64,000 nt of DNA, taken from contig JAJNNC010000007.1 of assembly GCA_021730635.1 (NCBI GenBank), positions 25,100 to 89,099 of the forward strand. The letters are read 5' to 3'. The notes beneath the pieces were generated by a model, which was given only the letters and a program-made list of their open reading frames with translations, had not been told where the DNA came from and ran no database searches. This DNA is from Catalimonadaceae bacterium JC749 (GTDB lineage: Bacteria > Bacteroidota > Bacteroidia > Cytophagales > Cyclobacteriaceae). Shown here one piece after another: positions 1 through 64,000 of this stretch. Positions within the stretch are counted from its first letter, which is position 1. Each line of letters begins with the position of its first letter. The translations under genes and the position numbers were made by a program.

Positions 1-526
1 AACCAATTCGGAGGCTGCATAAGAAACGGAAGCCGCTCCATCACGGAACCCTGTTTCCTGTACCACTCTTTTGTTAGTGAAAAAGATAGTATGCATCAGG
101 CGATGCAGAAAAGGGCCGGCCATATCTTCATCAGCCGTTGCCTGATAGGCCCGTTTTACCTGGTTGGTAATTTGCATATCGCCTACTACCTGAGCATCCA
201 GGCCTATACAGACATAAAATAGATGCCGTATAGCTTCCTGATGATGGTGAATTCTCTCAAAGTAATCGGATAAAGAGGCTGTATCGGAGAAGCCTTTCAG
301 CATACCCATCAATTTGATGATATCATCATCTAAAATCTGCTCAGAAGCATAATATACTTCTGTACGATTACAGGTAGACAACACCAGCACATCCTGGGCA
401 TCTGTATAGGTCTTAATCTGACGAAGAAGCTGTATCACTTCTTCCTCATTTAAAGCGACCTGTTCTCTTACGGCAAGAGGACTATTTTTATAGGTTAGCG
501 ATATGGATTTAAATAAGCGGTGCATA
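1..526 (-). CDS. hemA: Glutamyl-tRNA reductase, N-terminal ~175 codons (5' part of gene; rest lies beyond window start)
   Basis: Not in the ORF track because it runs off the edge. Reverse-strand translation from ATG at 524-526 gives MHRLFKSISLTYKNSPLAVREQVAL...VLVLSTCNRTEVYYAS..., containing the HemA active-site signature STCNRTE(V/I)Y. Confidence 0.8.
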
Positions 527-1035
527 TACCGGTCTAATCAACGCACAAAATTAACAGCTAAAATTTAAATGATAAAGTATAAAAGGAGTCACATTCTAAT
601 TTAGAAAGAGTATAAATAAGTACGTGCTATATTACTAATTCTACACTTTAACGCGAAATAAGCCAATAATGGTTCAATTTGACAATAGATACTTTTACAC
701 TATATATTGGGTGGTTTGTACCCGTCATTATCTAATTTATTATTCTTTATGCTGAGTGCTAACGTCACTTGATGCAAACCACAGCTAAGCATGTGTAAAC
801 ACCGCTTCTGTAATTGTAACTATTTACCTGGATGATAAGTGAACGAAAAGTAAAGGCCTTGACAAGCGAGGAAATGCAGGGACAAGAAATCGCTATACAG
901 CTGTGATTTTCAGCGTTTCGTCATACAGGTAAGCTTTCCGGGTTAAACGAAAAGCCTGACGATGGCAGGAAGGATACTTTTGTGCACAGGTCTCTTCTGT
1001 ATAAAGAAAAGTTGGTTGTTTTGTTGGACAATAGA

Positions 1036-2757
1036 AATGTATATTCTCTCTCTTTCTTTCTAGCTTTCTGTTTGCTGATTGGTGCCAGTGCCAGGTCTAC
1101 CGCCCAGGACCTAACGGCCATAGGTGCCATAGGTCAGGAAAAAGCTTTTCAACTGTCTGGAGGTGTCACAGCTCATCAGACGCTTTATCATGCGCATGGC
1201 ATCGCCCAGAGGCGTGATCCTTACGCCTACTACTTATCTGGAAACCTCAACCTTGCCCTGTATGGCTGGAATATCCCTGTTTCTTTTATCTACTCCAATC
1301 AGCACTCTTCTTTCTCCCAGCCTTTTAACCGCTATGCGCTCCATCCTACTTATCACGGACTTACCGGCCACTTTGGCTATACCAGCATGACCTTCTCCAA
1401 CTACACCCTCAACGGACACCTCTTTCTAGGAGCAGGCATTGACTGGAACCCTGAGGGTAAATTACAGAAGCTCAGAATCTCGGCTATGTATGGACGTTTA
1501 CAAAAAGCCATAGTACCTGATACACTACTTAGAACCACAGAGCATCCTGCCTTTCGAAGAATGGGTTTTGGTTTGAAGATAGGCTATGGCACTGCCCATG
1601 ACTTCATAGATTTCATTTTATTTCATGCCTCAGATGACATGAACTCTCTCCCCTATATATTGGATTCACTGAGTATCTTGCCACAGGAAAACTTAGTGCT
1701 CGGCATTAACGCAGGAAAGACCCTAGCCAATAAACTAGTACTCAAAACAGAGTTTGCCAGTAGTGCGATAACCCGTGATATTCGGGCAAAGGAAAATAGC
1801 ACCGGTAGTATTTTCTCTCGCATGAGCAAACTTTATGTACCCAGACAGTCGTCATCTTATTATCACGCTTTCAAAGCAGGCATCACTTATCAAGGTGGGT
1901 TTTATACATTGGGTGCTGGATACGAAAGAATTGATCCTGGCTATCAAACCCTAGGAGCCTACTATTTTAACCAGGACTTAGAAAATATGACAGCCAATGG
2001 CACTATGAGTTTAATTAAAAACAAAGTAAATGTAAGTACACAAGTTGGAATACAACACAACAATCTTAAGCAGGATCAGATTAGCAGTATGCAACGACTG
2101 ATTGGCTCTATAAATATCAGTTACATGGCAACCCAGAAACTTAATATCCAGAGCACCTATTCCAATTTTCAAACCTTTACAAACTATCGGTCACCTTTTG
2201 AGCGAATTCATCAACTAACACCCTACGATGATTTGGATACGCTGGATTATACACAGCTTTCTCAAAGCTCTAATCTTTCTGTGGGTTATTTATTGTCAAA
2301 TAATGAAAAGGGCAGGCATTACATCCATACTAACTTATCTTGCCAAACGACCAGCGACCAGCAAGTGCAGACTGTGAGTACAAATTTCTATCATCTGAAT
2401 ACGATCTATAACTATCATGCTACACTTATCAGCACTAGAATTTCACTTGGTTTTAACGGTGCTAAGAATACTTCTCAAAATGTTCGATCTGTCACCTATG
2501 GCCCTACGATAGCAGTTAATAAGACTGCGTTTGATAAAAAGCTCATGAACACGCTGACCTCTTCCTGGAACACTACTTCCTCAGAAGCAAAATATGTGAA
2601 TCGTATCTGGAGCCTTCGCTTGAACAGTAAGTACACTTTGAAGAAAAAGCATCAATTTAACGTGAGTTTGGTAGGCATTAACCGAACCAATTTATCCAAT
2701 CAGGAAAAAAGTTTTACTGAATTAACAGGTACGCTAGGATATAGCTACCAATTTTAA
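1036..2757 (+). CDS. Predicted outer-membrane beta-barrel protein (signal peptide, C-terminal ...YSYQF)
   Basis: Track ORF 982..2757 begins at a GTG. An internal ATG at 1036 gives MYILSLSFFLAFCLLIGASARSTAQ, which is signal-peptide-like. The protein is Y/N/S/T/G-rich with alternating hydrophobic pattern and ends in aromatic Phe, typical of an OMP beta-signal. It lies 117 nt upstream of and co-directional with the giant-protein operon. Confidence 0.45.
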   Translation, partial: NVYSLSFFLAFCLLIGASARSTAQDLTAIGAIGQEKAFQLSGGVTAHQTLYHAHGIAQRRDPYAYYLSGNLNLALYGWNIPVSFIYSNQHSSFSQPFNRYALHPTYHGLTGHFGYTSMTFSNYTLNGHLFLGAGIDWNPEGKLQKLRISAMYGRLQKAIVPDTLLRTTEHPAFRRMGFGLKIGYGTAHDFIDFILFHASDDMNSLPYILDSLSILPQENLVLGINAGKTLANKLVLKTEFASSAITRDIRAKENSTGSIFSRMSKLYVPRQSSSYYHAFKAGITYQGGFYTLGAGYERIDPGYQTLGAYYFNQDLENMTANGTMSLIKNKVNVSTQVGIQHNNLKQDQISSMQRLIGSINISYMATQKLNIQSTYSNFQTFTNYRSPFERIHQLTPYDDLDTLDYTQLSQSSNLSVGYLLSNNEKGRHYIHTNLSCQTTSDQQVQTVSTNFYHLNTIYNYHATLISTRISLGFNGAKNTSQNVRSVTYGPTIAVNKTAFDKKLMNTLTSSWNTTSSEAKYVNRIWSLRLNSKYTLKKKHQFNVSLVGINRTNLSNQEKSFTELTGTLGYSYQF

Positions 2758-2873
2758 AATACAAACCCAGGGTTTCGCATCTGTGTAATAAATGATCTTA
2801 AAAGTGGCCACAAAAATGTATATAGCATTGCATCTTTGTAAGCCATTCATTTTACATAAACAGATAGATTGTT

Positions 2874-5800
2874 GTGAGCAGGTTTGTATTATTAATGATA
2901 GGCTGTATGGTAAGTTGTGTCCTTTATGGAAGCACAGCACCTATTACTTTCAAAAATATCCATCACTATGGAAGTATAAATATTGATAGAATTTCCCCAT
3001 TAGGTCCCTCCATCATTTACACCTCATCACCTTACCTCCCTGAATTACCCTTACATTTAGCGCGTCGTAAAAGCGCGAACTACTATCAGCCAGCTTTGGT
3101 CAGAGAGTTTGACCAACTGAACACCAGTCCACTACCAACCCCTACCCACGATATTCTTCCACTAACCAACGACCCAGCACCCGTATCACAAACGGTGGCA
3201 TATAGAGATCGTGCCTATACATTGTATGCACTGATTGAAGAGCAACAGCGCTATGTGGATGTCATAGATGCCAGAACCGTACTACAACTGCCTGTTGGTC
3301 TTAAGAAAACAATCGGTAACCTGGATTATACCATCCTTATCGATAGCATGATACTTACCCCTACCTACGCTTACCTTACTGCTTATATGTCATTTGAAAT
3401 TCCTCAAAACGGCGAAAGATTGGCTTTCAGAGGCACCCATATACGCTTCTCCAAAACCGGAGGATTAGAAGGAACAGCTCGCCTACAATTAATAGGGGAT
3501 CACACGCTTAACATGGGCCCGAAGACACTTATGACATTGAAAGGAGATGGCACTACCTATGTGGATTGGAATTGTAATGGTTTTACGCACATGGGAATAG
3601 GTGCAGAGATAGCTTTTTCTCGTGACTTATTGCTTCCCGATACGCTGACCGTTACCACAGGCACTGACAGAGTTAAAGCTCATTTCCGCACAACCTTGAA
3701 TCATTGGAATGATCTTATTGCTGAAGTGACCATAGATCCCTTTCAGATAAAGGCACTGAAAGGTGTAGGTTTTACCGTTCATAAAGCGATTATAGATTAT
3801 AGTGATCAGCGGAATCCCCCCAGTCTTAAATTTCCTGATGGCTACCAATCAGCACTGATTACAGCAGATAATCCGTATCTATGGCAGGGTTTCTATCTAC
3901 AGGAGATAGCTGTCAGACTACCTGATCAGTTTAAAAAGAAAGCCCGTCTTCAGGGTCGTATTGAATTTGCCGCATATGATGTATTGATTGACCCTATGGG
4001 TTTTAGCGGGACACTCTCTGTTAATAACCTTATCCAGTTAACAGAAGGCCATCTTAATGGATGGGCTTATTCCATAGATCAGTTTGCAATTGACATACAG
4101 GCCAATCAACTGGTGAGCGGTGGTTTTGGAGGAGACATTACAGTTCCTATTACCCAGAAAGATCAGACATTTGCTTACAATGCTTTCATCCATCCGGGTA
4201 ATGCTTACGTCTTTAATATTTCATCGACCGGAGCAGTAGCCTTTCCCTTGTGGCAAGCTAAACAGGTTGAACTCTACCCTGCCTCATACCTGGAAGTGAT
4301 GGTTCAGAACGAGAAGTTTTTACCCAAAGCCAACCTTCACGGAAAAATGTCTATCAATGTGGACCAGGAAAAACTGCAACTGGCCAATCTCGAATTTCAG
4401 GGATTAGAAGTGCAAACTATACAACCCTATGTCCAAATACAGGCTTTGTCTTTTGGAATAAAAGGAAAGAAGCAAAAGATGGGTGATTTTTCTCTGGCCA
4501 TTAACCATCTGGGAGTAAGCAGTCCGAATGAAGATGAACTTGCCCTTCAAATGAATGTGACAGTCAACCTGGTAGGTGAAGGAGAGGGTGGTTTCGGAGG
4601 GAAAGCCGGACTCTCACTAGTGGGTAAAGTGGTAGAAGATAACCATAGCCAACAGTGGCGGTATGATCATTTGGATATTGGTGAATTTGGAGTAAACGTC
4701 CATACTGGTGCCGTAAAAATCCAGGGAAGGCTAGCCTGGTTTAAAAAGGATATCATCTATGGTGATGGTATTCGAGGCGATGTACAACTGGAAATTATCA
4801 ACAAAATCCAGGTTCAGGCAATGGCTCTGTTCGGTACTGTTCATGACACCCGATACTGGTTTGCTGATGCACTGGCTTCTTTACCCCCAGGAATGGGCAC
4901 TGGAATTCAAATGACCCGTTTTGGCGGTGGTGCTTCCTATCATATGAAACAAACCCATCAAGACGGAAATTCCTTAGGCCAGTCACCCTCAGGCCTTGTA
5001 TATCTTCCCGACAAAAATGAAGGCTTAGCTGTAAAAGCGACCGTAGACATGGCAACAGCAGGTTCTGAAAAGGTATTTAATGGAGATGCTACGCTGGCTA
5101 TCAGCTTTAACAAGGGAAGTGGTATCAAAAAAGTATCGCTGTCAGGCAATGGTTATTTTATGACTCCTGCTTTAGAAACAAGCATGGCTGTTCTGCGAGA
5201 ACGTGCCGGAAAATTAGTGCATAATGTTTCCAACGCTCCTGTGAATTTTCTAGAACCTAAAGCTCAGGTAGCTGCCCGAGTTGAGATCAGCTATGACGTG
5301 CCGCAACAAACTTTTCATGGCAATTTTGAAGTCTATGTGAATGTAGCAGCAGGTATTATGCGAGGTGTTGGTAGCCGCAACCAGGCCGGATGGGCGGTGA
5401 TTCATTTCTCTCCTGAAAGCTGGTATGTGCATGTAGGAAATCCGGAAAATCCAATAGGCGTTCAAATTCTCAAGGTTATTAAGACCGAAACTTATTTTAT
5501 GGCAGGCGACTATATTCCGGGCAGTCCCCCTCCTCCGGAAAATGTTGCTGAAATTCTGGGTGGTATTGACCTGAATTACATGGCTTCGCTCAACGAACTG
5601 GAATCTGGAAGAGGTGTTGCTTTTGGCTCTCGCTTTGGTATGGATACAGGCGACCTTAACTTCCTGATGTTCTATGCCCGTTTTGCGGCTGGAATGGGCT
5701 TCGACGTGATGGTGAAAGATTACGGAGGCAGTCACTGTGTGGGACGTGAAGGTCCTATCGGTATCAATGGTTGGTATGCAAATGGACAAGCGTTTGCCTA

Positions 5801-7499
5801 TTTTGAAGGAGAAATTGGCATCAAAGTAAAAGTTTTTGGCGAGCAGAGGCAGTATGAGATTCTCAATATTGGTGCCGCTGCCGTATTACAGGCAAAAATG
5901 CCAAACCCTTTCTGGATGCAGGGCATAGTGGGTGGCAAATTCTCCATACTAGGCGGCATGGTCAAAGGTAATTGCCGATTTGAGGTAACGTTGGGAGAAA
6001 CATGCCAGCTTACCGAAGGTAGTGCATTGGAAGGGATCGCCGTTATTTCAGAGGTAACGCCCAGCCCTGATGAACATGAAGTCAGTGTTTTCAATGCAGC
6101 ACAAGGTGTATTCAACATGGAAGTGGGTAAAGTCTTTGACATGGTAGATGCCAATGAGCAAAAGAAATCATTTCGTATCCGGTTAGATCATTTTAAAGTG
6201 ATGAACGGTACTGCAGCAATTCCTGGAAAAGTAGAATGGAATGATGATCATACCGTAGCTGCTTTTCATACTACAGACATTTTGCCACCTCTAAAAGAAC
6301 TGCGTGCCTCTATTCAAGTGAGCTTTGAAGAAGAAAAGAATGGTATTTGGAAGCCTGTCGTTGTACGTGGCAAAAAAATTACTGAAAAGAAAGAAAGCAC
6401 TTTTACCACAAGCGAAGCCCCTGACTATATTCCATTAAGCAATGTAGCTTATAGTTACCCGCTGATAAACCAACTTAATTTCTATCAAAACGAAAGCAGA
6501 AAAGGGTACATACAATTGAAGAAAGGACAGCCCTATCTATTTAACATCTCTGGAGAATGGAAACAAAAGGGTAGATTTAGGTCGAAAGATGGCCATATTA
6601 AAACGTTTGATTTTCATTATAGCCATCAGCAAGTCAGCTTCACCATTCCCACCGGTTTACAGAAGGATCAAATCTATGCTTTTGAATTAGTAAATATTCC
6701 TGTAGTAGAAAAGGAAGCTATTGATGCTAACGTAAATTCGGTAAGCACAAAAGTGAAGGCTGAAGATACTTCCATAGACGCTGAGATAAAAACCAATCAG
6801 GCTGAAGGTTCTCTCACTGTCTTACAGGAAAAGCCTATCTTTACCACCTACATCAGAACCAGCCGGTATCATACTTTAAATGATAAGCTTAATAAAGCTT
6901 CCTTATCTCCAGGGATCAGGACTTATCTCAGACCTGCCGTGCATTACTTGGTACAGCACATAAACAGTGACGAATACTTTGATCAACCAGAACTCAATGG
7001 CAATCCAAAACAAAATATAAAGCCTCTGATCCAGTTGAAAGCAGATCTTTCTGAAAACCGATATTATCAGGATATCATCTATCCCCTGGTCTATGAAGGA
7101 TATCCGATGGTGCAGGATGCTACTATAAACTGGCGAGATACCCAGCGCTTAGGCATTGTTCCTGTCAAAGCAGTATATATTAGACAAGTTACAGGTGATA
7201 CAAGGTTTACCGAAAATGATCTTGCCATAAGATCAATTACGGATACCGTTCATCAAGCATCCTTTCTCTATAACCTTATTCACCATTATGAACGGGATTA
7301 TCACCAGATTCAAAATAAAGTGGCTGCCTATTACGCAGCAGAAAAAGGTGTTCCTAACGAAAGGGAAAGAAAGCTGCTGATGCATCCATTTCCTAAGATG
7401 ACCGGAGGTAAATATAATTTCAACATTACTTATGTCTTGCCAGGTACTGAGCAGAAGACTTCTATAAAAGTGATGACCATTCATAATCCTTTTGAGTAG
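2874..7499 (+). CDS. Giant secreted hypothetical protein (1541 aa), first of three coupled large genes
   Basis: Single uninterrupted 4.6 kb ORF with hydrophobic N-terminus (MSRFVLLMIGCMVSCVLYG). Start is GTG at 2874 or ATG at 2895. No recognisable catalytic motif. Its stop lies 1 nt before the next gene's ATG. Confidence 0.6.
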   Translation: MSRFVLLMIGCMVSCVLYGSTAPITFKNIHHYGSINIDRISPLGPSIIYTSSPYLPELPLHLARRKSANYYQPALVREFDQLNTSPLPTPTHDILPLTNDPAPVSQTVAYRDRAYTLYALIEEQQRYVDVIDARTVLQLPVGLKKTIGNLDYTILIDSMILTPTYAYLTAYMSFEIPQNGERLAFRGTHIRFSKTGGLEGTARLQLIGDHTLNMGPKTLMTLKGDGTTYVDWNCNGFTHMGIGAEIAFSRDLLLPDTLTVTTGTDRVKAHFRTTLNHWNDLIAEVTIDPFQIKALKGVGFTVHKAIIDYSDQRNPPSLKFPDGYQSALITADNPYLWQGFYLQEIAVRLPDQFKKKARLQGRIEFAAYDVLIDPMGFSGTLSVNNLIQLTEGHLNGWAYSIDQFAIDIQANQLVSGGFGGDITVPITQKDQTFAYNAFIHPGNAYVFNISSTGAVAFPLWQAKQVELYPASYLEVMVQNEKFLPKANLHGKMSINVDQEKLQLANLEFQGLEVQTIQPYVQIQALSFGIKGKKQKMGDFSLAINHLGVSSPNEDELALQMNVTVNLVGEGEGGFGGKAGLSLVGKVVEDNHSQQWRYDHLDIGEFGVNVHTGAVKIQGRLAWFKKDIIYGDGIRGDVQLEIINKIQVQAMALFGTVHDTRYWFADALASLPPGMGTGIQMTRFGGGASYHMKQTHQDGNSLGQSPSGLVYLPDKNEGLAVKATVDMATAGSEKVFNGDATLAISFNKGSGIKKVSLSGNGYFMTPALETSMAVLRERAGKLVHNVSNAPVNFLEPKAQVAARVEISYDVPQQTFHGNFEVYVNVAAGIMRGVGSRNQAGWAVIHFSPESWYVHVGNPENPIGVQILKVIKTETYFMAGDYIPGSPPPPENVAEILGGIDLNYMASLNELESGRGVAFGSRFGMDTGDLNFLMFYARFAAGMGFDVMVKDYGGSHCVGREGPIGINGWYANGQAFAYFEGEIGIKVKVFGEQRQYEILNIGAAAVLQAKMPNPFWMQGIVGGKFSILGGMVKGNCRFEVTLGETCQLTEGSALEGIAVISEVTPSPDEHEVSVFNAAQGVFNMEVGKVFDMVDANEQKKSFRIRLDHFKVMNGTAAIPGKVEWNDDHTVAAFHTTDILPPLKELRASIQVSFEEEKNGIWKPVVVRGKKITEKKESTFTTSEAPDYIPLSNVAYSYPLINQLNFYQNESRKGYIQLKKGQPYLFNISGEWKQKGRFRSKDGHIKTFDFHYSHQQVSFTIPTGLQKDQIYAFELVNIPVVEKEAIDANVNSVSTKVKAEDTSIDAEIKTNQAEGSLTVLQEKPIFTTYIRTSRYHTLNDKLNKASLSPGIRTYLRPAVHYLVQHINSDEYFDQPELNGNPKQNIKPLIQLKADLSENRYYQDIIYPLVYEGYPMVQDATINWRDTQRLGIVPVKAVYIRQVTGDTRFTENDLAIRSITDTVHQASFLYNLIHHYERDYHQIQNKVAAYYAAEKGVPNERERKLLMHPFPKMTGGKYNFNITYVLPGTEQKTSIKVMTIHNPFE

Positions 7500-7500
7500 T

Positions 7501-9603
7501 ATGAGAAAGGCAATGATCTATATTTGTTGGATTGGCTGGTGTCTGCTGCTAGGATTATCAGCCTTTGCCCAAAGCGAAAACAGCGAAGTTGAAGAGGTCA
7601 AACCGGCTATCAAGGTTATAGCGCGTCCTTTATCTGATTCTATTATTTTACGCTGGGCACCTACCACGCCTACTGCCTGGGAATATGCCAATCGTTACGG
7701 CTATGTGGTGGAACGTGTAACACTCCTGCGAGATCAGACGGTGCTGGAACACCCCGAATCCATTGTTCTCACCCCAAAACCTGTAAAGCCTTTACCCTTA
7801 GCCGAATGGGAGTCTTTAGCGAATACCAATGATTATGCAGCCATTGCCGCCCAAGCGCTGTATGGAGAAACCTTCGAGCTGACTGAAAATTATGCCAGTG
7901 ATATCGTACAGGTAGTCAACAAGGCCCGTGAACTTACCTCTCGCTTTTCTTTTGCCCTGTTCGCAGCTGATCAGTCTCCAACAGTGGCTCATGCTTCTGC
8001 ATTACACTTTACCGACACATCAGCCAGGAAAAACGAAAAATACGTTTATCGTGTCTACACACCCGTACCGATTGCTGTCCTGAAGATTGATACTGGCTAT
8101 GTCTATGCTGGTATAGCAGATTATCAGGAATTGCCAGTGCCCATTGAACTTTCTGCCAAATTCTCGGATCGTTCTGTTCAACTGCACTGGAATGGAGAAC
8201 TCTTTCAGGACATATTTACCAGCTATTTGGTAGAACGCTCTGATGATGAAGGTCAAACTTTCCAACAAATCAACCAGGTACCTTTTGTCAATACCTCCCA
8301 GAAAGCGACAGCATCAGCCTATATTTATAAATCAGATACACTTCCTGAAAATGACAGAAAGTTCGTCTACCGTGTCAGAGGAGTAACACCTTTTGGTGAA
8401 ATAAGCCCGCCTTCAGAAATGGTAGAAGGAGTTGGCATGATGACATTGAAAGCAAACCCTGCCATTGTTGGCGCAGAAGTGATTCATGATCAGATCAACA
8501 TCCGGTGGGAATTTGATACCACTTATCAACAAGCGATTACTGGTTTTCAACTGCTGAGATCAGGGCAAGCTCAAGGTCCCTTTGACATCGTAGTGTCACC
8601 CATTGCGGCTGATCAGCGCGAAGTGATAGACGCACAACCACAAATTGCCAACTACTATAAAATAACAGCTATAGGAAAGTCAGGTGATAATAAATCCTCC
8701 TTCCCTTTTCTAGCCCAACTTGTTGATAGCATTCCTCCTGAAACGCCTATAGGTTTGACAGGCATTATGGATTCCAGTGGGGTCGTTACCTTACACTGGA
8801 TACCTAACCGGGAAGAAGATCTGTTAGGCTACCGGGTGTATAGAAGTAATTTTGCAGATCATGAGTATACACAGATCACGGTCAATCCGACGCAAGACAC
8901 TGTATTTTACGATACTTTAACGGTAAAAACGCTCACTAAAAAAGTATATTATAAAATTACGGCAGTAGACCAACACTACAATCCTTCTGGCTTCTCTATT
9001 CCTCTTTCCCTGTCACGACCTGATGTTATTCCACCCGTGTCTCCGGTATTTAGTTCTGTAAAATCATCAGAGGAGGGTATAGCCTTAACCTGGGTGAATA
9101 GCAGCAGCAAAGATGTCATGAATCATCTGCTTTATCGCAGAAAAACTAGTGATACCTCCTGGAGATTAATTGCACTCTTTGATCCTGATGATACAGTACA
9201 ATTGTATCTGGATGAGGAAACTTCTTCTACCCATTACTATGAATATACGATGATTGCAGTGGATAGCAGCCACCTGGAGTCTACTCCTTGTACCCCTGTA
9301 AGTGCTAAAAGGATTGACCGGAGAATCCGGAAAGAAGTCAAAGAATTTTATGCATTGGCACAACCCGCAGAAAAACAGATAGCGCTTTCTTGGAATTACA
9401 AACCAGAAGGAGTAGAGCGCTTTCTGCTTTACCGCACGCAAGAGGATCAACCTATTTCACTCTACACTTCTCTGCCAGCCGATCAGCAACAATTTTCAGA
9501 TCGCAAACTCACTATCAATACCTACTACCGCTATAGAATCAAAGCAGTGTATAAAGACGGATCGCATTCTTCATTTAGTAAAGAAATAGGAGTGCATTAT
9601 TAA
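7501..9603 (+). CDS. Secreted protein with multiple fibronectin type III-like repeats (~700 aa)
   Basis: Signal peptide MRKAMIYICWIGWCLLLGLSAFAQ. Recurrent FN3-like modules are present (LRWAPTTPTAWEYANRYGYVVERV; YRVRGVTPFGEISPPS; YYKITAIGKSGDNKSSF; YYKITAVDQHYNPSGFS; YRYRIKAVYKDGSHSSFS). Track ORF starts at TTG 7492; the ATG is at 7501. Confidence 0.6.
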   Translation: MRKAMIYICWIGWCLLLGLSAFAQSENSEVEEVKPAIKVIARPLSDSIILRWAPTTPTAWEYANRYGYVVERVTLLRDQTVLEHPESIVLTPKPVKPLPLAEWESLANTNDYAAIAAQALYGETFELTENYASDIVQVVNKARELTSRFSFALFAADQSPTVAHASALHFTDTSARKNEKYVYRVYTPVPIAVLKIDTGYVYAGIADYQELPVPIELSAKFSDRSVQLHWNGELFQDIFTSYLVERSDDEGQTFQQINQVPFVNTSQKATASAYIYKSDTLPENDRKFVYRVRGVTPFGEISPPSEMVEGVGMMTLKANPAIVGAEVIHDQINIRWEFDTTYQQAITGFQLLRSGQAQGPFDIVVSPIAADQREVIDAQPQIANYYKITAIGKSGDNKSSFPFLAQLVDSIPPETPIGLTGIMDSSGVVTLHWIPNREEDLLGYRVYRSNFADHEYTQITVNPTQDTVFYDTLTVKTLTKKVYYKITAVDQHYNPSGFSIPLSLSRPDVIPPVSPVFSSVKSSEEGIALTWVNSSSKDVMNHLLYRRKTSDTSWRLIALFDPDDTVQLYLDEETSSTHYYEYTMIAVDSSHLESTPCTPVSAKRIDRRIRKEVKEFYALAQPAEKQIALSWNYKPEGVERFLLYRTQEDQPISLYTSLPADQQQFSDRKLTINTYYRYRIKAVYKDGSHSSFSKEIGVHY

Positions 9604-9609
9604 AAGCTT

Positions 9610-12600
9610 ATGTGGGGAATTATACGACATAGCATCTTCCTGGTCTTTGCAGTGGTCTTCAGTTTTCACAGCCAGGCTCAGCATTTTCCTGTACAAGTTG
9701 GTATCCAACTGCCCCCTCCTCATTCATTGTATCTTTCCGATTATGTAATACCTGGTAGTCACCGGCTTTCTGTGAACATCCTTCTTACAGAACTGGATCG
9801 TATCAATTACCCGGTTAGACTGCGAATCACTATAGAAGGAAATGGTATCCATATGCGTACCCGCGAAGGTTTTATGCCATCTCCTATGGAATTGCAGGGA
9901 GGTATGCTGGAAGTTTTGTCCGCTTCAGAGCTGGCCCCCTATTTTGATCCTCTCAATCTGCAAGTAAGTGGAGCAAACCAACATCAATTCACAAGAACAA
10001 CCCAGTTGCCTGAAGGATTTTACCGTTTTTGTATAGAAGTGTTGGATTATTATACGGGCACAACGGTCTCTAACTTTGCTTGTGCCAATGCATGGTTAAT
10101 TCTTAATGAACCACCCATCATCAACGTACCTCAAGCCAACGCCAAAGTCCGCGCACAGGAACCACAGCACTTAATATTTCAATGGTCACCCCGGCATATG
10201 GGAAGCCCGAATGCTGGTTTTACAACAGAGTATGAACTAACACTAGTAGAACTATGGCCTTCCAACCGTGACCCAAACGATGCTATACGCAGTACACCTC
10301 CTGTCTTTCAGACTACTACTTTGAATACCACTTTCATCTATGGAGTTGCTGAACCTGCTTTGCTGCCTGGACGTGCCTATGCTTTCCGGGTAAGGGCAAA
10401 AAGTATGGCAGGCGTAGATAAGCTAGCGCTATTCAAAAATCAGGGATATAGTGAAACTATTATGTTTACCTATGGGGAAGAATGTAGCCAACTCCAGCAG
10501 GTACAAGCGGAAGCTTTGAGTGCCACCCGTATTAAACTATCATGGCCCTCTGCTCCAGTCCATACCGCTTACATAGTCCGCTATAGGGAAGCCGGTAGAC
10601 CTCGTGCTCACTGGTTTGAAGAAACTACCTACCTGAATGATTTTACAATCAATTCTTTGAAACCTGATACTGAGTATGAATACCAGGTGAAAGGACTATG
10701 CGGTACAGTGAATGGAGACTACACCCATAACACTAGTATCCGTACTTTATCCCGAACAGAAAATGAACTGGTATGTGGCAAACCTTTTTCATCTTATGAC
10801 CTAAGCAATCCACTGTTACTGAAACTACTTTTCATAGGCGACTATGTATATGCTGGCGACTTTGATGTACAATTAACGGAAGTATGGGGTAGTAATGGCT
10901 TATTTTCAGGAGAAGGTATTGCTGAAATGCCCCTGTTGAATATGGCCAGAGTCAAAGTTCGCTTTGAGGGCATACATGTCAACACAGACTACCGCCTCAT
11001 TGACGGAAATATTTATGCGCTGACTGACCCATCTGGCAATGGTATTCTGAATTTGGATGAAGAAAGCATAGTCAAAGTCAAAGAGAAGGTACCAGAAGGA
11101 ACTGTTGATAAAAATGCAAAGGCAATCACCATACCCTATTTTGTAGATTCAGTATATGTCAATGAGCAAGGACAGATTACAGTTGTTGACACGCTTGGAA
11201 AAGAAGCACTTTATAAACAGGAAACTCATGAAAAGACAGGAAAGAAGAAAGATACGCATCTGACCGATAGCAGTGGCAAGCGTTGGTCAGTTGATAAAGA
11301 AGGTAATGTATCCGAGACAGAGACCAACAATAATGCTGATGCTACTGCCCAGGAAAAGCTTCCTGCTGACACTTTACCTGCATTGCAGAAAGCACCTCTA
11401 TTAGTGGAATTTACCTCCGACGAACATCAGCGACAATACGGGTACGATCCACCCAGAGAAAACTATGCACCCGTCTTTTATCCCACACAATCGCTATTAG
11501 GAGAAACCTTTCCTATAGGGTACAAAGCCCTGTCCAATGGTCGACCAGAATACTTAACCGCTCAATGGCAAGGTGCCGACAGTTTGAGTAATTACATCAC
11601 TTATCAGGCAGGCAGTTTCATGGTCAATACTTCCGGACAAGCAAGAGAAGGTAAACAAAGTCTGACCCTAATTGGCCTGGGTGATCAAGCAGAAGAACAG
11701 CTAACGGCTTATCAGAAAATCATCAATACTGGGGGCAAGGAAGAAGAAGTCATCACAGGTGCGCTTCACCTGAGCAGCTATGACCCTATCTTGGAACAAC
11801 TTGTCATAATTCCGGTAAACGACATTCACAATCCCTATTCTGTTACCCATCTGCAAAACAAACTGACTGACATATACTCCCAGGCAGTCGTCAGTTGGCA
11901 GGTGACTGAAGAAACAGCACTTCAAATCAACTGGGATGAAAATGGAGATGAGAAAGTGGATGATGGATTTAGTGGAACCTTCTCTAATTACACCCTGGAG
12001 ATGAAGAATATCCTGAAGGCGTACAAGAAGGTAAAAGGTTTTGATGATGACAAGTATTACCTCTTTCTGGTAGCAGGCAGTGAAAGTGGCCAGAAACAAG
12101 GCTATATGCCTCGTAAACGACAGGCAGGTTTTATTTTCCTGGATGCTAACAAAAGCGAAGACGAATTCCTCACTACCATAGCCCATGAATTAGGACATGG
12201 TGCCTATCGCCTGGAACATATTTTCAAAGAGAAAGGCAGCACCCCAGGGCAGACTGATAATCTGATGGATTATCGTGGAGGTACTTTTCTGCACAAGTAC
12301 CAATGGGATTATATTCACAACCCTATTCATATGATTGCCCTTTTTCAGGATGATGATGACGGCGCTTATGTTTCTGAAACTTTTGCCCAGGAGGTAGGGA
12401 GGCTGATCAACTTTATTAAATGCGGTGTTCAGAGAAACAAACCTGTAGTTGACGTCTATTATGGATACCACCGTTACGATATCCCACTCAAAGATATTCT
12501 GGCTGTATTAGATTTTGGCAATAAAGGATATTTAGCCTCAGACGCATTTAAAGAAACCAAACTGCATGTGGGCATTAGCGATGGTTTACCAGGATCCAGC

Positions 12601-14715
12601 TTTTTCTTTGGCTATAAAGAAACTCAGCTGAAGATAGGACAAGCTAAATATCCACATACGTATGGGTTATTCATTCCTGCCGTTCATGGGAACATCACTT
12701 TCAAAGTACCTGACGACACAGACCCCAAGACAAAAGAAAATATTTATAGATGGCTTTTACAGGAAACAGGACTTGATTATACCCATTCTTATAAAGCATT
12801 CAATGTTAACAAGGTCCTAGACTGGAAGGCTGAAGATATCTTCTTATTCTCTTATTGTGAGCTGGAACAATTTGACAGGTCAAGCAGAGAAAGACTTCTT
12901 GTAGACCTTCTTGACGAGCAGGAAGATTATGTAGGTCAGAATAAAGACACCTATCAAAAAGTGTTGCTCAATGTATTAAACACCATTCCTGCAGCGGATA
13001 AAACACACTTTTATAATCTGTTTTTAAGAAACCCACAATGGGTCAGAACGCTCTACCAGGGAGTTTCTGCTGAGAACAAACCTAAACTAGTAAAAGTATG
13101 GCTTGCCTTATGGACAGAACATTATCAGAACCATAAGCCCAACATTAGCTCTTCAGGGAAATTTATCATTACCAATAATATTTTTGGAAATGCCAGCGAC
13201 CTAGCTGTCATAAAGGATGACGGCAGGATTTTGTTTGCAGAACCCTACCAACACGGAAAAACGAGAGCCCCTATCTCCCTGCTCATCTCCCCTTTTGATC
13301 CTGTTTATCTCTACAAACCAGAGGTCGATGCAGATAAACCCTTTACCACCTTACCCGCCATAGCAGCAAAACTGTTCATTGACCAGCAACATAGCCAGAC
13401 ACTGGAAGATTTAGGATGGACGGCCATAGAAGCAAGCTTGTATACTGTAGGGATGGGTGAGGTATGGACAGGATTACGAGGTGCGGCGGCTGCTATGGAG
13501 TTAGGAGGTGTCGCCTCCCGTAAATTTCTGCTTAACAGCGCCCGAACGAGTTTAGGGTTCGCTGATATTGCCGCAGGCATCACAACCGGATTTTGCGAGG
13601 ATTATGCAGACAGTAAATTTTGTGCCGTCTGGCAAGAGTACCAATTTTATATTGATTTAGGATTACTTACAACTTCAGTAGCGGATGGGTTGTATAGCCG
13701 CTTACGTAGCGAATATAGCCATTTACATAGTGAATATAGCGAGGTAAGCGATGAATTGACCGATGCCCAGCGTATCTATCTGGAAGAAGAGTTGGGGTTG
13801 GTTTCAGATGGGGGAAGTGTAGCCAAAGCAGAGAATCATCTAGCAGCATTTACAGGTAAAATAACCAAAGGGGGAAACAACCTGCTTGACATTCCTTCAC
13901 CCGTTGGGCAATTCAGACAGCTAAAAGGGAAAAACGGAAAAATATATAGAGCAGCAGATTTTTGGAAGCAGCGCCATGAAGATTTTGTACATTACATAAG
14001 CCAGGATGGTAAGTACTATATCAAACACGATCCTATTACAGGAAGGATGTTATTTTTGGAGATTGAAAGTCAAAAGTTTTTAGGTTATTCCTTGGATGAA
14101 GCAAAATTTATCAAAGGCAATTATGATAAATTTCTAACCAGTCTTAAAACTATTCATGGTTTACCTGGGGGTTTGAAAGTTATAAAACTTAAAAACGGAG
14201 TTACTATTATTCTAAGTGATGATAAAGCCATCGTAATGCTTGGGAAGTATAGACCAAATGATATACCAGGTATAGCAGGCGAAGTAGGAACAGATGACAT
14301 TATTGAAGATCTTTCAATTTTAAAAAATTATTCTTTTGCTGATAATGGATTCGAATTACGCCCAGGAAGTCTACATGTTCTAAATATCCCGGATGGCTTG
14401 GTAGACGGAAAAATGAGAACCTGGGAAACTTTTTTTGAAGATTTTAACAAAGAACTTTTAGATTTAGTAATTAAAAACCCCTCAAAAGCTAAATTTGTAT
14501 TAGTAACTTATCCATATGATGAACTGATGTTTACATGGAAGAATGGCAGAAAAGATGTAAATATTAATAATGGTTTATTTATCCCAAGTGGATATGCCAA
14601 AGAACTTAAATATTTGAAGGAAAATGGCATAACTAAAATTCATTTGATAGACGGAAGTCTATTTGATTTGAATCAAATAAATTTAGATAACATGAGTTTT
14701 GACTGGACAATTTAG
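9610..14715 (+). CDS. Giant secreted multidomain protein (1701 aa) with central HExxH zincin-like motif and compositionally distinct C-terminal domain; putative polymorphic toxin
   Basis: Signal peptide MWGIIRHSIFLVFAVVFSFHSQAQ. N-terminal FN3-like segment (TEYEYQVKGLCGTVNGDY). IAHELGHGAYRLEHIF at nt ~12181-12230. The last ~800 nt are markedly AT-rich compared with the rest of the gene. It is followed 12 nt later by the paralog array. The 3' end is partially duplicated at 17590-17672. Confidence 0.6.
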   Translation: MWGIIRHSIFLVFAVVFSFHSQAQHFPVQVGIQLPPPHSLYLSDYVIPGSHRLSVNILLTELDRINYPVRLRITIEGNGIHMRTREGFMPSPMELQGGMLEVLSASELAPYFDPLNLQVSGANQHQFTRTTQLPEGFYRFCIEVLDYYTGTTVSNFACANAWLILNEPPIINVPQANAKVRAQEPQHLIFQWSPRHMGSPNAGFTTEYELTLVELWPSNRDPNDAIRSTPPVFQTTTLNTTFIYGVAEPALLPGRAYAFRVRAKSMAGVDKLALFKNQGYSETIMFTYGEECSQLQQVQAEALSATRIKLSWPSAPVHTAYIVRYREAGRPRAHWFEETTYLNDFTINSLKPDTEYEYQVKGLCGTVNGDYTHNTSIRTLSRTENELVCGKPFSSYDLSNPLLLKLLFIGDYVYAGDFDVQLTEVWGSNGLFSGEGIAEMPLLNMARVKVRFEGIHVNTDYRLIDGNIYALTDPSGNGILNLDEESIVKVKEKVPEGTVDKNAKAITIPYFVDSVYVNEQGQITVVDTLGKEALYKQETHEKTGKKKDTHLTDSSGKRWSVDKEGNVSETETNNNADATAQEKLPADTLPALQKAPLLVEFTSDEHQRQYGYDPPRENYAPVFYPTQSLLGETFPIGYKALSNGRPEYLTAQWQGADSLSNYITYQAGSFMVNTSGQAREGKQSLTLIGLGDQAEEQLTAYQKIINTGGKEEEVITGALHLSSYDPILEQLVIIPVNDIHNPYSVTHLQNKLTDIYSQAVVSWQVTEETALQINWDENGDEKVDDGFSGTFSNYTLEMKNILKAYKKVKGFDDDKYYLFLVAGSESGQKQGYMPRKRQAGFIFLDANKSEDEFLTTIAHELGHGAYRLEHIFKEKGSTPGQTDNLMDYRGGTFLHKYQWDYIHNPIHMIALFQDDDDGAYVSETFAQEVGRLINFIKCGVQRNKPVVDVYYGYHRYDIPLKDILAVLDFGNKGYLASDAFKETKLHVGISDGLPGSSFFFGYKETQLKIGQAKYPHTYGLFIPAVHGNITFKVPDDTDPKTKENIYRWLLQETGLDYTHSYKAFNVNKVLDWKAEDIFLFSYCELEQFDRSSRERLLVDLLDEQEDYVGQNKDTYQKVLLNVLNTIPAADKTHFYNLFLRNPQWVRTLYQGVSAENKPKLVKVWLALWTEHYQNHKPNISSSGKFIITNNIFGNASDLAVIKDDGRILFAEPYQHGKTRAPISLLISPFDPVYLYKPEVDADKPFTTLPAIAAKLFIDQQHSQTLEDLGWTAIEASLYTVGMGEVWTGLRGAAAAMELGGVASRKFLLNSARTSLGFADIAAGITTGFCEDYADSKFCAVWQEYQFYIDLGLLTTSVADGLYSRLRSEYSHLHSEYSEVSDELTDAQRIYLEEELGLVSDGGSVAKAENHLAAFTGKITKGGNNLLDIPSPVGQFRQLKGKNGKIYRAADFWKQRHEDFVHYISQDGKYYIKHDPITGRMLFLEIESQKFLGYSLDEAKFIKGNYDKFLTSLKTIHGLPGGLKVIKLKNGVTIILSDDKAIVMLGKYRPNDIPGIAGEVGTDDIIEDLSILKNYSFADNGFELRPGSLHVLNIPDGLVDGKMRTWETFFEDFNKELLDLVIKNPSKAKFVLVTYPYDELMFTWKNGRKDVNINNGLFIPSGYAKELKYLKENGITKIHLIDGSLFDLNQINLDNMSFDWTI

Positions 14716-14726
14716 TTATATCAGCT

Positions 14727-15104
14727 ATGAAAACAGGATTTTACAGATCTCAGGTTGTTGAAGTGGAAGATAATTATGGCGGTGTAGTATATAAAAAAGC
14801 TGCGCACTATTACATCGCCTTTGTTGACTCCAACAACATATATATGATTCTTTCATCTTCAAAAGGTGAGCCTAAAATGTCTGTTTTATTATCATCTTCA
14901 GCATTGATGGATATTAAAGGATCTATTACGAAAGAGAATGAAATCACTGTTGAGATTACCTTTTACAATCCTTTCTTAAAAACCAGGGAAATATTTACAG
15001 GTAAAAAAGAAGGGGATAAGCTTTACTTGAAAGCGCATCGTGAAAACAAACCAGAAGAAATCTTTCTTGACGATGTTTTTGAGTATATCGGCACAGGAGA
15101 ATAG
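14727..15104 (+). CDS. Small paralog 1 of tandem family (125 aa); candidate cognate immunity protein
   Basis: MKTGFYRSQVVEVEDNYGGV...ITVEITFYNPFLKTREIFTGKKEGDKLYLKAHRENKPEEIFLDDVFEYIGTGE. It shares N-terminal (G.Y[RK]S..E.DNYG[GA]) and C-terminal (F.GK.EG..L.LK..R...PE.....YEY[IV]GT.E) motifs with 7 other ORFs in the array. Confidence 0.6.
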   Translation: MKTGFYRSQVVEVEDNYGGVVYKKAAHYYIAFVDSNNIYMILSSSKGEPKMSVLLSSSALMDIKGSITKENEITVEITFYNPFLKTREIFTGKKEGDKLYLKAHRENKPEEIFLDDVFEYIGTGE

Positions 15105-15121
15105 TCAGAAGCAATAACACT

Positions 15122-15520
15122 ATGAAAAAAGGACTGTATAAGAGCATCAGAGAGTCTAAAGGAGAAGACAATTACGGTGCTAATACCTTCACTGTTTACA
15201 TACGAAATTACTTACTATTTGTAGACAATGAGGTATTTAAATTTTCTATTAGTGGTTATAAGGAAAATTATGATGACCAAGAAGATTTAAGTAACCAACT
15301 AAAAAGTAATAAACATCCTTATCAAGGTCAGGTAGAAAGTTTTGATGAGAGTAAGATTAAATTTCATCTGATAGATAATTTCTTAGATGATAAGATCATT
15401 TTTGAGGGTAAAGCAGAAGGAGAGCGATTTCAGGTAAAGCGCTATAGAGTCTATAAGCCAGAAGCGATCATAGAAGAGACTTATGAATATGTGGGCACTC
15501 TTGAAGATCTTACCAGTTGA
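15122..15520 (+). CDS. Small paralog 2 (132 aa)
   Basis: MKKGLYKSIRESKGEDNYGANTF...KIIFEGKAEGERFQVKRYRVYKPEAIIEETYEYVGTLEDLTS. About 85% identical to the ORF at 18088. Confidence 0.6.
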   Translation: MKKGLYKSIRESKGEDNYGANTFTVYIRNYLLFVDNEVFKFSISGYKENYDDQEDLSNQLKSNKHPYQGQVESFDESKIKFHLIDNFLDDKIIFEGKAEGERFQVKRYRVYKPEAIIEETYEYVGTLEDLTS

Positions 15521-15585
15521 AAAAGATCAACCAATTGTATTAACAGACAAAATAGGGTTTGTCTGAACAAACTTGCTATACTTTT

Positions 15586-16020
15586 ATGAAAATAGGTATA
15601 TATAGAAGCATCAGAGAGTCTAAAGGAGAAGACAATTATGGGGCTAACGTCTTCACTATTTATAGACGCACTTACTTGGTTTTTATTGAAAATGAAGTGT
15701 TTAGCTTCTCCACCACCGGGTATAAGCATGATTTTGACGATCAAGATCAGGTAAGTAAACAACTAAAGAAAGCAAATGCAGTATTAAGGGATAAAGATTT
15801 TGTAATCCAGAATAAAATCTCTTCTCTTGAGGATGAAAATATCAAATTCTACTTAGTAGATAATTCTCTCCAAGACAAGATAATTTTTGAAGGTAAAGCA
15901 GAAGGTGAGCAACTTCATTTAAAACGTTACAGAGTTTCCCAGCCTGAAGCAGTCACAGAAAATACATATCAATACCTAGGCACATTGGAAGAAATGACCA
16001 GATTGTTTAAGGCGGATTAG
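15586..16020 (+). CDS. Small paralog 3 (~144 aa from ATG 15586; track ORF from 15559)
   Basis: MKIGIYRSIRESKGEDNYGANVF...IIFEGKAEGEQLHLKRYRVSQPEAVTENTYQYLGTLEEM. It is 100% identical to the ORF at 18525..18986. Confidence 0.6.
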   Translation: MKIGIYRSIRESKGEDNYGANVFTIYRRTYLVFIENEVFSFSTTGYKHDFDDQDQVSKQLKKANAVLRDKDFVIQNKISSLEDENIKFYLVDNSLQDKIIFEGKAEGEQLHLKRYRVSQPEAVTENTYQYLGTLEEMTRLFKAD

Positions 16021-16172
16021 AAGCTTTGATTGTTGCTGGAAACATATTAGTAAAAAGTAATCTGTTGCTTCTGTAAATCAAGAATAGATTTAATAAACCT
16101 TTTAATGAGATTAATTTCCAGCTCTTCAGGTAATCTTAAATAAATCAATTGATTCTTTGGAAGCTTTGATGA

Positions 16173-16610
16173 GTGAAGAAATTTTATTTCTTAAAAAGCC
16201 TGCTTTTATCTATTTACACCAATAAATTTCAAGTTATGATAGTGAAAAACGGGGTTTATTGTTCAATGCAAAAAAAGGAAACAGAAGAGGTTCATGGTGG
16301 TGTAACTTTACAAGACAGTTACTACCATCATATCTGCTTTTATTTTCCTGAAAACCTAGTTGGTTTTTATGGAGGTGGTAGGTTATGGTTTGCTCCTTAC
16401 TCCAGAAGAAACTTTAGATACAGCGGAGAAATTGGTAAGGTTGAAAATAATCAAATTGAATTTTCTATCATAGATCCTTACAACAATGATAAAATTCATT
16501 TTACTGGGATTGAAGAAGGAGATCAACTACAGATTAAAGCTGTAAGAAACAGTGAACCTGATAAAATATGGCTTGAAGGTACTTTTGAGTATATCGGCAC
16601 AGGAGAATAA
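16173..16610 (+). CDS. Small paralog 4 (start possibly ATG 16236)
   Basis: C-terminal family motif KIHFTGIEEGDQLQIKAVRNSEPDKIWLEGTFEYIGTGE. The N-terminus is divergent (MIVKNGVYCSMQKKETEEVHGG). Confidence 0.5.
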   Translation: MKKFYFLKSLLLSIYTNKFQVMIVKNGVYCSMQKKETEEVHGGVTLQDSYYHHICFYFPENLVGFYGGGRLWFAPYSRRNFRYSGEIGKVENNQIEFSIIDPYNNDKIHFTGIEEGDQLQIKAVRNSEPDKIWLEGTFEYIGTGE

Positions 16611-16725
16611 TTAACACTATGATCATATGATTGAAAGAAACTATCAAATTAAAAACGGATAATAGAACCATATTTCTCACAAGAATATCTGCAAAGTAAT
16701 ATTTGTTTTTGACACTTTCTTTCTA

Positions 16726-17151
16726 ATGTCTCTGTCAATCAAAATACCTAAAAATGGATTATTTAGATGCATAAAAGATACTTCTGTTGAGTATCATGCA
16801 TCTTCATTTTTTATTAATAAGGATGTTTCCTATTTAAAATTCCTTCCAAACGATCGCGCTATACTCTTTAGCAGAAGCGAGGGGAAGAGACCGGACGATG
16901 AAGATTATTTTAAATTGTATCATAAAATGGAATTACTTCAACAAGCTGAAACTTTTGAGATTTCAGCAGTTAGTTGGAATGACAATATTATCAAATTGCG
17001 ATCGCTTAGCAATGAAGCTTCCTACAATTGCATGCCTTCCTGTTTTATAGAATCTGCGTTAGCAGAAAAAAATATCACAGAACTACTGCTTGATAAGAAT
17101 CTCTCTAATGAAAAGCCTCATATCTATCAGTTTGTATCTGTAAAAAGCTGA
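16726..17151 (+). CDS. Small ORF in array, unrelated to the main paralog family (141 aa)
   Basis: MSLSIKIPKNGLFRCIKDTSVEYH... lacks the family N- and C-terminal motifs. Size, AT content and orientation match the array. Confidence 0.4.
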   Translation: MSLSIKIPKNGLFRCIKDTSVEYHASSFFINKDVSYLKFLPNDRAILFSRSEGKRPDDEDYFKLYHKMELLQQAETFEISAVSWNDNIIKLRSLSNEASYNCMPSCFIESALAEKNITELLLDKNLSNEKPHIYQFVSVKS

Positions 17152-17188
17152 CTTTTAAGTCCGAAACTTGTAACTCTAAGTTGATCAA

Positions 17189-17590
17189 ATGTTAAAAGAA
17201 TCTATATACCGAACTACAAAGGCACTTGAAAGCATAGATAATTATGGAGGTAATGCTTTCAAAAGATATGGCTATTGGTATTTATACTTTGACCAAAATA
17301 ATAAAGTATACCTATTTTCAACTGAAGGGTATGATCCTGAATTTGATGATAAAGAGCAGCTAAAAGAAATAGATAATCTCATAGAGTTTTCTCATCAAGG
17401 AGAATTAGTGGGTTTTTCGGATGGTAAAGTCAAGTTTTTTATCGACGAATTCTACTTTGGTAGGACTAATTATTCAGGAACTTTAAAAGGTAGCCAACTT
17501 AATTTAAAGCATTATAGAGAATCTGAGCCTGAAAAGGTAAATGATGAAATATATTTGTATATAGGCACTCCTGAAGATTATGTTTCATAG
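17189..17590 (+). CDS. Small paralog 6 (133 aa)
   Basis: MLKESIYRTTKALESIDNYGGNAF...NYSGTLKGSQLNLKHYRESEPEKVNDEIYLYIGTPEDYVS. Confidence 0.55.
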   Translation: MLKESIYRTTKALESIDNYGGNAFKRYGYWYLYFDQNNKVYLFSTEGYDPEFDDKEQLKEIDNLIEFSHQGELVGFSDGKVKFFIDEFYFGRTNYSGTLKGSQLNLKHYRESEPEKVNDEIYLYIGTPEDYVS

Positions 17591-17672
17591 ATTTTTTCAA
17601 CAAGTTCATTTGTTGGCCGGTGACTTACTTATCTGAAACAGATAGATTTAGATAACATGAGTTTTGACTGGA
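17590..17672 (+). pseudogene. Decayed remnant of the 3' end of the giant gene 9610..14715 (orphan toxin-tip fragment)
   Basis: 17619-17672 translates to ...YLKQIDLDNMSFDWTN*, against the gene C terminus ...NQINLDNMSFDWTI*. Weaker nucleotide similarity (ttcatttg.t.g.c.gg) extends back to ~17600, with in-frame stops. Confidence 0.55.
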
Positions 17673-17691
17673 CAAATTGACCATATTAGCT

Positions 17692-18069
17692 ATGAAAAAA
17701 GGATTTTACAGATCTCAGGTTGTTGAAGTGGAAGATAATTATGGCGGTGTTACATTTAATGTAAAAAGTTATTATCATCTGGGCTTTATTGATGAACAAA
17801 GAGTATTTTCAATATTGACTGAAGGTGAGGGTATCCCAAATTGGAGATTGTTTGAAAAAGAATTTGATAAACTTGATAATAAAGGAGCTATTACGATAGA
17901 GAATGAAAATACTGTTGAGATTACCTTTTACAATCCTTTCTTAAAAACCAGGGAAATATTTACAGGTAAAAAAGAAGGGGATAAGCTATACTTGAAAGCG
18001 CATCGTGAAAACAAACCGGACGAAGTCTTTCTTGACGATGTTTTTGAATATATCGGCACAGGAGAATAG
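17692..18069 (+). CDS. Small paralog 1' (duplicate of 14727 with diverged middle)
   Basis: MKKGFYRSQVVEVEDNYGGV...ITVEITFYNPFLKTREIFTGKKEGDKLYLKAHRENKPDEVFLDDVFEYIGTGE. The termini are near-identical to paralog 1 and the centre is different. Confidence 0.6.
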   Translation: MKKGFYRSQVVEVEDNYGGVTFNVKSYYHLGFIDEQRVFSILTEGEGIPNWRLFEKEFDKLDNKGAITIENENTVEITFYNPFLKTREIFTGKKEGDKLYLKAHRENKPDEVFLDDVFEYIGTGE

Positions 18070-18087
18070 TCAGTAATATTAAAAGTT

Positions 18088-18486
18088 ATGAAAAAAGGAG
18101 TATATAAGAGCATCAAAGATTCTGAAGGAGAAGACAATTACGGTGCTAACGCCTTCACTGTTTACATACGAAACTACTTACTATTTGTAGACGATGAGGT
18201 GTTTAAATTTTCTACCAGTAGTTCTGAAAAGAATTATGATGACCGTAAACATCTAAGCAAAAAGTTAATGAACAAAAAATACCCCTATCAAGGTCAGGTA
18301 GAAAGTTTTGATGAGAGTAAGATTAAATTTCATCTGATAGATAATTTCTTAGATGATAAGATCATCTTTGAGGGCAAAGCGGAAGGTGAGCGATTTCAGG
18401 TAAAGCGCTATAGAGTCTATAAGCCAGAAGCGATCATAGAAGAGACTTATGAATATGTGGGCACTCTTGAAGATCTTACCAGTTGA
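18088..18486 (+). CDS. Small paralog 2' (132 aa)
   Basis: Near-identical to 15122..15520 over the C-terminal two-thirds. Confidence 0.6.
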   Translation: MKKGVYKSIKDSEGEDNYGANAFTVYIRNYLLFVDDEVFKFSTSSSEKNYDDRKHLSKKLMNKKYPYQGQVESFDESKIKFHLIDNFLDDKIIFEGKAEGERFQVKRYRVYKPEAIIEETYEYVGTLEDLTS

Positions 18487-18551
18487 AAAAGATCAACCAA
18501 TTGTATTAACAGACAAAATAGGGTTTGTCTGAACAAACTTGCTATACTTTT

Positions 18552-18986
18552 ATGAAAATAGGTATATATAGAAGCATCAGAGAGTCTAAAGGAGAAGACA
18601 ATTATGGGGCTAACGTCTTCACTATTTATAGACGCACTTACTTGGTTTTTATTGAAAATGAAGTGTTTAGCTTCTCCACCACCGGGTATAAGCATGATTT
18701 TGACGATCAAGATCAGGTAAGTAAACAACTAAAGAAAGCAAATGCAGTATTAAGGGATAAAGATTTTGTAATCCAGAATAAAATCTCTTCTCTTGAGGAT
18801 GAAAATATCAAATTCTACTTAGTAGATAATTCTCTCCAAGACAAGATAATTTTTGAAGGTAAAGCAGAAGGTGAGCAACTTCATTTAAAACGTTACAGAG
18901 TTTCCCAGCCTGAAGCAGTCACAGAAAATACATATCAATACCTAGGCACATTGGAAGAAATGACCAGATTGTTTAAGGCGGATTAG
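18552..18986 (+). CDS. Small paralog 3' (identical copy of 15586..16020)
   Basis: Identical protein. Identical antisense ORFs in the track (15481..15762 and 18447..18728) confirm identity at nucleotide level. Confidence 0.6.
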   Translation: MKIGIYRSIRESKGEDNYGANVFTIYRRTYLVFIENEVFSFSTTGYKHDFDDQDQVSKQLKKANAVLRDKDFVIQNKISSLEDENIKFYLVDNSLQDKIIFEGKAEGEQLHLKRYRVSQPEAVTENTYQYLGTLEEMTRLFKAD

Positions 18987-19061
18987 CCTTATGGCATTGT
19001 TGAAATACCTATCCACCACAAAGCATCTATTCCATCAGCAATCTTAACCAAGTCTCCGTAC

Positions 19062-19083
19062 AGGGCAGTTTCTGCCTTTTTTT
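19062..19083 (+). terminator. Rho-independent terminator candidate after the paralog array
   Basis: aGGGCAG-ttt-CTGCCt followed by TTTTTTT (19077-19083), 76 nt after the last array gene. Confidence 0.5.
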
Positions 19084-19539
19084 AACTAACCGCTTCATCA
19101 TACATGCCCGCAGGTAAGCCAATTACCAGCCCTGCCCCCTTAATCATTCAGGAATTCTCTCACGTAATCATTTGCCCGGTCTGTCATTCTGCACAAAATA
19201 TCCCCCTGCTCCTATCAGGAGGTCTATCCTATCCGGTACATCATGCCTCTGCCCTTCTTCAGAGTAACACCCTACATCATTAAATAACCCGCTGCTCCGC
19301 TTTCAAACAAAGCCTAAGAGGTACGTTTCAGAGAAAAAAAGAAGCTTATGCCCCTTTCTTTATGTCGTTTCTGGCGCTTATCCTATCAGAAAATGCCTTT
19401 TCAACACTCTTTTTGCCCTTTCTAGCCACTCTCTGTACTTATCTCACATCCGTATTTATTTAATTATAATACTAAAAACTATAATTTAATTAATAATACA
19501 TTTGGCTGTTAGTTTTTCTAAAACAAAAACAACTATGCC

Positions 19540-20184
19540 ATGAATCAGTCTTTTGATGTCTTGCTGGATCATGCCCGGATGGTGCTTGAGAATGTACAAA
19601 GCCATCCGCAGGTGAAAGCGAAGATGGCCGAATTTGGATATCACCAGCAGCGGTTGCAGGAAGGGAAAGCCCTGTATGAAACTGTCGTCATGCTACAGAC
19701 AGAGCAGGAAGATCACTACAGCAAAGAGAAAGGGATTAGCCTCCGCCTGCGTGAAGATCTGGAAACGGCAAAAGCCTTGTATAAAGAACACATGGAAATT
19801 GCCCGCTTTGCCTTCCGCAATGATCCGGAAATGGAGAAAAAACTGGAGTTGAAAGGGGCTCGCAAACAGGGGCAGGTCCAGCTAAGCAAACAGATGCACC
19901 GGTTTTACGAACAGACGGAGCCCATCATCCCGGTATTGAAAAAGTATGGTGCCCAACCGGAAGAGTTTGCCCAGGCCAAAGCGATGGTTGAAGCCATCAT
20001 CGCCGCCTGTAGCCAGCGGATGCGATGTCAGGGCAATGCCCAGGAGGCCACGCAAAAAAGAAACATGGTCGTCAAAGAATTGCGTACCTGGCTCACCGAT
20101 TTCCGAAAAGTAGCCCGGGTGGCGCTGAAAAAGGAAAGCCAGCTCCTGGAAAGCTTTGGCATCCAGATACCCGCTATCCACTGA
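19540..20184 (+). CDS. Hypothetical protein (214 aa), helical, higher GC than the array
   Basis: Long ORF. No recognisable motif. Confidence 0.4.
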   Translation: MNQSFDVLLDHARMVLENVQSHPQVKAKMAEFGYHQQRLQEGKALYETVVMLQTEQEDHYSKEKGISLRLREDLETAKALYKEHMEIARFAFRNDPEMEKKLELKGARKQGQVQLSKQMHRFYEQTEPIIPVLKKYGAQPEEFAQAKAMVEAIIAACSQRMRCQGNAQEATQKRNMVVKELRTWLTDFRKVARVALKKESQLLESFGIQIPAIH

Positions 20185-20406
20185 TCAATCCAAAGCAGAC
20201 AAAAGCTGCGTATATGCCTGGCGTAAGCAACAGAAAATTATAAAACACAAAGATCATTCACAGGAACAAAGTAAAAAACATGATGAATTCCCGGCTTATG
20301 TACGTTTGTACAATTCTTTCATCTGGCCCTTACGCCCAAGCCATGCTTGCCATGATACACTATGCGCTGTAACCACACGCATTACCACATTGAATCGCAT
20401 CAGAAA

Positions 20407-20799
20407 ATGAGTAGTAACGAAAGCAGAAGAATCAGAAAGTACTGGGAACAGACAGGAGGACTTCTGATTGAAAAATTTCAGGCAACGCCCAAAAAGAAAA
20501 CCTCTAATAAGAAAAACGCCAATAAACAGATTATAGATGCTATCATCGTGCTGGGAGAAAAGAAGCAGATCCAGGAAGATGGCACCTATGACTTTACCGA
20601 TAAAGATATTATCATCGTCCAGACAGAAAAAACAGCCATAGGGATGCAATTGCTGGGAGAAGCTTTTTCAGCCCGGGAGAAGATGATGCCCTACCAGCCG
20701 CATTCTATCAAGACGGTAGCCATTTGTAGTAAACCCGATGAGGAAATGTTCCGCCTTTGCCAGGAGTTTGATATTGAAATGGTGGTGATTCCGGATTGA
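20407..20799 (+). CDS. Hypothetical protein (~130 aa from MSSNESRR)
   Basis: ORF 20362..20799 with a plausible ATG at 20407. No recognisable domain. Confidence 0.35.
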   Translation: MSSNESRRIRKYWEQTGGLLIEKFQATPKKKTSNKKNANKQIIDAIIVLGEKKQIQEDGTYDFTDKDIIIVQTEKTAIGMQLLGEAFSAREKMMPYQPHSIKTVAICSKPDEEMFRLCQEFDIEMVVIPD

Positions 20800-21075
20800 T
20801 TGAAGGATTGAAGGACTGAAGGTGTGAAGGATCGAAGGATTGATGGATTGAATGGAAGAGTGATAGAATGGTTGAAAGTGAAAATCATTGAATCCTAGCA
20901 TGTGAGTTTGCTTAAATGTGGGGATGTCTGCCTGTTTCTCATACCAATTAAATCATTCATGCATTTCATCGTTCATACATTCAATACATTCTCTGATACT
21001 TTCATTCCATCATTCACGCATCCTATCCTTCAGTCCTTCAATCCTTCAACCCTTCAATCCTTCCCTCATTTCTTT
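20798..21075. repeat. Inverted pair of degenerate 8-nt tandem repeat arrays (GAyTGAAG)n / (CTTCArTC)n between convergent genes
   Basis: Left arm 20798-20895: gattgaag gattgaag gactgaag gtgtgaag gatcgaag gattgatg gattgaat.... Right arm ~20955-21075: ...ccttcagt ccttcaat ccttcaac ccttcaat ccttccct, the reverse complement of the left arm. Spurious ORFs 20668..20901(-) and 20902..21258(+) derive from it. Confidence 0.7.
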
Positions 21076-22964
21076 GCTCCTTCAATAATCTGCTCCACCA
21101 CATCGGGATTCAGCAAGGTAGAAGTATCGCCCATATTGGAAGTATCGCCCTGGGCAATTTTACGAAGAATACGCCGCATGATCTTACCGGAACGGGTCTT
21201 GGGCAAGCCCGGCACAATCTGTATCTTATCCGGCTTGGCAATGGGGCCAATGATCTGACTTACCGTCTGCCGTATCTCATTCTTCAGGTTTTCTTCCGAA
21301 CGATCAGTCATATCGCAGATCACATAGGCGTAGATACCCTGTCCTTTGATCTCATGCGGATAGCCTACCACGGCTGACTCTATCACTTTCGGATGTTCAT
21401 TGATGGCATTCTCCACTTCCGCCGTGCCCATACGGTGACCGGATACGTTGATCACATCATCTACCCTTCCCAGAATGCGGTAATAACCATCCTCATCTCT
21501 TTTCACACCATCACCGGTGAAGTAGAGGTTCTTATAGGCAGAAAAATACGTCTGCCGGCAGCGTTCATGATCGCCGTAGGTAGTTCTTAAAATACCAGGC
21601 CAGGGAAACTTGATACAAAGATTACCCTGCACACTGTTGCCTTTCAGTTCTTTACCTTCACTGTCTACAATAATAGGCTGTATACCCGGTAGTGGCAAGG
21701 TGGCATAAGAAGGTTTGGTGGGTGTTACGCCAGGAATGGGAGAGATCATAATACCCCCGGTTTCTGTTTGCCACCAGGTATCCACCACGGGGCATTTGCT
21801 TTTACCCACATGATCGTGGTACCAGTGCCAGGCTTCTTCATTGATCGGCTCGCCTACCGAACCAATGACACGGAGAGATTCCAGCGAATAGGGTTTCAGT
21901 GGGTCAATGCCAAATGCCTGCAAGGCCCGGATAGCGGTAGGGGCCGTATAGAACTGATTCACCTTATATTTATCTACAATAGCCCAGAAGCGGCTGGCGT
22001 CCGGATGCGTAGGGGTTCCTTCATACATGAGCGTGGTGGCTCCTGCCAGCAACGGACCGTAGACAATATAGGAGTGCCCGGTAACCCAGCCTACGTCGGC
22101 GGTACACCAGTATACATCGCCGCCGCTGTATTGGAAGACATTCTGAAAAGTATACTCAGTATAGACCATATACCCACCACAGGTATGCACCACGCCTTTG
22201 GGCTTGCCGGTAGAGCCGGACGTATACAGAATGAAAAGCATATCTTCTGCGTCCATTTCCTCCGCTTTGTTTTCCTTGGAAACCCCTTGCAAGGTTTCAT
22301 GCCACCACAGGTCGCGACCCGCTTGCATGGTAACTTCATTTCCGGTTCGCTTCAGTACTATTACTTTCTCTATAGAAGAAGTGGAAGCCAGTGCTTCATC
22401 CACCACCGCCTTCACAGGGATGGTCTTAGGCCCCCGGAAGTTACCATCGGAGGTGAGCACCAATTTGGCCTTTGAATCGTTGATACGGTCGGCCAGGGAG
22501 TTGGCAGAAAAGCCGGCAAACACAACCGAATGTACGGCACCAATACGGGCACAGGCCAGCATAGCAACAGCCGCTTCAGGCACCATCGGCATATAAATAA
22601 TGACCCGGTCGCCTTTCGTAACGCCTTGCTTTTTCAGCACATTGGCAAACTGGCACACCTGCTCATACAGTTCGCGATAGGTAATAATGCGGTTATCCTC
22701 TTCCGGATTGTTAGGCTCCCAGATAATAGCCGGACGATCTCCGAGGGTAAAGAGGTGGCGTTCCAGTATATTTTCCGTGATATTAAGTTTTCCATTGATA
22801 AACCACTGCACGTCGGGTCCTTCAAAGTTCCACTCCACCACTTTGTCCCATTTCTTTCTCCAGAAAAAAGACTCAGCGATCCTGGCCCAGAATTCTTCCG
22901 GCTGTTGCACACTCTTCTGATACTCATGGATATAACCGCTCAGGGTTTGAATCTTATTACTCAT
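21066..22964 (-). CDS. acs: Acetyl-CoA synthetase (AMP-forming)
   Basis: 632 aa. N-terminus MSNKIQTLSGYIHEYQKSVQQPEEFWARIAESF. AMP-binding signature YTSGSTGKPKGV. Overall Acs-like architecture. Confidence 0.95.
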   Translation of the reverse strand: MSNKIQTLSGYIHEYQKSVQQPEEFWARIAESFFWRKKWDKVVEWNFEGPDVQWFINGKLNITENILERHLFTLGDRPAIIWEPNNPEEDNRIITYRELYEQVCQFANVLKKQGVTKGDRVIIYMPMVPEAAVAMLACARIGAVHSVVFAGFSANSLADRINDSKAKLVLTSDGNFRGPKTIPVKAVVDEALASTSSIEKVIVLKRTGNEVTMQAGRDLWWHETLQGVSKENKAEEMDAEDMLFILYTSGSTGKPKGVVHTCGGYMVYTEYTFQNVFQYSGGDVYWCTADVGWVTGHSYIVYGPLLAGATTLMYEGTPTHPDASRFWAIVDKYKVNQFYTAPTAIRALQAFGIDPLKPYSLESLRVIGSVGEPINEEAWHWYHDHVGKSKCPVVDTWWQTETGGIMISPIPGVTPTKPSYATLPLPGIQPIIVDSEGKELKGNSVQGNLCIKFPWPGILRTTYGDHERCRQTYFSAYKNLYFTGDGVKRDEDGYYRILGRVDDVINVSGHRMGTAEVENAINEHPKVIESAVVGYPHEIKGQGIYAYVICDMTDRSEENLKNEIRQTVSQIIGPIAKPDKIQIVPGLPKTRSGKIMRRILRKIAQGDTSNMGDTSTLLNPDVVEQIIEGAKK

Positions 22965-23076
22965 GGCTGCGTATGGTTAGGGGTATGATAAAAAAATTTC
23001 CTTTTATAGACCTAATATTAATAATTTAATAAATCAATCGAAAATATTGACGGGGTGGTCCGGGCTGTTTTCCGGC

Positions 23077-24852
23077 TTATTCTGTGTGAGGTCTGGCCGC
23101 GCCTCTGGGGTAACGAATCTCTTCTACCATGTCCTGTACATCCTCAGGAGGAGGAGCCGTCAGATGGCAAACCACTAAGGCTACGGCAAAATTGATGAGC
23201 ATGGCCACAAAGCCAAAACCTTCGGGAGAAATGCCCAGCCACCAGTCGGTAGCCTCTCCTCCTCCCAGCAGGTTGAACTTAAATTTGAGCACATAAAAAA
23301 GCATAAAGAGCAGCCCTACCACCATCCCTGAGATGGCACCCTCCCGGTTCATTCTTTTGTAAAAAATGCCCATCATGATGGCCGGAAAGAAGGAGGCAGC
23401 CGCAAAGCCGAAGGCCAGGGCGACGACAGCAGCCACATAGCCGGGCGGGTGAATGCCGAAATAACCAGCGACCAGCACGGCAACAGCCGCCGCCATACGG
23501 GCTGCCCATAGCTCTCCTCTTTCATTGATATCCGGTAAGATCTGTTTCTTGATCAGATCGTGAGAGATAGCCGTAGAGATCACCAGCAAGAGTCCCGCCG
23601 CTGTAGACAAGGCCGCGGCCAGACCACCGGCTGCTACCAGGGCCACCACCCAGTTGGGCAAACGGGCAATTTCCGGATTGGCCAGCACCATAATATCCTG
23701 ATCCACATACAATTCATTATCGGAAGAGGCATCCGGATTGGTCACCACGCGCTGCCCGTGATCGCCCTGCTCCTGGGCAAACTCAGGGACAATACCGGTA
23801 ATGGCAGCCCCTTTGGCATACTGGACTTTGCCATCATTGTTTTTGTCAATCCAGGCCAGCAACCCTGTATTCTCCCAGTTCTTAAACCACCGGGGAAGAC
23901 TTTGGTAATCCACATTGCTGACTGTGTTGATCAAATTGGTACGGGCAAAGGCAGCTATAGCAGGTGCCGTGGTATATAAGATAGCGATAAAGACCAGGGC
24001 ATAGCCTGCGGAGAGGCGGGCATCCCGTACTCTGGGAACGGTGAAGAAACGGACGATGACATGGGGCAGCCCGGCAGTACCTACCATCAGGGCTGCCGTA
24101 ATGCAAAATACATCTATCGCTGATTTACTCCCGTTGGTATAGGCGTTGAAACCCAGTTCCCGGTTCAGCCCGTCGAGCCGATCCAACAGATAAGTGCCGG
24201 GTTCCTGAGTGAGTGTACTGCCGAAGCCCAGTTGCGGAAAGACATGCCCTGTCAGTTGAATAGAGATAAAGATGGCAGGCACCATGAAGGCGAAGATTAG
24301 GACACAGTATTGTGCTACCTGTGTGTAAGTAATCCCTTTCATGCCTCCCAGCACGGCATACAAAAAAACGATGGCCATGCCGATGATAACCCCCCACTCA
24401 ATGCTCACCTGCAGGAAACGGGAAAATACAACGCCTACGCCACGCATTTGTCCGGCCACATAGGTAAAAGAGACAAACAAAGCGCAGATAACCGCTACCG
24501 TACGAGCCAGATTGGAGTAATAACGGTCGCCAATAAAATCCGGTACAGTGAATTTTCCAAATTTTCTCAGGTAAGGGGCCAGCAATAAGGCCAGCAGCAC
24601 ATAACCGCCGGTCCAGCCCATCAGATAGACGGCCCCGTCATAACCCATAAAAGAGATCAGACCGGCCATGGAAATAAAGGAAGCGGCTGACATCCAGTCT
24701 GCTGCCGTAGCCATGCCATTGGCCAGCGGGGGCACACCGCCACCGGCTACATAAAAATCCCGGGTAGACCCTGCTCTTGACCAGAAAGCGATACCAATAT
24801 AAAGCGCAAAGGAAAGTCCGACGATGAGGTAGGTCCAGGTTTGTACGTCCAT
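23077..24852 (-). CDS. actP: Cation/acetate symporter ActP (sodium:solute symporter family)
   Basis: MDVQTWTYLIVGLSFALYIGIAFWSRAGSTRDFYVAGGGVPPLANGMATAADWMSAASF... is SSS-family. It lies immediately upstream of acs on the same strand. The start is set at the internal ATG (24850-24852) rather than the track's longer ORF. Confidence 0.85.
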   Translation of the reverse strand: MDVQTWTYLIVGLSFALYIGIAFWSRAGSTRDFYVAGGGVPPLANGMATAADWMSAASFISMAGLISFMGYDGAVYLMGWTGGYVLLALLLAPYLRKFGKFTVPDFIGDRYYSNLARTVAVICALFVSFTYVAGQMRGVGVVFSRFLQVSIEWGVIIGMAIVFLYAVLGGMKGITYTQVAQYCVLIFAFMVPAIFISIQLTGHVFPQLGFGSTLTQEPGTYLLDRLDGLNRELGFNAYTNGSKSAIDVFCITAALMVGTAGLPHVIVRFFTVPRVRDARLSAGYALVFIAILYTTAPAIAAFARTNLINTVSNVDYQSLPRWFKNWENTGLLAWIDKNNDGKVQYAKGAAITGIVPEFAQEQGDHGQRVVTNPDASSDNELYVDQDIMVLANPEIARLPNWVVALVAAGGLAAALSTAAGLLLVISTAISHDLIKKQILPDINERGELWAARMAAAVAVLVAGYFGIHPPGYVAAVVALAFGFAAASFFPAIMMGIFYKRMNREGAISGMVVGLLFMLFYVLKFKFNLLGGGEATDWWLGISPEGFGFVAMLINFAVALVVCHLTAPPPEDVQDMVEEIRYPRGAARPHTE

Positions 24853-25115
24853 GTAGGTTGTTTTGAAAAATGTGCCTGATAATATTGATATTTTTACAGA
24901 TTTACAAAATGAAGCTCCGTAAAAAGACAGAAGAGAAATGGGGTGCTCTTCAAAAGGCAAACAGGCAGTGAGTGGGAACTATTGACCAACGACTCTTTTT
25001 GTATAAGGGAGATAGTAGGCACCCTACAAAATACTATGTAATTAATAAATAAAAAATATAACTATTTTAATTTTACTTTCAATTATTTTTACCTATCAAT
25101 AGAATAACGAATTAT

Positions 25116-25847
25116 ATGAAAACATCAAATCCGGCTTTGAAGAAAGCTTTCCAGCAGGCTACTGTTCAGGATGCCACAGGACTTATGACAGTACAAGGCA
25201 CCATTGAGAAAAGTGGTCTTTTACTCTTACTGGTCATATTAGCCGCTTCCATCAACTGGACTTTATTCTCCACAGGGAGTACTTTGGTACAACCCCTGAC
25301 CTTTACCGGCGCTATTGGCGGATTCATTCTGGCCCTGGTGACAATTTTCAAAAAAGAGATGGCTCGCATAACAGCCCCCATCTATGCTTTATTGGAAGGT
25401 CTTTTCCTGGGAGGTATTTCTGCTATATTTGAGTTAAGCGCTCCCGGTATTGTCATGCAGGCCATAGGGCTGACTTTTGGCGTGTTCGCCGTGATGCTGA
25501 TAGCTTATAGAATGGGATGGATCAGGGCCACAGCCAAGTTCAAAATGGGTGTCATGGTGGCCACCGGTGCGGTGGCTCTTACCTATCTGATTTCATTCAT
25601 TCTGAGTTTCTTTGGCATTTACCTGCCGATGATTCATGAAGGAGGACCGATAGGTATATTGTTCAGTGTGGTAGTAGTAGGCATTGCTGCCCTGAATCTT
25701 ATTCTCGATTTTGACCTGATAGAAGAAGGGGCTACCCAGGGCGCTCCCAAATATATGGAATGGTATGCCTCTTTCGGTTTGCTGGTGACGCTTGTGTGGC
25801 TATATCTGGAAATTTTGCGATTACTCTCTAAGCTTTCAAGAGATTAG
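25116..25847 (+). CDS. Bax inhibitor-1/YccA family membrane protein
   Basis: 243 aa with ~7 predicted TM segments and a C-terminus (...WLYLEILRLLSKLSRD) resembling the BI-1/YccA signature. Confidence 0.65.
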   Translation: MKTSNPALKKAFQQATVQDATGLMTVQGTIEKSGLLLLLVILAASINWTLFSTGSTLVQPLTFTGAIGGFILALVTIFKKEMARITAPIYALLEGLFLGGISAIFELSAPGIVMQAIGLTFGVFAVMLIAYRMGWIRATAKFKMGVMVATGAVALTYLISFILSFFGIYLPMIHEGGPIGILFSVVVVGIAALNLILDFDLIEEGATQGAPKYMEWYASFGLLVTLVWLYLEILRLLSKLSRD

Positions 25848-25928
25848 AGAAAAGAATAAGAAATTTAGAAGGCAGAATATGGGTATCAGCATATTAGCTT
25901 CTGTATTCTGTCTTCTGAATGTTATATT

Positions 25929-28900
25929 TCACTGCTTCGTCAACCATTCCACAATTCCTTTCAGGCTTACAGAGATTTCTTCCATTTGTTCTACTGCTTT
26001 TTCAATACCATTGTTACCATAACCATTAGCCCGCTGATGTTTGAAGAAAATTGCTTTGATCTCATTCCAGCGTACTTTTTCTGTATCATCAAGTTCATTC
26101 ATCAGCTCTTTGAACTTCAACAGGTTGGCTTCCGCACCGGAAGTAAGGGTCTGGGCTTCGCTCTCATAGTGAGAAAAAATGAGCGTGTGCAGTTCCTCCT
26201 TATTCGTCACCGGCATTACCTTTTCAGCTATTTTATTCATATCCCGATAAGACCCTTGTAGTTTAAATGGCGGTTCAGCACGGTAGGCATCCGCTTGAGC
26301 GGCGGAGCGTATGTACTCCCTATTTACTTTCAGCACAGTATCGCGTACAGTTAGTAATTTGTGCAGAACAGCTACATATTCGCGCACTTCTTCTGCAGCA
26401 TGATGCACTTCAAATTCAACACCTTCCTGTTCACCTGTTTCAGCTATTTTTACAAGTGTATACACATCCCGCTGGCTTTTGCTGACCAGTTTGTTTAGCA
26501 CAGGATTGGAAGTGAGGCAGTTTTCCAGGTAACTCAGCTTAAATTCGGTAGCGGAGTCTCCAATGATATCACCCAGGTTATAAATATCTGCCCGGTTAGC
26601 CAGCATATCCGGAATCTGAAATTTCTCACCGCTTTCGGTATAAGGGTTACCGGCCATCACCACACAAACCTTTTTTCCACGAAAATCATAAGTTTTGCTT
26701 TTACCTTTGTAAACACCTTCTATTTTGCGCTGAGCATCACATAAAGAAATGAACTTTTGCAGAAATTCGGGGTTGCAGTGTTGGATATCATCCAGGTAGA
26801 TCATCACATTATCGCCCATTTCGAAGGCCAGGTTTAGCTTTTCGAGTTCTGCTCTGGCTCCAGCATTAGGCGCTTCAGCAGGATCTACTGCCGTGACAGC
26901 ATGACCAATGGCCGGACCATTTATCTTCATGAATACAATACCCAGTCGGTTGGCTAAGTATTCCATTAAGGTGGTCTTCCCATAACCCGGAGGAGAAATC
27001 AGTAGCAACATGCCCATCAGGTCTGTGCGTTTTCCTTCTCCTGCAATACCTATCTGCTTTGCCAGGTTAGCTCCGATTAGAGGCAGATACACTTTATCAA
27101 TGAGTTGATTTCTGACAAAAGATGTCATCACACGGGGTTTAAATGTCTCCAGCTGCAGCTCTTCCATATAGACAGTGACAAGATTGCGTTTTAACTGTTG
27201 AAAATCCTGAAAAGCAGGCACTATGTTTTTAGTATAATCATGCAGCTTTTCCATGAAATGATGATAATGCAGGGTATAAATACCTTCCCGAATTGCCGCA
27301 TGGCTACCTTGTAAACCGGAAATATTTTCTTGTAAAGAAGCTTCTACCACCTGCGCAGTCTTTAGCTTATCTGAAAACAACAAAAAAGCAGCTTCATGAA
27401 CAAATGCAGAACTCTCTCCGGTCTGGTGGACAAAAGAACGCATCCACTTTCTGATTAACTCAAACTGTAAAAAAGGATTTTCATATAAGCTATCGACTGA
27501 CTTTTGGTAATCAGCGGTAGCTTTACTTTGCTCCAGCTTTTTGAGAAACTTATCTTTTAGCACAATGGCAGCCTGATCCGTGACAAAATCATCGTCTCTG
27601 ATGAGTTCATGGAACAAATACTCACCAGCCATAGAAGCCATATGACCACTAAAAAGACCACTTTCCTGCATAAAATACTTGATCTCCTGGGTAATTGCAT
27701 TTTTTACCGTATCAAACTCATCACTTTCCGGAAAGACCTGTAGAATTGAGCCAGCTCCTTTGAGTTGGGAGTTCAGGACATTTTTACTACTTTTTTCCAG
27801 GTAATGTAACCAGAAAAACGCAGCACAAGTCCGAGCTTCAGAAGGATAGCGGAGTAAACCAGCCGTTAGGTAGATCTTCAGTACAGCGTTCAGAATCAAA
27901 GCGGCATCATGGTCGTGAACGCCTTTGATATAACCTTCTTCATAACGAGACGTCATCCTCTGCTGCAACAATTGGAATAAATCTTCAGATGAAAGGGCTG
28001 CTAAAGATCCCAGCGAATGGGATGAATTTCTTTGCTGTGCTGATAAAAAAATTTGATAGGCCAGATACTCTGCCCGGTATACTGCTGTATTTTCGCTGAC
28101 CAAAGCCTGATCCCACAGCGGTTTATATTCCTGAATTTTAACATGAGCAACAGGCGTATAGAAGTTAGTGCCGGTCAGATGAAAACACAGTGTTCCATCC
28201 TTCTCTATGGTAGTCAAAGCAAGAGTGGAAGTGTTGACTGAAAAAGGAAAATTACCCAGACGAATCACACTTTCTCCATCGACATAAAGTTCAGACTTAT
28301 CTTTCAACTGCCTGACAGCATCCTCCCGGGTAGCCTTCAGCCGACTTTGCAGATCGTCAGCCTTGACTGTATCTCCCAGTTTTTGTAATTCTCCAATGGT
28401 ATTACGCAATTTCTCGATCATCAGGTCGGAAGCGAAATAACCATTCAGTTCATTTACGTTAGTAAAAGTGCTGATCCTGTTTCGAATGGCTTTCAGGATA
28501 CGGTCGGCAGATTGTAGCAGGGTATTCGCACGTTTGTTTCTTGCCTCCACCAGCTGAACCTTACGCGACTCAAAAGCATTATATACCTCCTCCCGCTGCT
28601 GAGTGATCTGTTCGATAAATTCATCAAAATCAGCAAATTTTCCTTCCAGTTCCTCCAGTTGCACCATGAGTTTAGTGATATATTCATCACATTTTTCAGG
28701 GGTATCCGCCACGTCCATATAACCCAGTAAAGACTGGTTGATCAACTTCATCTGGGCATGAAACACTGCCTGACCTTCCTGGCTAAGCAATGCTTTTTTC
28801 CTATGCTTTAGCTGTGCCTTAATCTTATTGAGGTCAGAAAAAATAGCCGAGATACGATCTATGATACGTGTAGTCTGGGTAGCATCCTCAATTTCCAGAT

Positions 28901-30857
28901 TACTTACCACTTCAATGAGCATTTCCAGGTCAGAAGAAAACTGGGCAACATTCTTATCCAACTGATCTGCCTCTATCACTTTTTTCACTTCAGCGACAGC
29001 TTTTTCTAATGTTTTAATCTGTTGATAGTAAGGATGCAGCGCATCTTCCTGTAACAGAAACTGAACACTCTTCTGTGAGATTCGATCAGCTGATTCCTGA
29101 AGCAAATTTTCGTATTGACTTACCAGCGCTTCATCTACATAGCGGAGATCTTTCAGAGAAACCACTTCTCCCCGCAAAGTACGTAGTTGCGCCAAAGCAT
29201 TGACATACTCGTTGATATGTTCGGGCTTTCTTCTTTTAAGATCATTCACCAAACGCTCAGTGGCCTGAGTAACCTGCAATACCTGCTGGTTTGTATTCTC
29301 CCTAATGCGCTTTACCTTTTCATATTCATCAATAGCGGCAGAAGCCGTATCCCGGATTGCTGTCAATGGTTCATGGAGGGTAAAAGTATCCGGTTTGTCG
29401 AGCCAGTAATAAGCATCCAGGATGATAGTTGCCTGCTTTTGGAGATCCAGGTATATATTCTGGTAATTTTCACCTTTTTCCACCAGCATGATCAGCGCCT
29501 GACATTCAGCCATAGCTCGAACGATATCCTGATTGCCAACCTTCTGCAAATAAGAATCACTTTGAGAGGAAAAGATATAGTTAGGACCTACAAAAGGTGT
29601 TTGCCAGATGCGGATTGCATGATGTCTTTTGGGTTCAGATTCTGCCTTGAAGTAGCAGAGCTCCCCATTCTCAAAAATAGTATATCCATGACAAACGATA
29701 GGGTTCTTTACTGTTTGTTCAATAATATTATAAGGTAGCAGTTGATAAACCCCTAAAGTTTGCTGATAAAAAACATACAAGAAATCTTCTCCATTAGGAG
29801 AGGTTATTTTCTTTTCAAACCGCAGATCTGACAATTCATTATCAAACTGCTTGAATTCTCCTGTTTGCAGATAATAACCATTAGGAAATAAAATACCCTG
29901 CTCATCTGGTAACAGAATAGCAGCATCCTGAATGGCATCAATGCGTTTGACTTCCAGTAACTTAGCATTGTAAGCTATATACCGGTATGCCTTTTCCTGA
30001 TAGGGTCGGATTTTCAGCAAGATGATATTACCCAGGATAGCGTAATAGATTTCAGCATCATCTAAAGTCTGGTCTTTATCTTCTACTTCTTCACGATGAA
30101 TACCCTGACCACTAGCTGTATTGTCTTCTACTTTGATAGTCAGATCACCGCCAATGGTTTCTACAAAAACGCGGTCTTTGATAGAAATATGTGGAAACTT
30201 TCCATCCCTCTGATCATCACGGGTAGTACGTTGCCACACAAAATCATGTTGGGGTGGCAAGGTGAGTTCATGTTCGCTCCGGTTATCCAGATATACCAAC
30301 TCATCACCACTGATTTGCCACTTAAACGCTTTGATATCATTCAACCCTTTACCAATCTGAAAGACCATGTACAGATAGGATTCCTGTAACACAAAGCGAA
30401 TGAACCTGGTATTTTTATAGTACTTATACACTTTTTGAAATTCATCAACAAAAGCCGGATTTTGAATCAGGTCATATCCCAGTTCATGAAAGCTATGCTC
30501 CCGGTAGTCGTATAAACTGAAAACATCGGAAAGTGCTACCTGTGTTTTAAGACCCAAATGTACATTGTAGCCAAAAATGAAACGGGAACCCAGAGACACC
30601 ATATCCATAGGAATACAGTTATTGTGGGTATGAATTCTTTCTGTGGCAATGAGTGTGGTATCGATAGAACCAAATACTTTTTTCCGGACCTGGTTCAGCT
30701 CTTCCAAACGCTTTCGCAGTAAATTAGTATGCTGATGAAGCCGATTTTGAAGGATTTGATAAGTACTGCTTTCCAGCTGATTTTCCGGAGCTTTCTCTAT
30801 GATGCGTTTCTGATCAGACATAGTAGATGTGTAATAGTTCTGAAGGTAAATATTCAT
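25929..30857 (-). CDS. Giant (1642 aa) protein with MoxR/AAA_5-type AAA+ ATPase module near C-terminus; last gene of the pspA–flotillin operon
   Basis: Walker A LLLISPPGYGKTTLMEYL, Walker B MIYLDDIQ, sensor/Arg region VVMAGNPYTESGEKFQIPDMLANRADIY (MoxR-like). About 1200 aa of N-terminal helical/coiled-coil sequence without recognisable motifs. 60-nt gap to the flotillin gene. Confidence 0.7.
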   Translation of the reverse strand: MNIYLQNYYTSTMSDQKRIIEKAPENQLESSTYQILQNRLHQHTNLLRKRLEELNQVRKKVFGSIDTTLIATERIHTHNNCIPMDMVSLGSRFIFGYNVHLGLKTQVALSDVFSLYDYREHSFHELGYDLIQNPAFVDEFQKVYKYYKNTRFIRFVLQESYLYMVFQIGKGLNDIKAFKWQISGDELVYLDNRSEHELTLPPQHDFVWQRTTRDDQRDGKFPHISIKDRVFVETIGGDLTIKVEDNTASGQGIHREEVEDKDQTLDDAEIYYAILGNIILLKIRPYQEKAYRYIAYNAKLLEVKRIDAIQDAAILLPDEQGILFPNGYYLQTGEFKQFDNELSDLRFEKKITSPNGEDFLYVFYQQTLGVYQLLPYNIIEQTVKNPIVCHGYTIFENGELCYFKAESEPKRHHAIRIWQTPFVGPNYIFSSQSDSYLQKVGNQDIVRAMAECQALIMLVEKGENYQNIYLDLQKQATIILDAYYWLDKPDTFTLHEPLTAIRDTASAAIDEYEKVKRIRENTNQQVLQVTQATERLVNDLKRRKPEHINEYVNALAQLRTLRGEVVSLKDLRYVDEALVSQYENLLQESADRISQKSVQFLLQEDALHPYYQQIKTLEKAVAEVKKVIEADQLDKNVAQFSSDLEMLIEVVSNLEIEDATQTTRIIDRISAIFSDLNKIKAQLKHRKKALLSQEGQAVFHAQMKLINQSLLGYMDVADTPEKCDEYITKLMVQLEELEGKFADFDEFIEQITQQREEVYNAFESRKVQLVEARNKRANTLLQSADRILKAIRNRISTFTNVNELNGYFASDLMIEKLRNTIGELQKLGDTVKADDLQSRLKATREDAVRQLKDKSELYVDGESVIRLGNFPFSVNTSTLALTTIEKDGTLCFHLTGTNFYTPVAHVKIQEYKPLWDQALVSENTAVYRAEYLAYQIFLSAQQRNSSHSLGSLAALSSEDLFQLLQQRMTSRYEEGYIKGVHDHDAALILNAVLKIYLTAGLLRYPSEARTCAAFFWLHYLEKSSKNVLNSQLKGAGSILQVFPESDEFDTVKNAITQEIKYFMQESGLFSGHMASMAGEYLFHELIRDDDFVTDQAAIVLKDKFLKKLEQSKATADYQKSVDSLYENPFLQFELIRKWMRSFVHQTGESSAFVHEAAFLLFSDKLKTAQVVEASLQENISGLQGSHAAIREGIYTLHYHHFMEKLHDYTKNIVPAFQDFQQLKRNLVTVYMEELQLETFKPRVMTSFVRNQLIDKVYLPLIGANLAKQIGIAGEGKRTDLMGMLLLISPPGYGKTTLMEYLANRLGIVFMKINGPAIGHAVTAVDPAEAPNAGARAELEKLNLAFEMGDNVMIYLDDIQHCNPEFLQKFISLCDAQRKIEGVYKGKSKTYDFRGKKVCVVMAGNPYTESGEKFQIPDMLANRADIYNLGDIIGDSATEFKLSYLENCLTSNPVLNKLVSKSQRDVYTLVKIAETGEQEGVEFEVHHAAEEVREYVAVLHKLLTVRDTVLKVNREYIRSAAQADAYRAEPPFKLQGSYRDMNKIAEKVMPVTNKEELHTLIFSHYESEAQTLTSGAEANLLKFKELMNELDDTEKVRWNEIKAIFFKHQRANGYGNNGIEKAVEQMEEISVSLKGIVEWLTKQ

Positions 30858-30916
30858 ACCGGATGCCAGCTACCATAAAAGAGTTGGGAGTGCGCATCCA
30901 GTATATTGTTTTAACT

Positions 30917-33085
30917 TTAAGTATGAATATTTTTTACCGGTTCATGGGCCATGCCGGTGGTACGTGCCATGTCAAGTAATTTACCCAGACTGTCTTTTGC
31001 TTCTTTCTGATCGGTTTGCCCCATCATTTTGAGCAATAAGGCGGAAACTGTCAGATTTTTCATGTCATCAGACGTTACACCGAACTGATCAATGAATTTT
31101 CGGAAATTTTCTTTGAAAGAACCACCTCCGTTGGTAGTACTAAAGAACGTATCCTTCACATCCATCAGCGTACTGCTATTGCGTACCATACCCTCAATAG
31201 CCTTTCCTTTAGTAATAGAACCCATGATCTGCTCGAAGAACATAGTTTCTCCACCAATGATATCAATATTAGCAGCTCTCAATGCTTCGGCAATCACCTT
31301 AGCCTGGGCTTCAGAGATATCTTTCTGGATATTGATCCTGGCCAGTTCAATGATCTTTTCTGTGTCCAGTTTCAGCTTGAACTCTTCATGCTCGCGACCT
31401 ACGCCATCCAGTTCCTGCATGGCTTTTGCTTTTTCACGGATACCATCCGCTTCAGCTTTGAATTTCTCATTCATGATGCGAGCTTCCATCATTCCTTGTT
31501 TTTCGCTGGCCGTTGCTTTGATTTCTACTACCTCAGCCTCAGATTTACCCTGCTCTCTGCCCACTTTGGCTTTCACCAACCCCAGTTTCTCATCAGCTTC
31601 TGCCTGTGCCTGGCTAGTAGCCCGGATTTTGTTAGCTTCTGCTTCAGCCGTAGCTTCAATGACATAGGCTTCTGCATGACCTTCTTTCTCACGGGCAGCT
31701 GCTTTGGCTTCCATGACCTGTGCTTCGGACAAACCGATAGAAGCCTTTTGAGCAGCTTCAGCATCTGCCATGATTTTCATGGCTTTGGCTTTAAAATCAG
31801 CCGCATCTTGCTCAGCCTGCGCATCAATCGTAATTTGTTTGGCTTTATGCTCAGAAGCCTGTTTGGCAGCTTCAGCTGCTTTGATCTCTTTGACCAGTGC
31901 TTCCTGCGCATCTCGTTCGGCATTGACCAGTGCTACTTGTTTGCTACGTTCTGCTTCGGCCATAGCACGGGTATCTTTAATCTTTTCTTCTTCGGTTACA
32001 GTAGCTTTTTCTACCATCACACGCTCCCGGATGACCTCCTGAATATTCTTACGTTCTTCCTCTAGTGATTTTTCTTTTTCAATGCGAGCCAGTTCTACCA
32101 CTCTTTCTTTTTCAGTAGCTTCCAGCAAACGAGCTTGTTCCACGCGCTCCTGTTCAATGGCATCAGTACGTTCCTTATTACGCTGTGCTACCAATACCTG
32201 CCGTTCTTTATTCTGTTCGGCTACGCCTACTTCTTCTTCTGTAGCGATACGAGCCTGCTCTGCTTTTTTATGTTCTTCCTGTCTTACTTTTTCCCGTTCG
32301 GCTGACTCTCTGGAACGGATGTTAGAAATTTCCCGCTGCTGTTTTTCCTGCTTTTCCACTAATTGCTTTTCCAACTCAAGGATGGTTTCTTCTGCTTCTA
32401 CATCCTGCTTCTTTAGTGTTTTTTTCTTTTCATTCTCGATAAGATTGGCCTTCACTTTTTGCTGGGCAGTCAGGTCAATGATTTTTTTAATACCTTCGGA
32501 ATCCAGAATATTATCGCTGTTAAGATGCTCCAGCGGCGTCTGTTCCAGATAATCAATGGCACAATCGTCCAGAATATAACCGTTCAGATCGGTCCCGATC
32601 TCTTCCAGTATTTTTTCTTTGAACTGACTTCGGGAGTTGTACAATTCTACAAATTCAAAGTGTTTACCTACAGTTTTCAAAGCTTCTGAGAATTTGGCAT
32701 CGAACAAAAGTTGTAACTGATCAGGATCAGAAGCTCTTTTGCAACCAATGGATTGCGCTACATGGACCACATCTTCTTTGGTTTTGTTGACCCGGATAAA
32801 GAACGACACTTTGATGTCAGCCCGAAGGTTATCTTTACAGATGAGTCCATCTTTACCCATACGGGAGATTTCCATAGATTTCAGAGTAATGTCCATCACT
32901 TCCAGTTTATGGAGAACAGGCACTACAAAAATCCCTGAAAAGGAGATTTTTACATCTCCCAAGCCGGTGCGAACCAATGCTTCTCCCTGCACCGCCTTCT
33001 GGTACATTTTTATAAGAAGAGAAAGCAGTCCGATAAACAAGACTACCCCGATGATGATGATAGCCCAAAGCATTTGTTTTTCCAT
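30917..33085 (-). CDS. Flotillin-like SPFH/Band-7 protein (YqiK family) with long EA-rich coiled-coil
   Basis: N-terminal TM (MLWAIIIIGVVLFIGLLSLLI), then an SPFH domain (GEALVRTGLGDVKISFSGIFVVPVLHKLEVMDITLKSMEI...), then a long E/A/K/Q-rich repeat region. Confidence 0.85.
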   Translation of the reverse strand: MEKQMLWAIIIIGVVLFIGLLSLLIKMYQKAVQGEALVRTGLGDVKISFSGIFVVPVLHKLEVMDITLKSMEISRMGKDGLICKDNLRADIKVSFFIRVNKTKEDVVHVAQSIGCKRASDPDQLQLLFDAKFSEALKTVGKHFEFVELYNSRSQFKEKILEEIGTDLNGYILDDCAIDYLEQTPLEHLNSDNILDSEGIKKIIDLTAQQKVKANLIENEKKKTLKKQDVEAEETILELEKQLVEKQEKQQREISNIRSRESAEREKVRQEEHKKAEQARIATEEEVGVAEQNKERQVLVAQRNKERTDAIEQERVEQARLLEATEKERVVELARIEKEKSLEEERKNIQEVIRERVMVEKATVTEEEKIKDTRAMAEAERSKQVALVNAERDAQEALVKEIKAAEAAKQASEHKAKQITIDAQAEQDAADFKAKAMKIMADAEAAQKASIGLSEAQVMEAKAAAREKEGHAEAYVIEATAEAEANKIRATSQAQAEADEKLGLVKAKVGREQGKSEAEVVEIKATASEKQGMMEARIMNEKFKAEADGIREKAKAMQELDGVGREHEEFKLKLDTEKIIELARINIQKDISEAQAKVIAEALRAANIDIIGGETMFFEQIMGSITKGKAIEGMVRNSSTLMDVKDTFFSTTNGGGSFKENFRKFIDQFGVTSDDMKNLTVSALLLKMMGQTDQKEAKDSLGKLLDMARTTGMAHEPVKNIHT

Positions 33086-33500
33086 TGTTGTTAGTTTAGT
33101 GATAAAATTGAAATAGCAGTCAGGAGGCAGAAGTAAGAATTGCTTGTATACAACTTTTCGAAAGTTTACTCACTTCTAATAGTTTAATTTCTTCCACAAA
33201 GGAGTTATATCTCAGATCTTCTGAAAGAATAAGCTCATATCTTACTTCTTCCAAAGAACCTTGTGCGATGTCTAGAAAGCGTACTTTAACTTGTCCGCCT
33301 CTTTTGCAGAACCCTTCCGCAATGTTGGCAGGTAGTGATACGGTAGCTCTTCGTATTTGGCTTGCAAGACCGTATTTTTCATCAGATGGGAATGATCTAG
33401 TTTTCTGATAAATAGCAGCACTATTTTATGCACTTTTCTCCAAACTATTAGTCCTGGAAGCTTTTAGACTTCTGCATTTATTTTGTATTCTGACGTAAGG

Positions 33501-34130
33501 TCAAATTACATAAGGTTCTACGAGATAAATATTGCGATCTTGCTGATATTCTATCACCATGCCAGTATCACCGCTTTGGACGGATTTTCCCTCTGGTGTT
33601 TGAATATTTAAGAGTAAAGGAGCACCACTTGTATCAATTTTGGCTTGTCCTATTTTTTTACTACTCGCCTGGGAGGTAACTATACAGATTTTACCGATCA
33701 GTGACATATTCCGCTCCATATCATTGTCCAGTTGGCCAAACAGGCGAATAAAAGGCTGTGTCAGAAACTTAGCAATAAAAAGGCTTATGATTAAATTTGG
33801 AATCAGAAGCAGAAGCGAAACCCAAAACGATTCATTACCAAGATAGTAGTTTCCCATGACGGAGATCACCCAGATTGGAATGATCAGAAAAGTCATGAAT
33901 ACCATGAAAGGTACCTGGCCCAAGTTGAAGAACCCCAACACATGATTGAGCCAGGATACTGAAAACTCTCCATCAACGTCCGCATCTGTCTCCAATTCAA
34001 TATCAAGATCAAAAAAATCAATATCGATGGCTCCCAGCATCACTACTACCCAATAGACGAGTACGAATACCAGTAGGATAGTAGGAATCAAATTGGGCGC
34101 TGAGATAGCGGCGTTTAACAGATCATTCAT
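33501..34130 (-). CDS. YqiJ/NfeD-like inner-membrane protein (partner of flotillin)
   Basis: Taken from the internal ATG (34128-34130), giving MNDLLNAAISAPNLIPTILLVFVLVYWVVVMLGAIDIDFFDLDIELETDADVDGE.... It has TM helices plus a C-terminal OB-like segment. The start lies 4 nt after the pspA stop. The longer track ORF would overlap pspA by 150 nt. Confidence 0.5.
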   Translation of the reverse strand: MNDLLNAAISAPNLIPTILLVFVLVYWVVVMLGAIDIDFFDLDIELETDADVDGEFSVSWLNHVLGFFNLGQVPFMVFMTFLIIPIWVISVMGNYYLGNESFWVSLLLLIPNLIISLFIAKFLTQPFIRLFGQLDNDMERNMSLIGKICIVTSQASSKKIGQAKIDTSGAPLLLNIQTPEGKSVQSGDTGMVIEYQQDRNIYLVEPYVI

Positions 34131-34854
34131 TTTCGCTATTGTTGCTTTTCTCAGGTAATCCCAATCTTTTTTTGAGCTCCAGCAGTTTATGGGAAGCCCC
34201 TGTATCCTGTTCCGTTTCCAGGGCACGATCAATCTCCTCATCAATCGTTTTGGCTTCCGCAGCAATTTCTCCATAAGACTGTGCGATCGCTTCTTCCTGC
34301 TCTACTTTAATTTTCATACGCTCCAGCATGGCTACTGTGCTGGAAGTGTCAATATTGGCTAGCTGCTTATTCATCGTCTTGGTAGCAGAACTTACCCTCA
34401 TACGGGCTTTCAGTGTACGCAATTCGTTCTCCCAGGTATTGATATTAGATTTCAGGGTATCAATATTTTTCTCCAGATGCTGTACGGAGATGTCATATTT
34501 CTGCTGCTCAATGCGCAGACGGGAAACTTCTTTTTCCGACTGTTCTTTTCGGGTCAGGGCTTCTGTTGCCAATCTGTCGGCTTCAGTCTGAGAAATTTCA
34601 CCCTTTTCCGATTTATGAAGCAACAGAATTGCTTTTTGCTCATAATCTTTGGCGCGTTCTTCCTGCGCACGAAGGTCATTTTTCGTCCGGATAGACAGCG
34701 CTTTGACTTCTGCCAAGGCTTGTAAAGCTTTATCCATCTCAATTTTCATATCCCGGATTCCCTGTTCAGTCATCTTGATAGGGTCTTCCAGTTTGTTAAT
34801 GGCGTTGTGTGCTTCTGCCTGACCAACTTTAAATAATCTGCTGAAAATATTCAT
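34123..34854 (-). CDS. pspA: Phage shock protein A / IM30 family (ESCRT-III superfamily)
   Basis: MNIFSRLFKVGQAEAHNAINKLEDPIKMTEQGIRDM... aligns with E. coli PspA [36 protein letters not shown]. Coiled-coil throughout. Confidence 0.85.
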   Translation of the reverse strand: MNIFSRLFKVGQAEAHNAINKLEDPIKMTEQGIRDMKIEMDKALQALAEVKALSIRTKNDLRAQEERAKDYEQKAILLLHKSEKGEISQTEADRLATEALTRKEQSEKEVSRLRIEQQKYDISVQHLEKNIDTLKSNINTWENELRTLKARMRVSSATKTMNKQLANIDTSSTVAMLERMKIKVEQEEAIAQSYGEIAAEAKTIDEEIDRALETEQDTGASHKLLELKKRLGLPEKSNNSENE

Positions 34855-34934
34855 GATTTGTTACTTTATGTGTTTTAAAAGATAGATTAGAGGTATGGGT
34901 ACAAGTCTATGCTCGTACAAAATATATAGTCTTA

Positions 34935-35330
34935 TTAAGCTCTTGAAATTTTAATGATTTCTTCCGAAAACTCGCTGAGCAAAAGTCCCAGTGAGTTAAA
35001 AGAGGCCTCCAACTCATTCAGGTCCAGCGTATCTAATTGCAGTGTATCTCTGAAAATGACCCGCTTTCCCGTTTGATCCAATACAAAGGCTCCATGGATA
35101 ATATCCCGGTTTTTTTGTAAAAGCAGTTTGTACACTTCCATAGACTCATTTTTTATTTCACAAATAAATTGTTCCATAATGAGGATAGGATCTGCACAGC
35201 CTAACACCATTTTATTCACCCCAGTACTCTCATTGTGAATGAGAAAGATTCCTTCCCTTTCATGCTCATACTCAATGGAGTAGTTCAGTGTCAGGAGATA
35301 CTGCTTAACTTTCAAAAACGAAGGATTCAT
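34935..35330 (-). CDS. Small cytoplasmic protein, possibly YbjN-like (131 aa), first gene of pspA operon
   Basis: ORF immediately upstream of pspA on the same strand. The YbjN assignment is a weak guess from size and pattern. Confidence 0.35.
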   Translation of the reverse strand: MNPSFLKVKQYLLTLNYSIEYEHEREGIFLIHNESTGVNKMVLGCADPILIMEQFICEIKNESMEVYKLLLQKNRDIIHGAFVLDQTGKRVIFRDTLQLDTLDLNELEASFNSLGLLLSEFSEEIIKISRA

Positions 35331-35526
35331 AGTTGTGTAGCTTTTATTACTTTTAAGTCAGCTTCTATCAATTTTACTTTTCTGCCAAAGATAGATGATG
35401 CTGGTTAGGCTATCTATAAAATCTGTCTTTGGGTTGCTGTCTTATTATTGGCTTTTAGGTTATATTTACGTATGTTTGCTCAAAATGTTAGCATAACTCA
35501 TAATATTAGCAATATTTTTTATTAAC

Positions 35527-36324
35527 ATGTCTATTATCGGAAAAAATATAAAGAAAATAAGAGCCGTCAAGAAAATCAGCCAAAGCGATTTTGCTGATCT
35601 TTTCAACTTATCCAGAGGCAGTGTCGGCTCTTATGAAGAAGGACGGGCAGAGCCGAAAATAGACACCATCATACGGATTGCCAATTATTTTAGCTTATCC
35701 ATTGACCTACTGCTAACCAAAGAACTGACTGTTAATGAACTCTATAGATTTGATATTTTCAAAGAGGAATTTCATCATAAAGCGGCAGAAAAAATAATTA
35801 TTGAAGACAAAGATCAAAACAAAGAGGATACCCCTCTGGTCACCAGGGAAAGCTACCTGGAATATATTGTCAGTTTTCAGAATAAGGATTATATCAACCG
35901 TTTGCCTTATGTAAAACTTCCTAATACGCAGCATGAAAAATCCAGGGCTTTTGAAGTGCAGGATGATGCTATGGAATTTAACAGTAAGGGATTACTTATA
36001 GGAGATATTTTATCCTGCTCCCTGCTCACCAAAGAAGACTATGCCCGGCTTCCTTTGGGAGAGGTATATGTGATTATTACTGATAAAGGTATTTATACCA
36101 GGCGGCTCAGCCACCACAAACCAAAACTTTTGTTTGAGGCAGATAATCCTAATTATGATGCGTTAGAAATTTCAGAGACCGAGCTATTAGAACTCTGGAA
36201 AGTAGAAGGATTTTATAGTACCATCCTTAAACCTCCTTCCAGGATGGAAGAACGTATGGCTATTCTGGAAAAGAAGGTAGCCGTATTGGAGAAAATAATA
36301 CAAAAATCACAGGTTGCTTCCTGA
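35527..36324 (+). CDS. XRE-family HTH transcriptional regulator with C-terminal S24/LexA-like (non-catalytic) domain
   Basis: N-terminal HTH (IKKIRAVKKISQSDFADLFNLSRGSVGSYEEGRAEPKIDTIIRIANYF). The C-terminal VQDDAMEFNSKGLLIGDIL...VYVIITDKGIYTRRL resembles the S24 fold but has DAM where the catalytic motif is G(D)SM. Divergently transcribed from the pspA operon. Confidence 0.6.
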   Translation: MSIIGKNIKKIRAVKKISQSDFADLFNLSRGSVGSYEEGRAEPKIDTIIRIANYFSLSIDLLLTKELTVNELYRFDIFKEEFHHKAAEKIIIEDKDQNKEDTPLVTRESYLEYIVSFQNKDYINRLPYVKLPNTQHEKSRAFEVQDDAMEFNSKGLLIGDILSCSLLTKEDYARLPLGEVYVIITDKGIYTRRLSHHKPKLLFEADNPNYDALEISETELLELWKVEGFYSTILKPPSRMEERMAILEKKVAVLEKIIQKSQVAS

Positions 36325-36761
36325 AAACATCTGGGGTAGCACGACTCTTGCCAATTATAATATGAATCTCCAGGATTTCAATCAATACAAAGTCGTCTTA
36401 TTTATGGAGAATAATTGGCATCCGGGGCTGCTATTTCTCAAGTTTCTATAGAAACCCGCCAAGGGCTGGATGTTAAGTATGTCAATGAATGACCAGTAAA
36501 TGCAGTGTTTCTTATGATATTCTGAAAGGATATGTCACCAGGAGTAGCCAGAGATAAGGGGCTTTTCACTCACAGGTTGCAGGAACATCATTATAAAAGC
36601 CAAGATAGGAAAGGTATGTGTAGTTATCAGTTTTATTGTATGAGGGGGTAACTTTACCCTTGATAGCGTATCTGGATGATCGTGATTACCACCCGGTTAC
36701 AGCAGACTCATCCTGAGTTTTTTACATTAAATTACAAAAATAGGTAGCGTTAATGTTTTTG

Positions 36762-37022
36762 TTAGTGAATCTCAGGGGAACGTTTTTGCAGTTGTTGACT
36801 CAACAGGGTATTGACAGAATGGTTGATATCTTCGATGGTTGACAGCAATTGTTTAAGTTCATTGAGTTTATGAAGTTTTTCAAACCGCTCTTCCTCATTC
36901 GAGGTTTTCGTCTCCTTCAACATATTATTGATACTGATTTTAATCTGTTCGCAAACGTACTGAATGTCTTCTGATTGCAGATTATGCTGTTCATTTTTCT
37001 GTGCTCCTATCGTATGCATCAT
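36762..37022 (-). CDS. Small helical hypothetical protein (86 aa)
   Basis: Only ORF in a ~1.1 kb AT-rich gap. No further support. Confidence 0.25.
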   Translation of the reverse strand: MMHTIGAQKNEQHNLQSEDIQYVCEQIKISINNMLKETKTSNEEERFEKLHKLNELKQLLSTIEDINHSVNTLLSQQLQKRSPEIH

Positions 37023-37499
37023 GGCTTTTACATTTAATTCCTTTTTTAAAACTTTTCAAAGTTACATAACAGGTTTATAAAATCAGCAACAATTATCGTT
37101 CTTTATTTAAAAATTCATGATGAAAAAATGCCCTTTTTAAAAATTATACTGATAAATTGAAATATTTCCACAAAATTATTAAATAAATCGCCTTATTTCT
37201 TCTAATTTTTTTTGGTACTTGTTCCCCCTATTCCAGGTTTTCCTCATAACCGGCACGATATTCCACACTCTGTTTCTGCATTACAAAAATTTAGCAGTGA
37301 AATACATTCCAGAATTGCTTTAACAATATTTTTTTAGCGAAAAATAAGCTAATACTTAGTTAAGTCTTTTAAAAAGTATAATTGATAATGATATGATATT
37401 AAAAATTATAAAAGATTACATTTAGTGAGAACTTATATAATAGAAATTTTCTAACATTTTATAATGATTTACCTTTATTCGAATTTAATGTGAGAAACT

Positions 37500-37865
37500 A
37501 TGTGGTACAGCCATAACAACATTATTGATACGATAGACTATAGCTATTTACACTGTCTTTTTGAATCTCAGGAAGAAACAGATAATTTTTTAAGGATTTT
37601 TATAGAAGAGCTTAAAATAGCTAAAGTTAATTTTCTCTCTGCGATTGCCAACCAGAAGTTAGAGATTTTCAGACAGACCCACCATAATGTGAAGCCTCAC
37701 CTGGAAATACTTAAAATCAATAATCTGAATGCTACACTGGAACAGGCGAAAGCTAAATTAATGGCACCGGATCAACCTTTTGAGGATCGTGATGTATACA
37801 TATATACCATTGGCAATGCTTTTGATGCCATTATCAGAGACATTAACAAAAAATTAATAAGCTAA
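37500..37865 (+). CDS. Possible Hpt-like phosphotransfer protein (121 aa)
   Basis: Helical. Has a ...FRQTHHNVKPHLEIL... segment loosely reminiscent of the Hpt HxxKG region. Its end overlaps the convergent sensor kinase gene by 4 nt. Confidence 0.35.
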   Translation: MWYSHNNIIDTIDYSYLHCLFESQEETDNFLRIFIEELKIAKVNFLSAIANQKLEIFRQTHHNVKPHLEILKINNLNATLEQAKAKLMAPDQPFEDRDVYIYTIGNAFDAIIRDINKKLIS

Positions 37866-39235
37866 GCTTCAAAAGCAAGTACGACAATCATATTGTCAGG
37901 AGCATGCTTTTCTACTTGTAACTCTCCTTTTAATTGTGCCGAAAGAATCTTGATGAGGGGCAGGTCTAATGCTTGCCCTTCTGAAGGTGGCAGGTGCTGG
38001 TGCACACCGCTACCTTTCATGGTCATGACAATCCGAGGGATGTTCCGATGGACGTTTAAAACTATGCTCTCCGATTGATTCTGAACAGAAACAACCTGTA
38101 GCATATAAGTCAACACCTCATAGATAATCATCCCACAGGTTACGGCTTTTTCAATGTCTATCACTATCGCTTCTACGCTTAGATCAATCGCTATTTTCTG
38201 CGCTGATCCCATGTCAGCCGTTTGTATATGATAGGAAAGTGATGTTAAATATTCTTTCAGATTAATCTCAGAAGAGCCCTGGGTGTAGAGTTGTTCATAG
38301 GCAAGTGCCAGGGTTTTAACCTGACCGATATTTTTCTGGATGATCCGATATATCCCGGCATGCTCTTTTATCTTCTGAGATTGCAGAAAAAACAGGCCAG
38401 CAATCACGTTAAAATTGTTTTTTACTCTGTGCAATGTTTCCTTAACGAAAGCATCTTTTTCGTGTAATGCTTTTCTCAGTTTTTTTATTTCTTCGTTCTT
38501 TTCTGTTATCTCAGTCACCGTGCTTAGCTTATACTTTACACCTGTTGCAGTGACTATCCGTTCGGTCATGATCCGCAATTCTTTGGGATTGCCCTCCTGA
38601 TCTGTGATTTCCCATTCACCACTATTTTCATCAGTAGATCCTTCCAGAAATTCACGGTGCAGATTTGCTGCATACTTTTTTATATTCTCAGCTAACCCCA
38701 GCGTAAAATCTTTGCCTAACAGCTCCTGTGGGGTATAACCTAATAGTCGGCAATAGGCTGGATTGACCTTTATCAATTTACCACGCATATCTGTTAGATA
38801 CATACCTACAGGAGAGGCCTCAAATATCAGGTGCAGCTTTGAAAAGTGCTCAAAATAAACGCTGCCCTTGAAGTTTGCTGCGGACTTCAGGAGGGTGCTC
38901 AGCGTTGCAGCATCCTCCGGATGGTGGATAATACCAAAAGGCTCAGTCTCCTCCGCTTTTTCTATCAGGTATTTGTCATGAGCAGCCATCACATACACAA
39001 AAGGAATGTGAAACTGTGTGCTGATTGTTTCACTGATTTCAACCACATCCAGATAATTCTTCCTGTTCAATTCCAGAAAAACCATATCTACCGTGTCTGT
39101 TTTCATCTTTGTGAAAACTTGCTCAGGATTGGCTGTCATTTCAACACGATCATATCCTAAGGAAAGCAGCGTTGGAACCAGGGTCTGTTGGATATTAAGT
39201 TCATTCCCAACAATCAACAGATGAAAGTCTTTCAT
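37862..39235 (-). CDS. Hybrid signalling protein: N-terminal receiver domain, PAS domain, HisKA_2/HWE-type histidine kinase
   Basis: REC (LLIVGNELNIQQTLVPTLLSLGYDRVEMTAN...VDMVFLEL). PAS (FEASPVGMYLTDMRGKLIKVNPAYCRLLGYTPQELLGKDF). Kinase H-box HRVKNNFNVIAGLFFLQ. Confidence 0.75.
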   Translation of the reverse strand: MKDFHLLIVGNELNIQQTLVPTLLSLGYDRVEMTANPEQVFTKMKTDTVDMVFLELNRKNYLDVVEISETISTQFHIPFVYVMAAHDKYLIEKAEETEPFGIIHHPEDAATLSTLLKSAANFKGSVYFEHFSKLHLIFEASPVGMYLTDMRGKLIKVNPAYCRLLGYTPQELLGKDFTLGLAENIKKYAANLHREFLEGSTDENSGEWEITDQEGNPKELRIMTERIVTATGVKYKLSTVTEITEKNEEIKKLRKALHEKDAFVKETLHRVKNNFNVIAGLFFLQSQKIKEHAGIYRIIQKNIGQVKTLALAYEQLYTQGSSEINLKEYLTSLSYHIQTADMGSAQKIAIDLSVEAIVIDIEKAVTCGMIIYEVLTYMLQVVSVQNQSESIVLNVHRNIPRIVMTMKGSGVHQHLPPSEGQALDLPLIKILSAQLKGELQVEKHAPDNMIVVLAFEA

Positions 39236-39370
39236 AGGGCTAAGTTACGGTATATCCTGCATAAACAAACAGCTGATATTTTGAAGAAAGCAAATCAAAG
39301 CTACCTCTCTGTTTTGTCAATCGTCTGATTTTTAGTAACATTAGATACTGCTGACCACAACCTAAAACAT

Positions 39371-40717
39371 ATGAACCGAAGAGACCTTCTAAAATTGGGT
39401 ACGGCCGCCGGTGCTGCAAATTTATTCACGATTCCCAGCCTGGCGGAGCCGCGCAATAGCACTTATCAGAGCACAAAACCTGTGACGATCACCAAAGTAA
39501 AAGCGATCCCTACTTGTCCTCATGGCATAGAGTTGATCGTGGTGAAAGTAGAAACCAGTGAACCCGGCTTATATGGTGTAGGATGCGCCACCTTCCGGCA
39601 GCGTGCCCATGCGGTGATCGCTGCTATCAATCAATATTTAGATGATTTTTGCCGGGGCCGTGATGTAGATAATATTGAAGATATCTGGCAAACTACTTAT
39701 GTCAGTTCCTATTGGCGAAACGGCCCTGTCCTGAACAACGCTTTAAGTGGCCTGGATCAGGCCTTGTGGGATATCAAGGGCAAACGAGCTGGCATGCCCG
39801 TTTATCAGCTGCTGGGAGGCAAATGTCGCTTTGCCGTTGACTGCTATGCCCACGGAGGAGGCCAGACGGTGGAAGAAACCATAGAGAATGTACAGCATTT
39901 TATGGAAGAGGGTTACCGTCATGTACGCATTCAGTTAGGAGGATACGGTGCTTCCCAGATGCTGGGTGGTTATGGGGCCAGTGGAGATCGCACACCGGAT
40001 TTTAAAAAAGCAGGATTTGGTGGCGCTGATGACAACTATATGAACACTCATCTGTATATGAAGAGCATTCCACAACTGTTTGAGCAGGTAAGAATAAAAT
40101 GCGGAGAAGAAGTAGAACTGCTACATGACATTCATGAACGCTTGGAGCCCATAGAAGCCATCAACCTGGTCAGAGCCCTGGAGGAATACCGCCCTTTCTT
40201 TATTGAAGACCCTTTCTCACCGGAGAATAATGATTACTTCAAGTTGTTACGGCAACAAACAGCGGTTCCTATTGCCATGGGAGAACTTTTCAACAACCCG
40301 CACGAGTGGGTGGGTCTGATGCAGGAGAGACTGATTGATTTCATTCGCATTCATATTTCTCAGGCAGGTGGTATTACTCCGGCAATGAAGGTAGCCCGGC
40401 TGGGCGAATGGTATAATGTACGTACCGCCTGGCATGGTCCCGGCGATGTATCACCGGTAGGCCACGCTGCCAATGCGCACATTGATCTGGCTGTCTGGAA
40501 CTTCGGCATACAGGAAGCTGTCAATTTCTCAGAAGAACTACAGGAAATATTCCCGGGTTGCCCGCAAATGAAGAATGGCTACATGTATGTCAATGAAGCG
40601 CCCGGCCTGGGTGTAGATGTTAACGAAAAAATTGCTCTTCAATACCCCTTACCCGAAAAATTTGACTATAACTGGACACAACTCAGGAAAAGGGATGGCA
40701 CCCCGGTCAGGCCCTGA
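39371..40717 (+). CDS. Enolase-superfamily enzyme (mandelate racemase/muconate lactonizing family; acid-sugar dehydratase-like) with Tat signal peptide
   Basis: Tat motif MNRRDLLKLGTAAGAANL. MR/MLE N-terminal domain (VKVETSEPGLYGVGCATF...LDQALWDIKGKRAGMPVYQLLGG) and C-terminal barrel region. Confidence 0.7.
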   Translation: MNRRDLLKLGTAAGAANLFTIPSLAEPRNSTYQSTKPVTITKVKAIPTCPHGIELIVVKVETSEPGLYGVGCATFRQRAHAVIAAINQYLDDFCRGRDVDNIEDIWQTTYVSSYWRNGPVLNNALSGLDQALWDIKGKRAGMPVYQLLGGKCRFAVDCYAHGGGQTVEETIENVQHFMEEGYRHVRIQLGGYGASQMLGGYGASGDRTPDFKKAGFGGADDNYMNTHLYMKSIPQLFEQVRIKCGEEVELLHDIHERLEPIEAINLVRALEEYRPFFIEDPFSPENNDYFKLLRQQTAVPIAMGELFNNPHEWVGLMQERLIDFIRIHISQAGGITPAMKVARLGEWYNVRTAWHGPGDVSPVGHAANAHIDLAVWNFGIQEAVNFSEELQEIFPGCPQMKNGYMYVNEAPGLGVDVNEKIALQYPLPEKFDYNWTQLRKRDGTPVRP

Positions 40718-40759
40718 TCAGTCTTGATACCAGTTGAATACCAGAACAGGATTATAACC

Positions 40760-41308
40760 TTACGGCGTGTCGGTAGAAGGCTCAATGGTTTCTTCCGTAT
40801 TACCACAGTGCATCATCTGCGCTCCGTAATAAGGATTTCTGATCTCTTCGCTACTACTCAGCCAAAAGGCTCCCCGATTGTTAAAAGCCATAGGACAGTA
40901 CTGTTTGTACAGTATCTGCTCATTGCTTTTGGTTTCTTTCACCTTCTGGTATAAGTTCACGGAAAGAGAATCAAAATAAACGCGCTGGTTTTCCAGGTCT
41001 TCCGTAGCAGCAATCTGCTTGGCATTCTGCTGCAGGTTGATCATCTGGGTAGCATCAATTAATTCTAACAACTCAACCGCACGTTCTTTGGCCTGAGTAG
41101 GATTAGAATCTACCAGAGCATCTTTCAATCGCAAATATCCTCCGACAACATCAGAAATGGTCTGATGCTCCGCAGAAGGTTCTTCACCAACAGCTTCTGT
41201 TGTTTCTCCTATTGCATCTTCCGTACTGCTCGTCGGGCTGTCGGCACACGACCCTAACGCCATACTGACAAAGATGACATAAAAAAAATGGATCCATTTA
41301 AACTTCAT
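40760..41308 (-). CDS. DUF3347-like lipoprotein (Cys/Met-rich C-terminal metal-binding-like motif)
   Basis: Start MKFKWIHFFYVIFVSMALGSC (lipobox). C-terminus QYCPMAFNNRGAFWLSSSEEIRNPYYGAQMMHCG. Confidence 0.5.
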   Translation of the reverse strand: MKFKWIHFFYVIFVSMALGSCADSPTSSTEDAIGETTEAVGEEPSAEHQTISDVVGGYLRLKDALVDSNPTQAKERAVELLELIDATQMINLQQNAKQIAATEDLENQRVYFDSLSVNLYQKVKETKSNEQILYKQYCPMAFNNRGAFWLSSSEEIRNPYYGAQMMHCGNTEETIEPSTDTP

Positions 41309-41388
41309 ATCTTTGATATTTATTGTATTTAACCTTCCTGCATCAGAATAAGTTAACGTCATTTATTGGCCTGTTAAGATAATACTTT

Positions 41389-42633
41389 TCATTTAATTTT
41401 ATTGATAAAGGCATTAACAGGCATATAAGCGGTCCGAACGGCTGCTATGCTATCTATGTGTGTCCAGGCAAAATAAACATGATCATTGGCTTTTTCCATC
41501 ACGGGAAAACCACTGGCTCTGGAGGCCATTGTAGAAGCGAGTACACCGGCAGGCTCTTTTTTTCCCTCAGCAGTGACCAGTACCATCTGAATGACAGCCC
41601 CTTCCTGATTGGCTTCCATCCAGCTTACCAGCGCAGATTCATGATCGAGCATGGTAATATCGACGCGGCCTAAGGGCGAACCATGGTCTACCCGGATGGG
41701 CTCTGCAAAATGAACACCGCCGTCGTCAGAGAAAGCCACCTGAACTTTCGGTTCCTTCTCGCTGGCTGCACTAAACCAGGCTACGGCCACCCGGTTGCCC
41801 GAAGCAGCTACTGCCGGTCCATTGACCGGACAACCTGTTATTTTCCACCCATCATGATGGACAGGTCGAGGATCACTCCAGCCATTGGCCTGCTCCTTTA
41901 TAATATAAATATCTCTTACCTCCTCTTCCGTCCGGTTACGGTATACCACCACCAACCCTTCGTCTGTGAGGGCCGCATCGGTCTGGCAGCACTCACATAC
42001 CCTGTCGTCTAAGGTGATCTCTTTTTGACGGTTACCCTGGTCTCCTATAAAGGTAGCCTGCAACTGCATACCGCCTTCTCCCTGCTCCGGTTGTCCTGCT
42101 TTACTATTTCGACCATCCAGCCATACCGCAAAAATTTTGTCAGAAGCCAAAGGTAACATAGTGACAAAACCATGTTCGGCCGCTATCCCATCCTGATGCA
42201 ATACAAAGGAAGGTTGCCAGGTATTTCCTCTGTCATAGGATAAGGCTACCTGTATATTATAATCGTAGGTACCCGTATCGCTCTTCACCAGCCAATGAGC
42301 GGCCATAAGACTGTCCATGGCTACCAATGAAGGAAAATCAGCCCAATTAACAAACCAGTTCTTCCCCTCTACAATCGTCTTAGGTGCTGACCACTGATCT
42401 CCTCTCCAGACAGCATAGCGGAGTTTGTCTATAGAATCATTGACAGCTTCTATCCAGGACACATACAGGGTACCCTCAGGCGAAACAAATAAGTTAGGCT
42501 CTCCGCTTTGCGTACCAGCAGGAACCTGCAACTCCACCTGCTGAGGTACGGCTACTTCTTGCTCCTGCAACATCCCCGTTTGGCAACCTCCCATGATCAA
42601 AATAATCGCTCCAAAAAAATATAAAAGCTTCAT
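41389..42633 (-). CDS. BNR/Asp-box repeat (sialidase-like fold) lipoprotein
   Basis: MKLLYFFGAIILIMGGCQ. Asp-box motifs SYDRGNTW and SDDGGVHF. Confidence 0.45.
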   Translation of the reverse strand: MKLLYFFGAIILIMGGCQTGMLQEQEVAVPQQVELQVPAGTQSGEPNLFVSPEGTLYVSWIEAVNDSIDKLRYAVWRGDQWSAPKTIVEGKNWFVNWADFPSLVAMDSLMAAHWLVKSDTGTYDYNIQVALSYDRGNTWQPSFVLHQDGIAAEHGFVTMLPLASDKIFAVWLDGRNSKAGQPEQGEGGMQLQATFIGDQGNRQKEITLDDRVCECCQTDAALTDEGLVVVYRNRTEEEVRDIYIIKEQANGWSDPRPVHHDGWKITGCPVNGPAVAASGNRVAVAWFSAASEKEPKVQVAFSDDGGVHFAEPIRVDHGSPLGRVDITMLDHESALVSWMEANQEGAVIQMVLVTAEGKKEPAGVLASTMASRASGFPVMEKANDHVYFAWTHIDSIAAVRTAYMPVNAFINKIK

Positions 42634-42635
42634 AC

Positions 42636-43160
42636 CTATCCTATCTGTTTGAGTGCGTTCAACATTTCCGGCTGATCCCACGGCTGACTGCCAACTATCG
42701 TTTTTACTAATTCCCCTTCTTGATTGATAATCAGTGTGGTAGGAATAGAATAGACATTCAGCGATTCCAGACTGCTCTTCATATGAACAAAGGAAAAAGA
42801 AAAAGGGTGCTTCTCCCGGAACGCCCGAATTTTTTCCGGTTCCTCATAAGAGGCCGCCAGAAAGACAAAGTTTTCATCTCCCAGGGCTTGAAAAGCTTTG
42901 TCCATAGAAGGCATTTCCATGATACAGGGCTTACACCAGGTAGCCCAGAGATTGAGAAAAACGGTTTTACCCCTCAGATCTTCCCAGCGAATGCGCGTTC
43001 CTTCCAGATCCACCAGTTCGATAGTAGCCACATTGATGGTCTCAGGCGGAGCCTCAATGGCTACTTCTGTAGCACGCTCATTATTTTCTGACTGCTGAGA
43101 CTGACCAGAGCAGGCAAGCAAGAAGCCAGTGGTTAACAAAACCAGAGAACTGAAACGCAT
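42636..43160 (-). CDS. TlpA/ResA-like thiol:disulfide oxidoreductase (thioredoxin fold)
   Basis: WATWCKPCIMEMP active-site motif. Lipoprotein-like N-terminus MRFSSLVLLTTGFLLACSG. Its stop lies 2 nt before the next gene's start. Confidence 0.75.
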   Translation of the reverse strand: MRFSSLVLLTTGFLLACSGQSQQSENNERATEVAIEAPPETINVATIELVDLEGTRIRWEDLRGKTVFLNLWATWCKPCIMEMPSMDKAFQALGDENFVFLAASYEEPEKIRAFREKHPFSFSFVHMKSSLESLNVYSIPTTLIINQEGELVKTIVGSQPWDQPEMLNALKQIG

Positions 43161-43348
43161 GGATTCTTTATCTTTATGTATGAAACATGATGTACATAGT
43201 ATGGCCCCTATCCGGCTCACGGTACTGATTTTTCGTTTTCAAATTAATTCAATCCGCATTTAACAAAAAAATAATAATTACTTAACTTTCTTGTAGCATC
43301 TGTGACGTTATATGTTTACTAGCTTTCCGATCATTAAATGTTTATGTT

Positions 43349-44908
43349 ATGCCTATTCTGGGAAAACTATTAAAAAAAGGCCTTCAACTACGACAATCTA
43401 TTGAACAGGAATATGCCAATCCGTTTGATCTTCAGAAAGAGCAGCTCCGCCAGTTACTGATCACTGCCCGTAGCACCAAATTCGGTCAGCACTATGGATA
43501 TAAAAAGATTCTGAATACCTATCGTTCGGACGATCCTTTTGCTTTTTACCAGGCCTACCAAACCCAGGTACCCATTCATGATTATAACAAAATTTACAAT
43601 GACTGGTGGTACCAATGCCGGGAAGGGGTAGCGGATGTCTGCTGGCCGGGCAAGGTAAAATATTTTGCACTTAGTTCGGGTACCTCAGAGGCTTCTTCCA
43701 AGTACATTCCGGTCACGCGTGATATGCTGAAGTCTATCCAACGGGTGGGGATCCGACAAATCTTATCTTTGTACAGATACGACCTACCGGAAAAATTATT
43801 TGAAAAAGGTATTCTGATGCTGGGGGGAAGCACAGACCTGAACAGGAATAAAGTTTATTTTGAAGGCGATCTGAGCGGGATCACAGCCAGTAAAATGCCT
43901 TATTGGTTTCACAGGTTTTACAAGCCGGGCCCAAAGATCGCTAAAGAGAGAAACTGGTCTAAAAAACTCGACGAGATCACCCGCATGGCTCATAAATGGG
44001 ACATTGGTGTGATTGTGGGGGTACCCGCCTGGTTACAGATTCTGTTAGAGAAAATCATAGACCACTATGGTTTACGCACTATTCATGATATCTGGCCTAA
44101 TCTGACTATTTTTACCCATGGAGGCGTAGCCATTACCCCTTACCTGAAAAGCTTTGAGCGGCTTTGTGCCAAACCTCTGACTTATATTGAGACTTACCTG
44201 GCCTCAGAGGGTTTTATCGCCTTTCAAAACAAGCCCGATACCAAAGCCATGCAGATGGTATTGAATAGCGGCATTTTCTTTGAATTCATTCCTTTTACGG
44301 ATAAAAATTTTACCTCCCAGGGCGACCTGATACCAAATCCGGAAACCCTGATGATCCATCAGGTAGAAACCGGAAAAGAATATGCCTTACTGCTTTCTTC
44401 CTGTGCAGGTGCCTGGCGATATATGATAGGCGATGTGGTCAAGTTTACCAGTGCAGCCGACAGCCAGCTCGTCATCACCGGCCGTACCAAGCATTTCCTC
44501 AGCCTGTGTGGGGAACATCTTTCAGTAGATAATATGAACCGTGCCGTACAAATGCTGTCGGAAGCGTTAAACGCAGAAATTAATGAATACACAGTGGCGG
44601 GTATTTCCCACAACAACCTTTTTGCCCACCATTGGTATTTGGGTATTGATCACGAAGTGAACCCGGCTTTGATCAAGGAAAAACTAGATCAGTATTTAAA
44701 AGAACTGAACGACGACTACCAGGTAGAACGGCAACACGCCTTGCAGGATATTATCATCACGGTACTTCCAAACGAGGCTTTTTATACCTGGATGCGGCTT
44801 CAGGGAAAAGAAGGAGGCCAGCATAAATTTCCACGGGTCATCAAAGGGAGTCACTACCATTCCTGGGAATCTTTTCTGGCGGATCACTTTTCTTCCCGGG
44901 ATAATTAA
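43349..44908 (+). CDS. GH3 auxin-responsive-promoter family (acyl-adenylate-forming) protein
   Basis: 519 aa. MPILGKLLKKGLQLRQSIEQEYANPFDLQKEQLRQLLITARSTKFGQHYGY... is typical of the bacterial GH3 family. Confidence 0.75.
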   Translation: MPILGKLLKKGLQLRQSIEQEYANPFDLQKEQLRQLLITARSTKFGQHYGYKKILNTYRSDDPFAFYQAYQTQVPIHDYNKIYNDWWYQCREGVADVCWPGKVKYFALSSGTSEASSKYIPVTRDMLKSIQRVGIRQILSLYRYDLPEKLFEKGILMLGGSTDLNRNKVYFEGDLSGITASKMPYWFHRFYKPGPKIAKERNWSKKLDEITRMAHKWDIGVIVGVPAWLQILLEKIIDHYGLRTIHDIWPNLTIFTHGGVAITPYLKSFERLCAKPLTYIETYLASEGFIAFQNKPDTKAMQMVLNSGIFFEFIPFTDKNFTSQGDLIPNPETLMIHQVETGKEYALLLSSCAGAWRYMIGDVVKFTSAADSQLVITGRTKHFLSLCGEHLSVDNMNRAVQMLSEALNAEINEYTVAGISHNNLFAHHWYLGIDHEVNPALIKEKLDQYLKELNDDYQVERQHALQDIIITVLPNEAFYTWMRLQGKEGGQHKFPRVIKGSHYHSWESFLADHFSSRDN

Positions 44909-45015
44909 TAATATCCTGATAGGTACTCTACTGGTGACACAGCCCTGCTTTTTACAACAGAGGAGGTATTTTTCTGACAGCACTGCTGACCAGGCGCCTG
45001 CACAATGACTGAGAT

Positions 45016-45642
45016 TTATTTGATCTCTCCCAGAAATACCTCCCACACCTGTTCTTTTTCCGAACCAAACTTTTTCTCTACTTTTTCCACGATCATCCGG
45101 GCCTGCCGGCTGATCCAGGGTTGTGATTCTTCTGAAGCCTGCTGCTGAAAACTAAGCCAGCCCTCATACTGATGTGCGGAAATGGGTTGCAGGTGCTCCC
45201 TTACCTGAATATCCTGCACTGTAAAAATATGTTTTTCTTCAGAAGCAGTCATTCTGCTAGTTAAGAACACCTCTACACTTTGCTGCCCGGCATCGATAGA
45301 CACCGGCGTACTGCTTTCTGCAAACAGGCTCAATGACTGCCGAACAGCCTGCTGCCGCAATATACTGTCGATAGCCGTATCGGCGACAAGATTGACATAA
45401 TCGGCAAAATCCTGTAGTTTTTGTTGTGCCCTGATTTCAAAAGCGCCTAATTTTTCCTGACTGATCTCCTCCGAAGTAAACTCCGCTTCCAGGTTGTAGT
45501 TAGTGGCGTTGAGTTCTCTTGCTTCTTCAGCCAGCCGGTCACGATGGGAAGTGGCACAGGCATTCAGGACCAACCCCAGGGCTATCACGAAGATAAGGCT
45601 CTCACCCCTTTTTTTGATATGATCTATGCGTATCTTATTCAT
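45016..45642 (-). CDS. Hypothetical lipoprotein (208 aa)
   Basis: ORF with LVLNACATSH lipobox-like segment. Its start overlaps the upstream gene's stop by 8 nt. Confidence 0.4.
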   Translation of the reverse strand: MNKIRIDHIKKRGESLIFVIALGLVLNACATSHRDRLAEEARELNATNYNLEAEFTSEEISQEKLGAFEIRAQQKLQDFADYVNLVADTAIDSILRQQAVRQSLSLFAESSTPVSIDAGQQSVEVFLTSRMTASEEKHIFTVQDIQVREHLQPISAHQYEGWLSFQQQASEESQPWISRQARMIVEKVEKKFGSEKEQVWEVFLGEIK

Positions 45643-46570
45643 GGCCTCCCGGATTAATTTGCTTAAATCTCAATTCTTTGATTCTATCGCCTTCAAAAAG
45701 AGTTTCCAGCACTTCGATATGCCGCAAGCTCTTGACAGGCATCGTGAGTTTATCAATAAACTCCCATTTGTTGTACATTTCCATGCCAATCTGCCCCTGT
45801 TCAAAGATCTGGTAAATACGGGCATCTTCGGCAAACATGCTGTCGAGCTGTACCCGACGTTTCTGCCAGTCTTCTACTTTTGAGCTAGAAAAAATATGGA
45901 TCATCCAGGCATAATCATTTGTTTTTAAGGCAATTTGCTCTATACGCTTGTCTTTGTTGAGCATCCTGGTGATGGTGTCTGTCTGGTAGTAAGGGCCTTT
46001 CACCACAAATCGTATCGTACTTTCCTGCGTATCGATGTGCAGGCAACCCTCTTCTCCTACCACGACCGGATAAGGAGATTCTCCTTCTTGTAAAATGGTA
46101 ACATACAGCATATGATGAAGGACAGGTTGCCGGCTATAGGCATTGACAAAACAAAACTGATAGCTGGAAGAAGCATTGAAGCTAATATAGAATACCAGCA
46201 GTAAACCCAAGGCTACGACGAACACTCCCCAGCGAGCATAATGGTTCTTACGATACGCTGTTGTTACGCTTGTTGTTTCCAGCCTCATACTGCCCTTATA
46301 ATGATCCCAACTTTTGTATCCTACATATTGGCTCAGCAAATTTAAAATATCGATGCGGGGCACATGATCATGTTCTGATTTGATGTGGGTATAAAACCAC
46401 TTTTCGCTAATGCGTCCATTTACTTTCTGTACAAGATCTTCCTGAAAACACCGGATCTCATTACCCTTCCATTGCTCTATATCCGGGGTTATTTTCGGAA
46501 AGGATAAACGCATTTGCCGGGCGATATCCCCTTTGAGGTGTTGAAAATATGTCAAATCAATATCCGGCAT
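45635..46570 (-). CDS. Hypothetical protein with one TM segment (311 aa)
   Basis: Long ORF translationally coupled to 45016..45642. Confidence 0.4.
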   Translation of the reverse strand: MPDIDLTYFQHLKGDIARQMRLSFPKITPDIEQWKGNEIRCFQEDLVQKVNGRISEKWFYTHIKSEHDHVPRIDILNLLSQYVGYKSWDHYKGSMRLETTSVTTAYRKNHYARWGVFVVALGLLLVFYISFNASSSYQFCFVNAYSRQPVLHHMLYVTILQEGESPYPVVVGEEGCLHIDTQESTIRFVVKGPYYQTDTITRMLNKDKRIEQIALKTNDYAWMIHIFSSSKVEDWQKRRVQLDSMFAEDARIYQIFEQGQIGMEMYNKWEFIDKLTMPVKSLRHIEVLETLFEGDRIKELRFKQINPGGHE

Positions 46571-46929
46571 ACAATACTACAATATAAGAAAGCGGTGTTT
46601 TCCTTCACTTTGTAAAATGCTTTCTCTCCTTGTAAATCATTTTACAAACGCTTTGCAGCGTTGAAATTTCCAGCACAGGCAGGGTTTGACTATGTTCATA
46701 GGCCACCGAAAATCCTAAAACTATGCAAAAGTTCAAAGTAAAATCAGTAAAAGTGATCAAGCTAGCTTTCCTGTGGATCAGCAGCAGTGCCGTCATTTTT
46801 ATATTGCTGCTGTGGTTGCTTACCACTCATGCCTTATCGCATCCTGAGGCACCAGAAGTCAAAGAAGAAACAAATCCCCAGGTTGCTTCACCCATGAATA
46901 GCTTTTTCTTTCACCCAGGCCATTAGTTC

Positions 46930-48246
46930 ATGATACTCACAACAATGAAAAGACCAACAGTGACCCTTACCTTTTTCCTGCTCTCTCTTTCTCTTCAGGC
47001 ACAAAGTGAATGGAAGTGGCCGGAAGATACCGGCAAAGCCCAGGAAAACTGGGTACTTTTTACTGACGCGCTTAGCAGCCAAAGATACTCCGATGCCATC
47101 ATCCCTTTTCAATGGTTACTGTCAACGGCTCCCCAGCTGCATCCTTCTCTGTACATTCAGGGAGAAAAACTATACAAGGGGCTGATCGACAACACCCGGG
47201 AACCTGATCAAAAAAGAAAGTATCAACAACAAGTTTTAGCATTGTATGATACCCGCATGCAGTATTTCGGGCAAAAATCGGCTGTGATGAACCGAAAAGT
47301 GCTGGCAGCCTATCAGTATTACCGCAGCCAGCCGGAGCAGTATACGGCGCTGTTTCATGTATTTGATGAGGCAGCGCAAGCCGGCTTGCGTCATTTTAAC
47401 CGTGCTGTGCTGGTCGCTTATATGGATGTGATACGACTGTACCAGGCGGAAGGAGCCCCCCTGCCAGAAGAAGAAATACTGCACCGCTATGATCAGATCA
47501 CCCAGGCTTTGCAGGACAGCACCACTACCGCCGATGTGGAGGATACAGAAAAAAAACAGGAGATCATCGATGAGCTGCTAGCAGCAACTATATCGTTGGA
47601 TTGCCCATTGATTGAAGAGAAATTCGGCAGACCATTTCTAAAACAACCTACAGACCTCACAAAGGCCAAAAGAGTAGTAGCACTCAGCCTGGCTTACGGC
47701 TGCAGAGAACTGCCCGTCTTTCTGGAAGCAGCGCAGGTGGTACAGCAACAAACACCTACCTTTGGCCTGGCCAAACTCATTGCGCTCATCAGTGATGCAC
47801 AACACCAGACAGATACTGCCGAGCTGTATTTTCATCAGGCTGTGCATCTTGCCAAACACACTGTTCAGCAAGCCGATGTTTTATATATGCTGGCGGTGCA
47901 TTATCATCGTGAAAATGAGCGGGAAAAAGCAAGAACTACAGCACTGAAAGCCATACAAGCCGATCCTTCCCGTAAAGAGGCCTACAAGCTGATAGGCGAT
48001 TTGTACCTCTCCAGCTTCAGCGACTGCAAAGGAGGGATCAGCAAAACCCGGGACCGGGCACTCTACATCGCTGCTTATGAAATGTACCAAAAAGCAGGCA
48101 GAACAGATCTGATGCAACAAGTTCGACAACAATTTCCATCCATCGAAGAAATGTTTCAGGAAAACTTCAAAAAGGGACAAACGATACGGGTAGGCTGCTG
48201 GATCCAGGAAGATGTCATGCTGGACTCACGTGCGGAAACACCATAG
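46930..48246 (+). CDS. Secreted hypothetical protein (438 aa), helical-repeat-like
   Basis: Signal peptide MKRPTVTLTFFLLSLSLQAQS. Confidence 0.45.
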   Translation: MILTTMKRPTVTLTFFLLSLSLQAQSEWKWPEDTGKAQENWVLFTDALSSQRYSDAIIPFQWLLSTAPQLHPSLYIQGEKLYKGLIDNTREPDQKRKYQQQVLALYDTRMQYFGQKSAVMNRKVLAAYQYYRSQPEQYTALFHVFDEAAQAGLRHFNRAVLVAYMDVIRLYQAEGAPLPEEEILHRYDQITQALQDSTTTADVEDTEKKQEIIDELLAATISLDCPLIEEKFGRPFLKQPTDLTKAKRVVALSLAYGCRELPVFLEAAQVVQQQTPTFGLAKLIALISDAQHQTDTAELYFHQAVHLAKHTVQQADVLYMLAVHYHRENEREKARTTALKAIQADPSRKEAYKLIGDLYLSSFSDCKGGISKTRDRALYIAAYEMYQKAGRTDLMQQVRQQFPSIEEMFQENFKKGQTIRVGCWIQEDVMLDSRAETP

Positions 48247-48603
48247 ATTTTTGCAGTGCCCCTCCAAAGATTATCTCTGACAACAGATGCTTTATCCAGG
48301 GAGGAATGCTCTTATGTCATCCCAGGCAATATTCTCTTTGCATTTCCTGTTTATAGCAGATAATCACTAGATTTCAAAACAGAAACCTATCTTTGCATGG
48401 CTCATTATTGAAGTGATACAATTACCATCTATTACTAACTTTACAGTTACCATGTAGGGTTTGTTTCTGGCCTACCTGCTGGTCATGCCCCGGCATTATT
48501 GAGCTGCTGTATTGCGTTTATCAGGCTATTCACATCAGTTTCCACACCTGATCCGTAATACATACAGATTTTACTGGTTCTTTTTGAAACACATGACATT
48601 GCC

Positions 48604-48963
48604 ATGAAAACACTACTTATTTTTGAAGATATAGCCAAGTGGGTGCTGGCTTATACGCTGAGCATGTACATAGGATATCCATGGTGGGTATTTCTGATCT
48701 GGTTGCTGGCTCCAGACATCAGCATGATAGGCTACCTCATAAATACCCGTACAGGTTCCTGGCTATACAATCTGTTCCACCATCAGGGTGTTGCCATTGT
48801 AGTGGGGCTGACAGGCCTGTCACTGTCAATGCCTGCTTTGCAGTTGGCGGGTCTGGTGCTTTTCGGGCATAGTGCGATGGACAGAGCCTTCGGCTATGGC
48901 CTGAAATATAGAGATCATTTCAAGCATACACACCTGGGATGGATAGGCAAAACCTTGTCCTGA
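48604..48963 (+). CDS. Small integral membrane protein (DUF4260-like)
   Basis: 119 aa with 3-4 TM segments and a histidine-rich loop. Confidence 0.4.
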   Translation: MKTLLIFEDIAKWVLAYTLSMYIGYPWWVFLIWLLAPDISMIGYLINTRTGSWLYNLFHHQGVAIVVGLTGLSLSMPALQLAGLVLFGHSAMDRAFGYGLKYRDHFKHTHLGWIGKTLS

Positions 48964-49129
48964 GCAATGCGCTGACAACCCCTGCCCGGTTTGAAACAGG
49001 CAGATTGATAATTTGTGGCATATCCAACAAAAACTCTGAAATCATAAGGATTTTTTATGGCTTGACACAGTATTCCGTCTGAAAAAAAAGGTCGAAAATG
49101 AATATCTTTCTGCCTTAGAAAGTTTATTA

Positions 49130-50008
49130 TTGATTGCCATGAACGACATTACAGTCAGACGCATGGGTCCGGAGGATGTGAAAGAAGCGATGGAGATTAA
49201 ATCGGAAGAGGGCTGGAACCAGACGGAGAACGATTGGAAATTTCTGATCAGGCATAACCCGCAAGCGTGTCTGGTAGCCGTAAGCGATCGTCAGATAGTG
49301 GGAACCGTCACAGCCATGCGTTACCATACGCAGTTGGCCTGGATCGGAATGATGCTGGTCAGAAAGGAGTACCGGGGGCAGGGTATCGGTCAGTTATTGA
49401 TGCGCCATATCCTCCAAAGACTGACCAACATGACAGCGGTTAAATTAGATGCAACACCTGCCGGCAGACAGGTATATGTCAAACTGGGTTTTCTGGATGA
49501 ATACCCTATTTCCCGCCTGACTGCCTCTTCTCTGTACCTTCCTACTACTTCACAGGATAAGCTTGCCGGCAAGCTAGTGGCTATTAACAGGCAAGCGCTA
49601 CCTGCCATCGCCCAGTATGATCAGGAAAGATTGGGTGTCGACAGATCCTTGCTATTATCCTATCTGCTGGCGCAGGCCCCAGGTACTTCGTATCAGCTTA
49701 TCATAGATAACAGACTATGTGGCTTTGTGATGCAGCGTGCCGGGAGCCGGTATACACAGGTCGGCCCTTTGGTGGCAGACTCTGAGGAGAATGCCAAAAT
49801 GCTGTTAGCCCGTATATTGGAAGATATCAACCGGCGATCCCATCCGGTAGTGCTGGATATTTTACAAGACAAAAAGACACTCATAGACTGGCTACGCTTA
49901 TGGGGCTTTTCGGAGCAGCGTTCCTTCATCAGAATGTATTATGGCGGCCATCCAAATCCCGGAAATATGAGCAGCATGTACCTGATCAGTGGCCCCGAAC
50001 TGGGATAA
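49130..50008 (+). CDS. GNAT-family N-acetyltransferase (two-domain)
   Basis: Acetyl-CoA binding motif QLAWIGMMLVRKEYRGQGIGQLLM. Confidence 0.7.
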   Translation: MIAMNDITVRRMGPEDVKEAMEIKSEEGWNQTENDWKFLIRHNPQACLVAVSDRQIVGTVTAMRYHTQLAWIGMMLVRKEYRGQGIGQLLMRHILQRLTNMTAVKLDATPAGRQVYVKLGFLDEYPISRLTASSLYLPTTSQDKLAGKLVAINRQALPAIAQYDQERLGVDRSLLLSYLLAQAPGTSYQLIIDNRLCGFVMQRAGSRYTQVGPLVADSEENAKMLLARILEDINRRSHPVVLDILQDKKTLIDWLRLWGFSEQRSFIRMYYGGHPNPGNMSSMYLISGPELG

Positions 50009-50245
50009 TATAAGTCTCGGCCTGTGTCGTGTCTGTTGCTTGTATAGGGGGCATTGACAAACACGTCATGGTGCTTTTATAAACAGATAAATTATGCTAA
50101 ATTCTCTCTTATTATAAAAAAGGTGAAATGCTTCGCTATCCCTATATTTTTACTGACCGGCTCGTGATTGCCCCCTACCCTTAACCGCCAAGGTATTCAC
50201 TCAATTTTTCTCACACTTCTACTACAGCGCAACAATACCCATACC

Positions 50246-51622
50246 ATGAAGACCATCATAGAGCCGTTCCGTATCAAGATGACGGAGCCTATTCACATGA
50301 TATCCCGGGCAGAACGTATTCAAAAGTTACAGGAAGCCCATCAGAATGTGTTTTTGCTGGATGCCGAATATTGCCCTATAGACCTGCTGACCGATAGCGG
50401 TACCGGAGCCATGTCAACACAACAATGGGCAGCCCTGATGCTGGGCGATGAAAGCTATGCGGGCAGCACCTCCTGGAAAAAATTTGAGGCAACAGTGAAA
50501 AGCATTACCGGGATCAAACATGTCTTTCCTACCCACCAGGGAAGAGCAGCGGAAAGCCTGCTGGCTCTTACCCGTGTAAAAGAGGGGGATGTGATTCCTA
50601 ACAACAGTCATTTTGATACGACGCGTGCCAATATGTTGTCTGTAGGGGCTACCCCGCTGGATTTGCTGACCCAGCGGGGACTGGACCCCGACGATGAAAG
50701 TCCTTTTAAGGGCAATATGGATATTGAGAAACTGAAACAGTGTATCAACACCTATGGTGCTTCCCGCATTCCATTTTGCATGATTACCGTTACTAACAAT
50801 ACTGGGGGCGGTCAGCCTGTCTCTATGCATAATATTAAAACGGTGAAGCAGCTACTGGAAGGCTATGGTATTCCGCTGGTGATGGATGCCTGCCGCTTTG
50901 CGGAGAATGCCTATTTTATTCATGAAAGGGAAAAAGGATACCGGGGTAAAACACTGCTGGCTATCGCTCAGGAGATGTTCAGCTACGTGGACGCAGCGAC
51001 CATGAGCCTTAAAAAAGATGGACTGTCTAACATCGGAGGCTTTTTTGTCTGCCATGACGATCTATGGGCAGAGGATTTTAAGAATGCTTTGATCCTGCGG
51101 GAGGGGTTCCCCACCTACGGTGGCCTGGCAGGCAGAGACCTGGAAGTTACGGCGGTAGGCCTGATGGAAGCCCTGGTGTATGAATACCAGGTATACCGGC
51201 ACGCTACTGTTGAATATCTGCTGAAAAAACTGGTCGCCAGAGGGATTCCTGTGATGAAACCGGGAGGCGGCCATGCCGTGTTTCTGGATGCTGCCCGCTT
51301 TATGGATCATATCCCTCCCTCACAGTATCCGGGTATCTCACTGGTGAACGCCCTATATGAAGAAGGAGGTATCCGTAGTGTAGAGTTAGGATCTGTCATG
51401 TTTGGCCACCGGGATGAGCATGGTGTAGAACACCCTTCTCCACTGGAACTGGTGCGGCTGGCATTTCCCAGAAGAGTCTATACCCAAAGCCATTTTGATT
51501 ACATGATTGAAGTCATCAAAGAGGTATGGCAAAAACGAAAAAGTTATGGCGGGTATACTATCGTAAAACAACCGCCCCTGCTCCGTCATTTTAGTTGCCA
51601 TTTCGAAAAGCTATCTTCTTAG
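50246..51622 (+). CDS. Tryptophanase / tyrosine phenol-lyase (beta-eliminating lyase family, PLP-dependent)
   Basis: From ATG 50246: MKTIIEPFRIKMTEPIHMISRAERIQKLQEAHQNVFLLDAEYCPIDLLTDSGTGAMS...HVFPTHQGRAAESLL matches the conserved TnaA/TPL N-terminus. Length ~458 aa. Confidence 0.85.
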   Translation: MKTIIEPFRIKMTEPIHMISRAERIQKLQEAHQNVFLLDAEYCPIDLLTDSGTGAMSTQQWAALMLGDESYAGSTSWKKFEATVKSITGIKHVFPTHQGRAAESLLALTRVKEGDVIPNNSHFDTTRANMLSVGATPLDLLTQRGLDPDDESPFKGNMDIEKLKQCINTYGASRIPFCMITVTNNTGGGQPVSMHNIKTVKQLLEGYGIPLVMDACRFAENAYFIHEREKGYRGKTLLAIAQEMFSYVDAATMSLKKDGLSNIGGFFVCHDDLWAEDFKNALILREGFPTYGGLAGRDLEVTAVGLMEALVYEYQVYRHATVEYLLKKLVARGIPVMKPGGGHAVFLDAARFMDHIPPSQYPGISLVNALYEEGGIRSVELGSVMFGHRDEHGVEHPSPLELVRLAFPRRVYTQSHFDYMIEVIKEVWQKRKSYGGYTIVKQPPLLRHFSCHFEKLSS

Positions 51623-51642
51623 TGTTACCCCTTATCCGGTTT

Positions 51643-53124
51643 TCAGAATAGGCGCCCTCTTTCCAAGTGAATGTTTAAGTCCGGACGGTTTTGCTGTAAG
51701 GCTGCCACAATCTCTTCGGAAACGGAGGTTTCATGCAGATAAAGTTCTTCCAGACCGGGCAGATGCAACACATGCAAAAGCTGTCCGTCGTTGATCTGTG
51801 TCTTGGAAAGATCCAGCAGTTGCAGATGAGGCAATCCGGATAAATGCACCAGTCCGGAGCCATCAATGGCTGTTTGTTGCAGATAAAGTTCACGGAGGGC
51901 TGGCATTTGCCCTATATGGTACAAAGCATCATCGGTAATATTGCTTCCGATGAAAGAAGCTTTGGAAATACGAGGAAAGAGGTGCTGGACTGAAAGCAGA
52001 TCCTCATCTTTGAAGGAGGTTGGCGGAAATGTCATGGAAAGGGTAAGCGTTTCCTCCTGCGCATCCATCTGCAATACATAAGGCTGACTGGTAGATACTG
52101 TCTGAATCAATTGTTCCAAGGCTTGCCTTTGCAGAAAGCGGGCGCGCTGGCGGGCTTGCAGTTGCGTCAGATAATTGTCTACCAACGGTTTCATATGGGG
52201 TTCAGCGGTAGCCTGTTGTACTTTCAGCTGAGGCTCCGCTCCTTTTTCTATCCACCAGCGGAGTAGCGTTATTTCCTCTTCATTGAGGGGTGTTTTGCCT
52301 TCCGGAGGCATATGGTCTTCATCTTCTACCGGAAGCATCACCCGGCGATAGAGCTCACTATCATCCACCGAACCGGGCATCAGGGTAGGGAGTTCACTTT
52401 TACCGCCTTTGAGCAGTCCTTCGTAGGAGGTCATCACCAGCCCACCTTTGGCCTTGTTAGGATTATGGCAGCTCATGCATTTCTGATCCAGAAAAGGCAC
52501 GATCATGTCTTCATAGACCAGCATTTCCTCTACCGGTTTAGGCTGCCACTCATCCGTTGTTTGTGTAAAGTCGGGAAGATATTCCGTCAGGTACTCACTA
52601 CCATGCGTCAGTGAACCGCCCTGGTGGCTGGTAAAAATCACCATCAGATTGGCTAGTATCAAAGCGCCCAGGTATAGCCCCTGAGAAACATGAGAGCCCG
52701 ACCGTAGAAAAGATAAAAAAAAGTACAGGGAAAGTGACAGGGCTGCGGTGAGTAAGGAGCCACCCCACAGGTGCTGCTGCATCGCATCTCCTACATATTC
52801 TCCGGTGTAATAGAGCATAAACCCAAAGCCCATGGCTATGACACTACTGATCCAGCCTATGCCCAGTAAAAAAGCAAGGGTAGTCTGGCTGACAGGCCAC
52901 AGACGCCACCGCCGTATGATCTCCAGTACCAGCGTCAGCAACACCAACACTACCGGAAAATGGATGATCAGAGGATGAAACCGCCCTATAAAATAGATGA
53001 TATCGGGTGCTGTTTCCTGGGTAGGGGATATCTGAGGTAATAGCAATACCAAAACAGCAACGCCTATCAAAAGAAACCGGTACTGCAATATCCTGCGCTT
53101 CAAAAAATTCAACACTCTCTGCAT
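51643..53124 (-). CDS. Membrane protein with c-type cytochrome (PSCyt1-like CxxCH) domain and C-terminal leucine-rich repeats
   Basis: N-terminal multi-TM region. DQKCMSCHNPNKAKGGLVMTSYEGLLKGG heme motif. LRR-like LRELYLQQTAIDGSGLVHLSGLPHLQLLDLSKTQINDGQLLHVLHLPGLEELYLHETSV. Confidence 0.6.
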   Translation of the reverse strand: MQRVLNFLKRRILQYRFLLIGVAVLVLLLPQISPTQETAPDIIYFIGRFHPLIIHFPVVLVLLTLVLEIIRRWRLWPVSQTTLAFLLGIGWISSVIAMGFGFMLYYTGEYVGDAMQQHLWGGSLLTAALSLSLYFFLSFLRSGSHVSQGLYLGALILANLMVIFTSHQGGSLTHGSEYLTEYLPDFTQTTDEWQPKPVEEMLVYEDMIVPFLDQKCMSCHNPNKAKGGLVMTSYEGLLKGGKSELPTLMPGSVDDSELYRRVMLPVEDEDHMPPEGKTPLNEEEITLLRWWIEKGAEPQLKVQQATAEPHMKPLVDNYLTQLQARQRARFLQRQALEQLIQTVSTSQPYVLQMDAQEETLTLSMTFPPTSFKDEDLLSVQHLFPRISKASFIGSNITDDALYHIGQMPALRELYLQQTAIDGSGLVHLSGLPHLQLLDLSKTQINDGQLLHVLHLPGLEELYLHETSVSEEIVAALQQNRPDLNIHLERGRLF

Positions 53125-53127
53125 TAA

Positions 53128-54513
53128 TCAAGCATAAATTTCACACAACTCACCATTGCTATCAGCAAAGCACTCCATAGGAATGTCCAGAATGCGGATA
53201 AGAGAAAGGTAGAAATTAGACAAGGGCGTATCCTGGGCAAACTGAAGATTCTGTCCTGTTTTCAGCGCACCACCGCCTTTACCTCCCAACAGAATGGGCA
53301 GATTATGGGGAGAGTGGCGATTCCCATCACGCAGGCCGGAGCCAAACATGATCATAGACTGATCCAGTAGATTGCCTTCCCCTTCCGGTATAGCTTTTAG
53401 CTTTTCTAAGAAATAAGCGTACTGTGATACATGCCACTGGTTGATAATCTTGTACTGCTCTAACTGACCCAGATCATTGCTGTGATGAGAGATCTGATGA
53501 TGGCTACCCTGTACCCCTTCCAGGAAAGAGAAGTTACGGTTGCTCACTGAGTTGCCAAACATAAAGGTACACACACGGGTGGCATCACTCCAGAAGGCCA
53601 GTGCCATAATGTCCAGCATCTGCCGGGTTTTTTCTGTAATGTCTATACCGATATGCAGCTCAGAGAATTCATCTATACGCATATTGAGGTGGGTCAGTTC
53701 TTTCTGTATTTCCGGCGTAATATGCTGCTCAAAAGCTTTCTTTTTCTCTTCGTTGTCGATCCTTTTTTCTATGGAGCGGATTGATTCCAGGTATTCTTCC
53801 AATTTGTCCTGGTCAGAGCGACCCAATTGCCGCTGTAAAACTTTGGCATCTTCCAACACAACATCCAATACGCTCTGCTTCCAGGGACTTTCCTGCCGCT
53901 GCGCGGCACCGGGCACATAATCCCTGAACAGACGGTCAAAAGCCAGGCGAGGGTCAATTTCTTTAGAACAAGGCTGAGAAGGAGATTTCCAGGAGATATT
54001 GGACCCGTACAAGCGGGTAAACCCTACGTTGGCATCAATGCCCGAGTTGATGCGTTCCAGTCCATACTCCAGAGAGGCATGCAGGGTTTCCTGTCCGCGG
54101 TGCTGGGCTATGATCTGATCCAGAGAAATGCCACCGCTGTCCAGATTGTCGCCGGTGGTCTTATAGATGGGTAAACAGGTGAGGAAATTAGCCGTTTTGG
54201 CATAATGTCCATCAGACCCGGGAAAGTTAGCACCCAGGTTTGTCAGTTCATTGAGAATCAAAACGTCCTTTTTGAAAGCACCCAGGGGTTGCAGAATGGG
54301 TGAAAGCTCAAAGTCTGTTCCGAATTGTGCCGGCGTCCAGAGGTCAGGGTGCACACCATTGGGCATAAAAAGGCAGGCAAAACGAACAGGCCTTTTAGAC
54401 AGGCTATAGGCGCTCAAACCCGGAGGCACCATGGCTTCCAGGAAAGGAAGGGCAATACAGGCTCCTAAGCCCTTTAGCATGCGCCGACGGGAAATATGCC
54501 ACTTTTTACTCAT
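53128..54513 (-). CDS. DUF1501 family protein (sulfatase-like fold) with Tat signal
   Basis: MSKKWHISRRRMLKGLGACIALPFLEAM. Typical DUF1501 length. Overlaps the upstream gene by 4 nt. Confidence 0.7.
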   Translation of the reverse strand: MSKKWHISRRRMLKGLGACIALPFLEAMVPPGLSAYSLSKRPVRFACLFMPNGVHPDLWTPAQFGTDFELSPILQPLGAFKKDVLILNELTNLGANFPGSDGHYAKTANFLTCLPIYKTTGDNLDSGGISLDQIIAQHRGQETLHASLEYGLERINSGIDANVGFTRLYGSNISWKSPSQPCSKEIDPRLAFDRLFRDYVPGAAQRQESPWKQSVLDVVLEDAKVLQRQLGRSDQDKLEEYLESIRSIEKRIDNEEKKKAFEQHITPEIQKELTHLNMRIDEFSELHIGIDITEKTRQMLDIMALAFWSDATRVCTFMFGNSVSNRNFSFLEGVQGSHHQISHHSNDLGQLEQYKIINQWHVSQYAYFLEKLKAIPEGEGNLLDQSMIMFGSGLRDGNRHSPHNLPILLGGKGGGALKTGQNLQFAQDTPLSNFYLSLIRILDIPMECFADSNGELCEIYA

Positions 54514-56453
54514 AGTTTTAGTTTTTGATCAAAATCATTTACTTTATAGCGAAAGGGGTAGCTGTTCACCAAAGCCAGGATGAGCTGTTCGGTATGAAAA
54601 TCATTCTCCAGCAAGGTCTTAACCATCCGTTGCATGGTAGGTTCGTCTACAAACTCCACAGACCGGCCAATAGCATAGGTAAATATCTTTTCGGACAGAA
54701 TGCGGGCAAAATTTTCTTCTTTGGTGAGCAGTATCTGTTTAAGTTCCACCGGCCCGTTAAACACTTCGCCGCTGGCCAGGGTATCCCAGGCAATGATAGG
54801 GTCTTCTCCATAAGCTTCGCGCCACCGGCCAATGGCATCATAGTTTTCCATCCCCAAACCGATAGGATCCATTTTCTGATGGCAGCTCATACAATCGGGG
54901 CTGGCTCTGTGCAGGGCTAATAAATCCCGCAATGGCGCGTTTTCTTTATCGGCCTGCTCTTCGGGCAATACACCGGCATCCGGTGGTGGTGGCGGCGGTG
55001 GTGTGCCCAATATTTCTTCCAGTACCCACTTGCCTCGTAAGACAGGGCTGGTACGCAGTGGCAGCGAAGTAGATACCAATACACTACCCATGCCCAACAC
55101 TCCACCCCTGGTACGGTCCTGCAGCGTCACTTTTCTCATCCGGTCGCCTATTACATCCGGAATACCATAGTGCCGGGCCAATTCTTCGTTCAGGAAGGTG
55201 TAGTCGCTATCAATCAGGTCAAGAAAATGATGGCTTTGGGTGAGCGTATAATGGAAATACTCTACCAGTTCCTGGTACATGGCCTGCCGCAGAGAAGGAG
55301 TAAACTCCGGAAAGCGCTCAGGATCTACCGGACTGTCTTCTTTCAGGCGGCTGACGCCAAACCACTGTGTGGCAAAACTTTCAGAAAAACGCTTGGCTCT
55401 AGGGTCTTGCAACATACGCCGGACTTCCCGGCTGAGTACCAGCGAATCGTGCAGGTTCTCCCGGTAGGCGGCCTCAAACAGGGCCTGATCAGGCAGGCTT
55501 GACCATAAGAAATAGGACAAGCGACTGGCCAGCTCAAAATTACTGAGCGGATAAGGATAATCTACCGGCTGCTCTTCTTCTATGCGGTACAAAAAATGAG
55601 GAGAGACCAGGATGGCCCGGAAGATTTCCAGTATGGCTGCATCAAAACGGTTTGCTGCGGTAGCACCCGCATATACCTTCCGGAAAAGCTGGCGGAAGGC
55701 TTCCTTTTCTGCTGGCTTCAGAAACCGGCGATAGGCCTTGCTGGCAAAAGGAAAGATGACCGCTTCCGCTTCTGTTACCGGTGTTTCATCTGCCGTTTCA
55801 TTAGAGAATACATGCGTAATCCAGGAGAGAAAACGCTGCCACCAGCTTGTCTGATAAGAATGAGGAACCAGCTTACGCCAGAGTTCCGGCTGTTCATAGA
55901 CCTGCTGCAGGATGATTTCAGCAGCATCGTAATAGCGCTCAAATTTAAGAGGGGTAACAAACAAGGTTTGGGCATAGTTATCAAAACCGGCCCCTCCGGA
56001 ACCATCCGAAGGAAAATAAGCGGCTGCATCAAAATCCACACCCAGCAGATCCAGCACCGTATAATGGTATTCCGTATGATTCAGTCTTCTGATCACCACA
56101 CGGCCGGGGTTATTTTCTTTCAGTGATTTGACCAGAATATCATTGATTCCTTTAACCAGTAGCTCTTTTTCTTCGGGAGACAGCGGAGGTTCCGAATCCG
56201 GAGGCATCTGCCCGGATTGCAACTGCTTCACCGCCTGCAGCCAGATATGACCGTCTTCCACCATATGGCCTTCGCTCTCATACCTTTCCAGGTTGATTCC
56301 TCCCGCCACTTTACCTACATTATGACAGCCGAAACAATGTTGATCCAGCACAGGACGTATGTCTTCTACAAAGTCCAGTGCAGGTTCCTGGGCATAAACA
56401 AGAGTAAAGAAGCAGGGAAGCAGCAGTGATAATAGTTTAAAAAGTTTTGCCAT
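54510..56453 (-). CDS. PSCyt1/PSCyt2(DUF1549)/PSD1(DUF1553) family protein
   Basis: Signal peptide. HCFGCHNVGKVAGGINLERY (Planctomycete-cytochrome-C-like) followed by regions typical of DUF1549/DUF1553. Classic partner of DUF1501. Confidence 0.7.
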   Translation of the reverse strand: MAKLFKLLSLLLPCFFTLVYAQEPALDFVEDIRPVLDQHCFGCHNVGKVAGGINLERYESEGHMVEDGHIWLQAVKQLQSGQMPPDSEPPLSPEEKELLVKGINDILVKSLKENNPGRVVIRRLNHTEYHYTVLDLLGVDFDAAAYFPSDGSGGAGFDNYAQTLFVTPLKFERYYDAAEIILQQVYEQPELWRKLVPHSYQTSWWQRFLSWITHVFSNETADETPVTEAEAVIFPFASKAYRRFLKPAEKEAFRQLFRKVYAGATAANRFDAAILEIFRAILVSPHFLYRIEEEQPVDYPYPLSNFELASRLSYFLWSSLPDQALFEAAYRENLHDSLVLSREVRRMLQDPRAKRFSESFATQWFGVSRLKEDSPVDPERFPEFTPSLRQAMYQELVEYFHYTLTQSHHFLDLIDSDYTFLNEELARHYGIPDVIGDRMRKVTLQDRTRGGVLGMGSVLVSTSLPLRTSPVLRGKWVLEEILGTPPPPPPPDAGVLPEEQADKENAPLRDLLALHRASPDCMSCHQKMDPIGLGMENYDAIGRWREAYGEDPIIAWDTLASGEVFNGPVELKQILLTKEENFARILSEKIFTYAIGRSVEFVDEPTMQRMVKTLLENDFHTEQLILALVNSYPFRYKVNDFDQKLKL

Positions 56454-56500
56454 ACCTTTTAAAACTAATAAACTAATAGTATATAATCAAACTAATTTTA

Positions 56501-57784
56501 TCAATCTGACACTACATTTATTGAATACACCTTATAAATATTTTTCTCAGGAAAAGTAAGGTTTCTTTTCAGGTGTCGGATAATATTATTTTTTAAGACT
56601 TCCGGAGAAAGCGTGGTGTCTTTGGGGAGTACGGAAGCCTGAAAGTTAACAGCAGTTTGGCTGTTAATTCGGGTGTTGGTAAAGCTTACATTTTTATTGA
56701 TTATCTCTATGTACTCAAGCTTTTTCAGTTCAGCATCCAACGCTTCCGTGAGTTCTGTATTCATGCTAGCCTTGCGTAGAAAGGGTGGTTGACTAAACTG
56801 CCAGAACATCATACCGCCAATGCTGAGGATCACGACAAGGCTGGTAACCCACAACGTTGCACTTTTACCCTGTAAAAATCTGATACCGTCAGGCGACACT
56901 TTTCCATAAAAATAAAATACCAGCGTAGCCGCCAGATGGATGCCGAGCAGTTGCAGGATAATTCTGAAAAGGCTGCTGAATACTACTTCCCAGTCCATCA
57001 GATAAAGACCTGCACCAATTAACCCCACAGGAGGCGCCAGGGAAGCCGCTACTAAAATACCAACAGCTGCTCCGGATACTAAACTGTCCCTTTCTGACTG
57101 ACATATATTGATTGCACCGGCAAATCCTGAGATCAAAGGCAAAAACAAAGCTACTTTGGAAACGTGGCTTACTTCTACCATGAGGGGCGTGAGGGTAGTC
57201 AAAGGAAAAATGACAGTCAGAAGAAAGCTGGCTATAATACCAATGCTAATGGCTAATCCATAACGTTTCAGGCTGCTTTTTAGCAAAGAAAATTTTCCGG
57301 CTGCCGTTGCCAGTGCCGCATTCATAGCAGGGCCAGCAAAAGGAGCGATAAGCATGGCCGCCACCAGCAGGTAAACAGTAGTGGTATAAAGGCCAACCCA
57401 TACGATCACGCCGGCAGCGAAGGCGTAGCCAATGAGCCCAAACAGAGAGCCCACACTTTGGATTCCGCCCAGATAAATTTCCAATGAACTTTTTGACTGC
57501 ACATCTTCCACCTGATCCGGTGCCTCCGATGGCGGAGGATACAAGGTGATGACCCCTCTGGGTATCAGGCTGATTTCCTTTTTTTCAATATCGTTGACAT
57601 CTCTCAGGAAATTGTCAACCGTACGATTGGGAAGGAAGATAATAAAAACATCATGTTCCTTGTTAGGTACTGTAATGGTATTTTTACCGTCATAAGCTTT
57701 TACGGTATTCAATATCTTTTCCTTGTTACCTGGAGGAACTTTTAAAATCAGTTGGCGCATAATAGTATCTTTGGGGATATCCAA
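56501..57784 (-). CDS. Multi-pass membrane protein, possibly DUF389 family
   Basis: Soluble N-terminal ~100 aa, then ~8 TM helices and a C-terminal soluble tail. Confidence 0.4.
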   Translation of the reverse strand: MDIPKDTIMRQLILKVPPGNKEKILNTVKAYDGKNTITVPNKEHDVFIIFLPNRTVDNFLRDVNDIEKKEISLIPRGVITLYPPPSEAPDQVEDVQSKSSLEIYLGGIQSVGSLFGLIGYAFAAGVIVWVGLYTTTVYLLVAAMLIAPFAGPAMNAALATAAGKFSLLKSSLKRYGLAISIGIIASFLLTVIFPLTTLTPLMVEVSHVSKVALFLPLISGFAGAINICQSERDSLVSGAAVGILVAASLAPPVGLIGAGLYLMDWEVVFSSLFRIILQLLGIHLAATLVFYFYGKVSPDGIRFLQGKSATLWVTSLVVILSIGGMMFWQFSQPPFLRKASMNTELTEALDAELKKLEYIEIINKNVSFTNTRINSQTAVNFQASVLPKDTTLSPEVLKNNIIRHLKRNLTFPEKNIYKVYSINVVSD

Positions 57785-57868
57785 AGAACACCCTGATATA
57801 AAAGATGTTTATTTGGTCTTTTATAGAAGAACCTTAGAAGAACATACAAAGATTAAGAAAAGAAAGCC

Positions 57869-60067
57869 TCAGATAAGTTTCTCCGGTTTGATAGGCAACT
57901 GTCGGACACGTTTGCCACAAGCGCGATAGACAGCATTGGCAATGGCCGCTGATGAAGGTCCCTGTGCTGCCTCTCCTGCTCCTACGGGTGGTTCTTCCGG
58001 ACGGGCAATGACAGCCACTTCTACGCTTGGCACCTCACTAAAGCGTAACATGGGATAGCTGTTCCAATCCAGGCTACTGACATGCTGTTTGTCAAACTGT
58101 ACTTCTTCTTTCAGGGTCCAGCTGGCAGATTGGATCATGCCCCCTTCCGTTTGGTTTTTAATGCCGTCCAGGTTAATCACTTCTCCTGCATCGATGGCAG
58201 CCCACATATTTTTTACACGCACTCCTCCATTTTGCGTGTCAACAGCCACCAGGGCAGCCACTGCACAGTAGGAGTCTTCATTTTTATAGCGGGAAAAGGC
58301 ATAGCCCATCCCTTCATGATCGGCCGTTTTCTGATCTTTTGTCATTTCCTGTAACTTTCTGATCACGGCGATGGCTCTGGGATCTTCCTGATGATCCAGG
58401 CGAAATGTCAGAGGATCTTTTCCGGCTTTTTCTGCCAACTCGTCCATAAAGGATTCTATGGCAAAAATATTAGCATAGGCACCCAGGCTTCGCAGCGAAG
58501 ACACCCGTAGCGGCCCTTCAAAAAAATGAGCATCAATCCGGAGGTTAGGAATACTGTAGTAAGGCTGGGAATTACGGTAGCCACCACCCAGATACCCTGC
58601 CGACTGCCTGGGAAAAGGTTTCTCCAGATAATGGGCTGTGACCAGGTTGCCCGGATCACCACCCGGCCGTGTACTGTGGGAGTCAGACCATAGGGTACAG
58701 CGCCAGTGCTGTATCTTTCCGGCTGCATCCAACTGTGCCTCCATGGCCATTTGCATAGCGCTGCCATAAGGTTCCCACCCATGTTCGTCTTCCCTGGACC
58801 ATTGCAGGCGCACATGTTTACCCGGATAAGCCATAGCCAGCAGCGCCGCTTCCGCAGCCGCATCGTCGGCTCCGTTATGTCCATAACAGCCCGAACCGGG
58901 CACTCCTTTGATATGAATCTGCTCAATGGCTAACCCCAGCATTTTCTGTATGGCTTCCCGCAGCGGATATACTCCCTGGCTATGCGACCAGATATCCAGT
59001 TTTCCATTGTCATACAAAGCGACTGCACAGGAAGGGCCAATGGCCCCATGCATAATATAAGGTTTGAAATAGGTAGCCTTCACAGTAGTACCCTTATCGG
59101 AGGGAGCGGTGTTTCCTTTGTCTTCTACCTGTTCTGAAGTCACAGGCAAAGCCTGAAGATGCTCCTGTAAGGAGGTTTCTGACGGGAGTGCTGTGGGCGT
59201 CGACCATTGGGCCTGTTTTCGCAAAGCTTCCGCCGCTCTGATGGCCTGGTATTCATCGGCGGCGATGACCCCCAGAAAGCTGCCATTGGCTACTACTTTC
59301 AGCACATCAGGCACCGCTTCCTTCACAGCTTCTTCCTCAAATTTTACTAAAGTGGCCTCATATGCTGGCGGATGCACCACCCGAGCATGCACCATCCCCG
59401 GAAAACGCAGGTCCTGCACATACACCTGTTCGCCCCGAATCATAGTCTCAATATCCGGACGATGGACGGCTTTGCCTACCCAGCGATATTCTTTTTTCGG
59501 TTTTAGCCTGACAGGCATACGCACCTCATCTTCTATTTGCCTGCCCTCCAGAATTTCAGCGAAAGTGAGTTGCTGATTGCCTTCCATGACGACGCCATTC
59601 TTTAGCTGAAGCTGCGCCGGATTGGCAGATAATTTCTCGGCTGCCAGTGCCAGCAGCTTTTCACGAGCAGCCGCCGCTGCATAACGCACGGCAATAGCAC
59701 TGTTCTCAACTGAAGCGCTACCAGCCGTATAGCCTTCGTTGGGTGTACGACCTGTTTCTGCCACTACTACTTCCACCTGATCCATCTCCATGTAGAGTTC
59801 TTCCGCTGCCATCTGTGCTACCGCTGTACGAATGCCCTGCCCGAGTTCCAGTTTACCGGTCAGGACACGCACTTTGCCGTCGTCCAGCACTTCCAGCCAC
59901 GCATTAATCTTGGGATAGGCCCGCAAGCTGCCAGGTAAATCTTCTTGTACGGGAACCTCTCCGGTAGCCGACCAGCAACTGCTTAATAAAGGAAACCCAA
60001 TGGTCAGGCAACCGGTGGTTTTTAGAAAATTTCTTCTGGAAACAGGTAAAGAGGAGGTGGGCTTCAT
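57869..60067 (-). CDS. Xanthine dehydrogenase-family molybdopterin-binding subunit (IorB/aldehyde oxidoreductase large subunit) with Tat signal
   Basis: MKPTSSLPVSRRNFLKTTGCLTIGF is Tat-like. 732 aa, Mo-co binding family-like. Adjacent 2Fe-2S subunit. Confidence 0.8.
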   Translation of the reverse strand: MKPTSSLPVSRRNFLKTTGCLTIGFPLLSSCWSATGEVPVQEDLPGSLRAYPKINAWLEVLDDGKVRVLTGKLELGQGIRTAVAQMAAEELYMEMDQVEVVVAETGRTPNEGYTAGSASVENSAIAVRYAAAAAREKLLALAAEKLSANPAQLQLKNGVVMEGNQQLTFAEILEGRQIEDEVRMPVRLKPKKEYRWVGKAVHRPDIETMIRGEQVYVQDLRFPGMVHARVVHPPAYEATLVKFEEEAVKEAVPDVLKVVANGSFLGVIAADEYQAIRAAEALRKQAQWSTPTALPSETSLQEHLQALPVTSEQVEDKGNTAPSDKGTTVKATYFKPYIMHGAIGPSCAVALYDNGKLDIWSHSQGVYPLREAIQKMLGLAIEQIHIKGVPGSGCYGHNGADDAAAEAALLAMAYPGKHVRLQWSREDEHGWEPYGSAMQMAMEAQLDAAGKIQHWRCTLWSDSHSTRPGGDPGNLVTAHYLEKPFPRQSAGYLGGGYRNSQPYYSIPNLRIDAHFFEGPLRVSSLRSLGAYANIFAIESFMDELAEKAGKDPLTFRLDHQEDPRAIAVIRKLQEMTKDQKTADHEGMGYAFSRYKNEDSYCAVAALVAVDTQNGGVRVKNMWAAIDAGEVINLDGIKNQTEGGMIQSASWTLKEEVQFDKQHVSSLDWNSYPMLRFSEVPSVEVAVIARPEEPPVGAGEAAQGPSSAAIANAVYRACGKRVRQLPIKPEKLI

Positions 60068-60080
60068 ACACGATTCATTT

Positions 60081-60554
60081 TTAAGGATTCATACTGGCGG
60101 CTGCCCGCCGGATAGCTTTAATGACCCGGGTCTGGGTACCACAACGGCAGAGATTAGGTTGAAGGCTTTGCCGGATATCTTCTTCCTCCGGATCCTGATT
60201 TTCCTGCAGCAAGGCTACGGCGGATATGACCATACCGTTTTGGCAATAACCACACTGAGGAGTCTGCTCTTCTACAAAAGCCTGTTGTACCGGATGCAAT
60301 GTTCCATCTTTCTGAACCAATCCTTCCAGGGTAATGATGGTATTACGCTGTACGGACGAGGCTGGGATCAGGCAGCTGGGTGTTGCCTTTCCATCGACCA
60401 GCACCATGCAGGAGCCACATTGCCCCAATCCACAGCCGTATTTTGGCCCGTTGAGCGCTAACTGGTTACGCAAAATATATAACAGGGGCGTAGCCGGGTC
60501 TGCTGTTATGGTGTGTTTTTGCCCGTTGACATTCAGTGTGACAGACTGCTTCAT
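60081..60554 (-). CDS. (2Fe-2S)-binding small subunit of molybdo-oxidoreductase (IorA-like)
   Basis: CGLGQCGSCMV and CGYCQNGMV cysteine motifs. 157 aa. Confidence 0.85.
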   Translation of the reverse strand: MKQSVTLNVNGQKHTITADPATPLLYILRNQLALNGPKYGCGLGQCGSCMVLVDGKATPSCLIPASSVQRNTIITLEGLVQKDGTLHPVQQAFVEEQTPQCGYCQNGMVISAVALLQENQDPEEEDIRQSLQPNLCRCGTQTRVIKAIRRAAASMNP

Positions 60555-60733
60555 GGTTGGTAGTGTCTAGTCGCTAATAACAAGAATTGAATTTTTTAAA
60601 AATTACGAGGATTCGTGAAGCTTTGCAAATAATAGCTTCTCTAGAAAAAATAAATACAAATTTTTGCGCTCATGGTGTAACATAATTGTAAAGATTTTTT
60701 ATTTGTACTACATTTATGATACAAATCAAAACC

Positions 60734-61072
60734 ATGAAAGGTACTTATTTAGGTGAATTAGAAGAACTCATTCTTCTCACCGTTGCTGCGCTCTATGATA
60801 AAGCGTATGGTGTATCCATCGTAGAAGAAATAGAAACCAGAACAGACCGCAAACTGAGCTTAGGGGCTGTCTATACGGTTTTGCTACGCTTGGAGGAAAA
60901 AGGGTTTGTCAACGCACGAGAAGGAGAAGCCACTAAAAGCAGGGGTGGCAGAAGAAAGAAGCTATACACTTTGACAGCCAGTGGTGAACAAGCCTTAAGA
61001 ATTGCACAGGATATCAGAATGAGCTTATGGAACGCCATACCACAAGCCGCTTTTCCCAGTCATATCGCATGA
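60734..61072 (+). CDS. PadR-family transcriptional regulator
   Basis: LILLTVAALYDKAYGVSIVEEIE...LSLGAVYTVLLRLEEKGFVNAREGE...KLYTLTASGEQAL. Alternative ATG at 60716. Confidence 0.8.
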   Translation: MKGTYLGELEELILLTVAALYDKAYGVSIVEEIETRTDRKLSLGAVYTVLLRLEEKGFVNAREGEATKSRGGRRKKLYTLTASGEQALRIAQDIRMSLWNAIPQAAFPSHIA

Positions 61073-63711
61073 AAAAAAAGCCATCATCGCCAAAACCTCC
61101 TCGCCTGGGACGCTTCATGTTGAAAAATATCATCAGGCCAGAAATCGCCGAATATCTGGAGGGTGATTTAGAGGAGATTTTTTATCGTAAATATCAAACG
61201 CATGGACTGCTGAAAGCGAGGCTCCGGTACCTATTTGAGATTTTACTACTACTTCGTCCCAAGCTAATACGCAAACCCTTCAAGACTCACTCATTCATTC
61301 ATTTTCCTATGAACCCTATCAGGCAAACCTTACTTTCAGTGCTTCGCCGCGCCAAAAAACAACCTTTCACGGCAGGTATTCAGCTTCTTGGTCTGATGAT
61401 CAGTTTTGTTTGTGCCATCCTGATTGGTTTACATGTAGTGTTTCATTTTTCCTTCGATCAGTCTATTCCCAATGCAGATCAGACTTACAGGGTGGTGGTT
61501 GACAGAAACTACGTAAAAGGAGAGACACTTTCCTATGCCACTACGCCTTTTCCGCTAGCAGAAGCTATCGAGCAAGAGTTCTCTGCTGTGAAAAGGTCTA
61601 CCCAAATCTTCTCCTCGCATTTGATACAGGAGCAAGCCATGCTGACTGTCAACGACCAGCCATATTACGAAGACAGGCTCTTCTTTGTGGAGAAAAATAT
61701 GCCCTCTTTCTTCGGATTGGAATTTGTTCGGAAAGACATTGGGAATGATTTTGACGGGTATACCGCGCTGCTAAGCGAGAGTACTGCTGAAAAGTATTTT
61801 GCCCGTGAAAATCCCTTAGGAAAAACGATACTATTGGGAGATAGCATTGCAGTAACTGTAAAAGGAGTGTACAAAGACATGCCGGCCAATGCTCACCTTC
61901 ATCTACCCATGCTGCTGTCCATGGATGTGCTTGATGCAGTGGTAGGGATTTTATCAACTTACTGGGGATGGGACCTGGCTTATACCTATATACAATTATC
62001 CGAAAATGCCGAACCTGAACAGCTAGCTGCTCAGTTTGACAAAATATTTGATAAGTATACAGCTGATTATGCTGAAAGGAGAGGCTATACCTATTCAGCA
62101 AGCCTACAGCCCCTCACGGATATTCACCTCAAGTCGGATCGCTTATGGGAATTATTTCCCGGAGAAAACCTTAATAATTTGTATCTGCTCTCCTTTGTGT
62201 CTGTGCTGATGCTCGCCATTGCTATGGTTAATTATATCAATCTTTTTACAGCACAAGTATTCCGGCAGGTCAAAGCGATCGGTATGAGAAAAATTTTAGG
62301 TGCTGGCCCCCTTTCTCTTCTATTTCAATTTTTGACAGAAATCAGTATGCAGATCATACTGGTGTGGATACTTTCCTGGGGGATCGTTTACTATTGGGTA
62401 CCTAAGCTTTCTTCTTTCACAGATATAACTACAGATGCCTATTTTGGAAAGCCGATGTTTGTGGTTTGGACAGGTTCCATACTGATGGGAATCATTATTA
62501 TCCTTTTTGTTTCTGTATATATCTTTTTTCTTGTCAGACCTGTCAATCCACGCGTATTACTGAACCGCCATGCAGCGAGCACTTACCGTTTAGGAACCTT
62601 CAGTAAATGCTTGTTGGTATGTCAGTTTGCAGTAGCTATTTTTCTTACACTCGGAACTACTACCATTTACCAGCAAATCAAGCTGCTGCAATCTCATGCT
62701 TTAGGCTTTAACAAAGATCATGTACTGGTATTTTCACTGAATGATGCTGAGCTGGCGCAGATTGATGCACTTAAACATGCGCTCTTAAATAAGACCTACA
62801 TACATGCGGTTTCTGCTACTTCTGCCTATCCCGGAGGAAGGTCTGAACGGATGCGAATGCGAGCGATAGGAAGTCCGGAGTTTGTGCCTGTGAACCTTCT
62901 CTGGGTAGATCATGATTTTGTCAAAACCCTGGAAATACCTTTGATAGAAGGAAGGGATTTTTCAAAAGAATATTCCACAGATGAAAATATGGCTTTTTTA
63001 GTGAACAAGGCAGCCCTGAAGGCGTTCGGTTTGCATCCGGATGAACAACCAGAAATTGAATGGCCTACGGCCCTGGGTTTGTTTAAGGGAAAAATAGTAG
63101 GTGTCATGGATGATTTTCATTTTGCCTCCCTTCATCAAAACATCGAGCCCCTGGTATTAACCATAGATACCAGATACAATTATTTGCTGGTGAGAATCGA
63201 TGGTCAGGATGTACAGGAAGCCATCGCTTACGTGGAAGAAGTTTTTCAGTCTATCATTCCTGAGCAGCTCTTTCATTACCAGTGGCTGGATCAGTCCTTA
63301 GCGAATCAATACAATAAAGAAAGGAAAATCAGCCAGCTTCTGCAGGGATTTACGTTCTTAGCGTTTATCATAGCCATTGTTGGGTTGATAGCTTTAACAG
63401 AAGTACTGATAGAAAACAGAATAAAAGAGATGGGTATCAGAAAAGTATTGGGTGCCAGTGTTATACAGATTTTGGTACTGGTCAACAAGCAATTTATCTA
63501 TTTACTTATCCTTGCCCTGGTGATTGCCATACCGGTATCTTTATGGTTCCTGAATGGATGGCTGGAGCAGTATGTGTATCGCGTAGCCATAGGACTACCT
63601 ATGATACTATTGATTTGTGCTATCAGCCTGATCCTCATATTAGCGACCATTAGCCTGAAAAGTCTCAAAGCTGCCCTGGAGAACCCGGTCAAAGCCCTTA
63701 GAAATGAATAG
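61069..63711 (+). CDS. ABC-transporter permease, MacB/FtsX-like with two FtsX domains (~880 aa)
   Basis: Start ATG overlaps the PadR TGA (ATGA). Typical PadR-associated N-terminus (PRLGRFMLKNIIRPEIAEYLEGDLEEIF) and two 4-TM FtsX modules. Confidence 0.8.
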   Translation: MKKKPSSPKPPRLGRFMLKNIIRPEIAEYLEGDLEEIFYRKYQTHGLLKARLRYLFEILLLLRPKLIRKPFKTHSFIHFPMNPIRQTLLSVLRRAKKQPFTAGIQLLGLMISFVCAILIGLHVVFHFSFDQSIPNADQTYRVVVDRNYVKGETLSYATTPFPLAEAIEQEFSAVKRSTQIFSSHLIQEQAMLTVNDQPYYEDRLFFVEKNMPSFFGLEFVRKDIGNDFDGYTALLSESTAEKYFARENPLGKTILLGDSIAVTVKGVYKDMPANAHLHLPMLLSMDVLDAVVGILSTYWGWDLAYTYIQLSENAEPEQLAAQFDKIFDKYTADYAERRGYTYSASLQPLTDIHLKSDRLWELFPGENLNNLYLLSFVSVLMLAIAMVNYINLFTAQVFRQVKAIGMRKILGAGPLSLLFQFLTEISMQIILVWILSWGIVYYWVPKLSSFTDITTDAYFGKPMFVVWTGSILMGIIIILFVSVYIFFLVRPVNPRVLLNRHAASTYRLGTFSKCLLVCQFAVAIFLTLGTTTIYQQIKLLQSHALGFNKDHVLVFSLNDAELAQIDALKHALLNKTYIHAVSATSAYPGGRSERMRMRAIGSPEFVPVNLLWVDHDFVKTLEIPLIEGRDFSKEYSTDENMAFLVNKAALKAFGLHPDEQPEIEWPTALGLFKGKIVGVMDDFHFASLHQNIEPLVLTIDTRYNYLLVRIDGQDVQEAIAYVEEVFQSIIPEQLFHYQWLDQSLANQYNKERKISQLLQGFTFLAFIIAIVGLIALTEVLIENRIKEMGIRKVLGASVIQILVLVNKQFIYLLILALVIAIPVSLWFLNGWLEQYVYRVAIGLPMILLICAISLILILATISLKSLKAALENPVKALRNE

Positions 63712-63773
63712 TCATGTGTTAGCTAACCACTCCCTGGTGAAATGACCCTTTTCTCAAGGATATCACCATTGGC

Positions 63774-64000
63774 TCACTTATCGTTTTTGGGTGGGCCTAT
63801 GGGAAAAGGGCTGCCCCCATAGAACTTAACCTCTGTGATATCAGAGGGAAGGCTGTACCCTTCGGCCAGCAGGCGCTGCTTCACCAGCCGGATGACCAGC
63901 CCTTTGGTTTCCAGGGCACCTTTGCGATAGTCGTCCGTATCTACCCAAAAAAACACCCTAAGATTGACCGTACTGGCTGCCAGTTCGTCTGTGACCACAA
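63774..64000 (-). CDS. C-terminal fragment of a mechanosensitive channel (MscS-like) protein; gene continues past window end
   Basis: ...NLRVFFWVDTDDYRKGALETKGLVIRLVKQRLLAEGYSLPSDITEVKF... resembles the MscS C-terminal domain. Confidence 0.55.
   Translation of the reverse strand, partial: VVTDELAASTVNLRVFFWVDTDDYRKGALETKGLVIRLVKQRLLAEGYSLPSDITEVKFYGGSPFPIGPPKNDK

Follow-up and report, generated by a model that had tools for sequence, protein, structure and literature searches.

We propose that the locus described here is a polymorphic toxin system of the TANFOR class in a Cytophagales-type genome, in which a giant secreted protein (T) has three conserved partners (O, G and F) and is followed by an array of small immunity paralogs. 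We give this reading a probability of about 0.7, on the basis of homology, the modularity of T, the co-variation of toxin and immunity genes, synteny and a predicted barrel fold. The locus lies in a stretch of 64,000 nucleotides (the window), and in its ORF list the genes are closely packed and all on the + strand:

982-2757, + strand: O, predicted outer-membrane beta-barrel, 591 aa, GTG start
2874-7499, + strand: G, 1541-aa secreted protein of a conserved unannotated family, with a signal peptide only and no CTD
7492/7501-9603, + strand: F, 703/700 aa, secreted, FN3 repeats
9610-14715, + strand: T, 1701 aa, assigned to the TANFOR-type polymorphic toxins
14727-18986, + strand: small-gene array, nine small AT-rich paralogous ORFs, 125-153 aa as listed
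19062-19088, + strand: terminator-like hairpin (19062-19078) and T-run, likely 3' end of the transcription unit

The spacing is 116 nt between O and G, 6 nt between F and T and 11 nt between T and small gene 1; G and F are 1 nt apart if F starts at the ATG at 7501, or overlap by 8 nt with the start at 7492. These ORFs and gaps bear out the layout drawn in an earlier note on this DNA, namely a barrel, giant secreted proteins and a small-gene array. That note began O at 1036, which we keep as an alternative start (~1021/1036; the NCBI call is 578 aa) to the GTG at 982 used here. On the left the unit is flanked by hemA, which is encoded on the opposite strand, and between hemA and the terminator-like site lie O, G, F, T and the array, and nothing else. 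The terminator-like hairpin is a pattern match of a kind whose number does not exceed shuffle expectation; a sigma-70 promoter scan likewise gave counts not above those of shuffles, and Bacteroidota promoters differ from the sigma-70 pattern. GC content falls from ~0.42-0.45 to 0.31-0.35 over ~14000-19000, and the drop begins within the 3' end of T. Each of O, G, F and T has one N-terminal hydrophobic segment and no further one, while the small proteins have none.

Judged by its sequence, T belongs, as a divergent member, to the TANFOR-domain polymorphic toxins of Bacteroidota and is not a new toxin class. TANFOR toxins were first described in 2020 by Jana, Salomon and Bosis (PMC7073777). They are defined by a Sec signal, C-terminal toxins that vary and immunity genes downstream, and experiments on one of them showed its C-terminal domain to be a toxin and the downstream gene product to be the matching immunity protein (PMC7073777). 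T itself is divided as follows:

9610-12339, + strand: N-terminal block, aa 1-~910, with signal peptide, TANFOR-like domain, FN3 and zincin
aa 1-24, + strand: signal peptide, a hydrophobic segment at aa 1-19 followed by ...SQAQ
9700-10080, + strand: TANFOR-like domain, aa 31-157, TIGR02542 region
10492-10731, + strand: FN3, aa 295-374 (Pfam)
12184-12219, + strand: zincin motif HELGHGAYRLEH (HExxH), aa 859-870
12313-13770, + strand: middle module, aa ~902-1387, common to few relatives only
13771-14715, + strand: C-terminal module, aa ~1388-1701, putative toxin domain of an unannotated family, low GC

More than 300 homologs, spanning ~53 % of T (~900 N-terminal residues), are 35-49 % identical to its N-terminal region over ~900 aa (or ~500 aa), and many of them carry the JGI name TANFOR. 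The TIGR02542 model reaches 12.6 bits (E 0.095) on aa 31-157 of T and 32-41 bits (E 1e-8 to 1e-10) at the same position in T homologs, in both cases under its curated cut-off of 67. As judged by hydrophobicity, the single N-terminal segment of T is that of a Sec signal peptide. At their C-termini the homologs bear a wide range of Pfam domains: AHH, WHH with Colicin-DNase, EndoU, Endonuclease_NS_2, PT-HINT, M15_4, M23 and GH108. The HExxH...H pattern is near-invariant among them, and the zincin segment of T gives a Peptidase_M78 match of 23.3 bits when searched in isolation. A common ~900-aa N-terminus joined to many different toxin C-termini upholds the earlier note's view of a polymorphic toxin/immunity locus; the new toxin class that it also proposed has to be given up, the N-terminal trafficking region of T being that of the toxins published in 2020.

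Beyond this shared region T is a mosaic, with a junction at ~aa 1340-1390 that coincides with the GC drop. The middle module, which has no Pfam match and is Gly/Ala-rich and moderately hydrophobic at aa ~1275-1330, is 42 % identical to P0002 and 30 % to P0004, both of which have other C-termini, and it is absent from P0003. P0002 has aa 902-1387 of T with a different C-terminus, whereas P0003 and a Zobellia protein match the C-terminus only. The C-terminal module is rare (11 homologs) and comprises a ~280-aa conserved domain in which acidic and lysine motifs are invariant; the module matched neither a Pfam family nor a PDB fold. Because its structural model is of moderate confidence and lacks a fold match, no activity can be named for it.

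The gene that follows this module varies with it, a co-variation check that the earlier note had proposed. Members of the small-gene family directly follow homologs of the C-terminal module in four other, independent contexts, among them L083, L081/L082 and L084 (E 5e-19 to 2e-12), and the two also occur as a stand-alone pair adjoining an Imm49 gene. In contrast, the gene downstream of P0002, with its different C-terminus, is unrelated to the family. A 168-aa gene after the Zobellia homolog was considered as a member and set aside for lack of a detectable tie (E 0.36-0.48). The family itself counts only 42 clusters among 1.84 billion, none annotated; it is not the housekeeping family that could have undone the immunity reading. 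These results suggest that small gene 1 is likely the cognate immunity protein, predicted to be cytoplasmic. The array is composed as follows:

14727-15104, + strand: small gene 1, 125 aa, no signal peptide
15122-15520, + strand: small gene 2, paralog of gene 1
15586-16020, + strand: small gene 3, paralog of gene 1
16236-16610, + strand: small gene 4, paralog of gene 1
16726-17151, + strand: small gene 5, most divergent paralog
17189-17590, + strand: small gene 6, paralog of gene 1
17602-17681, + strand: toxin 3' relic, frameshifted last ~26 codons (...LDNMSFDWT), before gene 7
17692-18069, + strand: small gene 7, duplicate of gene 1
18088-18486, + strand: small gene 8, duplicate of gene 2
18552-18986, + strand: small gene 9, duplicate of gene 3

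For genes 3, 4, 7 and 9 the likely true start is the ATG at 15586, 16236, 17692 and 18552, respectively. In alignments, genes 2-6 are 16-33 % identical to gene 1. Eight of the nine genes had been taken for paralogs; all nine are, gene 5 joining the family with E 0.004 and 7e-6. A 1.4-kb duplication enlarged the array and took with it a frameshifted remnant of the 3' end of the toxin gene. Genes 1-3 and 7-9 form a segmental duplication (14636-16020 versus 17602-18986) that is 89.6 % identical over 1400 nt and identical in the last ~570 nt by DNA alignment (repeat families D1-D5). Gene 9 is identical to gene 3, while gene 7, which has diverged in its centre, retains 67 % identity to gene 1. Both DNA alignment and translations place the relic at 17602-17681 against the toxin 3' end at 14636-14715.

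Pfam, NCBIfam, PADLOC and PDB-sequence searches with O, G, the small genes and the middle and C-terminal modules of T, queried singly and also as profiles or member sets, gave nothing past FN3 (Pfam matches in F and in T) and the marginal zincin motif. In particular, Pfam and NCBIfam agree with the earlier note that the locus proteins have no match to hemagglutinin, Rhs/YD, PAAR, T9SS CTD or toxin families; the putative C-terminal toxin domain and the immunity family are both unannotated. O has a signal peptide, ~26 predicted strands, a C-terminal ...GYSYQF beta-signal and no Pfam match. Modelled with confidence as a barrel of ~26 strands, O resembles usher, TBDT and MtrB pores, with neither a plug nor POTRA or Omp85 features in model or Pfam search. 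A chaperone-usher pore was rejected, the model being barrel-only without plug or N/C domains and the unit having no chaperone-type gene. G has no Pfam, NCBIfam or PDB match; its homologs, 28-49 % identical and with many invariant G/P/W/Y/C columns in the alignment, occur in TANFOR loci of Cytophagales, Chitinophaga and Flavobacteriaceae. A single-linkage cluster merge had suggested that G and T are paralogs, which hhalign ruled out. Homologs of F (30-55 % identical) directly follow G in related loci, and F always adjoins G.

The neighbourhoods of relatives tie these genes to T. Of 71 related loci, 62 have O immediately before T, and of the 32 wide loci 25 have G or F close by, an association that spans three classes; reciprocal look-ups succeeded in all three cases. 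The gene after T is a singleton in 51 of 64 loci. A strict O-G-F-T machine is not proven, because the order of the four genes differs among loci and both G and F are missing within 10 kb in 7 of the 32 wide loci. By sequence and synteny, O, G and F are conserved uncharacterised envelope partners of TANFOR toxins and may be export machinery.

It is conceivable, though doubtful, that T is instead a non-canonical T9SS substrate, held on SprB-like filaments by O, G and F as surface or gliding-track accessories comparable to SprC/SprD/SprF. In 12 of the 32 wide loci the cassette adjoins T9SS-type genes encoding SprB-repeat and Por_Secre_tail (f3), FG-GAP and CHU_C (f6) or PorP_SprF and OmpA (f7) proteins, which would suit a part for T9SS either in place of a dedicated route or alongside one. 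The order G-F-SprB-like-O may recall sprC-sprD-sprB-sprF. The adjacency to T9SS cargo is far less steady than that of O and T, however, and the window unit from hemA to the terminator-like site has no T9SS cargo or PorP gene. Neither Por_Secre_tail nor CHU_C/TIGR04131 matches O, G, F or T at E<=0.1, so T, G and F are without a type-A or type-B CTD, two domains that f3 and f6, the neighbours in related loci, readily show; T ends in a variable toxin module; and a divergent PorP/SprF identity for O was dismissed, the two profiles aligning with an hhalign probability of 0.8 %. The study of 2020 did not settle how the toxins are exported but speculated on T9SS; it found SprB, CTD, Fn3 and PKD enriched and T9SS in >95 % of TANFOR genomes (PMC7073777).

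Two other readings fare worse. The gene grammar of an OMP, a giant protein with a variable C-terminus and immunity genes, together with the duplicated immunity block and its toxin 3' relic, would suit a disguised type Vb, CDI-like two-partner system with O as a divergent TpsB and T as a CdiA-like exoprotein. We consider this very improbable: the ~26-strand model of O without POTRA stands against the 16-strand Omp85 barrel of TpsB, and T has neither a TPS domain nor hemagglutinin repeats, so the CdiB-CdiA(-CdiI) analogy of the earlier note fails at both proteins. Membership among Rhs/YD or PAAR toxins was also rejected, no such repeats or PAAR being found. Hardly more probable is that T is no toxin at all but an adhesin or protease at the cell surface whose binding tip varies, the small genes then encoding unrelated proteins of the cytoplasm, or chaperones. 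The C-terminal module has no recognisable toxin fold or activity, and FN3 domains and a zincin motif would fit such a protein; against this, homologs of T bear bona fide nuclease and cell-wall hydrolase toxin domains at the same position, a TANFOR C-terminal domain and downstream gene have proved to be toxin and immunity protein (PMC7073777), and here module and small gene co-vary, even as a stand-alone pair.

Under the TANFOR toxin reading, Sec would take T to the periplasm. Its N-terminal region (TANFOR, FN3 and HExxH zincin) would serve as a conserved trafficking and stalk part, and its C-terminal module as an exchangeable, horizontally acquired toxin. The ~26-strand barrel O, with secreted G and F, may carry T across the outer membrane or anchor it there, displaying it on the cell surface. 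The zincin domain might then set the C-terminal module free to act in the target-cell cytoplasm. The nine cytoplasmic small proteins would be immunity paralogs, with gene 1 likely neutralising the toxin of its own locus; the others, arisen by duplication and divergence, may guard against related toxins of neighbours. A bolder version, which we put forward only tentatively, is that O, G and F form an undescribed T9SS-independent outer-membrane apparatus dedicated to the export and display of TANFOR toxins, delivering here a toxin with a new fold and activity; if true, Bacteroidota would have a new two-partner-like secretion route with a ~26-strand barrel at its core.

TANFOR toxins occur widely among Bacteroidota, both environmental and host-associated, and the sole published proposal for their export is the speculative link to T9SS (PMC7073777). 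Because O, G and F all lack known domains, they are invisible to domain-based neighbourhood analysis. O, almost always directly upstream of the toxin gene, and G and F, usually nearby, are concrete candidates for knock-out and structure work, and the open export question is therefore directly testable. The locus also provides an unannotated putative toxin/immunity pair, a ~280-aa domain with a ~130-aa cytoplasmic partner family, and a clear example of immunity-array growth by a duplication carrying a toxin 3' fragment.

Among known systems, chaperone-usher pores have a plug, N- and C-terminal usher domains and a chaperone gene, all missing for O, and the MtrB sheath barrel has cytochrome partners that O lacks; the likeness of O to usher and MtrB, at 7-13 % sequence identity, is one of fold only. 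CdiB-CdiA-CdiI shares with the window an OMP gene beside a giant variable-tip protein, a cognate immunity gene and extra copies with a toxin 3' relic, whereas the window has two further conserved secreted partners, G and F. The SprB operon is echoed in related loci, where the series of G, F, a SprB-repeat CTD protein and O resembles its two accessories, giant adhesin and OMP; the window differs in having no SprB-like gene or CTD, and O is not PorP/SprF-like by profile. The closest likeness is to the TANFOR toxins (PMC7073777), which are confined to Bacteroidota and combine a Sec signal, a TANFOR region with FN3, exchangeable C-terminal toxin modules and an immunity gene directly downstream; related loci adjoin SprB/CTD T9SS cargo as they do. 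The window T is too divergent for the TIGR02542 threshold or the 1e-7 criterion of that study, its order O-G-F-T is a minority arrangement, and its C-terminal module and immunity family are absent from the published list (AHH, WHH, EndoU, NUC, BaCT, PoNe and others). Nor does that study (PMC7073777) describe an immunity array of nine genes, the conserved zincin motif or the conserved partners O, G and F, and by our sequence comparisons it is the conservation of these three partners across TANFOR toxin loci that is new here.

The locus encodes a member of the TANFOR class of polymorphic toxins together with candidate immunity genes and three partner genes. Class membership is shown by homology. 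The analysis also demonstrates modularity, toxin/immunity co-variation, array duplication, synteny of the four large genes (O, G, F, T) and a modeled barrel fold for O. The gene layout described in the earlier note is borne out, with four co-directional plus-strand genes followed by nine small open reading frames:

982-2757, plus strand: O, predicted outer-membrane barrel protein, 591 aa
2874-7499, plus strand: G, predicted secreted protein, 1541 aa
7492/7501-9603, plus strand: F, predicted secreted protein with FN3 repeats, about 700 aa
9610-14715, plus strand: T, TANFOR-type protein, 1701 aa
14727-18986, directly after T: small ORFs 1-9, candidate immunity genes, 125-153 aa each

Intergenic gaps are 116 nt (O-G), 1 nt (G-F), 6 nt (F-T) and 11 nt (T-gene 1). 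The left-hand neighbor of the unit is hemA, encoded on the opposite strand, and its right-hand end is a terminator-like hairpin (19062-19078). GC content falls to 0.31-0.35 across about 14000-19000, with the onset within the 3' end of T. A single hydrophobic segment, N-terminal in position, is present in each of O, G, F and T, and none is found in the products of small genes 1-9. Pfam and NCBIfam searches of the locus proteins return only FN3 (F and T) and a weak zincin motif (T).

T has more than 300 homologs of 940-2258 aa, almost all of which align only to its first ~53 %. Pfam domains at their C-termini include AHH, WHH with Colicin-DNase, EndoU, Endonuclease_NS_2 and PT-HINT/Hint_2 as well as Peptidase_M15_4, M23 and GH108 with PG_binding_3, among others, and many of the homologs are labeled "TANFOR domain-containing protein" by JGI. 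TANFOR-domain proteins have been defined as a polymorphic toxin class of Bacteroidetes (Jana, Salomon and Bosis 2020, PMC7073777); one TANFOR C-terminal domain, BaCT, is a DNase by experiment and is neutralised by the product of the downstream gene (PMC7073777). The NCBIfam TANFOR model matches T with an E value of only 0.095 (aa 31-157), whereas homologs of T match at the equivalent position with E values of 1e-8 to 1e-10, which by transitive homology identifies T, from its sequence, as a divergent member of the class. The 1e-7 criterion used in PMC7073777 would have missed T. The polymorphic toxin/immunity reading of the earlier note is supported by TANFOR homology, the modularity of T and toxin/immunity co-variation; its proposal of a new toxin class finds no support, the class having been published in 2020 (PMC7073777).

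In an alignment of 24 homologs, conservation reaches to about aa 910 of T and a HELGHxxxxxxH motif (aa 859-870) is nearly invariant. Taken alone, the segment carrying this zincin motif just attains the Peptidase_M78 threshold. Other polymorphic toxins have releasing peptidases and, by analogy, this segment may cut off the C-terminal module (aa ~1388-1701).

The remainder of T is modular. The middle module (aa 902-1387) is common to two relatives with other C-termini, P0002 (42 % identity) and P0004 (30 %). Residues 1339-1700 are common to P0003 (44 %), a relative without the middle module, and to a TANFOR protein of Zobellia uliginosa (37 %) whose N-terminus is merely 31 % identical to that of T. 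The module junction (aa ~1340-1390) falls together with the drop in GC content. In 5.8 billion sequences the C-terminal module finds only 11 more homologs, most of them encoded by stand-alone genes (207-346 aa). Conservation of its core is strong, the motifs DDK, LGKYxPN, GExGTDD, KNYSFAD, VLNIPD and FFxxxNK being invariant, and the module has no match in Pfam, PADLOC or PDB sequences. An AlphaFold model (pLDDT 71.5) predicts a beta-rich region and, after it, an alpha/beta region.

The nine small genes all belong to one family, in which gene 5 is a divergent member. This family is a rare one, with 42 of 1.84 billion representative clusters. The proteins in it have 100-210 aa and are all annotated "hypothetical", and no Pfam or PDB-sequence match exists for the family. 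These properties exclude the housekeeping family that the earlier note had set against an immunity function.

We compared the type of C-terminal module with the identity of the next downstream gene in related loci. A stand-alone homolog of the module in locus L083 is followed by a 134 aa member of the small-gene family (E 5e-19), as is the one located after an Imm49 gene in L081/L082 (154 aa, E 2e-12). P0003, a TANFOR protein with the same module, precedes a 148 aa member (L084, E 2e-18) and this locus has a second, truncated small-gene copy. P0002, which has the same N-terminus and middle module as T but a different C-terminus, is followed by an unrelated 211 aa gene (L085). The co-variation of toxin tip and downstream gene proposed earlier holds in these loci. 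For the Zobellia homolog (L076), similarity of the next gene (168 aa) to the family is undetectable. In the set of 80 related loci, 51 of the 64 genes scored directly downstream of T are family singletons, a hypervariability expected for immunity genes. The putative toxin module and the candidate immunity family are unannotated members of the TANFOR class.

At L081:7127-9385 and L082:3243-5504, the module homolog and its small partner lie directly after the Imm49 immunity gene and a gene for a 1055 aa protein, an arrangement that resembles an orphan array of toxin and immunity genes belonging to a different polymorphic toxin locus. The partner ORF in L081, L083 and L084 begins with MEVL/MEIL and overlaps the toxin 3' end by 13 nt, compared with a gap and an MKTG/MKKG start in the window (14715-14727).

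The array has grown by segmental duplication. Positions 14636-16020 and 17602-18986 are 89.6 % identical, with the last ~570 nt being the same. The repeat begins 80 nt inside T, so that 17602-17681, before gene 7, is a frameshifted relic of the last codons of the toxin gene. Relics of this kind are a typical feature of orphan toxin/immunity cassettes. The centers of gene 1 (14800-14900) and gene 7 (17765-17865) share only about 40 % DNA identity against ~90 % for the rest, a mosaic pattern which suggests that this segment has recombined or diversified.

The 80 related loci come from Cytophagales, Chitinophaga and Flavobacteriaceae, and homologs are 34-50 % (O), 28-49 % (G) and 30-55 % (F) identical to the proteins of the window. 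O lies at most two genes upstream of T in 62 of 71 loci, and G or F is found in 25 of the 32 loci with wide flanks. Conversely, O homologs picked independently of T have a TANFOR-type protein and small genes downstream in 3 of 3 cases. The genes most often run O-T-[variable small genes]-(f4)-G-F; G-F-f3-O-T and O-T(476 aa)-G-F-f3 also occur, and loci with the O-G-F-T order of the window are in the minority. Neither O nor G matches a Pfam family or a PDB sequence, even with many members or profiles included. A PorP/SprF-like identity for O was ruled out (hhalign probability 0.8 %).

Relatives vary in several further respects. A conserved family of ~308 aa (f4), with a weak DUF5847 match only, separates the variable small genes from G in 17 loci (for example L017:14434-15357) and is missing from the window. 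Small genes of the 23S_rRNA_IVP (four-helix-bundle) or PDDEXK_3 type are repeatedly inserted between O and T (L004, L007, L011, L014, L047, L057, L084, L086 and others), though not in the window. In the Fulvivirga-type loci L051:9983-21385 and L061:9974-21377 the TANFOR gene encodes just 475-476 aa (TANFOR and FN3, no toxin), with G, F and an SprB/CTD protein immediately downstream, a toxin-less or split cassette. O homologs of Flavobacteriaceae (L059, L063-L080) have 800-838 aa versus 570-600 aa in Cytophagales, that is ~230 extra residues.

The secretion route of TANFOR proteins was left open in PMC7073777, with T9SS speculated, and the TANFOR literature searched describes no export apparatus. 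T9SS-linked export or display of T is still a viable explanation: neighbors with SprB-repeat and Por_Secre_tail (f3), FG-GAP and CHU_C (f6) or PorP_SprF and OmpA (f7) recur in 12 of the 32 wide loci, reproducing an observation of PMC7073777. However, the unit in the window contains no gene of these types, T, G and F are without a CTD, and O is a far more constant neighbor than T9SS cargo is. Outside the unit, the window has no T9SS genes and is ordinary chromosomal context.

Elsewhere in the window, 25929-33085 (minus strand) looks like a two-gene module, encoding a 1642 aa protein with DUF3686 ('ATPase involved in DNA repair'), DUF7902 and an AAA domain, then a 722 aa protein with no Pfam family; PADLOC gave no match. 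At 33501-34854 (minus strand) and 35527-36324 (plus strand), two overlapping ORFs without Pfam family, one with a weak JetC/MukB-like PADLOC match (E 2e-4), lie beside an HTH_3 and Peptidase_S24 (LexA/CI-like) repressor gene. Planctomycete-type PSCyt1 and PSD1-5 (DUF1585/1587/1588/1592/1595) proteins are encoded at 51643-56453 (minus strand) in a genome that otherwise looks like Cytophagales.

The mechanism with the best support is that O, G, F and T are exported by Sec, that O forms a wide barrel in the outer membrane, and that O, G and F together would export or anchor T. In this scheme the N-terminal region of T, rich in FN3, would be a stalk and the zincin domain may free the C-terminal module by proteolysis. 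Because the immunity proteins have no signal peptides, the module would exert its toxicity in the cytoplasm of the target cell, presumably in a contact-dependent manner. The product of gene 1 would protect the producer by neutralisation and its paralogs may widen this protection.

The conserved O-G-F set appears to be undescribed in the literature searched; O and G are both unmentioned in PMC7073777, where the enrichment analysis was limited to known domains. The set provides a concrete handle for testing TANFOR toxin export. A confident model of O (pLDDT 83.7) predicts a barrel of ~26 strands without plug or periplasmic domain, and its C-terminus is a typical aromatic beta-signal. In this model O resembles large translocation and sheath barrels, a likeness at the level of fold and not of family membership.

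Follow-up and report, generated by a model that had tools for sequence, protein, structure and literature searches.

A block of 1.35 to 1.39 kb occurs twice downstream of a giant gene in the 64,000-nt stretch of DNA from Catalimonadaceae bacterium JC749 that was analyzed (the window), which raises the question of how the last codons of that gene came to stand a second time beyond it, together with copies of three small genes. Comparison of the two regions by blastn and MAFFT places copy A (toxin tip, g1, g2, and g3) at 14636/14666 to 16020 and copy B (tip scar, g1′, g2′, and g3′) at 17602/17631 to 18986, both on the plus strand, as are the other window features given below, with a constant offset of 2965/2966 nt. 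Both copies consist of the last 16 to 26 codons of the 1701-aa toxin gene and three small genes. Positions 14666-14785 match 17631-17750 at 90.8% identity, and 14910-16020 match 17875-18986 at 94.9% with one 1-nt gap. A weaker collinear match (14636-14654 with 17602-17620; 15/19) is above that of shuffled sequences (p = 0.0135), so the toxin-derived part comprises 16 solid codons and up to about 26. Thus, the repeat reported in the earlier note (approximately 14683-16020, recurring at approximately 17640-18986) is real, and the similarity reaches the toxin 3′ end and is not confined to the immunity-like genes.

The giant gene (9610..14715), characterized by domain scans and a homologue survey, encodes a protein with a signal-peptide-like N-terminus (by appearance; it begins MWGIIRHSIFLVFAVVFSFHSQAQ), a weak TANFOR match, Fn3, a conserved core that ends in an HExxH motif at about residue 920, a variable middle, and a C-terminal toxin domain. 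Among the matches listed, about 115 of 119 homologues align to residues 1 to ~920 only and have assorted C-termini, whose precomputed Pfam domains include AHH, WHH, EndoU, PT-HINT, Colicin-DNase, Endonuclea_NS_2, M23, and others. This combination of a shared core and varying ends bears out the proposal that the gene encodes a toxin. When the 1701-aa protein was scanned against Pfam and NCBIfam, the only matches were to Fn3 and, weakly, to metallopeptidases, with none to RHS/YD or VENN (PT-VENN). The match to the TANFOR profile TIGR02542 (residues 31-157 versus profile positions 7-138 of 145) is weak, with an E value of 0.034 and 14.1 bits against a curated cutoff of 67. Homologues 34 to 39% identical over ~900 aa, which JGI names as TANFOR, match it at 1e-8 to 1e-10, likewise below the cutoff, and many homologues carry the JGI name “TANFOR domain-containing protein.” The locus had been attributed to a system of the Rhs/CDI type; these comparisons instead assign it, as a predicted polymorphic toxin, to the TANFOR class of Bacteroidota, not to Rhs or CDI. 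That class was described by Jana, Salomon, and Bosis in 2020 (PMC7073777), and the window resembles it in the large protein with an apparent Sec signal, in an N-terminal region, weakly TANFOR-like and with Fn3, of the kind common to hundreds of Bacteroidota proteins, and in the swappable C-terminal toxin domain with a putative immunity gene directly downstream. It differs in that the C-terminal domain and the immunity family are unlisted there and lack a Pfam model, in that the match to TANFOR is subthreshold, and in the unusual size of the immunity array, which has nine genes and a repeat within it.

The last ~300 residues of the protein (residues ~1400-1701; 13807..14715), delimited by the homology boundary, family alignment A2, and a drop in GC content, constitute a previously undescribed putative toxin-domain family. 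Homology to this domain within unrelated N-terminal contexts begins at residues 1374-1405, and searches with it gave no Pfam, PDB-sequence, or PDB-fold match. The GC content drops from 45 to 49% to about 33% at ~13900 and is 31 to 35% across ~13950-18990, compared to 43 to 49% on either side. This low-GC block (~13.9-19.0 kb) is best explained as a cassette made up of the toxin domain and nine immunity-like genes. It finishes at a terminator-like hairpin with a T-run (19062..19078), 76 nt past g3′, which likely marks the end of the operon, although the hairpin is a consensus match only and such sites are no more numerous than in shuffled sequences.

Nine small immunity-like paralogues form the array 3′ of the toxin gene. 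In copy A, g1 (14727..15104; 125 aa), g2 (15122..15520; 132 aa), and g3 (15586..16020; 144 aa from the ATG and 60% identical to g2) are recognized by profile A1, as are g5 (16726..17151; 141 aa), the most divergent paralogue, and g6 (17189..17590; 133 aa); g4 (16236..16610; 124 aa) is placed by protein comparisons. Copy B adds g1′ (17692..18069; 125 aa) and g2′ (18088..18486; 132 aa), both intact in protein and codon comparisons, and g3′ (18552..18986), which is identical to g3 in protein and nucleotide comparisons. Both g4 (54% identical to P0140) and g5 (45% identical to the external P0168) are nearer to proteins from other genomes than to any array neighbor, which suggests that the array gathers distinct immunity subtypes. 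The small genes matched nothing in Pfam or NCBIfam, the family is small (~42 cluster representatives among 1.84 billion), and the window proteins tested were all singletons at 90% identity. At all loci where the sequence beyond the toxin domain can be read, the domain is followed by an A1-family gene (the window, L001/L013, L003/L011, L004/L015 with L005/L014, L006, L007, L017, L008, L012, and L016), and this linkage persists although the N-terminal contexts differ. Because the toxin domain is always followed by a member of the family, the small genes very likely encode its immunity proteins, the basis being co-occurrence. An AF2 model of g1 is an 8-stranded β-barrel (pLDDT 87), and the small proteins are best explained as predicted small cytoplasmic β-barrels serving as immunity proteins.

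Upstream of g1′ lies a noncoding remnant of the toxin’s last ~26 codons (17602..17680, solid from 17631 by blastn/MAFFT), which begins ~12 nt past the stop codon of g6. It reads ...LTYLKQIDLDNMSFDWTN* compared to ...SLFDLNQINLDNMSFDWTI* at the toxin end and has a 1-nt indel and, upstream, a TGA in frame, in agreement with the earlier description of a degraded, stop-containing remnant beside the second copy. The remnant aligns with the final 15 positions of the profile for the toxin domain, a match that alone is not significant (E = 2.4). Only 16 to 26 codons of a domain of ~300 residues are kept, and what had been called an orphan toxin module is thus a scar; copy B is a putative block of orphan immunity genes that bears this mark of the toxin tip and falls short of a complete “toxin C-terminus + immunity” cassette. 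A profile and alignment search found no further toxin-tip scars in the gaps at 16021-16235, 16611-16725, 17152-17188, and 18987-19539. An immunity promoter as the cause of tip retention was considered and rejected, as sigma-70-like sites were not above shuffles and TAnnTTTG, the Bacteroidetes-type promoter motif sought, is absent from both tips.

Identity between the copies is mosaic overall, with flanks that are 86 to 98% identical and centers of g1 and g2 at 39% and 69%. The toxin tip and the scar are 86% identical, followed by the 5′ end of g1 (98%), its center (14786-14909; 39%), its 3′ end (95%), the 5′ end of g2 (92%), its center (15248-15331; 69%), and positions 15332-15420 (97%). The remainder is a 599-nt run with 0 mismatches (15422..16020 = 18388-18986), a probable recent gene-conversion tract that reaches the end of the homology and that would have a P value of about 6e-7 if divergence were uniform at 3.5%. 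Homology stops exactly at the g3 stop codon, and the following 40 nt are 32% identical. The encoded proteins are 67% (g1/g1′), 85% (g2/g2′), and 100% (g3/g3′) identical. The earlier estimate for g2 (about 85%) was accurate, and the reported identity of g3 with its flanks holds for the protein and the upstream flank but not for the downstream one. Similarly, g1 does have near-identical termini, but its center is not the foreign replacement that had been supposed; it is an alignable homologue of the same length in both copies (41 codons) and is saturated (pS 0.65, pN 0.60).

Synonymous divergence between the copies falls into three classes in adjacent segments (dS of 0, about 0.1, and saturated), which requires gene conversion or recombination between them. 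Gene conversion after copy formation, already proposed from the graded divergence, is well supported by these classes and by the 599-nt perfect run. In the alignable flanking segments, dN/dS is 0.25 to 0.35, and the 3′ part of g2 has 0 nonsynonymous versus 4 synonymous changes; with all ORFs intact and flank dN/dS below 1, both copies appear to be maintained. A perfect tract of this kind is of the type that assemblers and polishers can mishandle, and polishing could in principle have exaggerated it. That the whole repeat is an artefact, one block having been assembled twice, is nevertheless the least probable of the explanations weighed here, given that the remaining differences are structured and codon-respecting, that the ORFs are intact, and that each copy has unique flanks. 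Sharp mosaic boundaries around variable centers of equal length might also be produced by programmed or selected cassette shuffling, with the distal block as a reservoir whose recombination with the other block would generate new immunity specificities by gene conversion of the pilE/pilS type. The position of the variable center, which maps to strand 4, a helix, and a loop of the predicted barrel, where model confidence is lowest and length varies most across paralogues, would suit such a role. However, there are just two copies per gene, a recombinase, repeat signal, or guide sequence was not found in the window sequence, and ordinary RecA-dependent conversion between diverged paralogues predicts the pattern equally, so that shuffling of this kind is very unlikely. 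DGR-like mutagenesis of the variable centers was rejected, all bases being affected and synonymous sites saturated.

The pattern of a tip scar followed by an immunity gene is also found in three unrelated loci. The scar in L004/L005 has 43 codons (E = 1e-15; 74% nucleotide identity to the resident tip) and precedes a frameshifted immunity gene, that in L007 has ~27 codons and precedes an intact second immunity gene, and L021 has a 36-codon toxin fragment (E = 2e-7) immediately 5′ of a g4-like immunity gene. The toxin genes of L007 and L017 are 92.6% identical as far as L007 position 10636; the last ~60 toxin codons and Imm1 of L007 are foreign relative to L017 (the tip is 74% identical), and the L007 remnant with Imm2 matches the toxin tip and sole immunity gene of L017 at 96.3%. 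Here, the alignment directly documents the displacement downstream of an older tip and immunity gene by an incoming toxin 3′ end and immunity gene. Rather than falling at a pre-toxin motif, the crossover in this pair is within the toxin domain, about 60 codons short of its end. A deletion model leading from L007 to L017 by recombination between the two tips was rejected, as L017 8634-8743 is not close to the L007 toxin 3′ end. Full orphans of the same toxin domain occur elsewhere, in L003 and in L004/L015, the latter being a toxin-domain and immunity cassette. Thus, the displaced orphan cassettes invoked in the earlier note are borne out by the displacement in L007/L017 and the full orphan in L004/L015, but the scar in the window is not by itself diagnostic, since an in situ duplication that breaks in the toxin 3′ end leaves an identical mark.

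For the window, we favor displacement of the distal block by a related cassette and later gene conversion, a history to which, as a whole, we give a probability of roughly 0.55; displacement is inferred here and is observed directly in the sister loci only. The distal block would formerly have adjoined the toxin gene directly. A related cassette (a toxin 3′ part and g1 to g6) would then have recombined in, with a homologous left crossover within the toxin gene and an illegitimate right join ~26 codons before the old stop, and the old tip and its immunity genes would have shifted downstream. The blocks would later have undergone at least two rounds of gene conversion with each other, the most recent of which homogenized 599 nt to the end of the homology, and the central segments of g1 and g2, presumably toxin contacting, would have remained anciently divergent. 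A single displacement event would account for the position of g4 to g6 between the copies and, if the donor and recipient arrays differed from there, for homology that breaks off precisely with the stop codon of g3. Against displacement, a scar upstream of g4 was not detected in the profile and alignment search, and a tip and scar that are 86 to 91% identical, with syntenic g1 to g3, would normally favor clean allelic replacement.

The closely similar, syntenic copies would be explained more directly by a segmental duplication in situ, in which unequal crossing-over or template switching copied either the tip with g1 to g3 or a 2965-bp unit of the tip with g1 to g6 that then lost g4′ to g6′, driven by selection for more, or more diverse, immunity. 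A duplication that takes in the first immunity gene needs a breakpoint within the toxin 3′ end, which would yield the scar, and the spacer from the tip stop codon to the ATG is 11 nt in both copies and 73% identical. The copies are not, however, arranged head to tail as a simple tandem unit but lie 1.58 kb apart, separated by g4 to g6, which have no second copy; a duplication would therefore need at least two events, one of which terminates precisely at the stop codon of g3. The 60% identity of g2 and g3 does point to earlier local tandem duplication in the array, and the abundant homology makes insertion of a foreign cassette with an illegitimate right end less expected. The saturated centers of g1 and g2, on the other hand, demand either that the duplication be very ancient or that additional donor sequences took part, and the sole case with a readable direction (L007/L017) is a displacement. 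Duplication in situ is a serious rival but a less probable origin than displacement. It is conceivable, if rather doubtful, that the unit of exchange in this toxin family is not the whole domain but, as seen in L007/L017, the last ~25 to 60 toxin codons and the immunity gene(s) that go with them.

Orphans in Rhs and CDI systems consist of displaced immunity genes with a 5′-truncated toxin piece, located beyond the toxin-immunity pair that is expressed, and result from recombination of incoming cassettes; homology permits later exchange with the main locus. Modules of this kind, located 3′ of rhs and cdi loci, were reportedly described by Poole and colleagues in 2011 and by Koskiniemi and colleagues in 2014. 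The window likewise has intact immunity genes (g1′, g2′, and g3′) distal to the toxin-immunity pair. However, an Rhs/CDI orphan retains an entire toxin domain and, upstream of it, a conserved handle, whereas the scar in the window, with its 16 to 26 codons, would be unable to re-arm the toxin, and the main toxin has no Rhs or CdiA sequence. Orphan immunity arrays of Bacteroidales (acquired interbacterial defense) hold a variety of immunity genes, for some of which the genome encodes no cognate toxin, evolve fast through recombination, and are often on mobile elements with recombinases, guarding against T6SS effectors. In contrast, the array in the window is joined to its own toxin gene, and no integrase or recombinase was found in it. 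The repeat is a recombination scar of a type known from other bacterial toxin systems and not a new kind of element.

The study that described the TANFOR class (PMC7073777) does not contain the word “orphan” or discuss orphan modules, and a literature search found no description of orphan or displacement modules in this class. With this locus, evolution through orphans and displacement, known from systems such as Rhs and CDI, extends to Bacteroidota toxins of the TANFOR class. The locus also defines a new, putative toxin-domain/immunity pair, the toxin domain of which has no known fold relative, and it offers a compact natural experiment on immunity specificity, as g1 and g1′, like g2 and g2′, differ chiefly in one central segment. 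If the unit of exchange is the size of the tip, immunity specificity would reside at the very C-terminal end of the toxin domain and in the variable center of the barrel, and the tip scars and conserved gene termini would be recombination handles that reshuffle tip and immunity specificities.

The 1701-aa giant gene (9610-14715) is followed by nine small same-strand ORFs of 124-144 aa, with g1 starting at 14727, g2 at 15122, g3 at 15586, g4 at 16236, g5 at 16726, g6 at 17189, g1' at 17692, g2' at 18088, and g3' at 18552. ORF listing and a repeat search, together with blastn and global MAFFT alignment, bear out the repeat of the giant gene's 3' tip plus three array genes described in the earlier note. 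Copy A (the tip and g1-g3, 14636-16020) is separated by g4-g6 from copy B (a tip scar and g1'-g3', 17602-18986), at a constant offset of 2965/2966 nt. In the blastn and MAFFT alignments, 14666-14785 matches 17631-17750 at 90.8% and 14910-16020 matches 17875-18986 at 94.9%, with a single 1-nt gap. An additional collinear match of 19 nt (14636-14654 and 17602-17620, 15/19) exceeds dinucleotide shuffles (P = 0.0135). Together with the aligned segments, it indicates that the toxin-derived stretch in copy B spans about 26 codons, of which 16 are well preserved. The remnant reads LTYLKQIDLDNMSFDWTN before its stop codon, and the toxin counterpart reads SLFDLNQINLDNMSFDWTI before its own. The remnant has a 1-nt indel, and an in-frame TGA is found immediately upstream.

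Identity between the copies varies strongly by segment: 86% for the tip; 98%, 39%, and 95% for the 5' end, centre, and 3' end of g1; and 92%, 69%, and 97% for the 5' end, centre, and distal part of g2. Positions 15422-16020 equal 18388-18986 over 599 nt with zero mismatches. The third gene had been described as identical including its flanks, which is true of the upstream flank only, as homology ends at the g3 stop codon. Likewise, g1 is a mosaic with near-identical ends, but its centre is a same-length, alignable, saturated homologue and not a foreign replacement; over the whole protein, g1' and g1 share 67% identity.

Nei-Gojobori counts separate three classes of synonymous divergence. Synonymous divergence is absent (dS of 0) from g3 and from the end of g2, the ends of g1 and g2 have a dS of about 0.09-0.18 (dN/dS of 0.25-0.35), and synonymous sites in the g1 and g2 centres are saturated (pS of 0.65 and 0.83). 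The 3' part of g2 has four synonymous and no non-synonymous changes. Since neighbouring alignment segments differ so much in age, recombination between the copies is required. The three dS classes and the 599-nt perfect run, which has a probability of about 6e-7 under uniform divergence, make repeated gene conversion between the copies, as proposed earlier, well supported, although assembly polishing could have inflated the perfect tract. Low dN/dS and intact ORFs point to maintenance of both copies. In g1 and g2, the variable centre corresponds to the strand 4/helix/loop part of the predicted barrel, the most length-variable region among all paralogues, and this part plausibly forms the surface that contacts the toxin.

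In the giant protein, Pfam matches are limited to Fn3 and a weakly scoring metallopeptidase motif. Homologues came from a search of 5.8 billion proteins followed by BLASTP of 120 listed matches. About 115 of those listed align to residues 1 to ~920 at 35-56% identity and diverge beyond, with C-termini that include AHH, WHH, EndoU, PT-HINT, colicin-DNase, NS_2 endonuclease, M23, M15, and GH108, among further toxin or lytic domains. Many listed homologues carry the JGI name "TANFOR domain-containing protein," and the named matches among them are from Cytophagia (Cyclobacteriaceae, Fulvivirga, Marivirga, Ohtaekwangia, and Chryseosolibacter). Jana, Salomon and Bosis 2020 (PMC7073777) described a class of polymorphic toxins that have a TANFOR domain at the N-terminus, a Sec signal, and variable C-terminal toxins, that are accompanied by downstream immunity genes, and that are suspected of being linked to T9SS. 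By sequence homology the giant gene is a TANFOR-class polymorphic toxin, although its own match to the TANFOR profile TIGR02542, covered end to end by residues 31-157, is sub-threshold (E = 0.034); homologues match it at E values of 1e-8 to 1e-10. The Rhs/CDI-type reading in the earlier note thus gives way to the TANFOR class; the locus lacks the defining sequence features of Rhs and CDI. At 12088-12279 (toxin residues 827-890), an HExxH motif (HELGHGAYRLEH), accompanied by weak M78/M43/metzincin matches, closes the region conserved across TANFOR-class homologues just ahead of the variable part (~residue 920). The motif recurs in the homologues P0003, P0018, and P0059, and this region may be a peptidase that processes or releases the C-terminal cargo.

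A 591-aa protein (982-2757) has no Pfam or NCBIfam match and is a conserved upstream neighbour of the toxin-domain gene in five other loci (L001, L002, L006, L008, and L013; 32-46% identity); it is a candidate accessory or export component of TANFOR-class toxins. Between it and the toxin, 2874-9603 holds two large genes, of 1541 aa and 703 aa (Fn3 is present in the shorter). Their homologues in L006 sit downstream of the toxin and immunity gene, and synteny is thus rearranged. A small 23S_rRNA_IVP (four-helix-bundle) gene lies directly 5' of the TANFOR-class toxin gene in the related loci L001 (4011-4469) and L002 (7821-8201), and this ORF is absent from the 9603-9610 gap upstream of the window toxin.

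Residues ~1400-1701 of the toxin constitute a separate family, with 11 homologues in one search and further ones in two others. This domain is found behind TANFOR cores with differing middle regions (L001/L013, L007, L017, and L008), behind unrelated N-termini (L006 and L016), and as stand-alone ORFs of 340-347 codons without an N-terminal part (L003/L011, L004/L015, and L005/L014). Across these contexts homology begins at residues 1374-1405, coinciding with a fall in GC from 45-49% to ~33% that persists to 18990, the exact end of the array. The toxin domain and the array thus form one compositionally foreign cassette. A terminator-like hairpin at 19062-19078, after the array, is a consensus match, with promoter and terminator scans not above background. 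Farther on, between the toxin locus and an acetyl-CoA synthetase-like gene, the stretch 20668-21258 contains a pair of 73-nt inverted-repeat arms (20797-20869 and 20996-21068) that are 73% complementary, and its ORFs on both strands read as low-complexity repeats (SILQSFNPS-like). On the minus strand, 25929-33085 encodes a 1642-aa protein with DUF3686, DUF7902, and AAA_5 and an adjoining 722-aa protein without a Pfam match; the pair looks like a large ATPase-based system, possibly related to defence or repair.

In each locus whose downstream sequence is readable, a member of the A1 family, defined by a profile of the nine small proteins, comes directly after the toxin domain. We call these putative immunity genes because they are co-inherited with the toxin domain across different N-terminal contexts; the toxicity of the domain and the immunity role of the small genes are inferred from this context. 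Just 42 of 1.84 billion cluster representatives match the A1 profile at E ≤ 1e-3, which makes the family rare. AlphaFold models of both the toxin domain and the small protein are confident, and both families are new. In L001, the immunity gene and a second, truncated one are followed by a direct-repeat block (9949-10786; 72-368 nt, 82-100% identical). The first immunity gene of L008 begins at an unusually large distance (~600 nt) downstream of the toxin stop codon, and the gap holds two 116-nt direct repeats (8732-9147; 89% identical); of the three immunity genes in L008, one is frameshifted.

Copy B is an orphan block of immunity genes that bears a toxin-tip scar. It is not a strict orphan module of the Rhs/CDI type that had been suggested, which would include a whole toxin domain. 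Only 16-26 of ~300 toxin-domain codons are left, and thus it cannot supply a new toxin. The pattern of tip scar and immunity gene recurs in three further independent loci. The order in L004/L005 is a TANFOR-core-related protein plus an Imm49 gene, a complete orphan toxin-domain ORF and its immunity gene, a 43-codon tip remnant (E = 1e-15; 74% nucleotide identity to the resident tip), and a frameshifted immunity gene. L021 carries a tip fragment of 36 codons (E = 2e-7) immediately 5' of a g4-like immunity gene, and no toxin-domain body precedes the fragment. In L007, a remnant of ~27 codons lies between the first and second immunity genes. Internal toxin-domain fragments (profile ~167-264) alternating with a partial immunity gene in L010, L019, and L020 (a Fibrobacter MAG and metagenome contigs) indicate decayed modules outside Bacteroidota as well.

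The toxin genes of L007 and its sister locus L017 are 92.6% identical, and the gene order is toxin-Imm in L017 and toxin-Imm1-scar-Imm2 in L007. The scar and Imm2 of L007 match the L017 tip and Imm at 96.3%, whereas the last ~60 codons of the L007 toxin and Imm1 are foreign (tip, 74% identical). A deletion in the reverse direction, from L007 to L017, is excluded, since nothing in L007 closely matches L017 8634-8743. This comparison indicates that the old tip and immunity gene were displaced downstream by an incoming segment of toxin 3' end plus immunity gene, and, as read from these two sequences, such displacement demonstrably occurs in the toxin family.

By parsimony and analogy with L007/L017, we consider displacement the probable origin of copy B (probability about 0.55). 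The ancestor would have been toxin-tip'-g1'-g2'-g3'-terminator, and a related cassette (toxin 3' part-tip-g1 to g6) would have entered through a homologous left crossover and an illegitimate right join ~26 codons ahead of the old stop. A single event of this kind would explain the scar, why g4-g6 separate the two blocks, and why homology breaks off precisely at the g3 stop, the donor and recipient arrays having presumably differed from there onward. The close similarity and synteny of the copies are accounted for more directly by in situ duplication, for which the array offers an earlier local precedent (g2 and g3 are 60% identical). That origin would need at least two events, one with its endpoint at the g3 stop codon, and we regard it as possible but somewhat doubtful; the chance of any remaining explanation is small. 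Both g4 (54%) and g5 (45%) resemble proteins of other genomes more closely than they do any array neighbour, so the array gathers distinct immunity subtypes.

In how it works, the locus resembles other polymorphic toxin loci that have orphan immunity genes, and a new kind of system is not among its novelties. Besides the toxin-domain and immunity families, the new points are the evidence that TANFOR-class loci bear full orphans as well as tip scars, and the crossover within the toxin domain seen in L007/L017.

Follow-up and report, generated by a model that had tools for sequence, protein, structure and literature searches.

The window, by which we mean the whole stretch of 64,000 nt that was analysed, contains a locus of five genes on the minus strand and one divergent gene on the plus strand. 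The features are listed below, from the divergent gene downwards, with the three recognisable regions of the largest protein given last.

35527-36324, plus strand: divergent regulator (XRE-type HTH and S24/LexA-like domain), 265 aa
35479-35491 and 35497-35509: two tandem operator-like sites forming a direct repeat, motif read on the minus strand
34935-35330, minus strand: CesT/Tir-like (YbjN-like) small chaperone-fold protein, 131 aa
34123-34854, minus strand: PspA/IM30 (ESCRT-III superfamily), 243 aa
33501-34130, minus strand: YqiJ/YuaF-type (NfeD2-like) membrane protein, 209 aa counted from the conserved Met
33086-33500, minus strand: spacer of 415 nt with a 23S_rRNA_IVP pseudogene
30917-33085, minus strand: YqiK-type flotillin, 722 aa
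25929-30857, minus strand: giant AAA+ protein, ORF of 1642 aa (1630 aa from the probable start at 30821)
29601-30656, minus strand (giant aa 68-419): beta-propeller, the core of DUF3686, with ~28 strands in the predicted model
28287-29552, minus strand (giant aa 436-857): spectrin-repeat-like helical bundles, including DUF7902
26088-27110, minus strand (giant aa 1250-1590): MoxR-type AAA+ module

The ORFs of the window bore out the coordinates and order of all six genes as given in the initial annotation. Its statement that every intergenic gap measures 4-80 nt did not hold, as the yqiJ-flotillin junction spans 415 nt and the first 8 nt of yqiJ lie within the end of pspA. cesT and pspA, on the same strand, are separated by 80 nt; flotillin and the giant are 59 nt apart, and 95 nt if the likely true start is used. 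Three-frame translation showed that the 415-nt spacer holds a frameshifted, 5′-truncated (and hence N-terminally truncated) pseudogene of the 23S_rRNA_IVP four-helix-bundle family (PF05635 at 1.1e-25 for the repaired translation). This pseudogene is an insertion and lies outside the system. An internal promoter could be located within the spacer, and transcription of the window genes as a single unit is a prediction; promoter and terminator scans of the window gave background levels only, and such scans are uninformative for a Bacteroidota genome. Unrelated small inserts are also found at operon junctions in other loci. The ORFs lying between flotillin and the giant elsewhere were considered as a missed sixth component and rejected, being heterogeneous and mutually unrelated; judged by eye from their sequences, one would encode an esterase and the others resemble genes of the DUF559, GxxExxY, RAYT and ParE types. 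Likewise, the downstream Bax-inhibitor-like gene and the upstream sensor kinase are not members of the cluster, neither being conserved with it.

The small protein first described as YbjN-like does match YbjN (2.5e-9), with a stronger match over its whole length to PF22550 CesT_Tir_1 (1.3e-53). The PspA assignment is confirmed by PF04012 PspA_IM30 at 3.7e-44, and the protein matches solved Vipp1/PspA structures at ~1e-14. Alignment revealed a conserved motif, [DE]xLxxLKxxLG[LIM], at the PspA C-terminus. We rejected this motif as an ATPase-specific handle, since it is also carried by a PspA encoded outside the operon (locus L086). The YqiJ-like protein combines three hydrophobic transmembrane (TM) segments with an acidic loop and, at its C-terminus, an OB-like domain. 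Alone, it found no match in a phmmer search against the PDB; a profile of 35 orthologues aligned with E. coli YqiJ at 96.7% probability in hhalign (E 4.4e-10), which substantiates the YqiJ-like call, and its sole PDB match was YuaF (2k14, E 0.64). Two of the orthologues reached the YqiJ_N cut-off. In the flotillin, an N-terminal TM segment (aa 7-25) is followed by an SPFH/Band_7 domain (aa 33-170), then by a long coiled coil rich in E, A and K, and last by a C-terminal domain. Searches of Pfam, NCBIfam and PDB sequences with the whole-length protein returned no match, for which the low-complexity coiled coil is the probable cause. When the N-terminus was scanned alone it matched Band_7 at 6e-14, and BLASTP aligned the protein with E. 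coli YqiK (5e-51, 29% identity over 461 aa), so that its identification as a flotillin/SPFH protein stands.

The same pairing is found in E. coli yqiJ-yqiK and B. subtilis yuaF-floT (NfeD2-SPFH2), where the proteins are homologous and the NfeD-like gene precedes flotillin, as it does here. An NfeD-like gene lies directly upstream of flotillin on the same strand in the window, with its 415-nt insert, and in 60 loci of the comparison. However, the flotillin of the window is ~170 aa longer than YqiK, E. coli yqiJ-yqiK is followed by sibD/ibsD with no giant ATPase downstream, and pspA is unlinked to it in that genome.

The length of 1642 aa first assigned to the giant is correct for the ORF and probably not for the protein. 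Among homologues, invariance begins at Met13, which places the start probably at 30821, and the identical protein in the database is modelled with 1630 aa. Nor is the MoxR/AAA_5 ATPase its only recognisable module, as had been proposed, given that Pfam also detects DUF3686 (aa 47-484, 1.8e-188) and DUF7902 (aa 605-688, 9.7e-29). In AlphaFold models (pLDDT 85.3 and 83.9) the search for additional domains was answered in part: a propeller and spectrin-like repeats were recovered, and no specific MIT domain was found. Foldseek matched the propeller to Elp1, CyRPA, prolyl oligopeptidase and YncE with probability about 1.0. Beta-propellers and spectrin-like repeats are modules that typically serve in docking and spacing. 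The N-terminal half of the giant occurs only in proteins of 1600-2036 aa with an identical layout.

Structure comparison of the predicted model upheld the MoxR-type assignment of the ATPase. The nearest folds are the MoxR proteins CbbQ and NorQ, together with dynein and midasin, and the module has an AAA_5-type fold with the helix-2 and pre-sensor-1 insertions of the MoxR family. Its Walker A motif reads SPPGYGKTT and its Walker B motif LDDIQH; a beta-hairpin precedes sensor-1 (AGNP), and the motif PDMLxNRxD is also present. All of these are invariant across phyla, indicating that the motor is under selection; the Walker B DD in place of DE may confer an unusual rate of hydrolysis. The usual form of the MoxR family is a protein of ~300-500 aa with a gene for a VWA-domain partner, whereas the giant has 1630-1642 aa and no VWA partner, a discrepancy that we counted against the model proposed below. 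TM prediction gave no segment for the giant, a soluble cytoplasmic protein, one for flotillin and three for the YqiJ-like protein.

The regulator is encoded on the opposite strand and matches HTH_3 (1.3e-10, aa 8-62) and Peptidase_S24 (4.5e-6, domain at aa ~126-218) in Pfam, in agreement with its XRE/S24 identity. It had also been called serine-less, and this is correct: it reads DDAME where S24 peptidases read GDSM. A check against E. coli LexA showed both members of the dyad to be replaced, Ser by Ala and the general-base Lys by Arg. The protease is dead not only in the window. Across 22 regulator orthologues the Ser position is occupied by Glu in 16, Ala in 3, Asp in 1 and Ser in 2, a loss in 20/22, and the Lys position holds Arg in 20 and Lys in none. 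The window regulator differs from self-cleaving repressors of the LexA/CI type, which possess the Ser-Lys dyad. With the dyad gone, the LexA-like domain of such a repressor is probably a dimerisation or sensor domain. Directly 5′ of the regulator start codon lie the two operator-like sites, with the motif CTA[ACT]N6T[TG]AG on the minus strand at a spacing of 18 nt. In 22 orthologous divergent intergenic regions (5.8 kb) this motif occurs 35 times, compared with 3.6 ± 2.0 in shuffles, an enrichment of ~10-fold; its density across whole loci is 0.38 per kb. It is likely that the divergent repressor binds these conserved CTA-N-TAG candidate operators.

To place the locus in context we compared 80 homologous loci from seven phyla, with counts taken over informative loci. 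Homologues of the giant form more than 4611 sequence clusters in at least seven phyla. Flotillin lies directly upstream of the giant in 70/73 loci, and yqiJ adjoins them on the same strand in 60/62; in three loci only (L015, L026 and L040) does a giant have no flotillin within 7.6-10 kb. In many loci, L056, L066 and L068 among them, the flotillin ORF overlaps that of the giant or directly adjoins it. The protein tree of the giant largely follows the phyla, which indicates that the linkage is old. Judged by gene order and phylogeny, the arrangement yqiJ-flotillin-giant is an invariant and ancient core, and no further neighbouring gene family was conserved with it among the 80 loci.

By comparison, the regulator, cesT and pspA are parts of the cluster in Bacteroidota only. 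There pspA is found upstream in 22/28 loci and is missing from 6/28; among the 22 loci that contain it, 21 have the regulator gene in divergent orientation and 20 have cesT. In the survey of Bacteroidota that had been called for, order and strands were repeated in 22 genome loci and 4 metagenome loci. A metagenome scan seeded with PspA yielded 6 loci, which confirmed the architecture and are too few for statistics. The cluster is a conserved unit and not a chance adjacency. However, pspA was found in 0/30 informative loci outside Bacteroidota (Planctomycetota, Verrucomicrobiota, Desulfobacterota, Clostridia and Kiritimatiellota), although yqiJ and flotillin are present. The giants of pspA-less loci are ~47-50% identical with unchanged motifs, and the conserved function of the giant therefore cannot require an operon-encoded PspA. 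Its constant partner is flotillin, contrary to the suggestion that it is dedicated to PspA.

The initial annotation knew of no description of such a system, yet the exact architecture was reported by Ravi, Anantharaman, Aravind, Gennaro et al. (mSystems 2024; bioRxiv 2020) in section 19 and Table S3 (PMC11237479). Their comparative genomics defined an operon class of CesT/Tir-PspA, YqiJ/YuaF, Band-7/flotillin and a beta-propeller-coiled-coil-AAA+ protein, exemplified by Dokdonia donghaensis ANH61663.1 and with a divergent ‘cHTH+Protease’ gene in Table S3; the authors note that a shorter form, flotillin-YqiJ(-AAA+), has a wider distribution (PMC11237479). The window is identical to this class in gene content, order and orientation, with no architectural difference. 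It has cesT directly 5′ of pspA, a three-TM YqiJ/YuaF-type protein and a divergent cHTH and protease-like regulator; two further hallmarks of the class are present, one of them supported by the Band_7 match, TM segment and YqiK match of the flotillin. As the association is already published, the window is a further instance and not a discovery. The inference from gene context that we make below was also drawn by these authors, whose preceding section makes a Snf7/Vps4 comparison, but for other PspA/Snf7-linked AAA+ ATPases (PMC11237479). What is added here is the core versus add-on counts, the structural assignment to the MoxR clade, the spectrin-like repeats, the loss of the S24 dyad and the operator motif. 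Our literature search found no experimental work on the giant/DUF3686 family, or on a ‘DNA repair ATPase’ together with flotillin.

We propose to read the locus as a membrane-maintenance module centred on flotillin, with an AAA+ remodelling core and a Bacteroidota-specific PspA add-on, an interpretation to which we give slightly better than even odds (roughly 55%). The core would consist of three genes predicted to be co-transcribed, encoding the three-TM YqiJ/NfeD2-like protein, the membrane-anchored YqiK-type flotillin and the soluble giant of ~1630 aa. SPFH relatives of flotillin form large cup- or cage-shaped membrane oligomers. The AAA+ domains of the giant would assemble into a ring, with its helical arms and propellers docked onto the flotillin/YqiJ assembly at its cytoplasmic face, a docking that we infer from synteny alone. 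ATP hydrolysis could then remodel, assemble or disassemble this assembly or a client held there, in a manner akin to FtsH inside HflK/C cages and to MoxR proteins with one dedicated partner complex. In Bacteroidota, the core would have gained the upstream cesT-pspA pair and the divergent XRE repressor. The CesT-like chaperone perhaps keeps PspA unpolymerised; under envelope stress PspA would be brought to flotillin-marked membrane sites, where the giant motor may act on it too. Gene content, folds, the pattern of conservation and the dead protease are observations; oligomeric state, docking, substrate and regulatory logic belong to the proposed model.

HflK/C-FtsH resembles the proposed module in that an SPFH assembly cooperates at the inner membrane with an AAA+ machine dedicated to it. 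FtsH is, however, a membrane-anchored AAA protease of the classical clade, enclosed on the periplasmic side, while the ATPase of the window is soluble and MoxR-type, lacks any protease domain, and its site of action would be cytoplasmic. Compared with CbbQ, NorQ and RavA, the giant is ~5 times larger and has a propeller, a spectrin-like arm and a Walker B DD. B. subtilis pspA-ydjGHI also has PspA co-operonic with an SPFH protein, which recruits PspA to the membrane (PMC8581546). There, though, the partners are YdjG and YdjH instead of YqiJ, YdjI belongs to another SPFH subfamily than the window flotillin, and genes for a CesT-like protein or an AAA+ protein are lacking.

Alternatively, the giant could be a dedicated bacterial counterpart of Vps4 that disassembles or recycles PspA polymers in membrane repair, with flotillin as a recruitment platform only. 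The Bacteroidota form does place the gene of an ESCRT-III-superfamily polymer beside an AAA+ gene, pspA being co-operonic in the 22 genome and 4 metagenome loci; the PspA C-terminal amphipathic motif is loosely MIM1-like, and a 2025 review finds a Vps4-like ATPase apparently missing in bacteria (PMC7619361). Nevertheless, we regard this explanation as improbable. The linkage to PspA is inconsistent and lineage-restricted, not defining, with the motifs of the giant unchanged in the 30/30 and 6/28 loci that lack pspA, and the motif is unspecific given its occurrence on the L086 PspA. Moreover, giants beside pspA carry no additional domain and rank among the shortest. The functional analogy to Vps4 first put forward is further weakened by the ATPase itself, which falls in the MoxR/dynein/midasin clade whereas Vps4 belongs to the classical clade. 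We give a similarly low probability to a MoxR-style role in which the giant would be the maturation chaperone of a different membrane client, for instance an enzyme complex or a transporter gathered in flotillin microdomains; flotillin and YqiJ would then be scaffold only and neither flotillin nor PspA a substrate. Its nearest structural relatives CbbQ, NorQ and RavA each serve one specific client complex, and the variable C-terminal TPR, ankyrin or low-complexity extensions of non-Bacteroidota giants suggest variable partners. Yet no client gene is conserved beside the triad in any phylum, the VWA adaptor is absent, and the sole invariant partners are flotillin and YqiJ.

We consider it very improbable that the giant is an ATPase of DNA repair or anti-phage defence with incidental membrane-gene neighbours. 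The family is publicly named ‘DNA repair ATPase’, the Pfam text for DUF3686 reads ‘ATPase involved in DNA repair’, and there are weak RuvB_N matches around Walker A. These RuvB matches, however, span ~50 residues at the P-loop and score 23.5 bits against a cut-off of 282; the sole PADLOC match, mad8 (E 0.0019), is at noise level. Homology to a restriction or defence system had been named as grounds for abandoning the membrane reading, and no match to a defence or repair family rose above threshold. Neither AlphaFold model contains a nuclease or DNA-binding domain, the linkage to membrane proteins is invariant, and we found no literature tying DUF3686 to repair. The public name is a misnomer for the giant family.

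In a stronger version of the flotillin-centred module, the giant would be a dedicated remodeller that uses ATP to act on a bacterial flotillin (SPFH) cage, the first of its kind, and in Bacteroidota would also turn over PspA polymers drawn to the cage, as a non-homologous bacterial counterpart of Vps4; we put this forward tentatively, as a possibility more doubtful than the module itself. The giant family would be the most obvious candidate motor for dismantling or recycling flotillin assemblies and PspA/ESCRT-III-like polymers. The target is also corrected, with flotillin/YqiJ as the first partner for experiments, before PspA, and Planctomycetota, Verrucomicrobiota and Clostridia supply natural PspA-less versions for comparison.

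All ORFs listed in the initial annotation were found in the window, and they are arranged as follows.

25929-30857, minus strand: giant AAA+ protein, 1642 aa as its longest ORF
30917-33085, minus strand: flotillin, 722 aa
33086-33500, minus strand: spacer between yqiJ and flotillin
33501-34130, minus strand: YqiJ-like protein, 209 aa
34123-34854, minus strand: PspA, 243 aa (Pfam PspA_IM30, 3.7e-44)
34935-35330, minus strand: CesT, 131 aa (Pfam CesT_Tir_1, 1.3e-53; YbjN, 2.5e-9)
35479-35491 and 35497-35509: two copies of a 13-nt candidate operator motif
35527-36324, plus strand: divergent regulator, 265 aa (Pfam HTH_3 and Peptidase_S24)

Spacing is less uniform than the 4-80 nt first stated for all gaps. 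The cesT-pspA gap is 80 nt and the flotillin-giant gap 59 nt, whilst pspA and yqiJ overlap by 8 nt. The yqiJ-flotillin spacer, at 415 nt, is the sole long one in the operon and carries an inserted pseudogene of the four-helix-bundle 23S_rRNA_IVP family, frameshifted and 5′-truncated (PF05635, 1.1e-25 for the repaired translation). The longest ORF of the giant begins at 30857, 12 codons 5′ of the public-model start. The 1642-aa ORF reported initially does exist, but because an identical protein in the database is annotated with 1630 aa and Met13 is the first invariant column among giant homologues, the start is probably 30821, giving a gap of 95 nt to flotillin.

The giant family comprises more than 4611 clusters at 90% identity. 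A genome scan found at least 565 loci; the 80 retained for analysis come from Bacteroidota, Planctomycetota, Verrucomicrobiota, Desulfobacterota, Kiritimatiellota, Omnitrophota and Clostridia. The window proteins were searched against the six-frame ORFs of these loci and all flanking ORFs were clustered. Flotillin lies directly upstream of the giant, on the same strand, in 70/73 loci with enough upstream DNA, and yqiJ lies upstream of flotillin in 60/62 informative loci (those with enough flanking DNA to judge). An upstream pspA was present in 22/28 informative loci from Bacteroidota but in 0/30 from other phyla. The pspA-containing loci carry the divergent XRE/S24 gene in 21 of 22 cases and cesT in 20 of 22. 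No further conserved gene family emerged on either flank from the clustered ORFs of the 80 loci. A PspA-seeded metagenome search returned 4 loci with the six-gene layout as far as the contigs extend, and precomputed Pfam matches confirmed it in an annotated example, Tunicatimonas pelagia. Moreover, a neighbour-joining tree of the giants mostly tracks phyla, with PspA-containing operons inside Bacteroidota clades only. Synteny beyond this genome, the lack of which the initial annotation had named as refuting its proposal, is therefore split: the giant keeps company with flotillin everywhere, but with pspA in one phylum only.

Some departures from this layout were also seen. In one Bacteroidota locus (L011) pspA is found at 16003-16749 on the minus strand, about 1.1 kb downstream of the giant and on the opposite strand, rather than upstream, a rearranged form of the linkage. 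Many flotillin-giant junctions (L002, L007, L009, L024, L036, L059, L063, L072, L078 and others) hold unrelated small genes, by eye resembling DUF559, GxxExxY, REP-associated transposase and ParE types plus an esterase, and it seems that small genes of a selfish or accessory kind repeatedly insert at the junctions of the operon.

The full-length flotillin matched nothing in Pfam, NCBIfam or PDB sequences. Scanned alone, its N-terminus matched Band_7 (6e-14), and it aligns with E. coli YqiK over 461 residues at 29% identity (5e-51). A 35-sequence profile of the YqiJ-like protein matched E. coli YqiJ (hhalign 96.7%, E 4.4e-10), its single match in PDB being B. subtilis YuaF. By hydrophobicity, flotillin has a single transmembrane segment and the YqiJ-like protein has three, and the giant lacks any. 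In some genomes of Pontibacter and Hymenobacter, a single contig encodes two paralogous flotillins of the window type (P0158/P0160, P0209/P0212, P0213/P0221), and the Pontibacter locus L002 has yqiJ, flotillin and giant without pspA; together these suggest that the module was duplicated and that only one of the copies carries the PspA add-on.

The AAA domain had been taken for the only recognisable module of the giant; Pfam also matched DUF3686 (aa 47-484, 1.8e-188) and DUF7902 (aa 605-688). Two AlphaFold models from 50-sequence alignments, covering aa 1-900 (pLDDT 83.9) and aa 861-1642 (pLDDT 85.3), place an N-terminal helix at aa 28-62, a beta-rich domain of about 28 strands at aa 68-419, spectrin-like helical bundles at aa 436-857, a small beta domain and a helical domain at aa ~860-1240, and the AAA+ module at aa ~1250-1590. 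Foldseek matched aa 68-419 to beta-propellers (Elp1, CyRPA, prolyl oligopeptidase, YncE) with probability ~1.0. The N-terminal half (381 representatives at 50% clustering, E < 1e-30) is confined to proteins of like overall size, 1600-2036 aa. The ATPase motifs, Walker A SPPGYGKTT, Walker B LDDIQH, AGNP and PDMLxNRxD, are invariant in 79 homologues from seven phyla; Walker B (hhhhDD; 26787-26792, aa 1356-1357) has Asp-Asp instead of the usual Asp-Glu. C-terminal tails vary among the non-Bacteroidota giants (TPR, ankyrin or low-complexity). Giants of Planctomycetota, Desulfobacterota and Verrucomicrobiota carry an extra 150-380 residues there (L018, L026, L029, L058); by eye, L026 has TPR, L029 has ankyrin repeats and the others have low-complexity helices.

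The window regulator and 21 orthologues were aligned with E. coli LexA. As first noted, the S24 domain is serine-less, with Ala at the nucleophile position in a register matching the S24 motif GDSM. Sixteen of the 22 regulators have Glu at this position, three have Ala, one has Asp and two have Ser; where the general-base Lys would be expected, 20 have Arg and none has Lys. On this alignment, the S24 domain is a pseudo-protease, and a conserved one. The motif CTA[ACT]N6T[TG]AG is shared by the divergent intergenic regions (window and L003-L073), usually as a pair with 18-nt spacing that adjoins the start of the XRE/S24 gene. It occurs 35 times in 5.8 kb, compared with 3.6 ± 2.0 times in shuffles (~10-fold enrichment) and 0.38 per kb in whole loci, and is a likely operator.

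The locus is best read as a flotillin-centred module, which moves the emphasis from PspA to flotillin. At its core would be YqiJ and flotillin together with a soluble MoxR-type motor that bears a propeller and a long arm. Synteny, folds, motif conservation, loss of the catalytic dyad and the operator motif are direct results, and from them we infer the motor's oligomeric state, docking and substrate as well as the regulatory logic: the motor would most likely dock on the flotillin assembly and remodel that assembly or something held there. In Bacteroidota a CesT-PspA pair would have been added, inducible and controlled by an XRE/LexA-like repressor that is non-cleavable. The giant had been proposed as a Vps4 analogue for PspA. 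With pspA linkage limited to one phylum, action on PspA cannot be the motor's conserved role; at most, PspA may be a secondary, lineage-specific target of the motor. Public annotation mostly names the family 'DNA repair ATPase'. A DNA-repair or defence ATPase was rejected, since PADLOC gave nothing above noise on the locus and the RuvB and Cdc48 sequence matches of the giant are limited to the P-loop.

The locus is genuine and of biological interest. It had been thought undescribed, but the operon already appears in section 19 of Ravi, Anantharaman, Aravind, Gennaro and colleagues (mSystems 2024, PMC11237479; bioRxiv 2020); the window is one further instance. Their Table S3 includes the divergent 'cHTH+Protease' gene for Dokdonia donghaensis (ANH61663.1), they report a wider distribution for shortened flotillin-YqiJ(-AAA+) operons, and the section before draws a comparison between other PspA/Snf7-linked AAA+ ATPases and Snf7/Vps4 (PMC11237479). 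According to a 2025 review, bacteria still seem to lack a Vps4-like ATPase (PMC7619361). Two parts of the system now fall within Pfam families, CesT_Tir_1 and DUF7902; our literature search found no experimental work on the giant family.

Elsewhere in the window, 2874-18986 on the plus strand holds three very large ORFs (1541, 703 and 1701 aa) whose Pfam matches are fn3 only. To their 3′ side lies a low-GC (0.31-0.33) tandem array of about 10 ORFs of 125-153 aa with no Pfam match, including the equal-length pairs 15122-15520/18088-18486 and 15559-16020/18525-18986. The arrangement is reminiscent of a large protein, secreted or on the surface, accompanied by an array of immunity-like cassettes.
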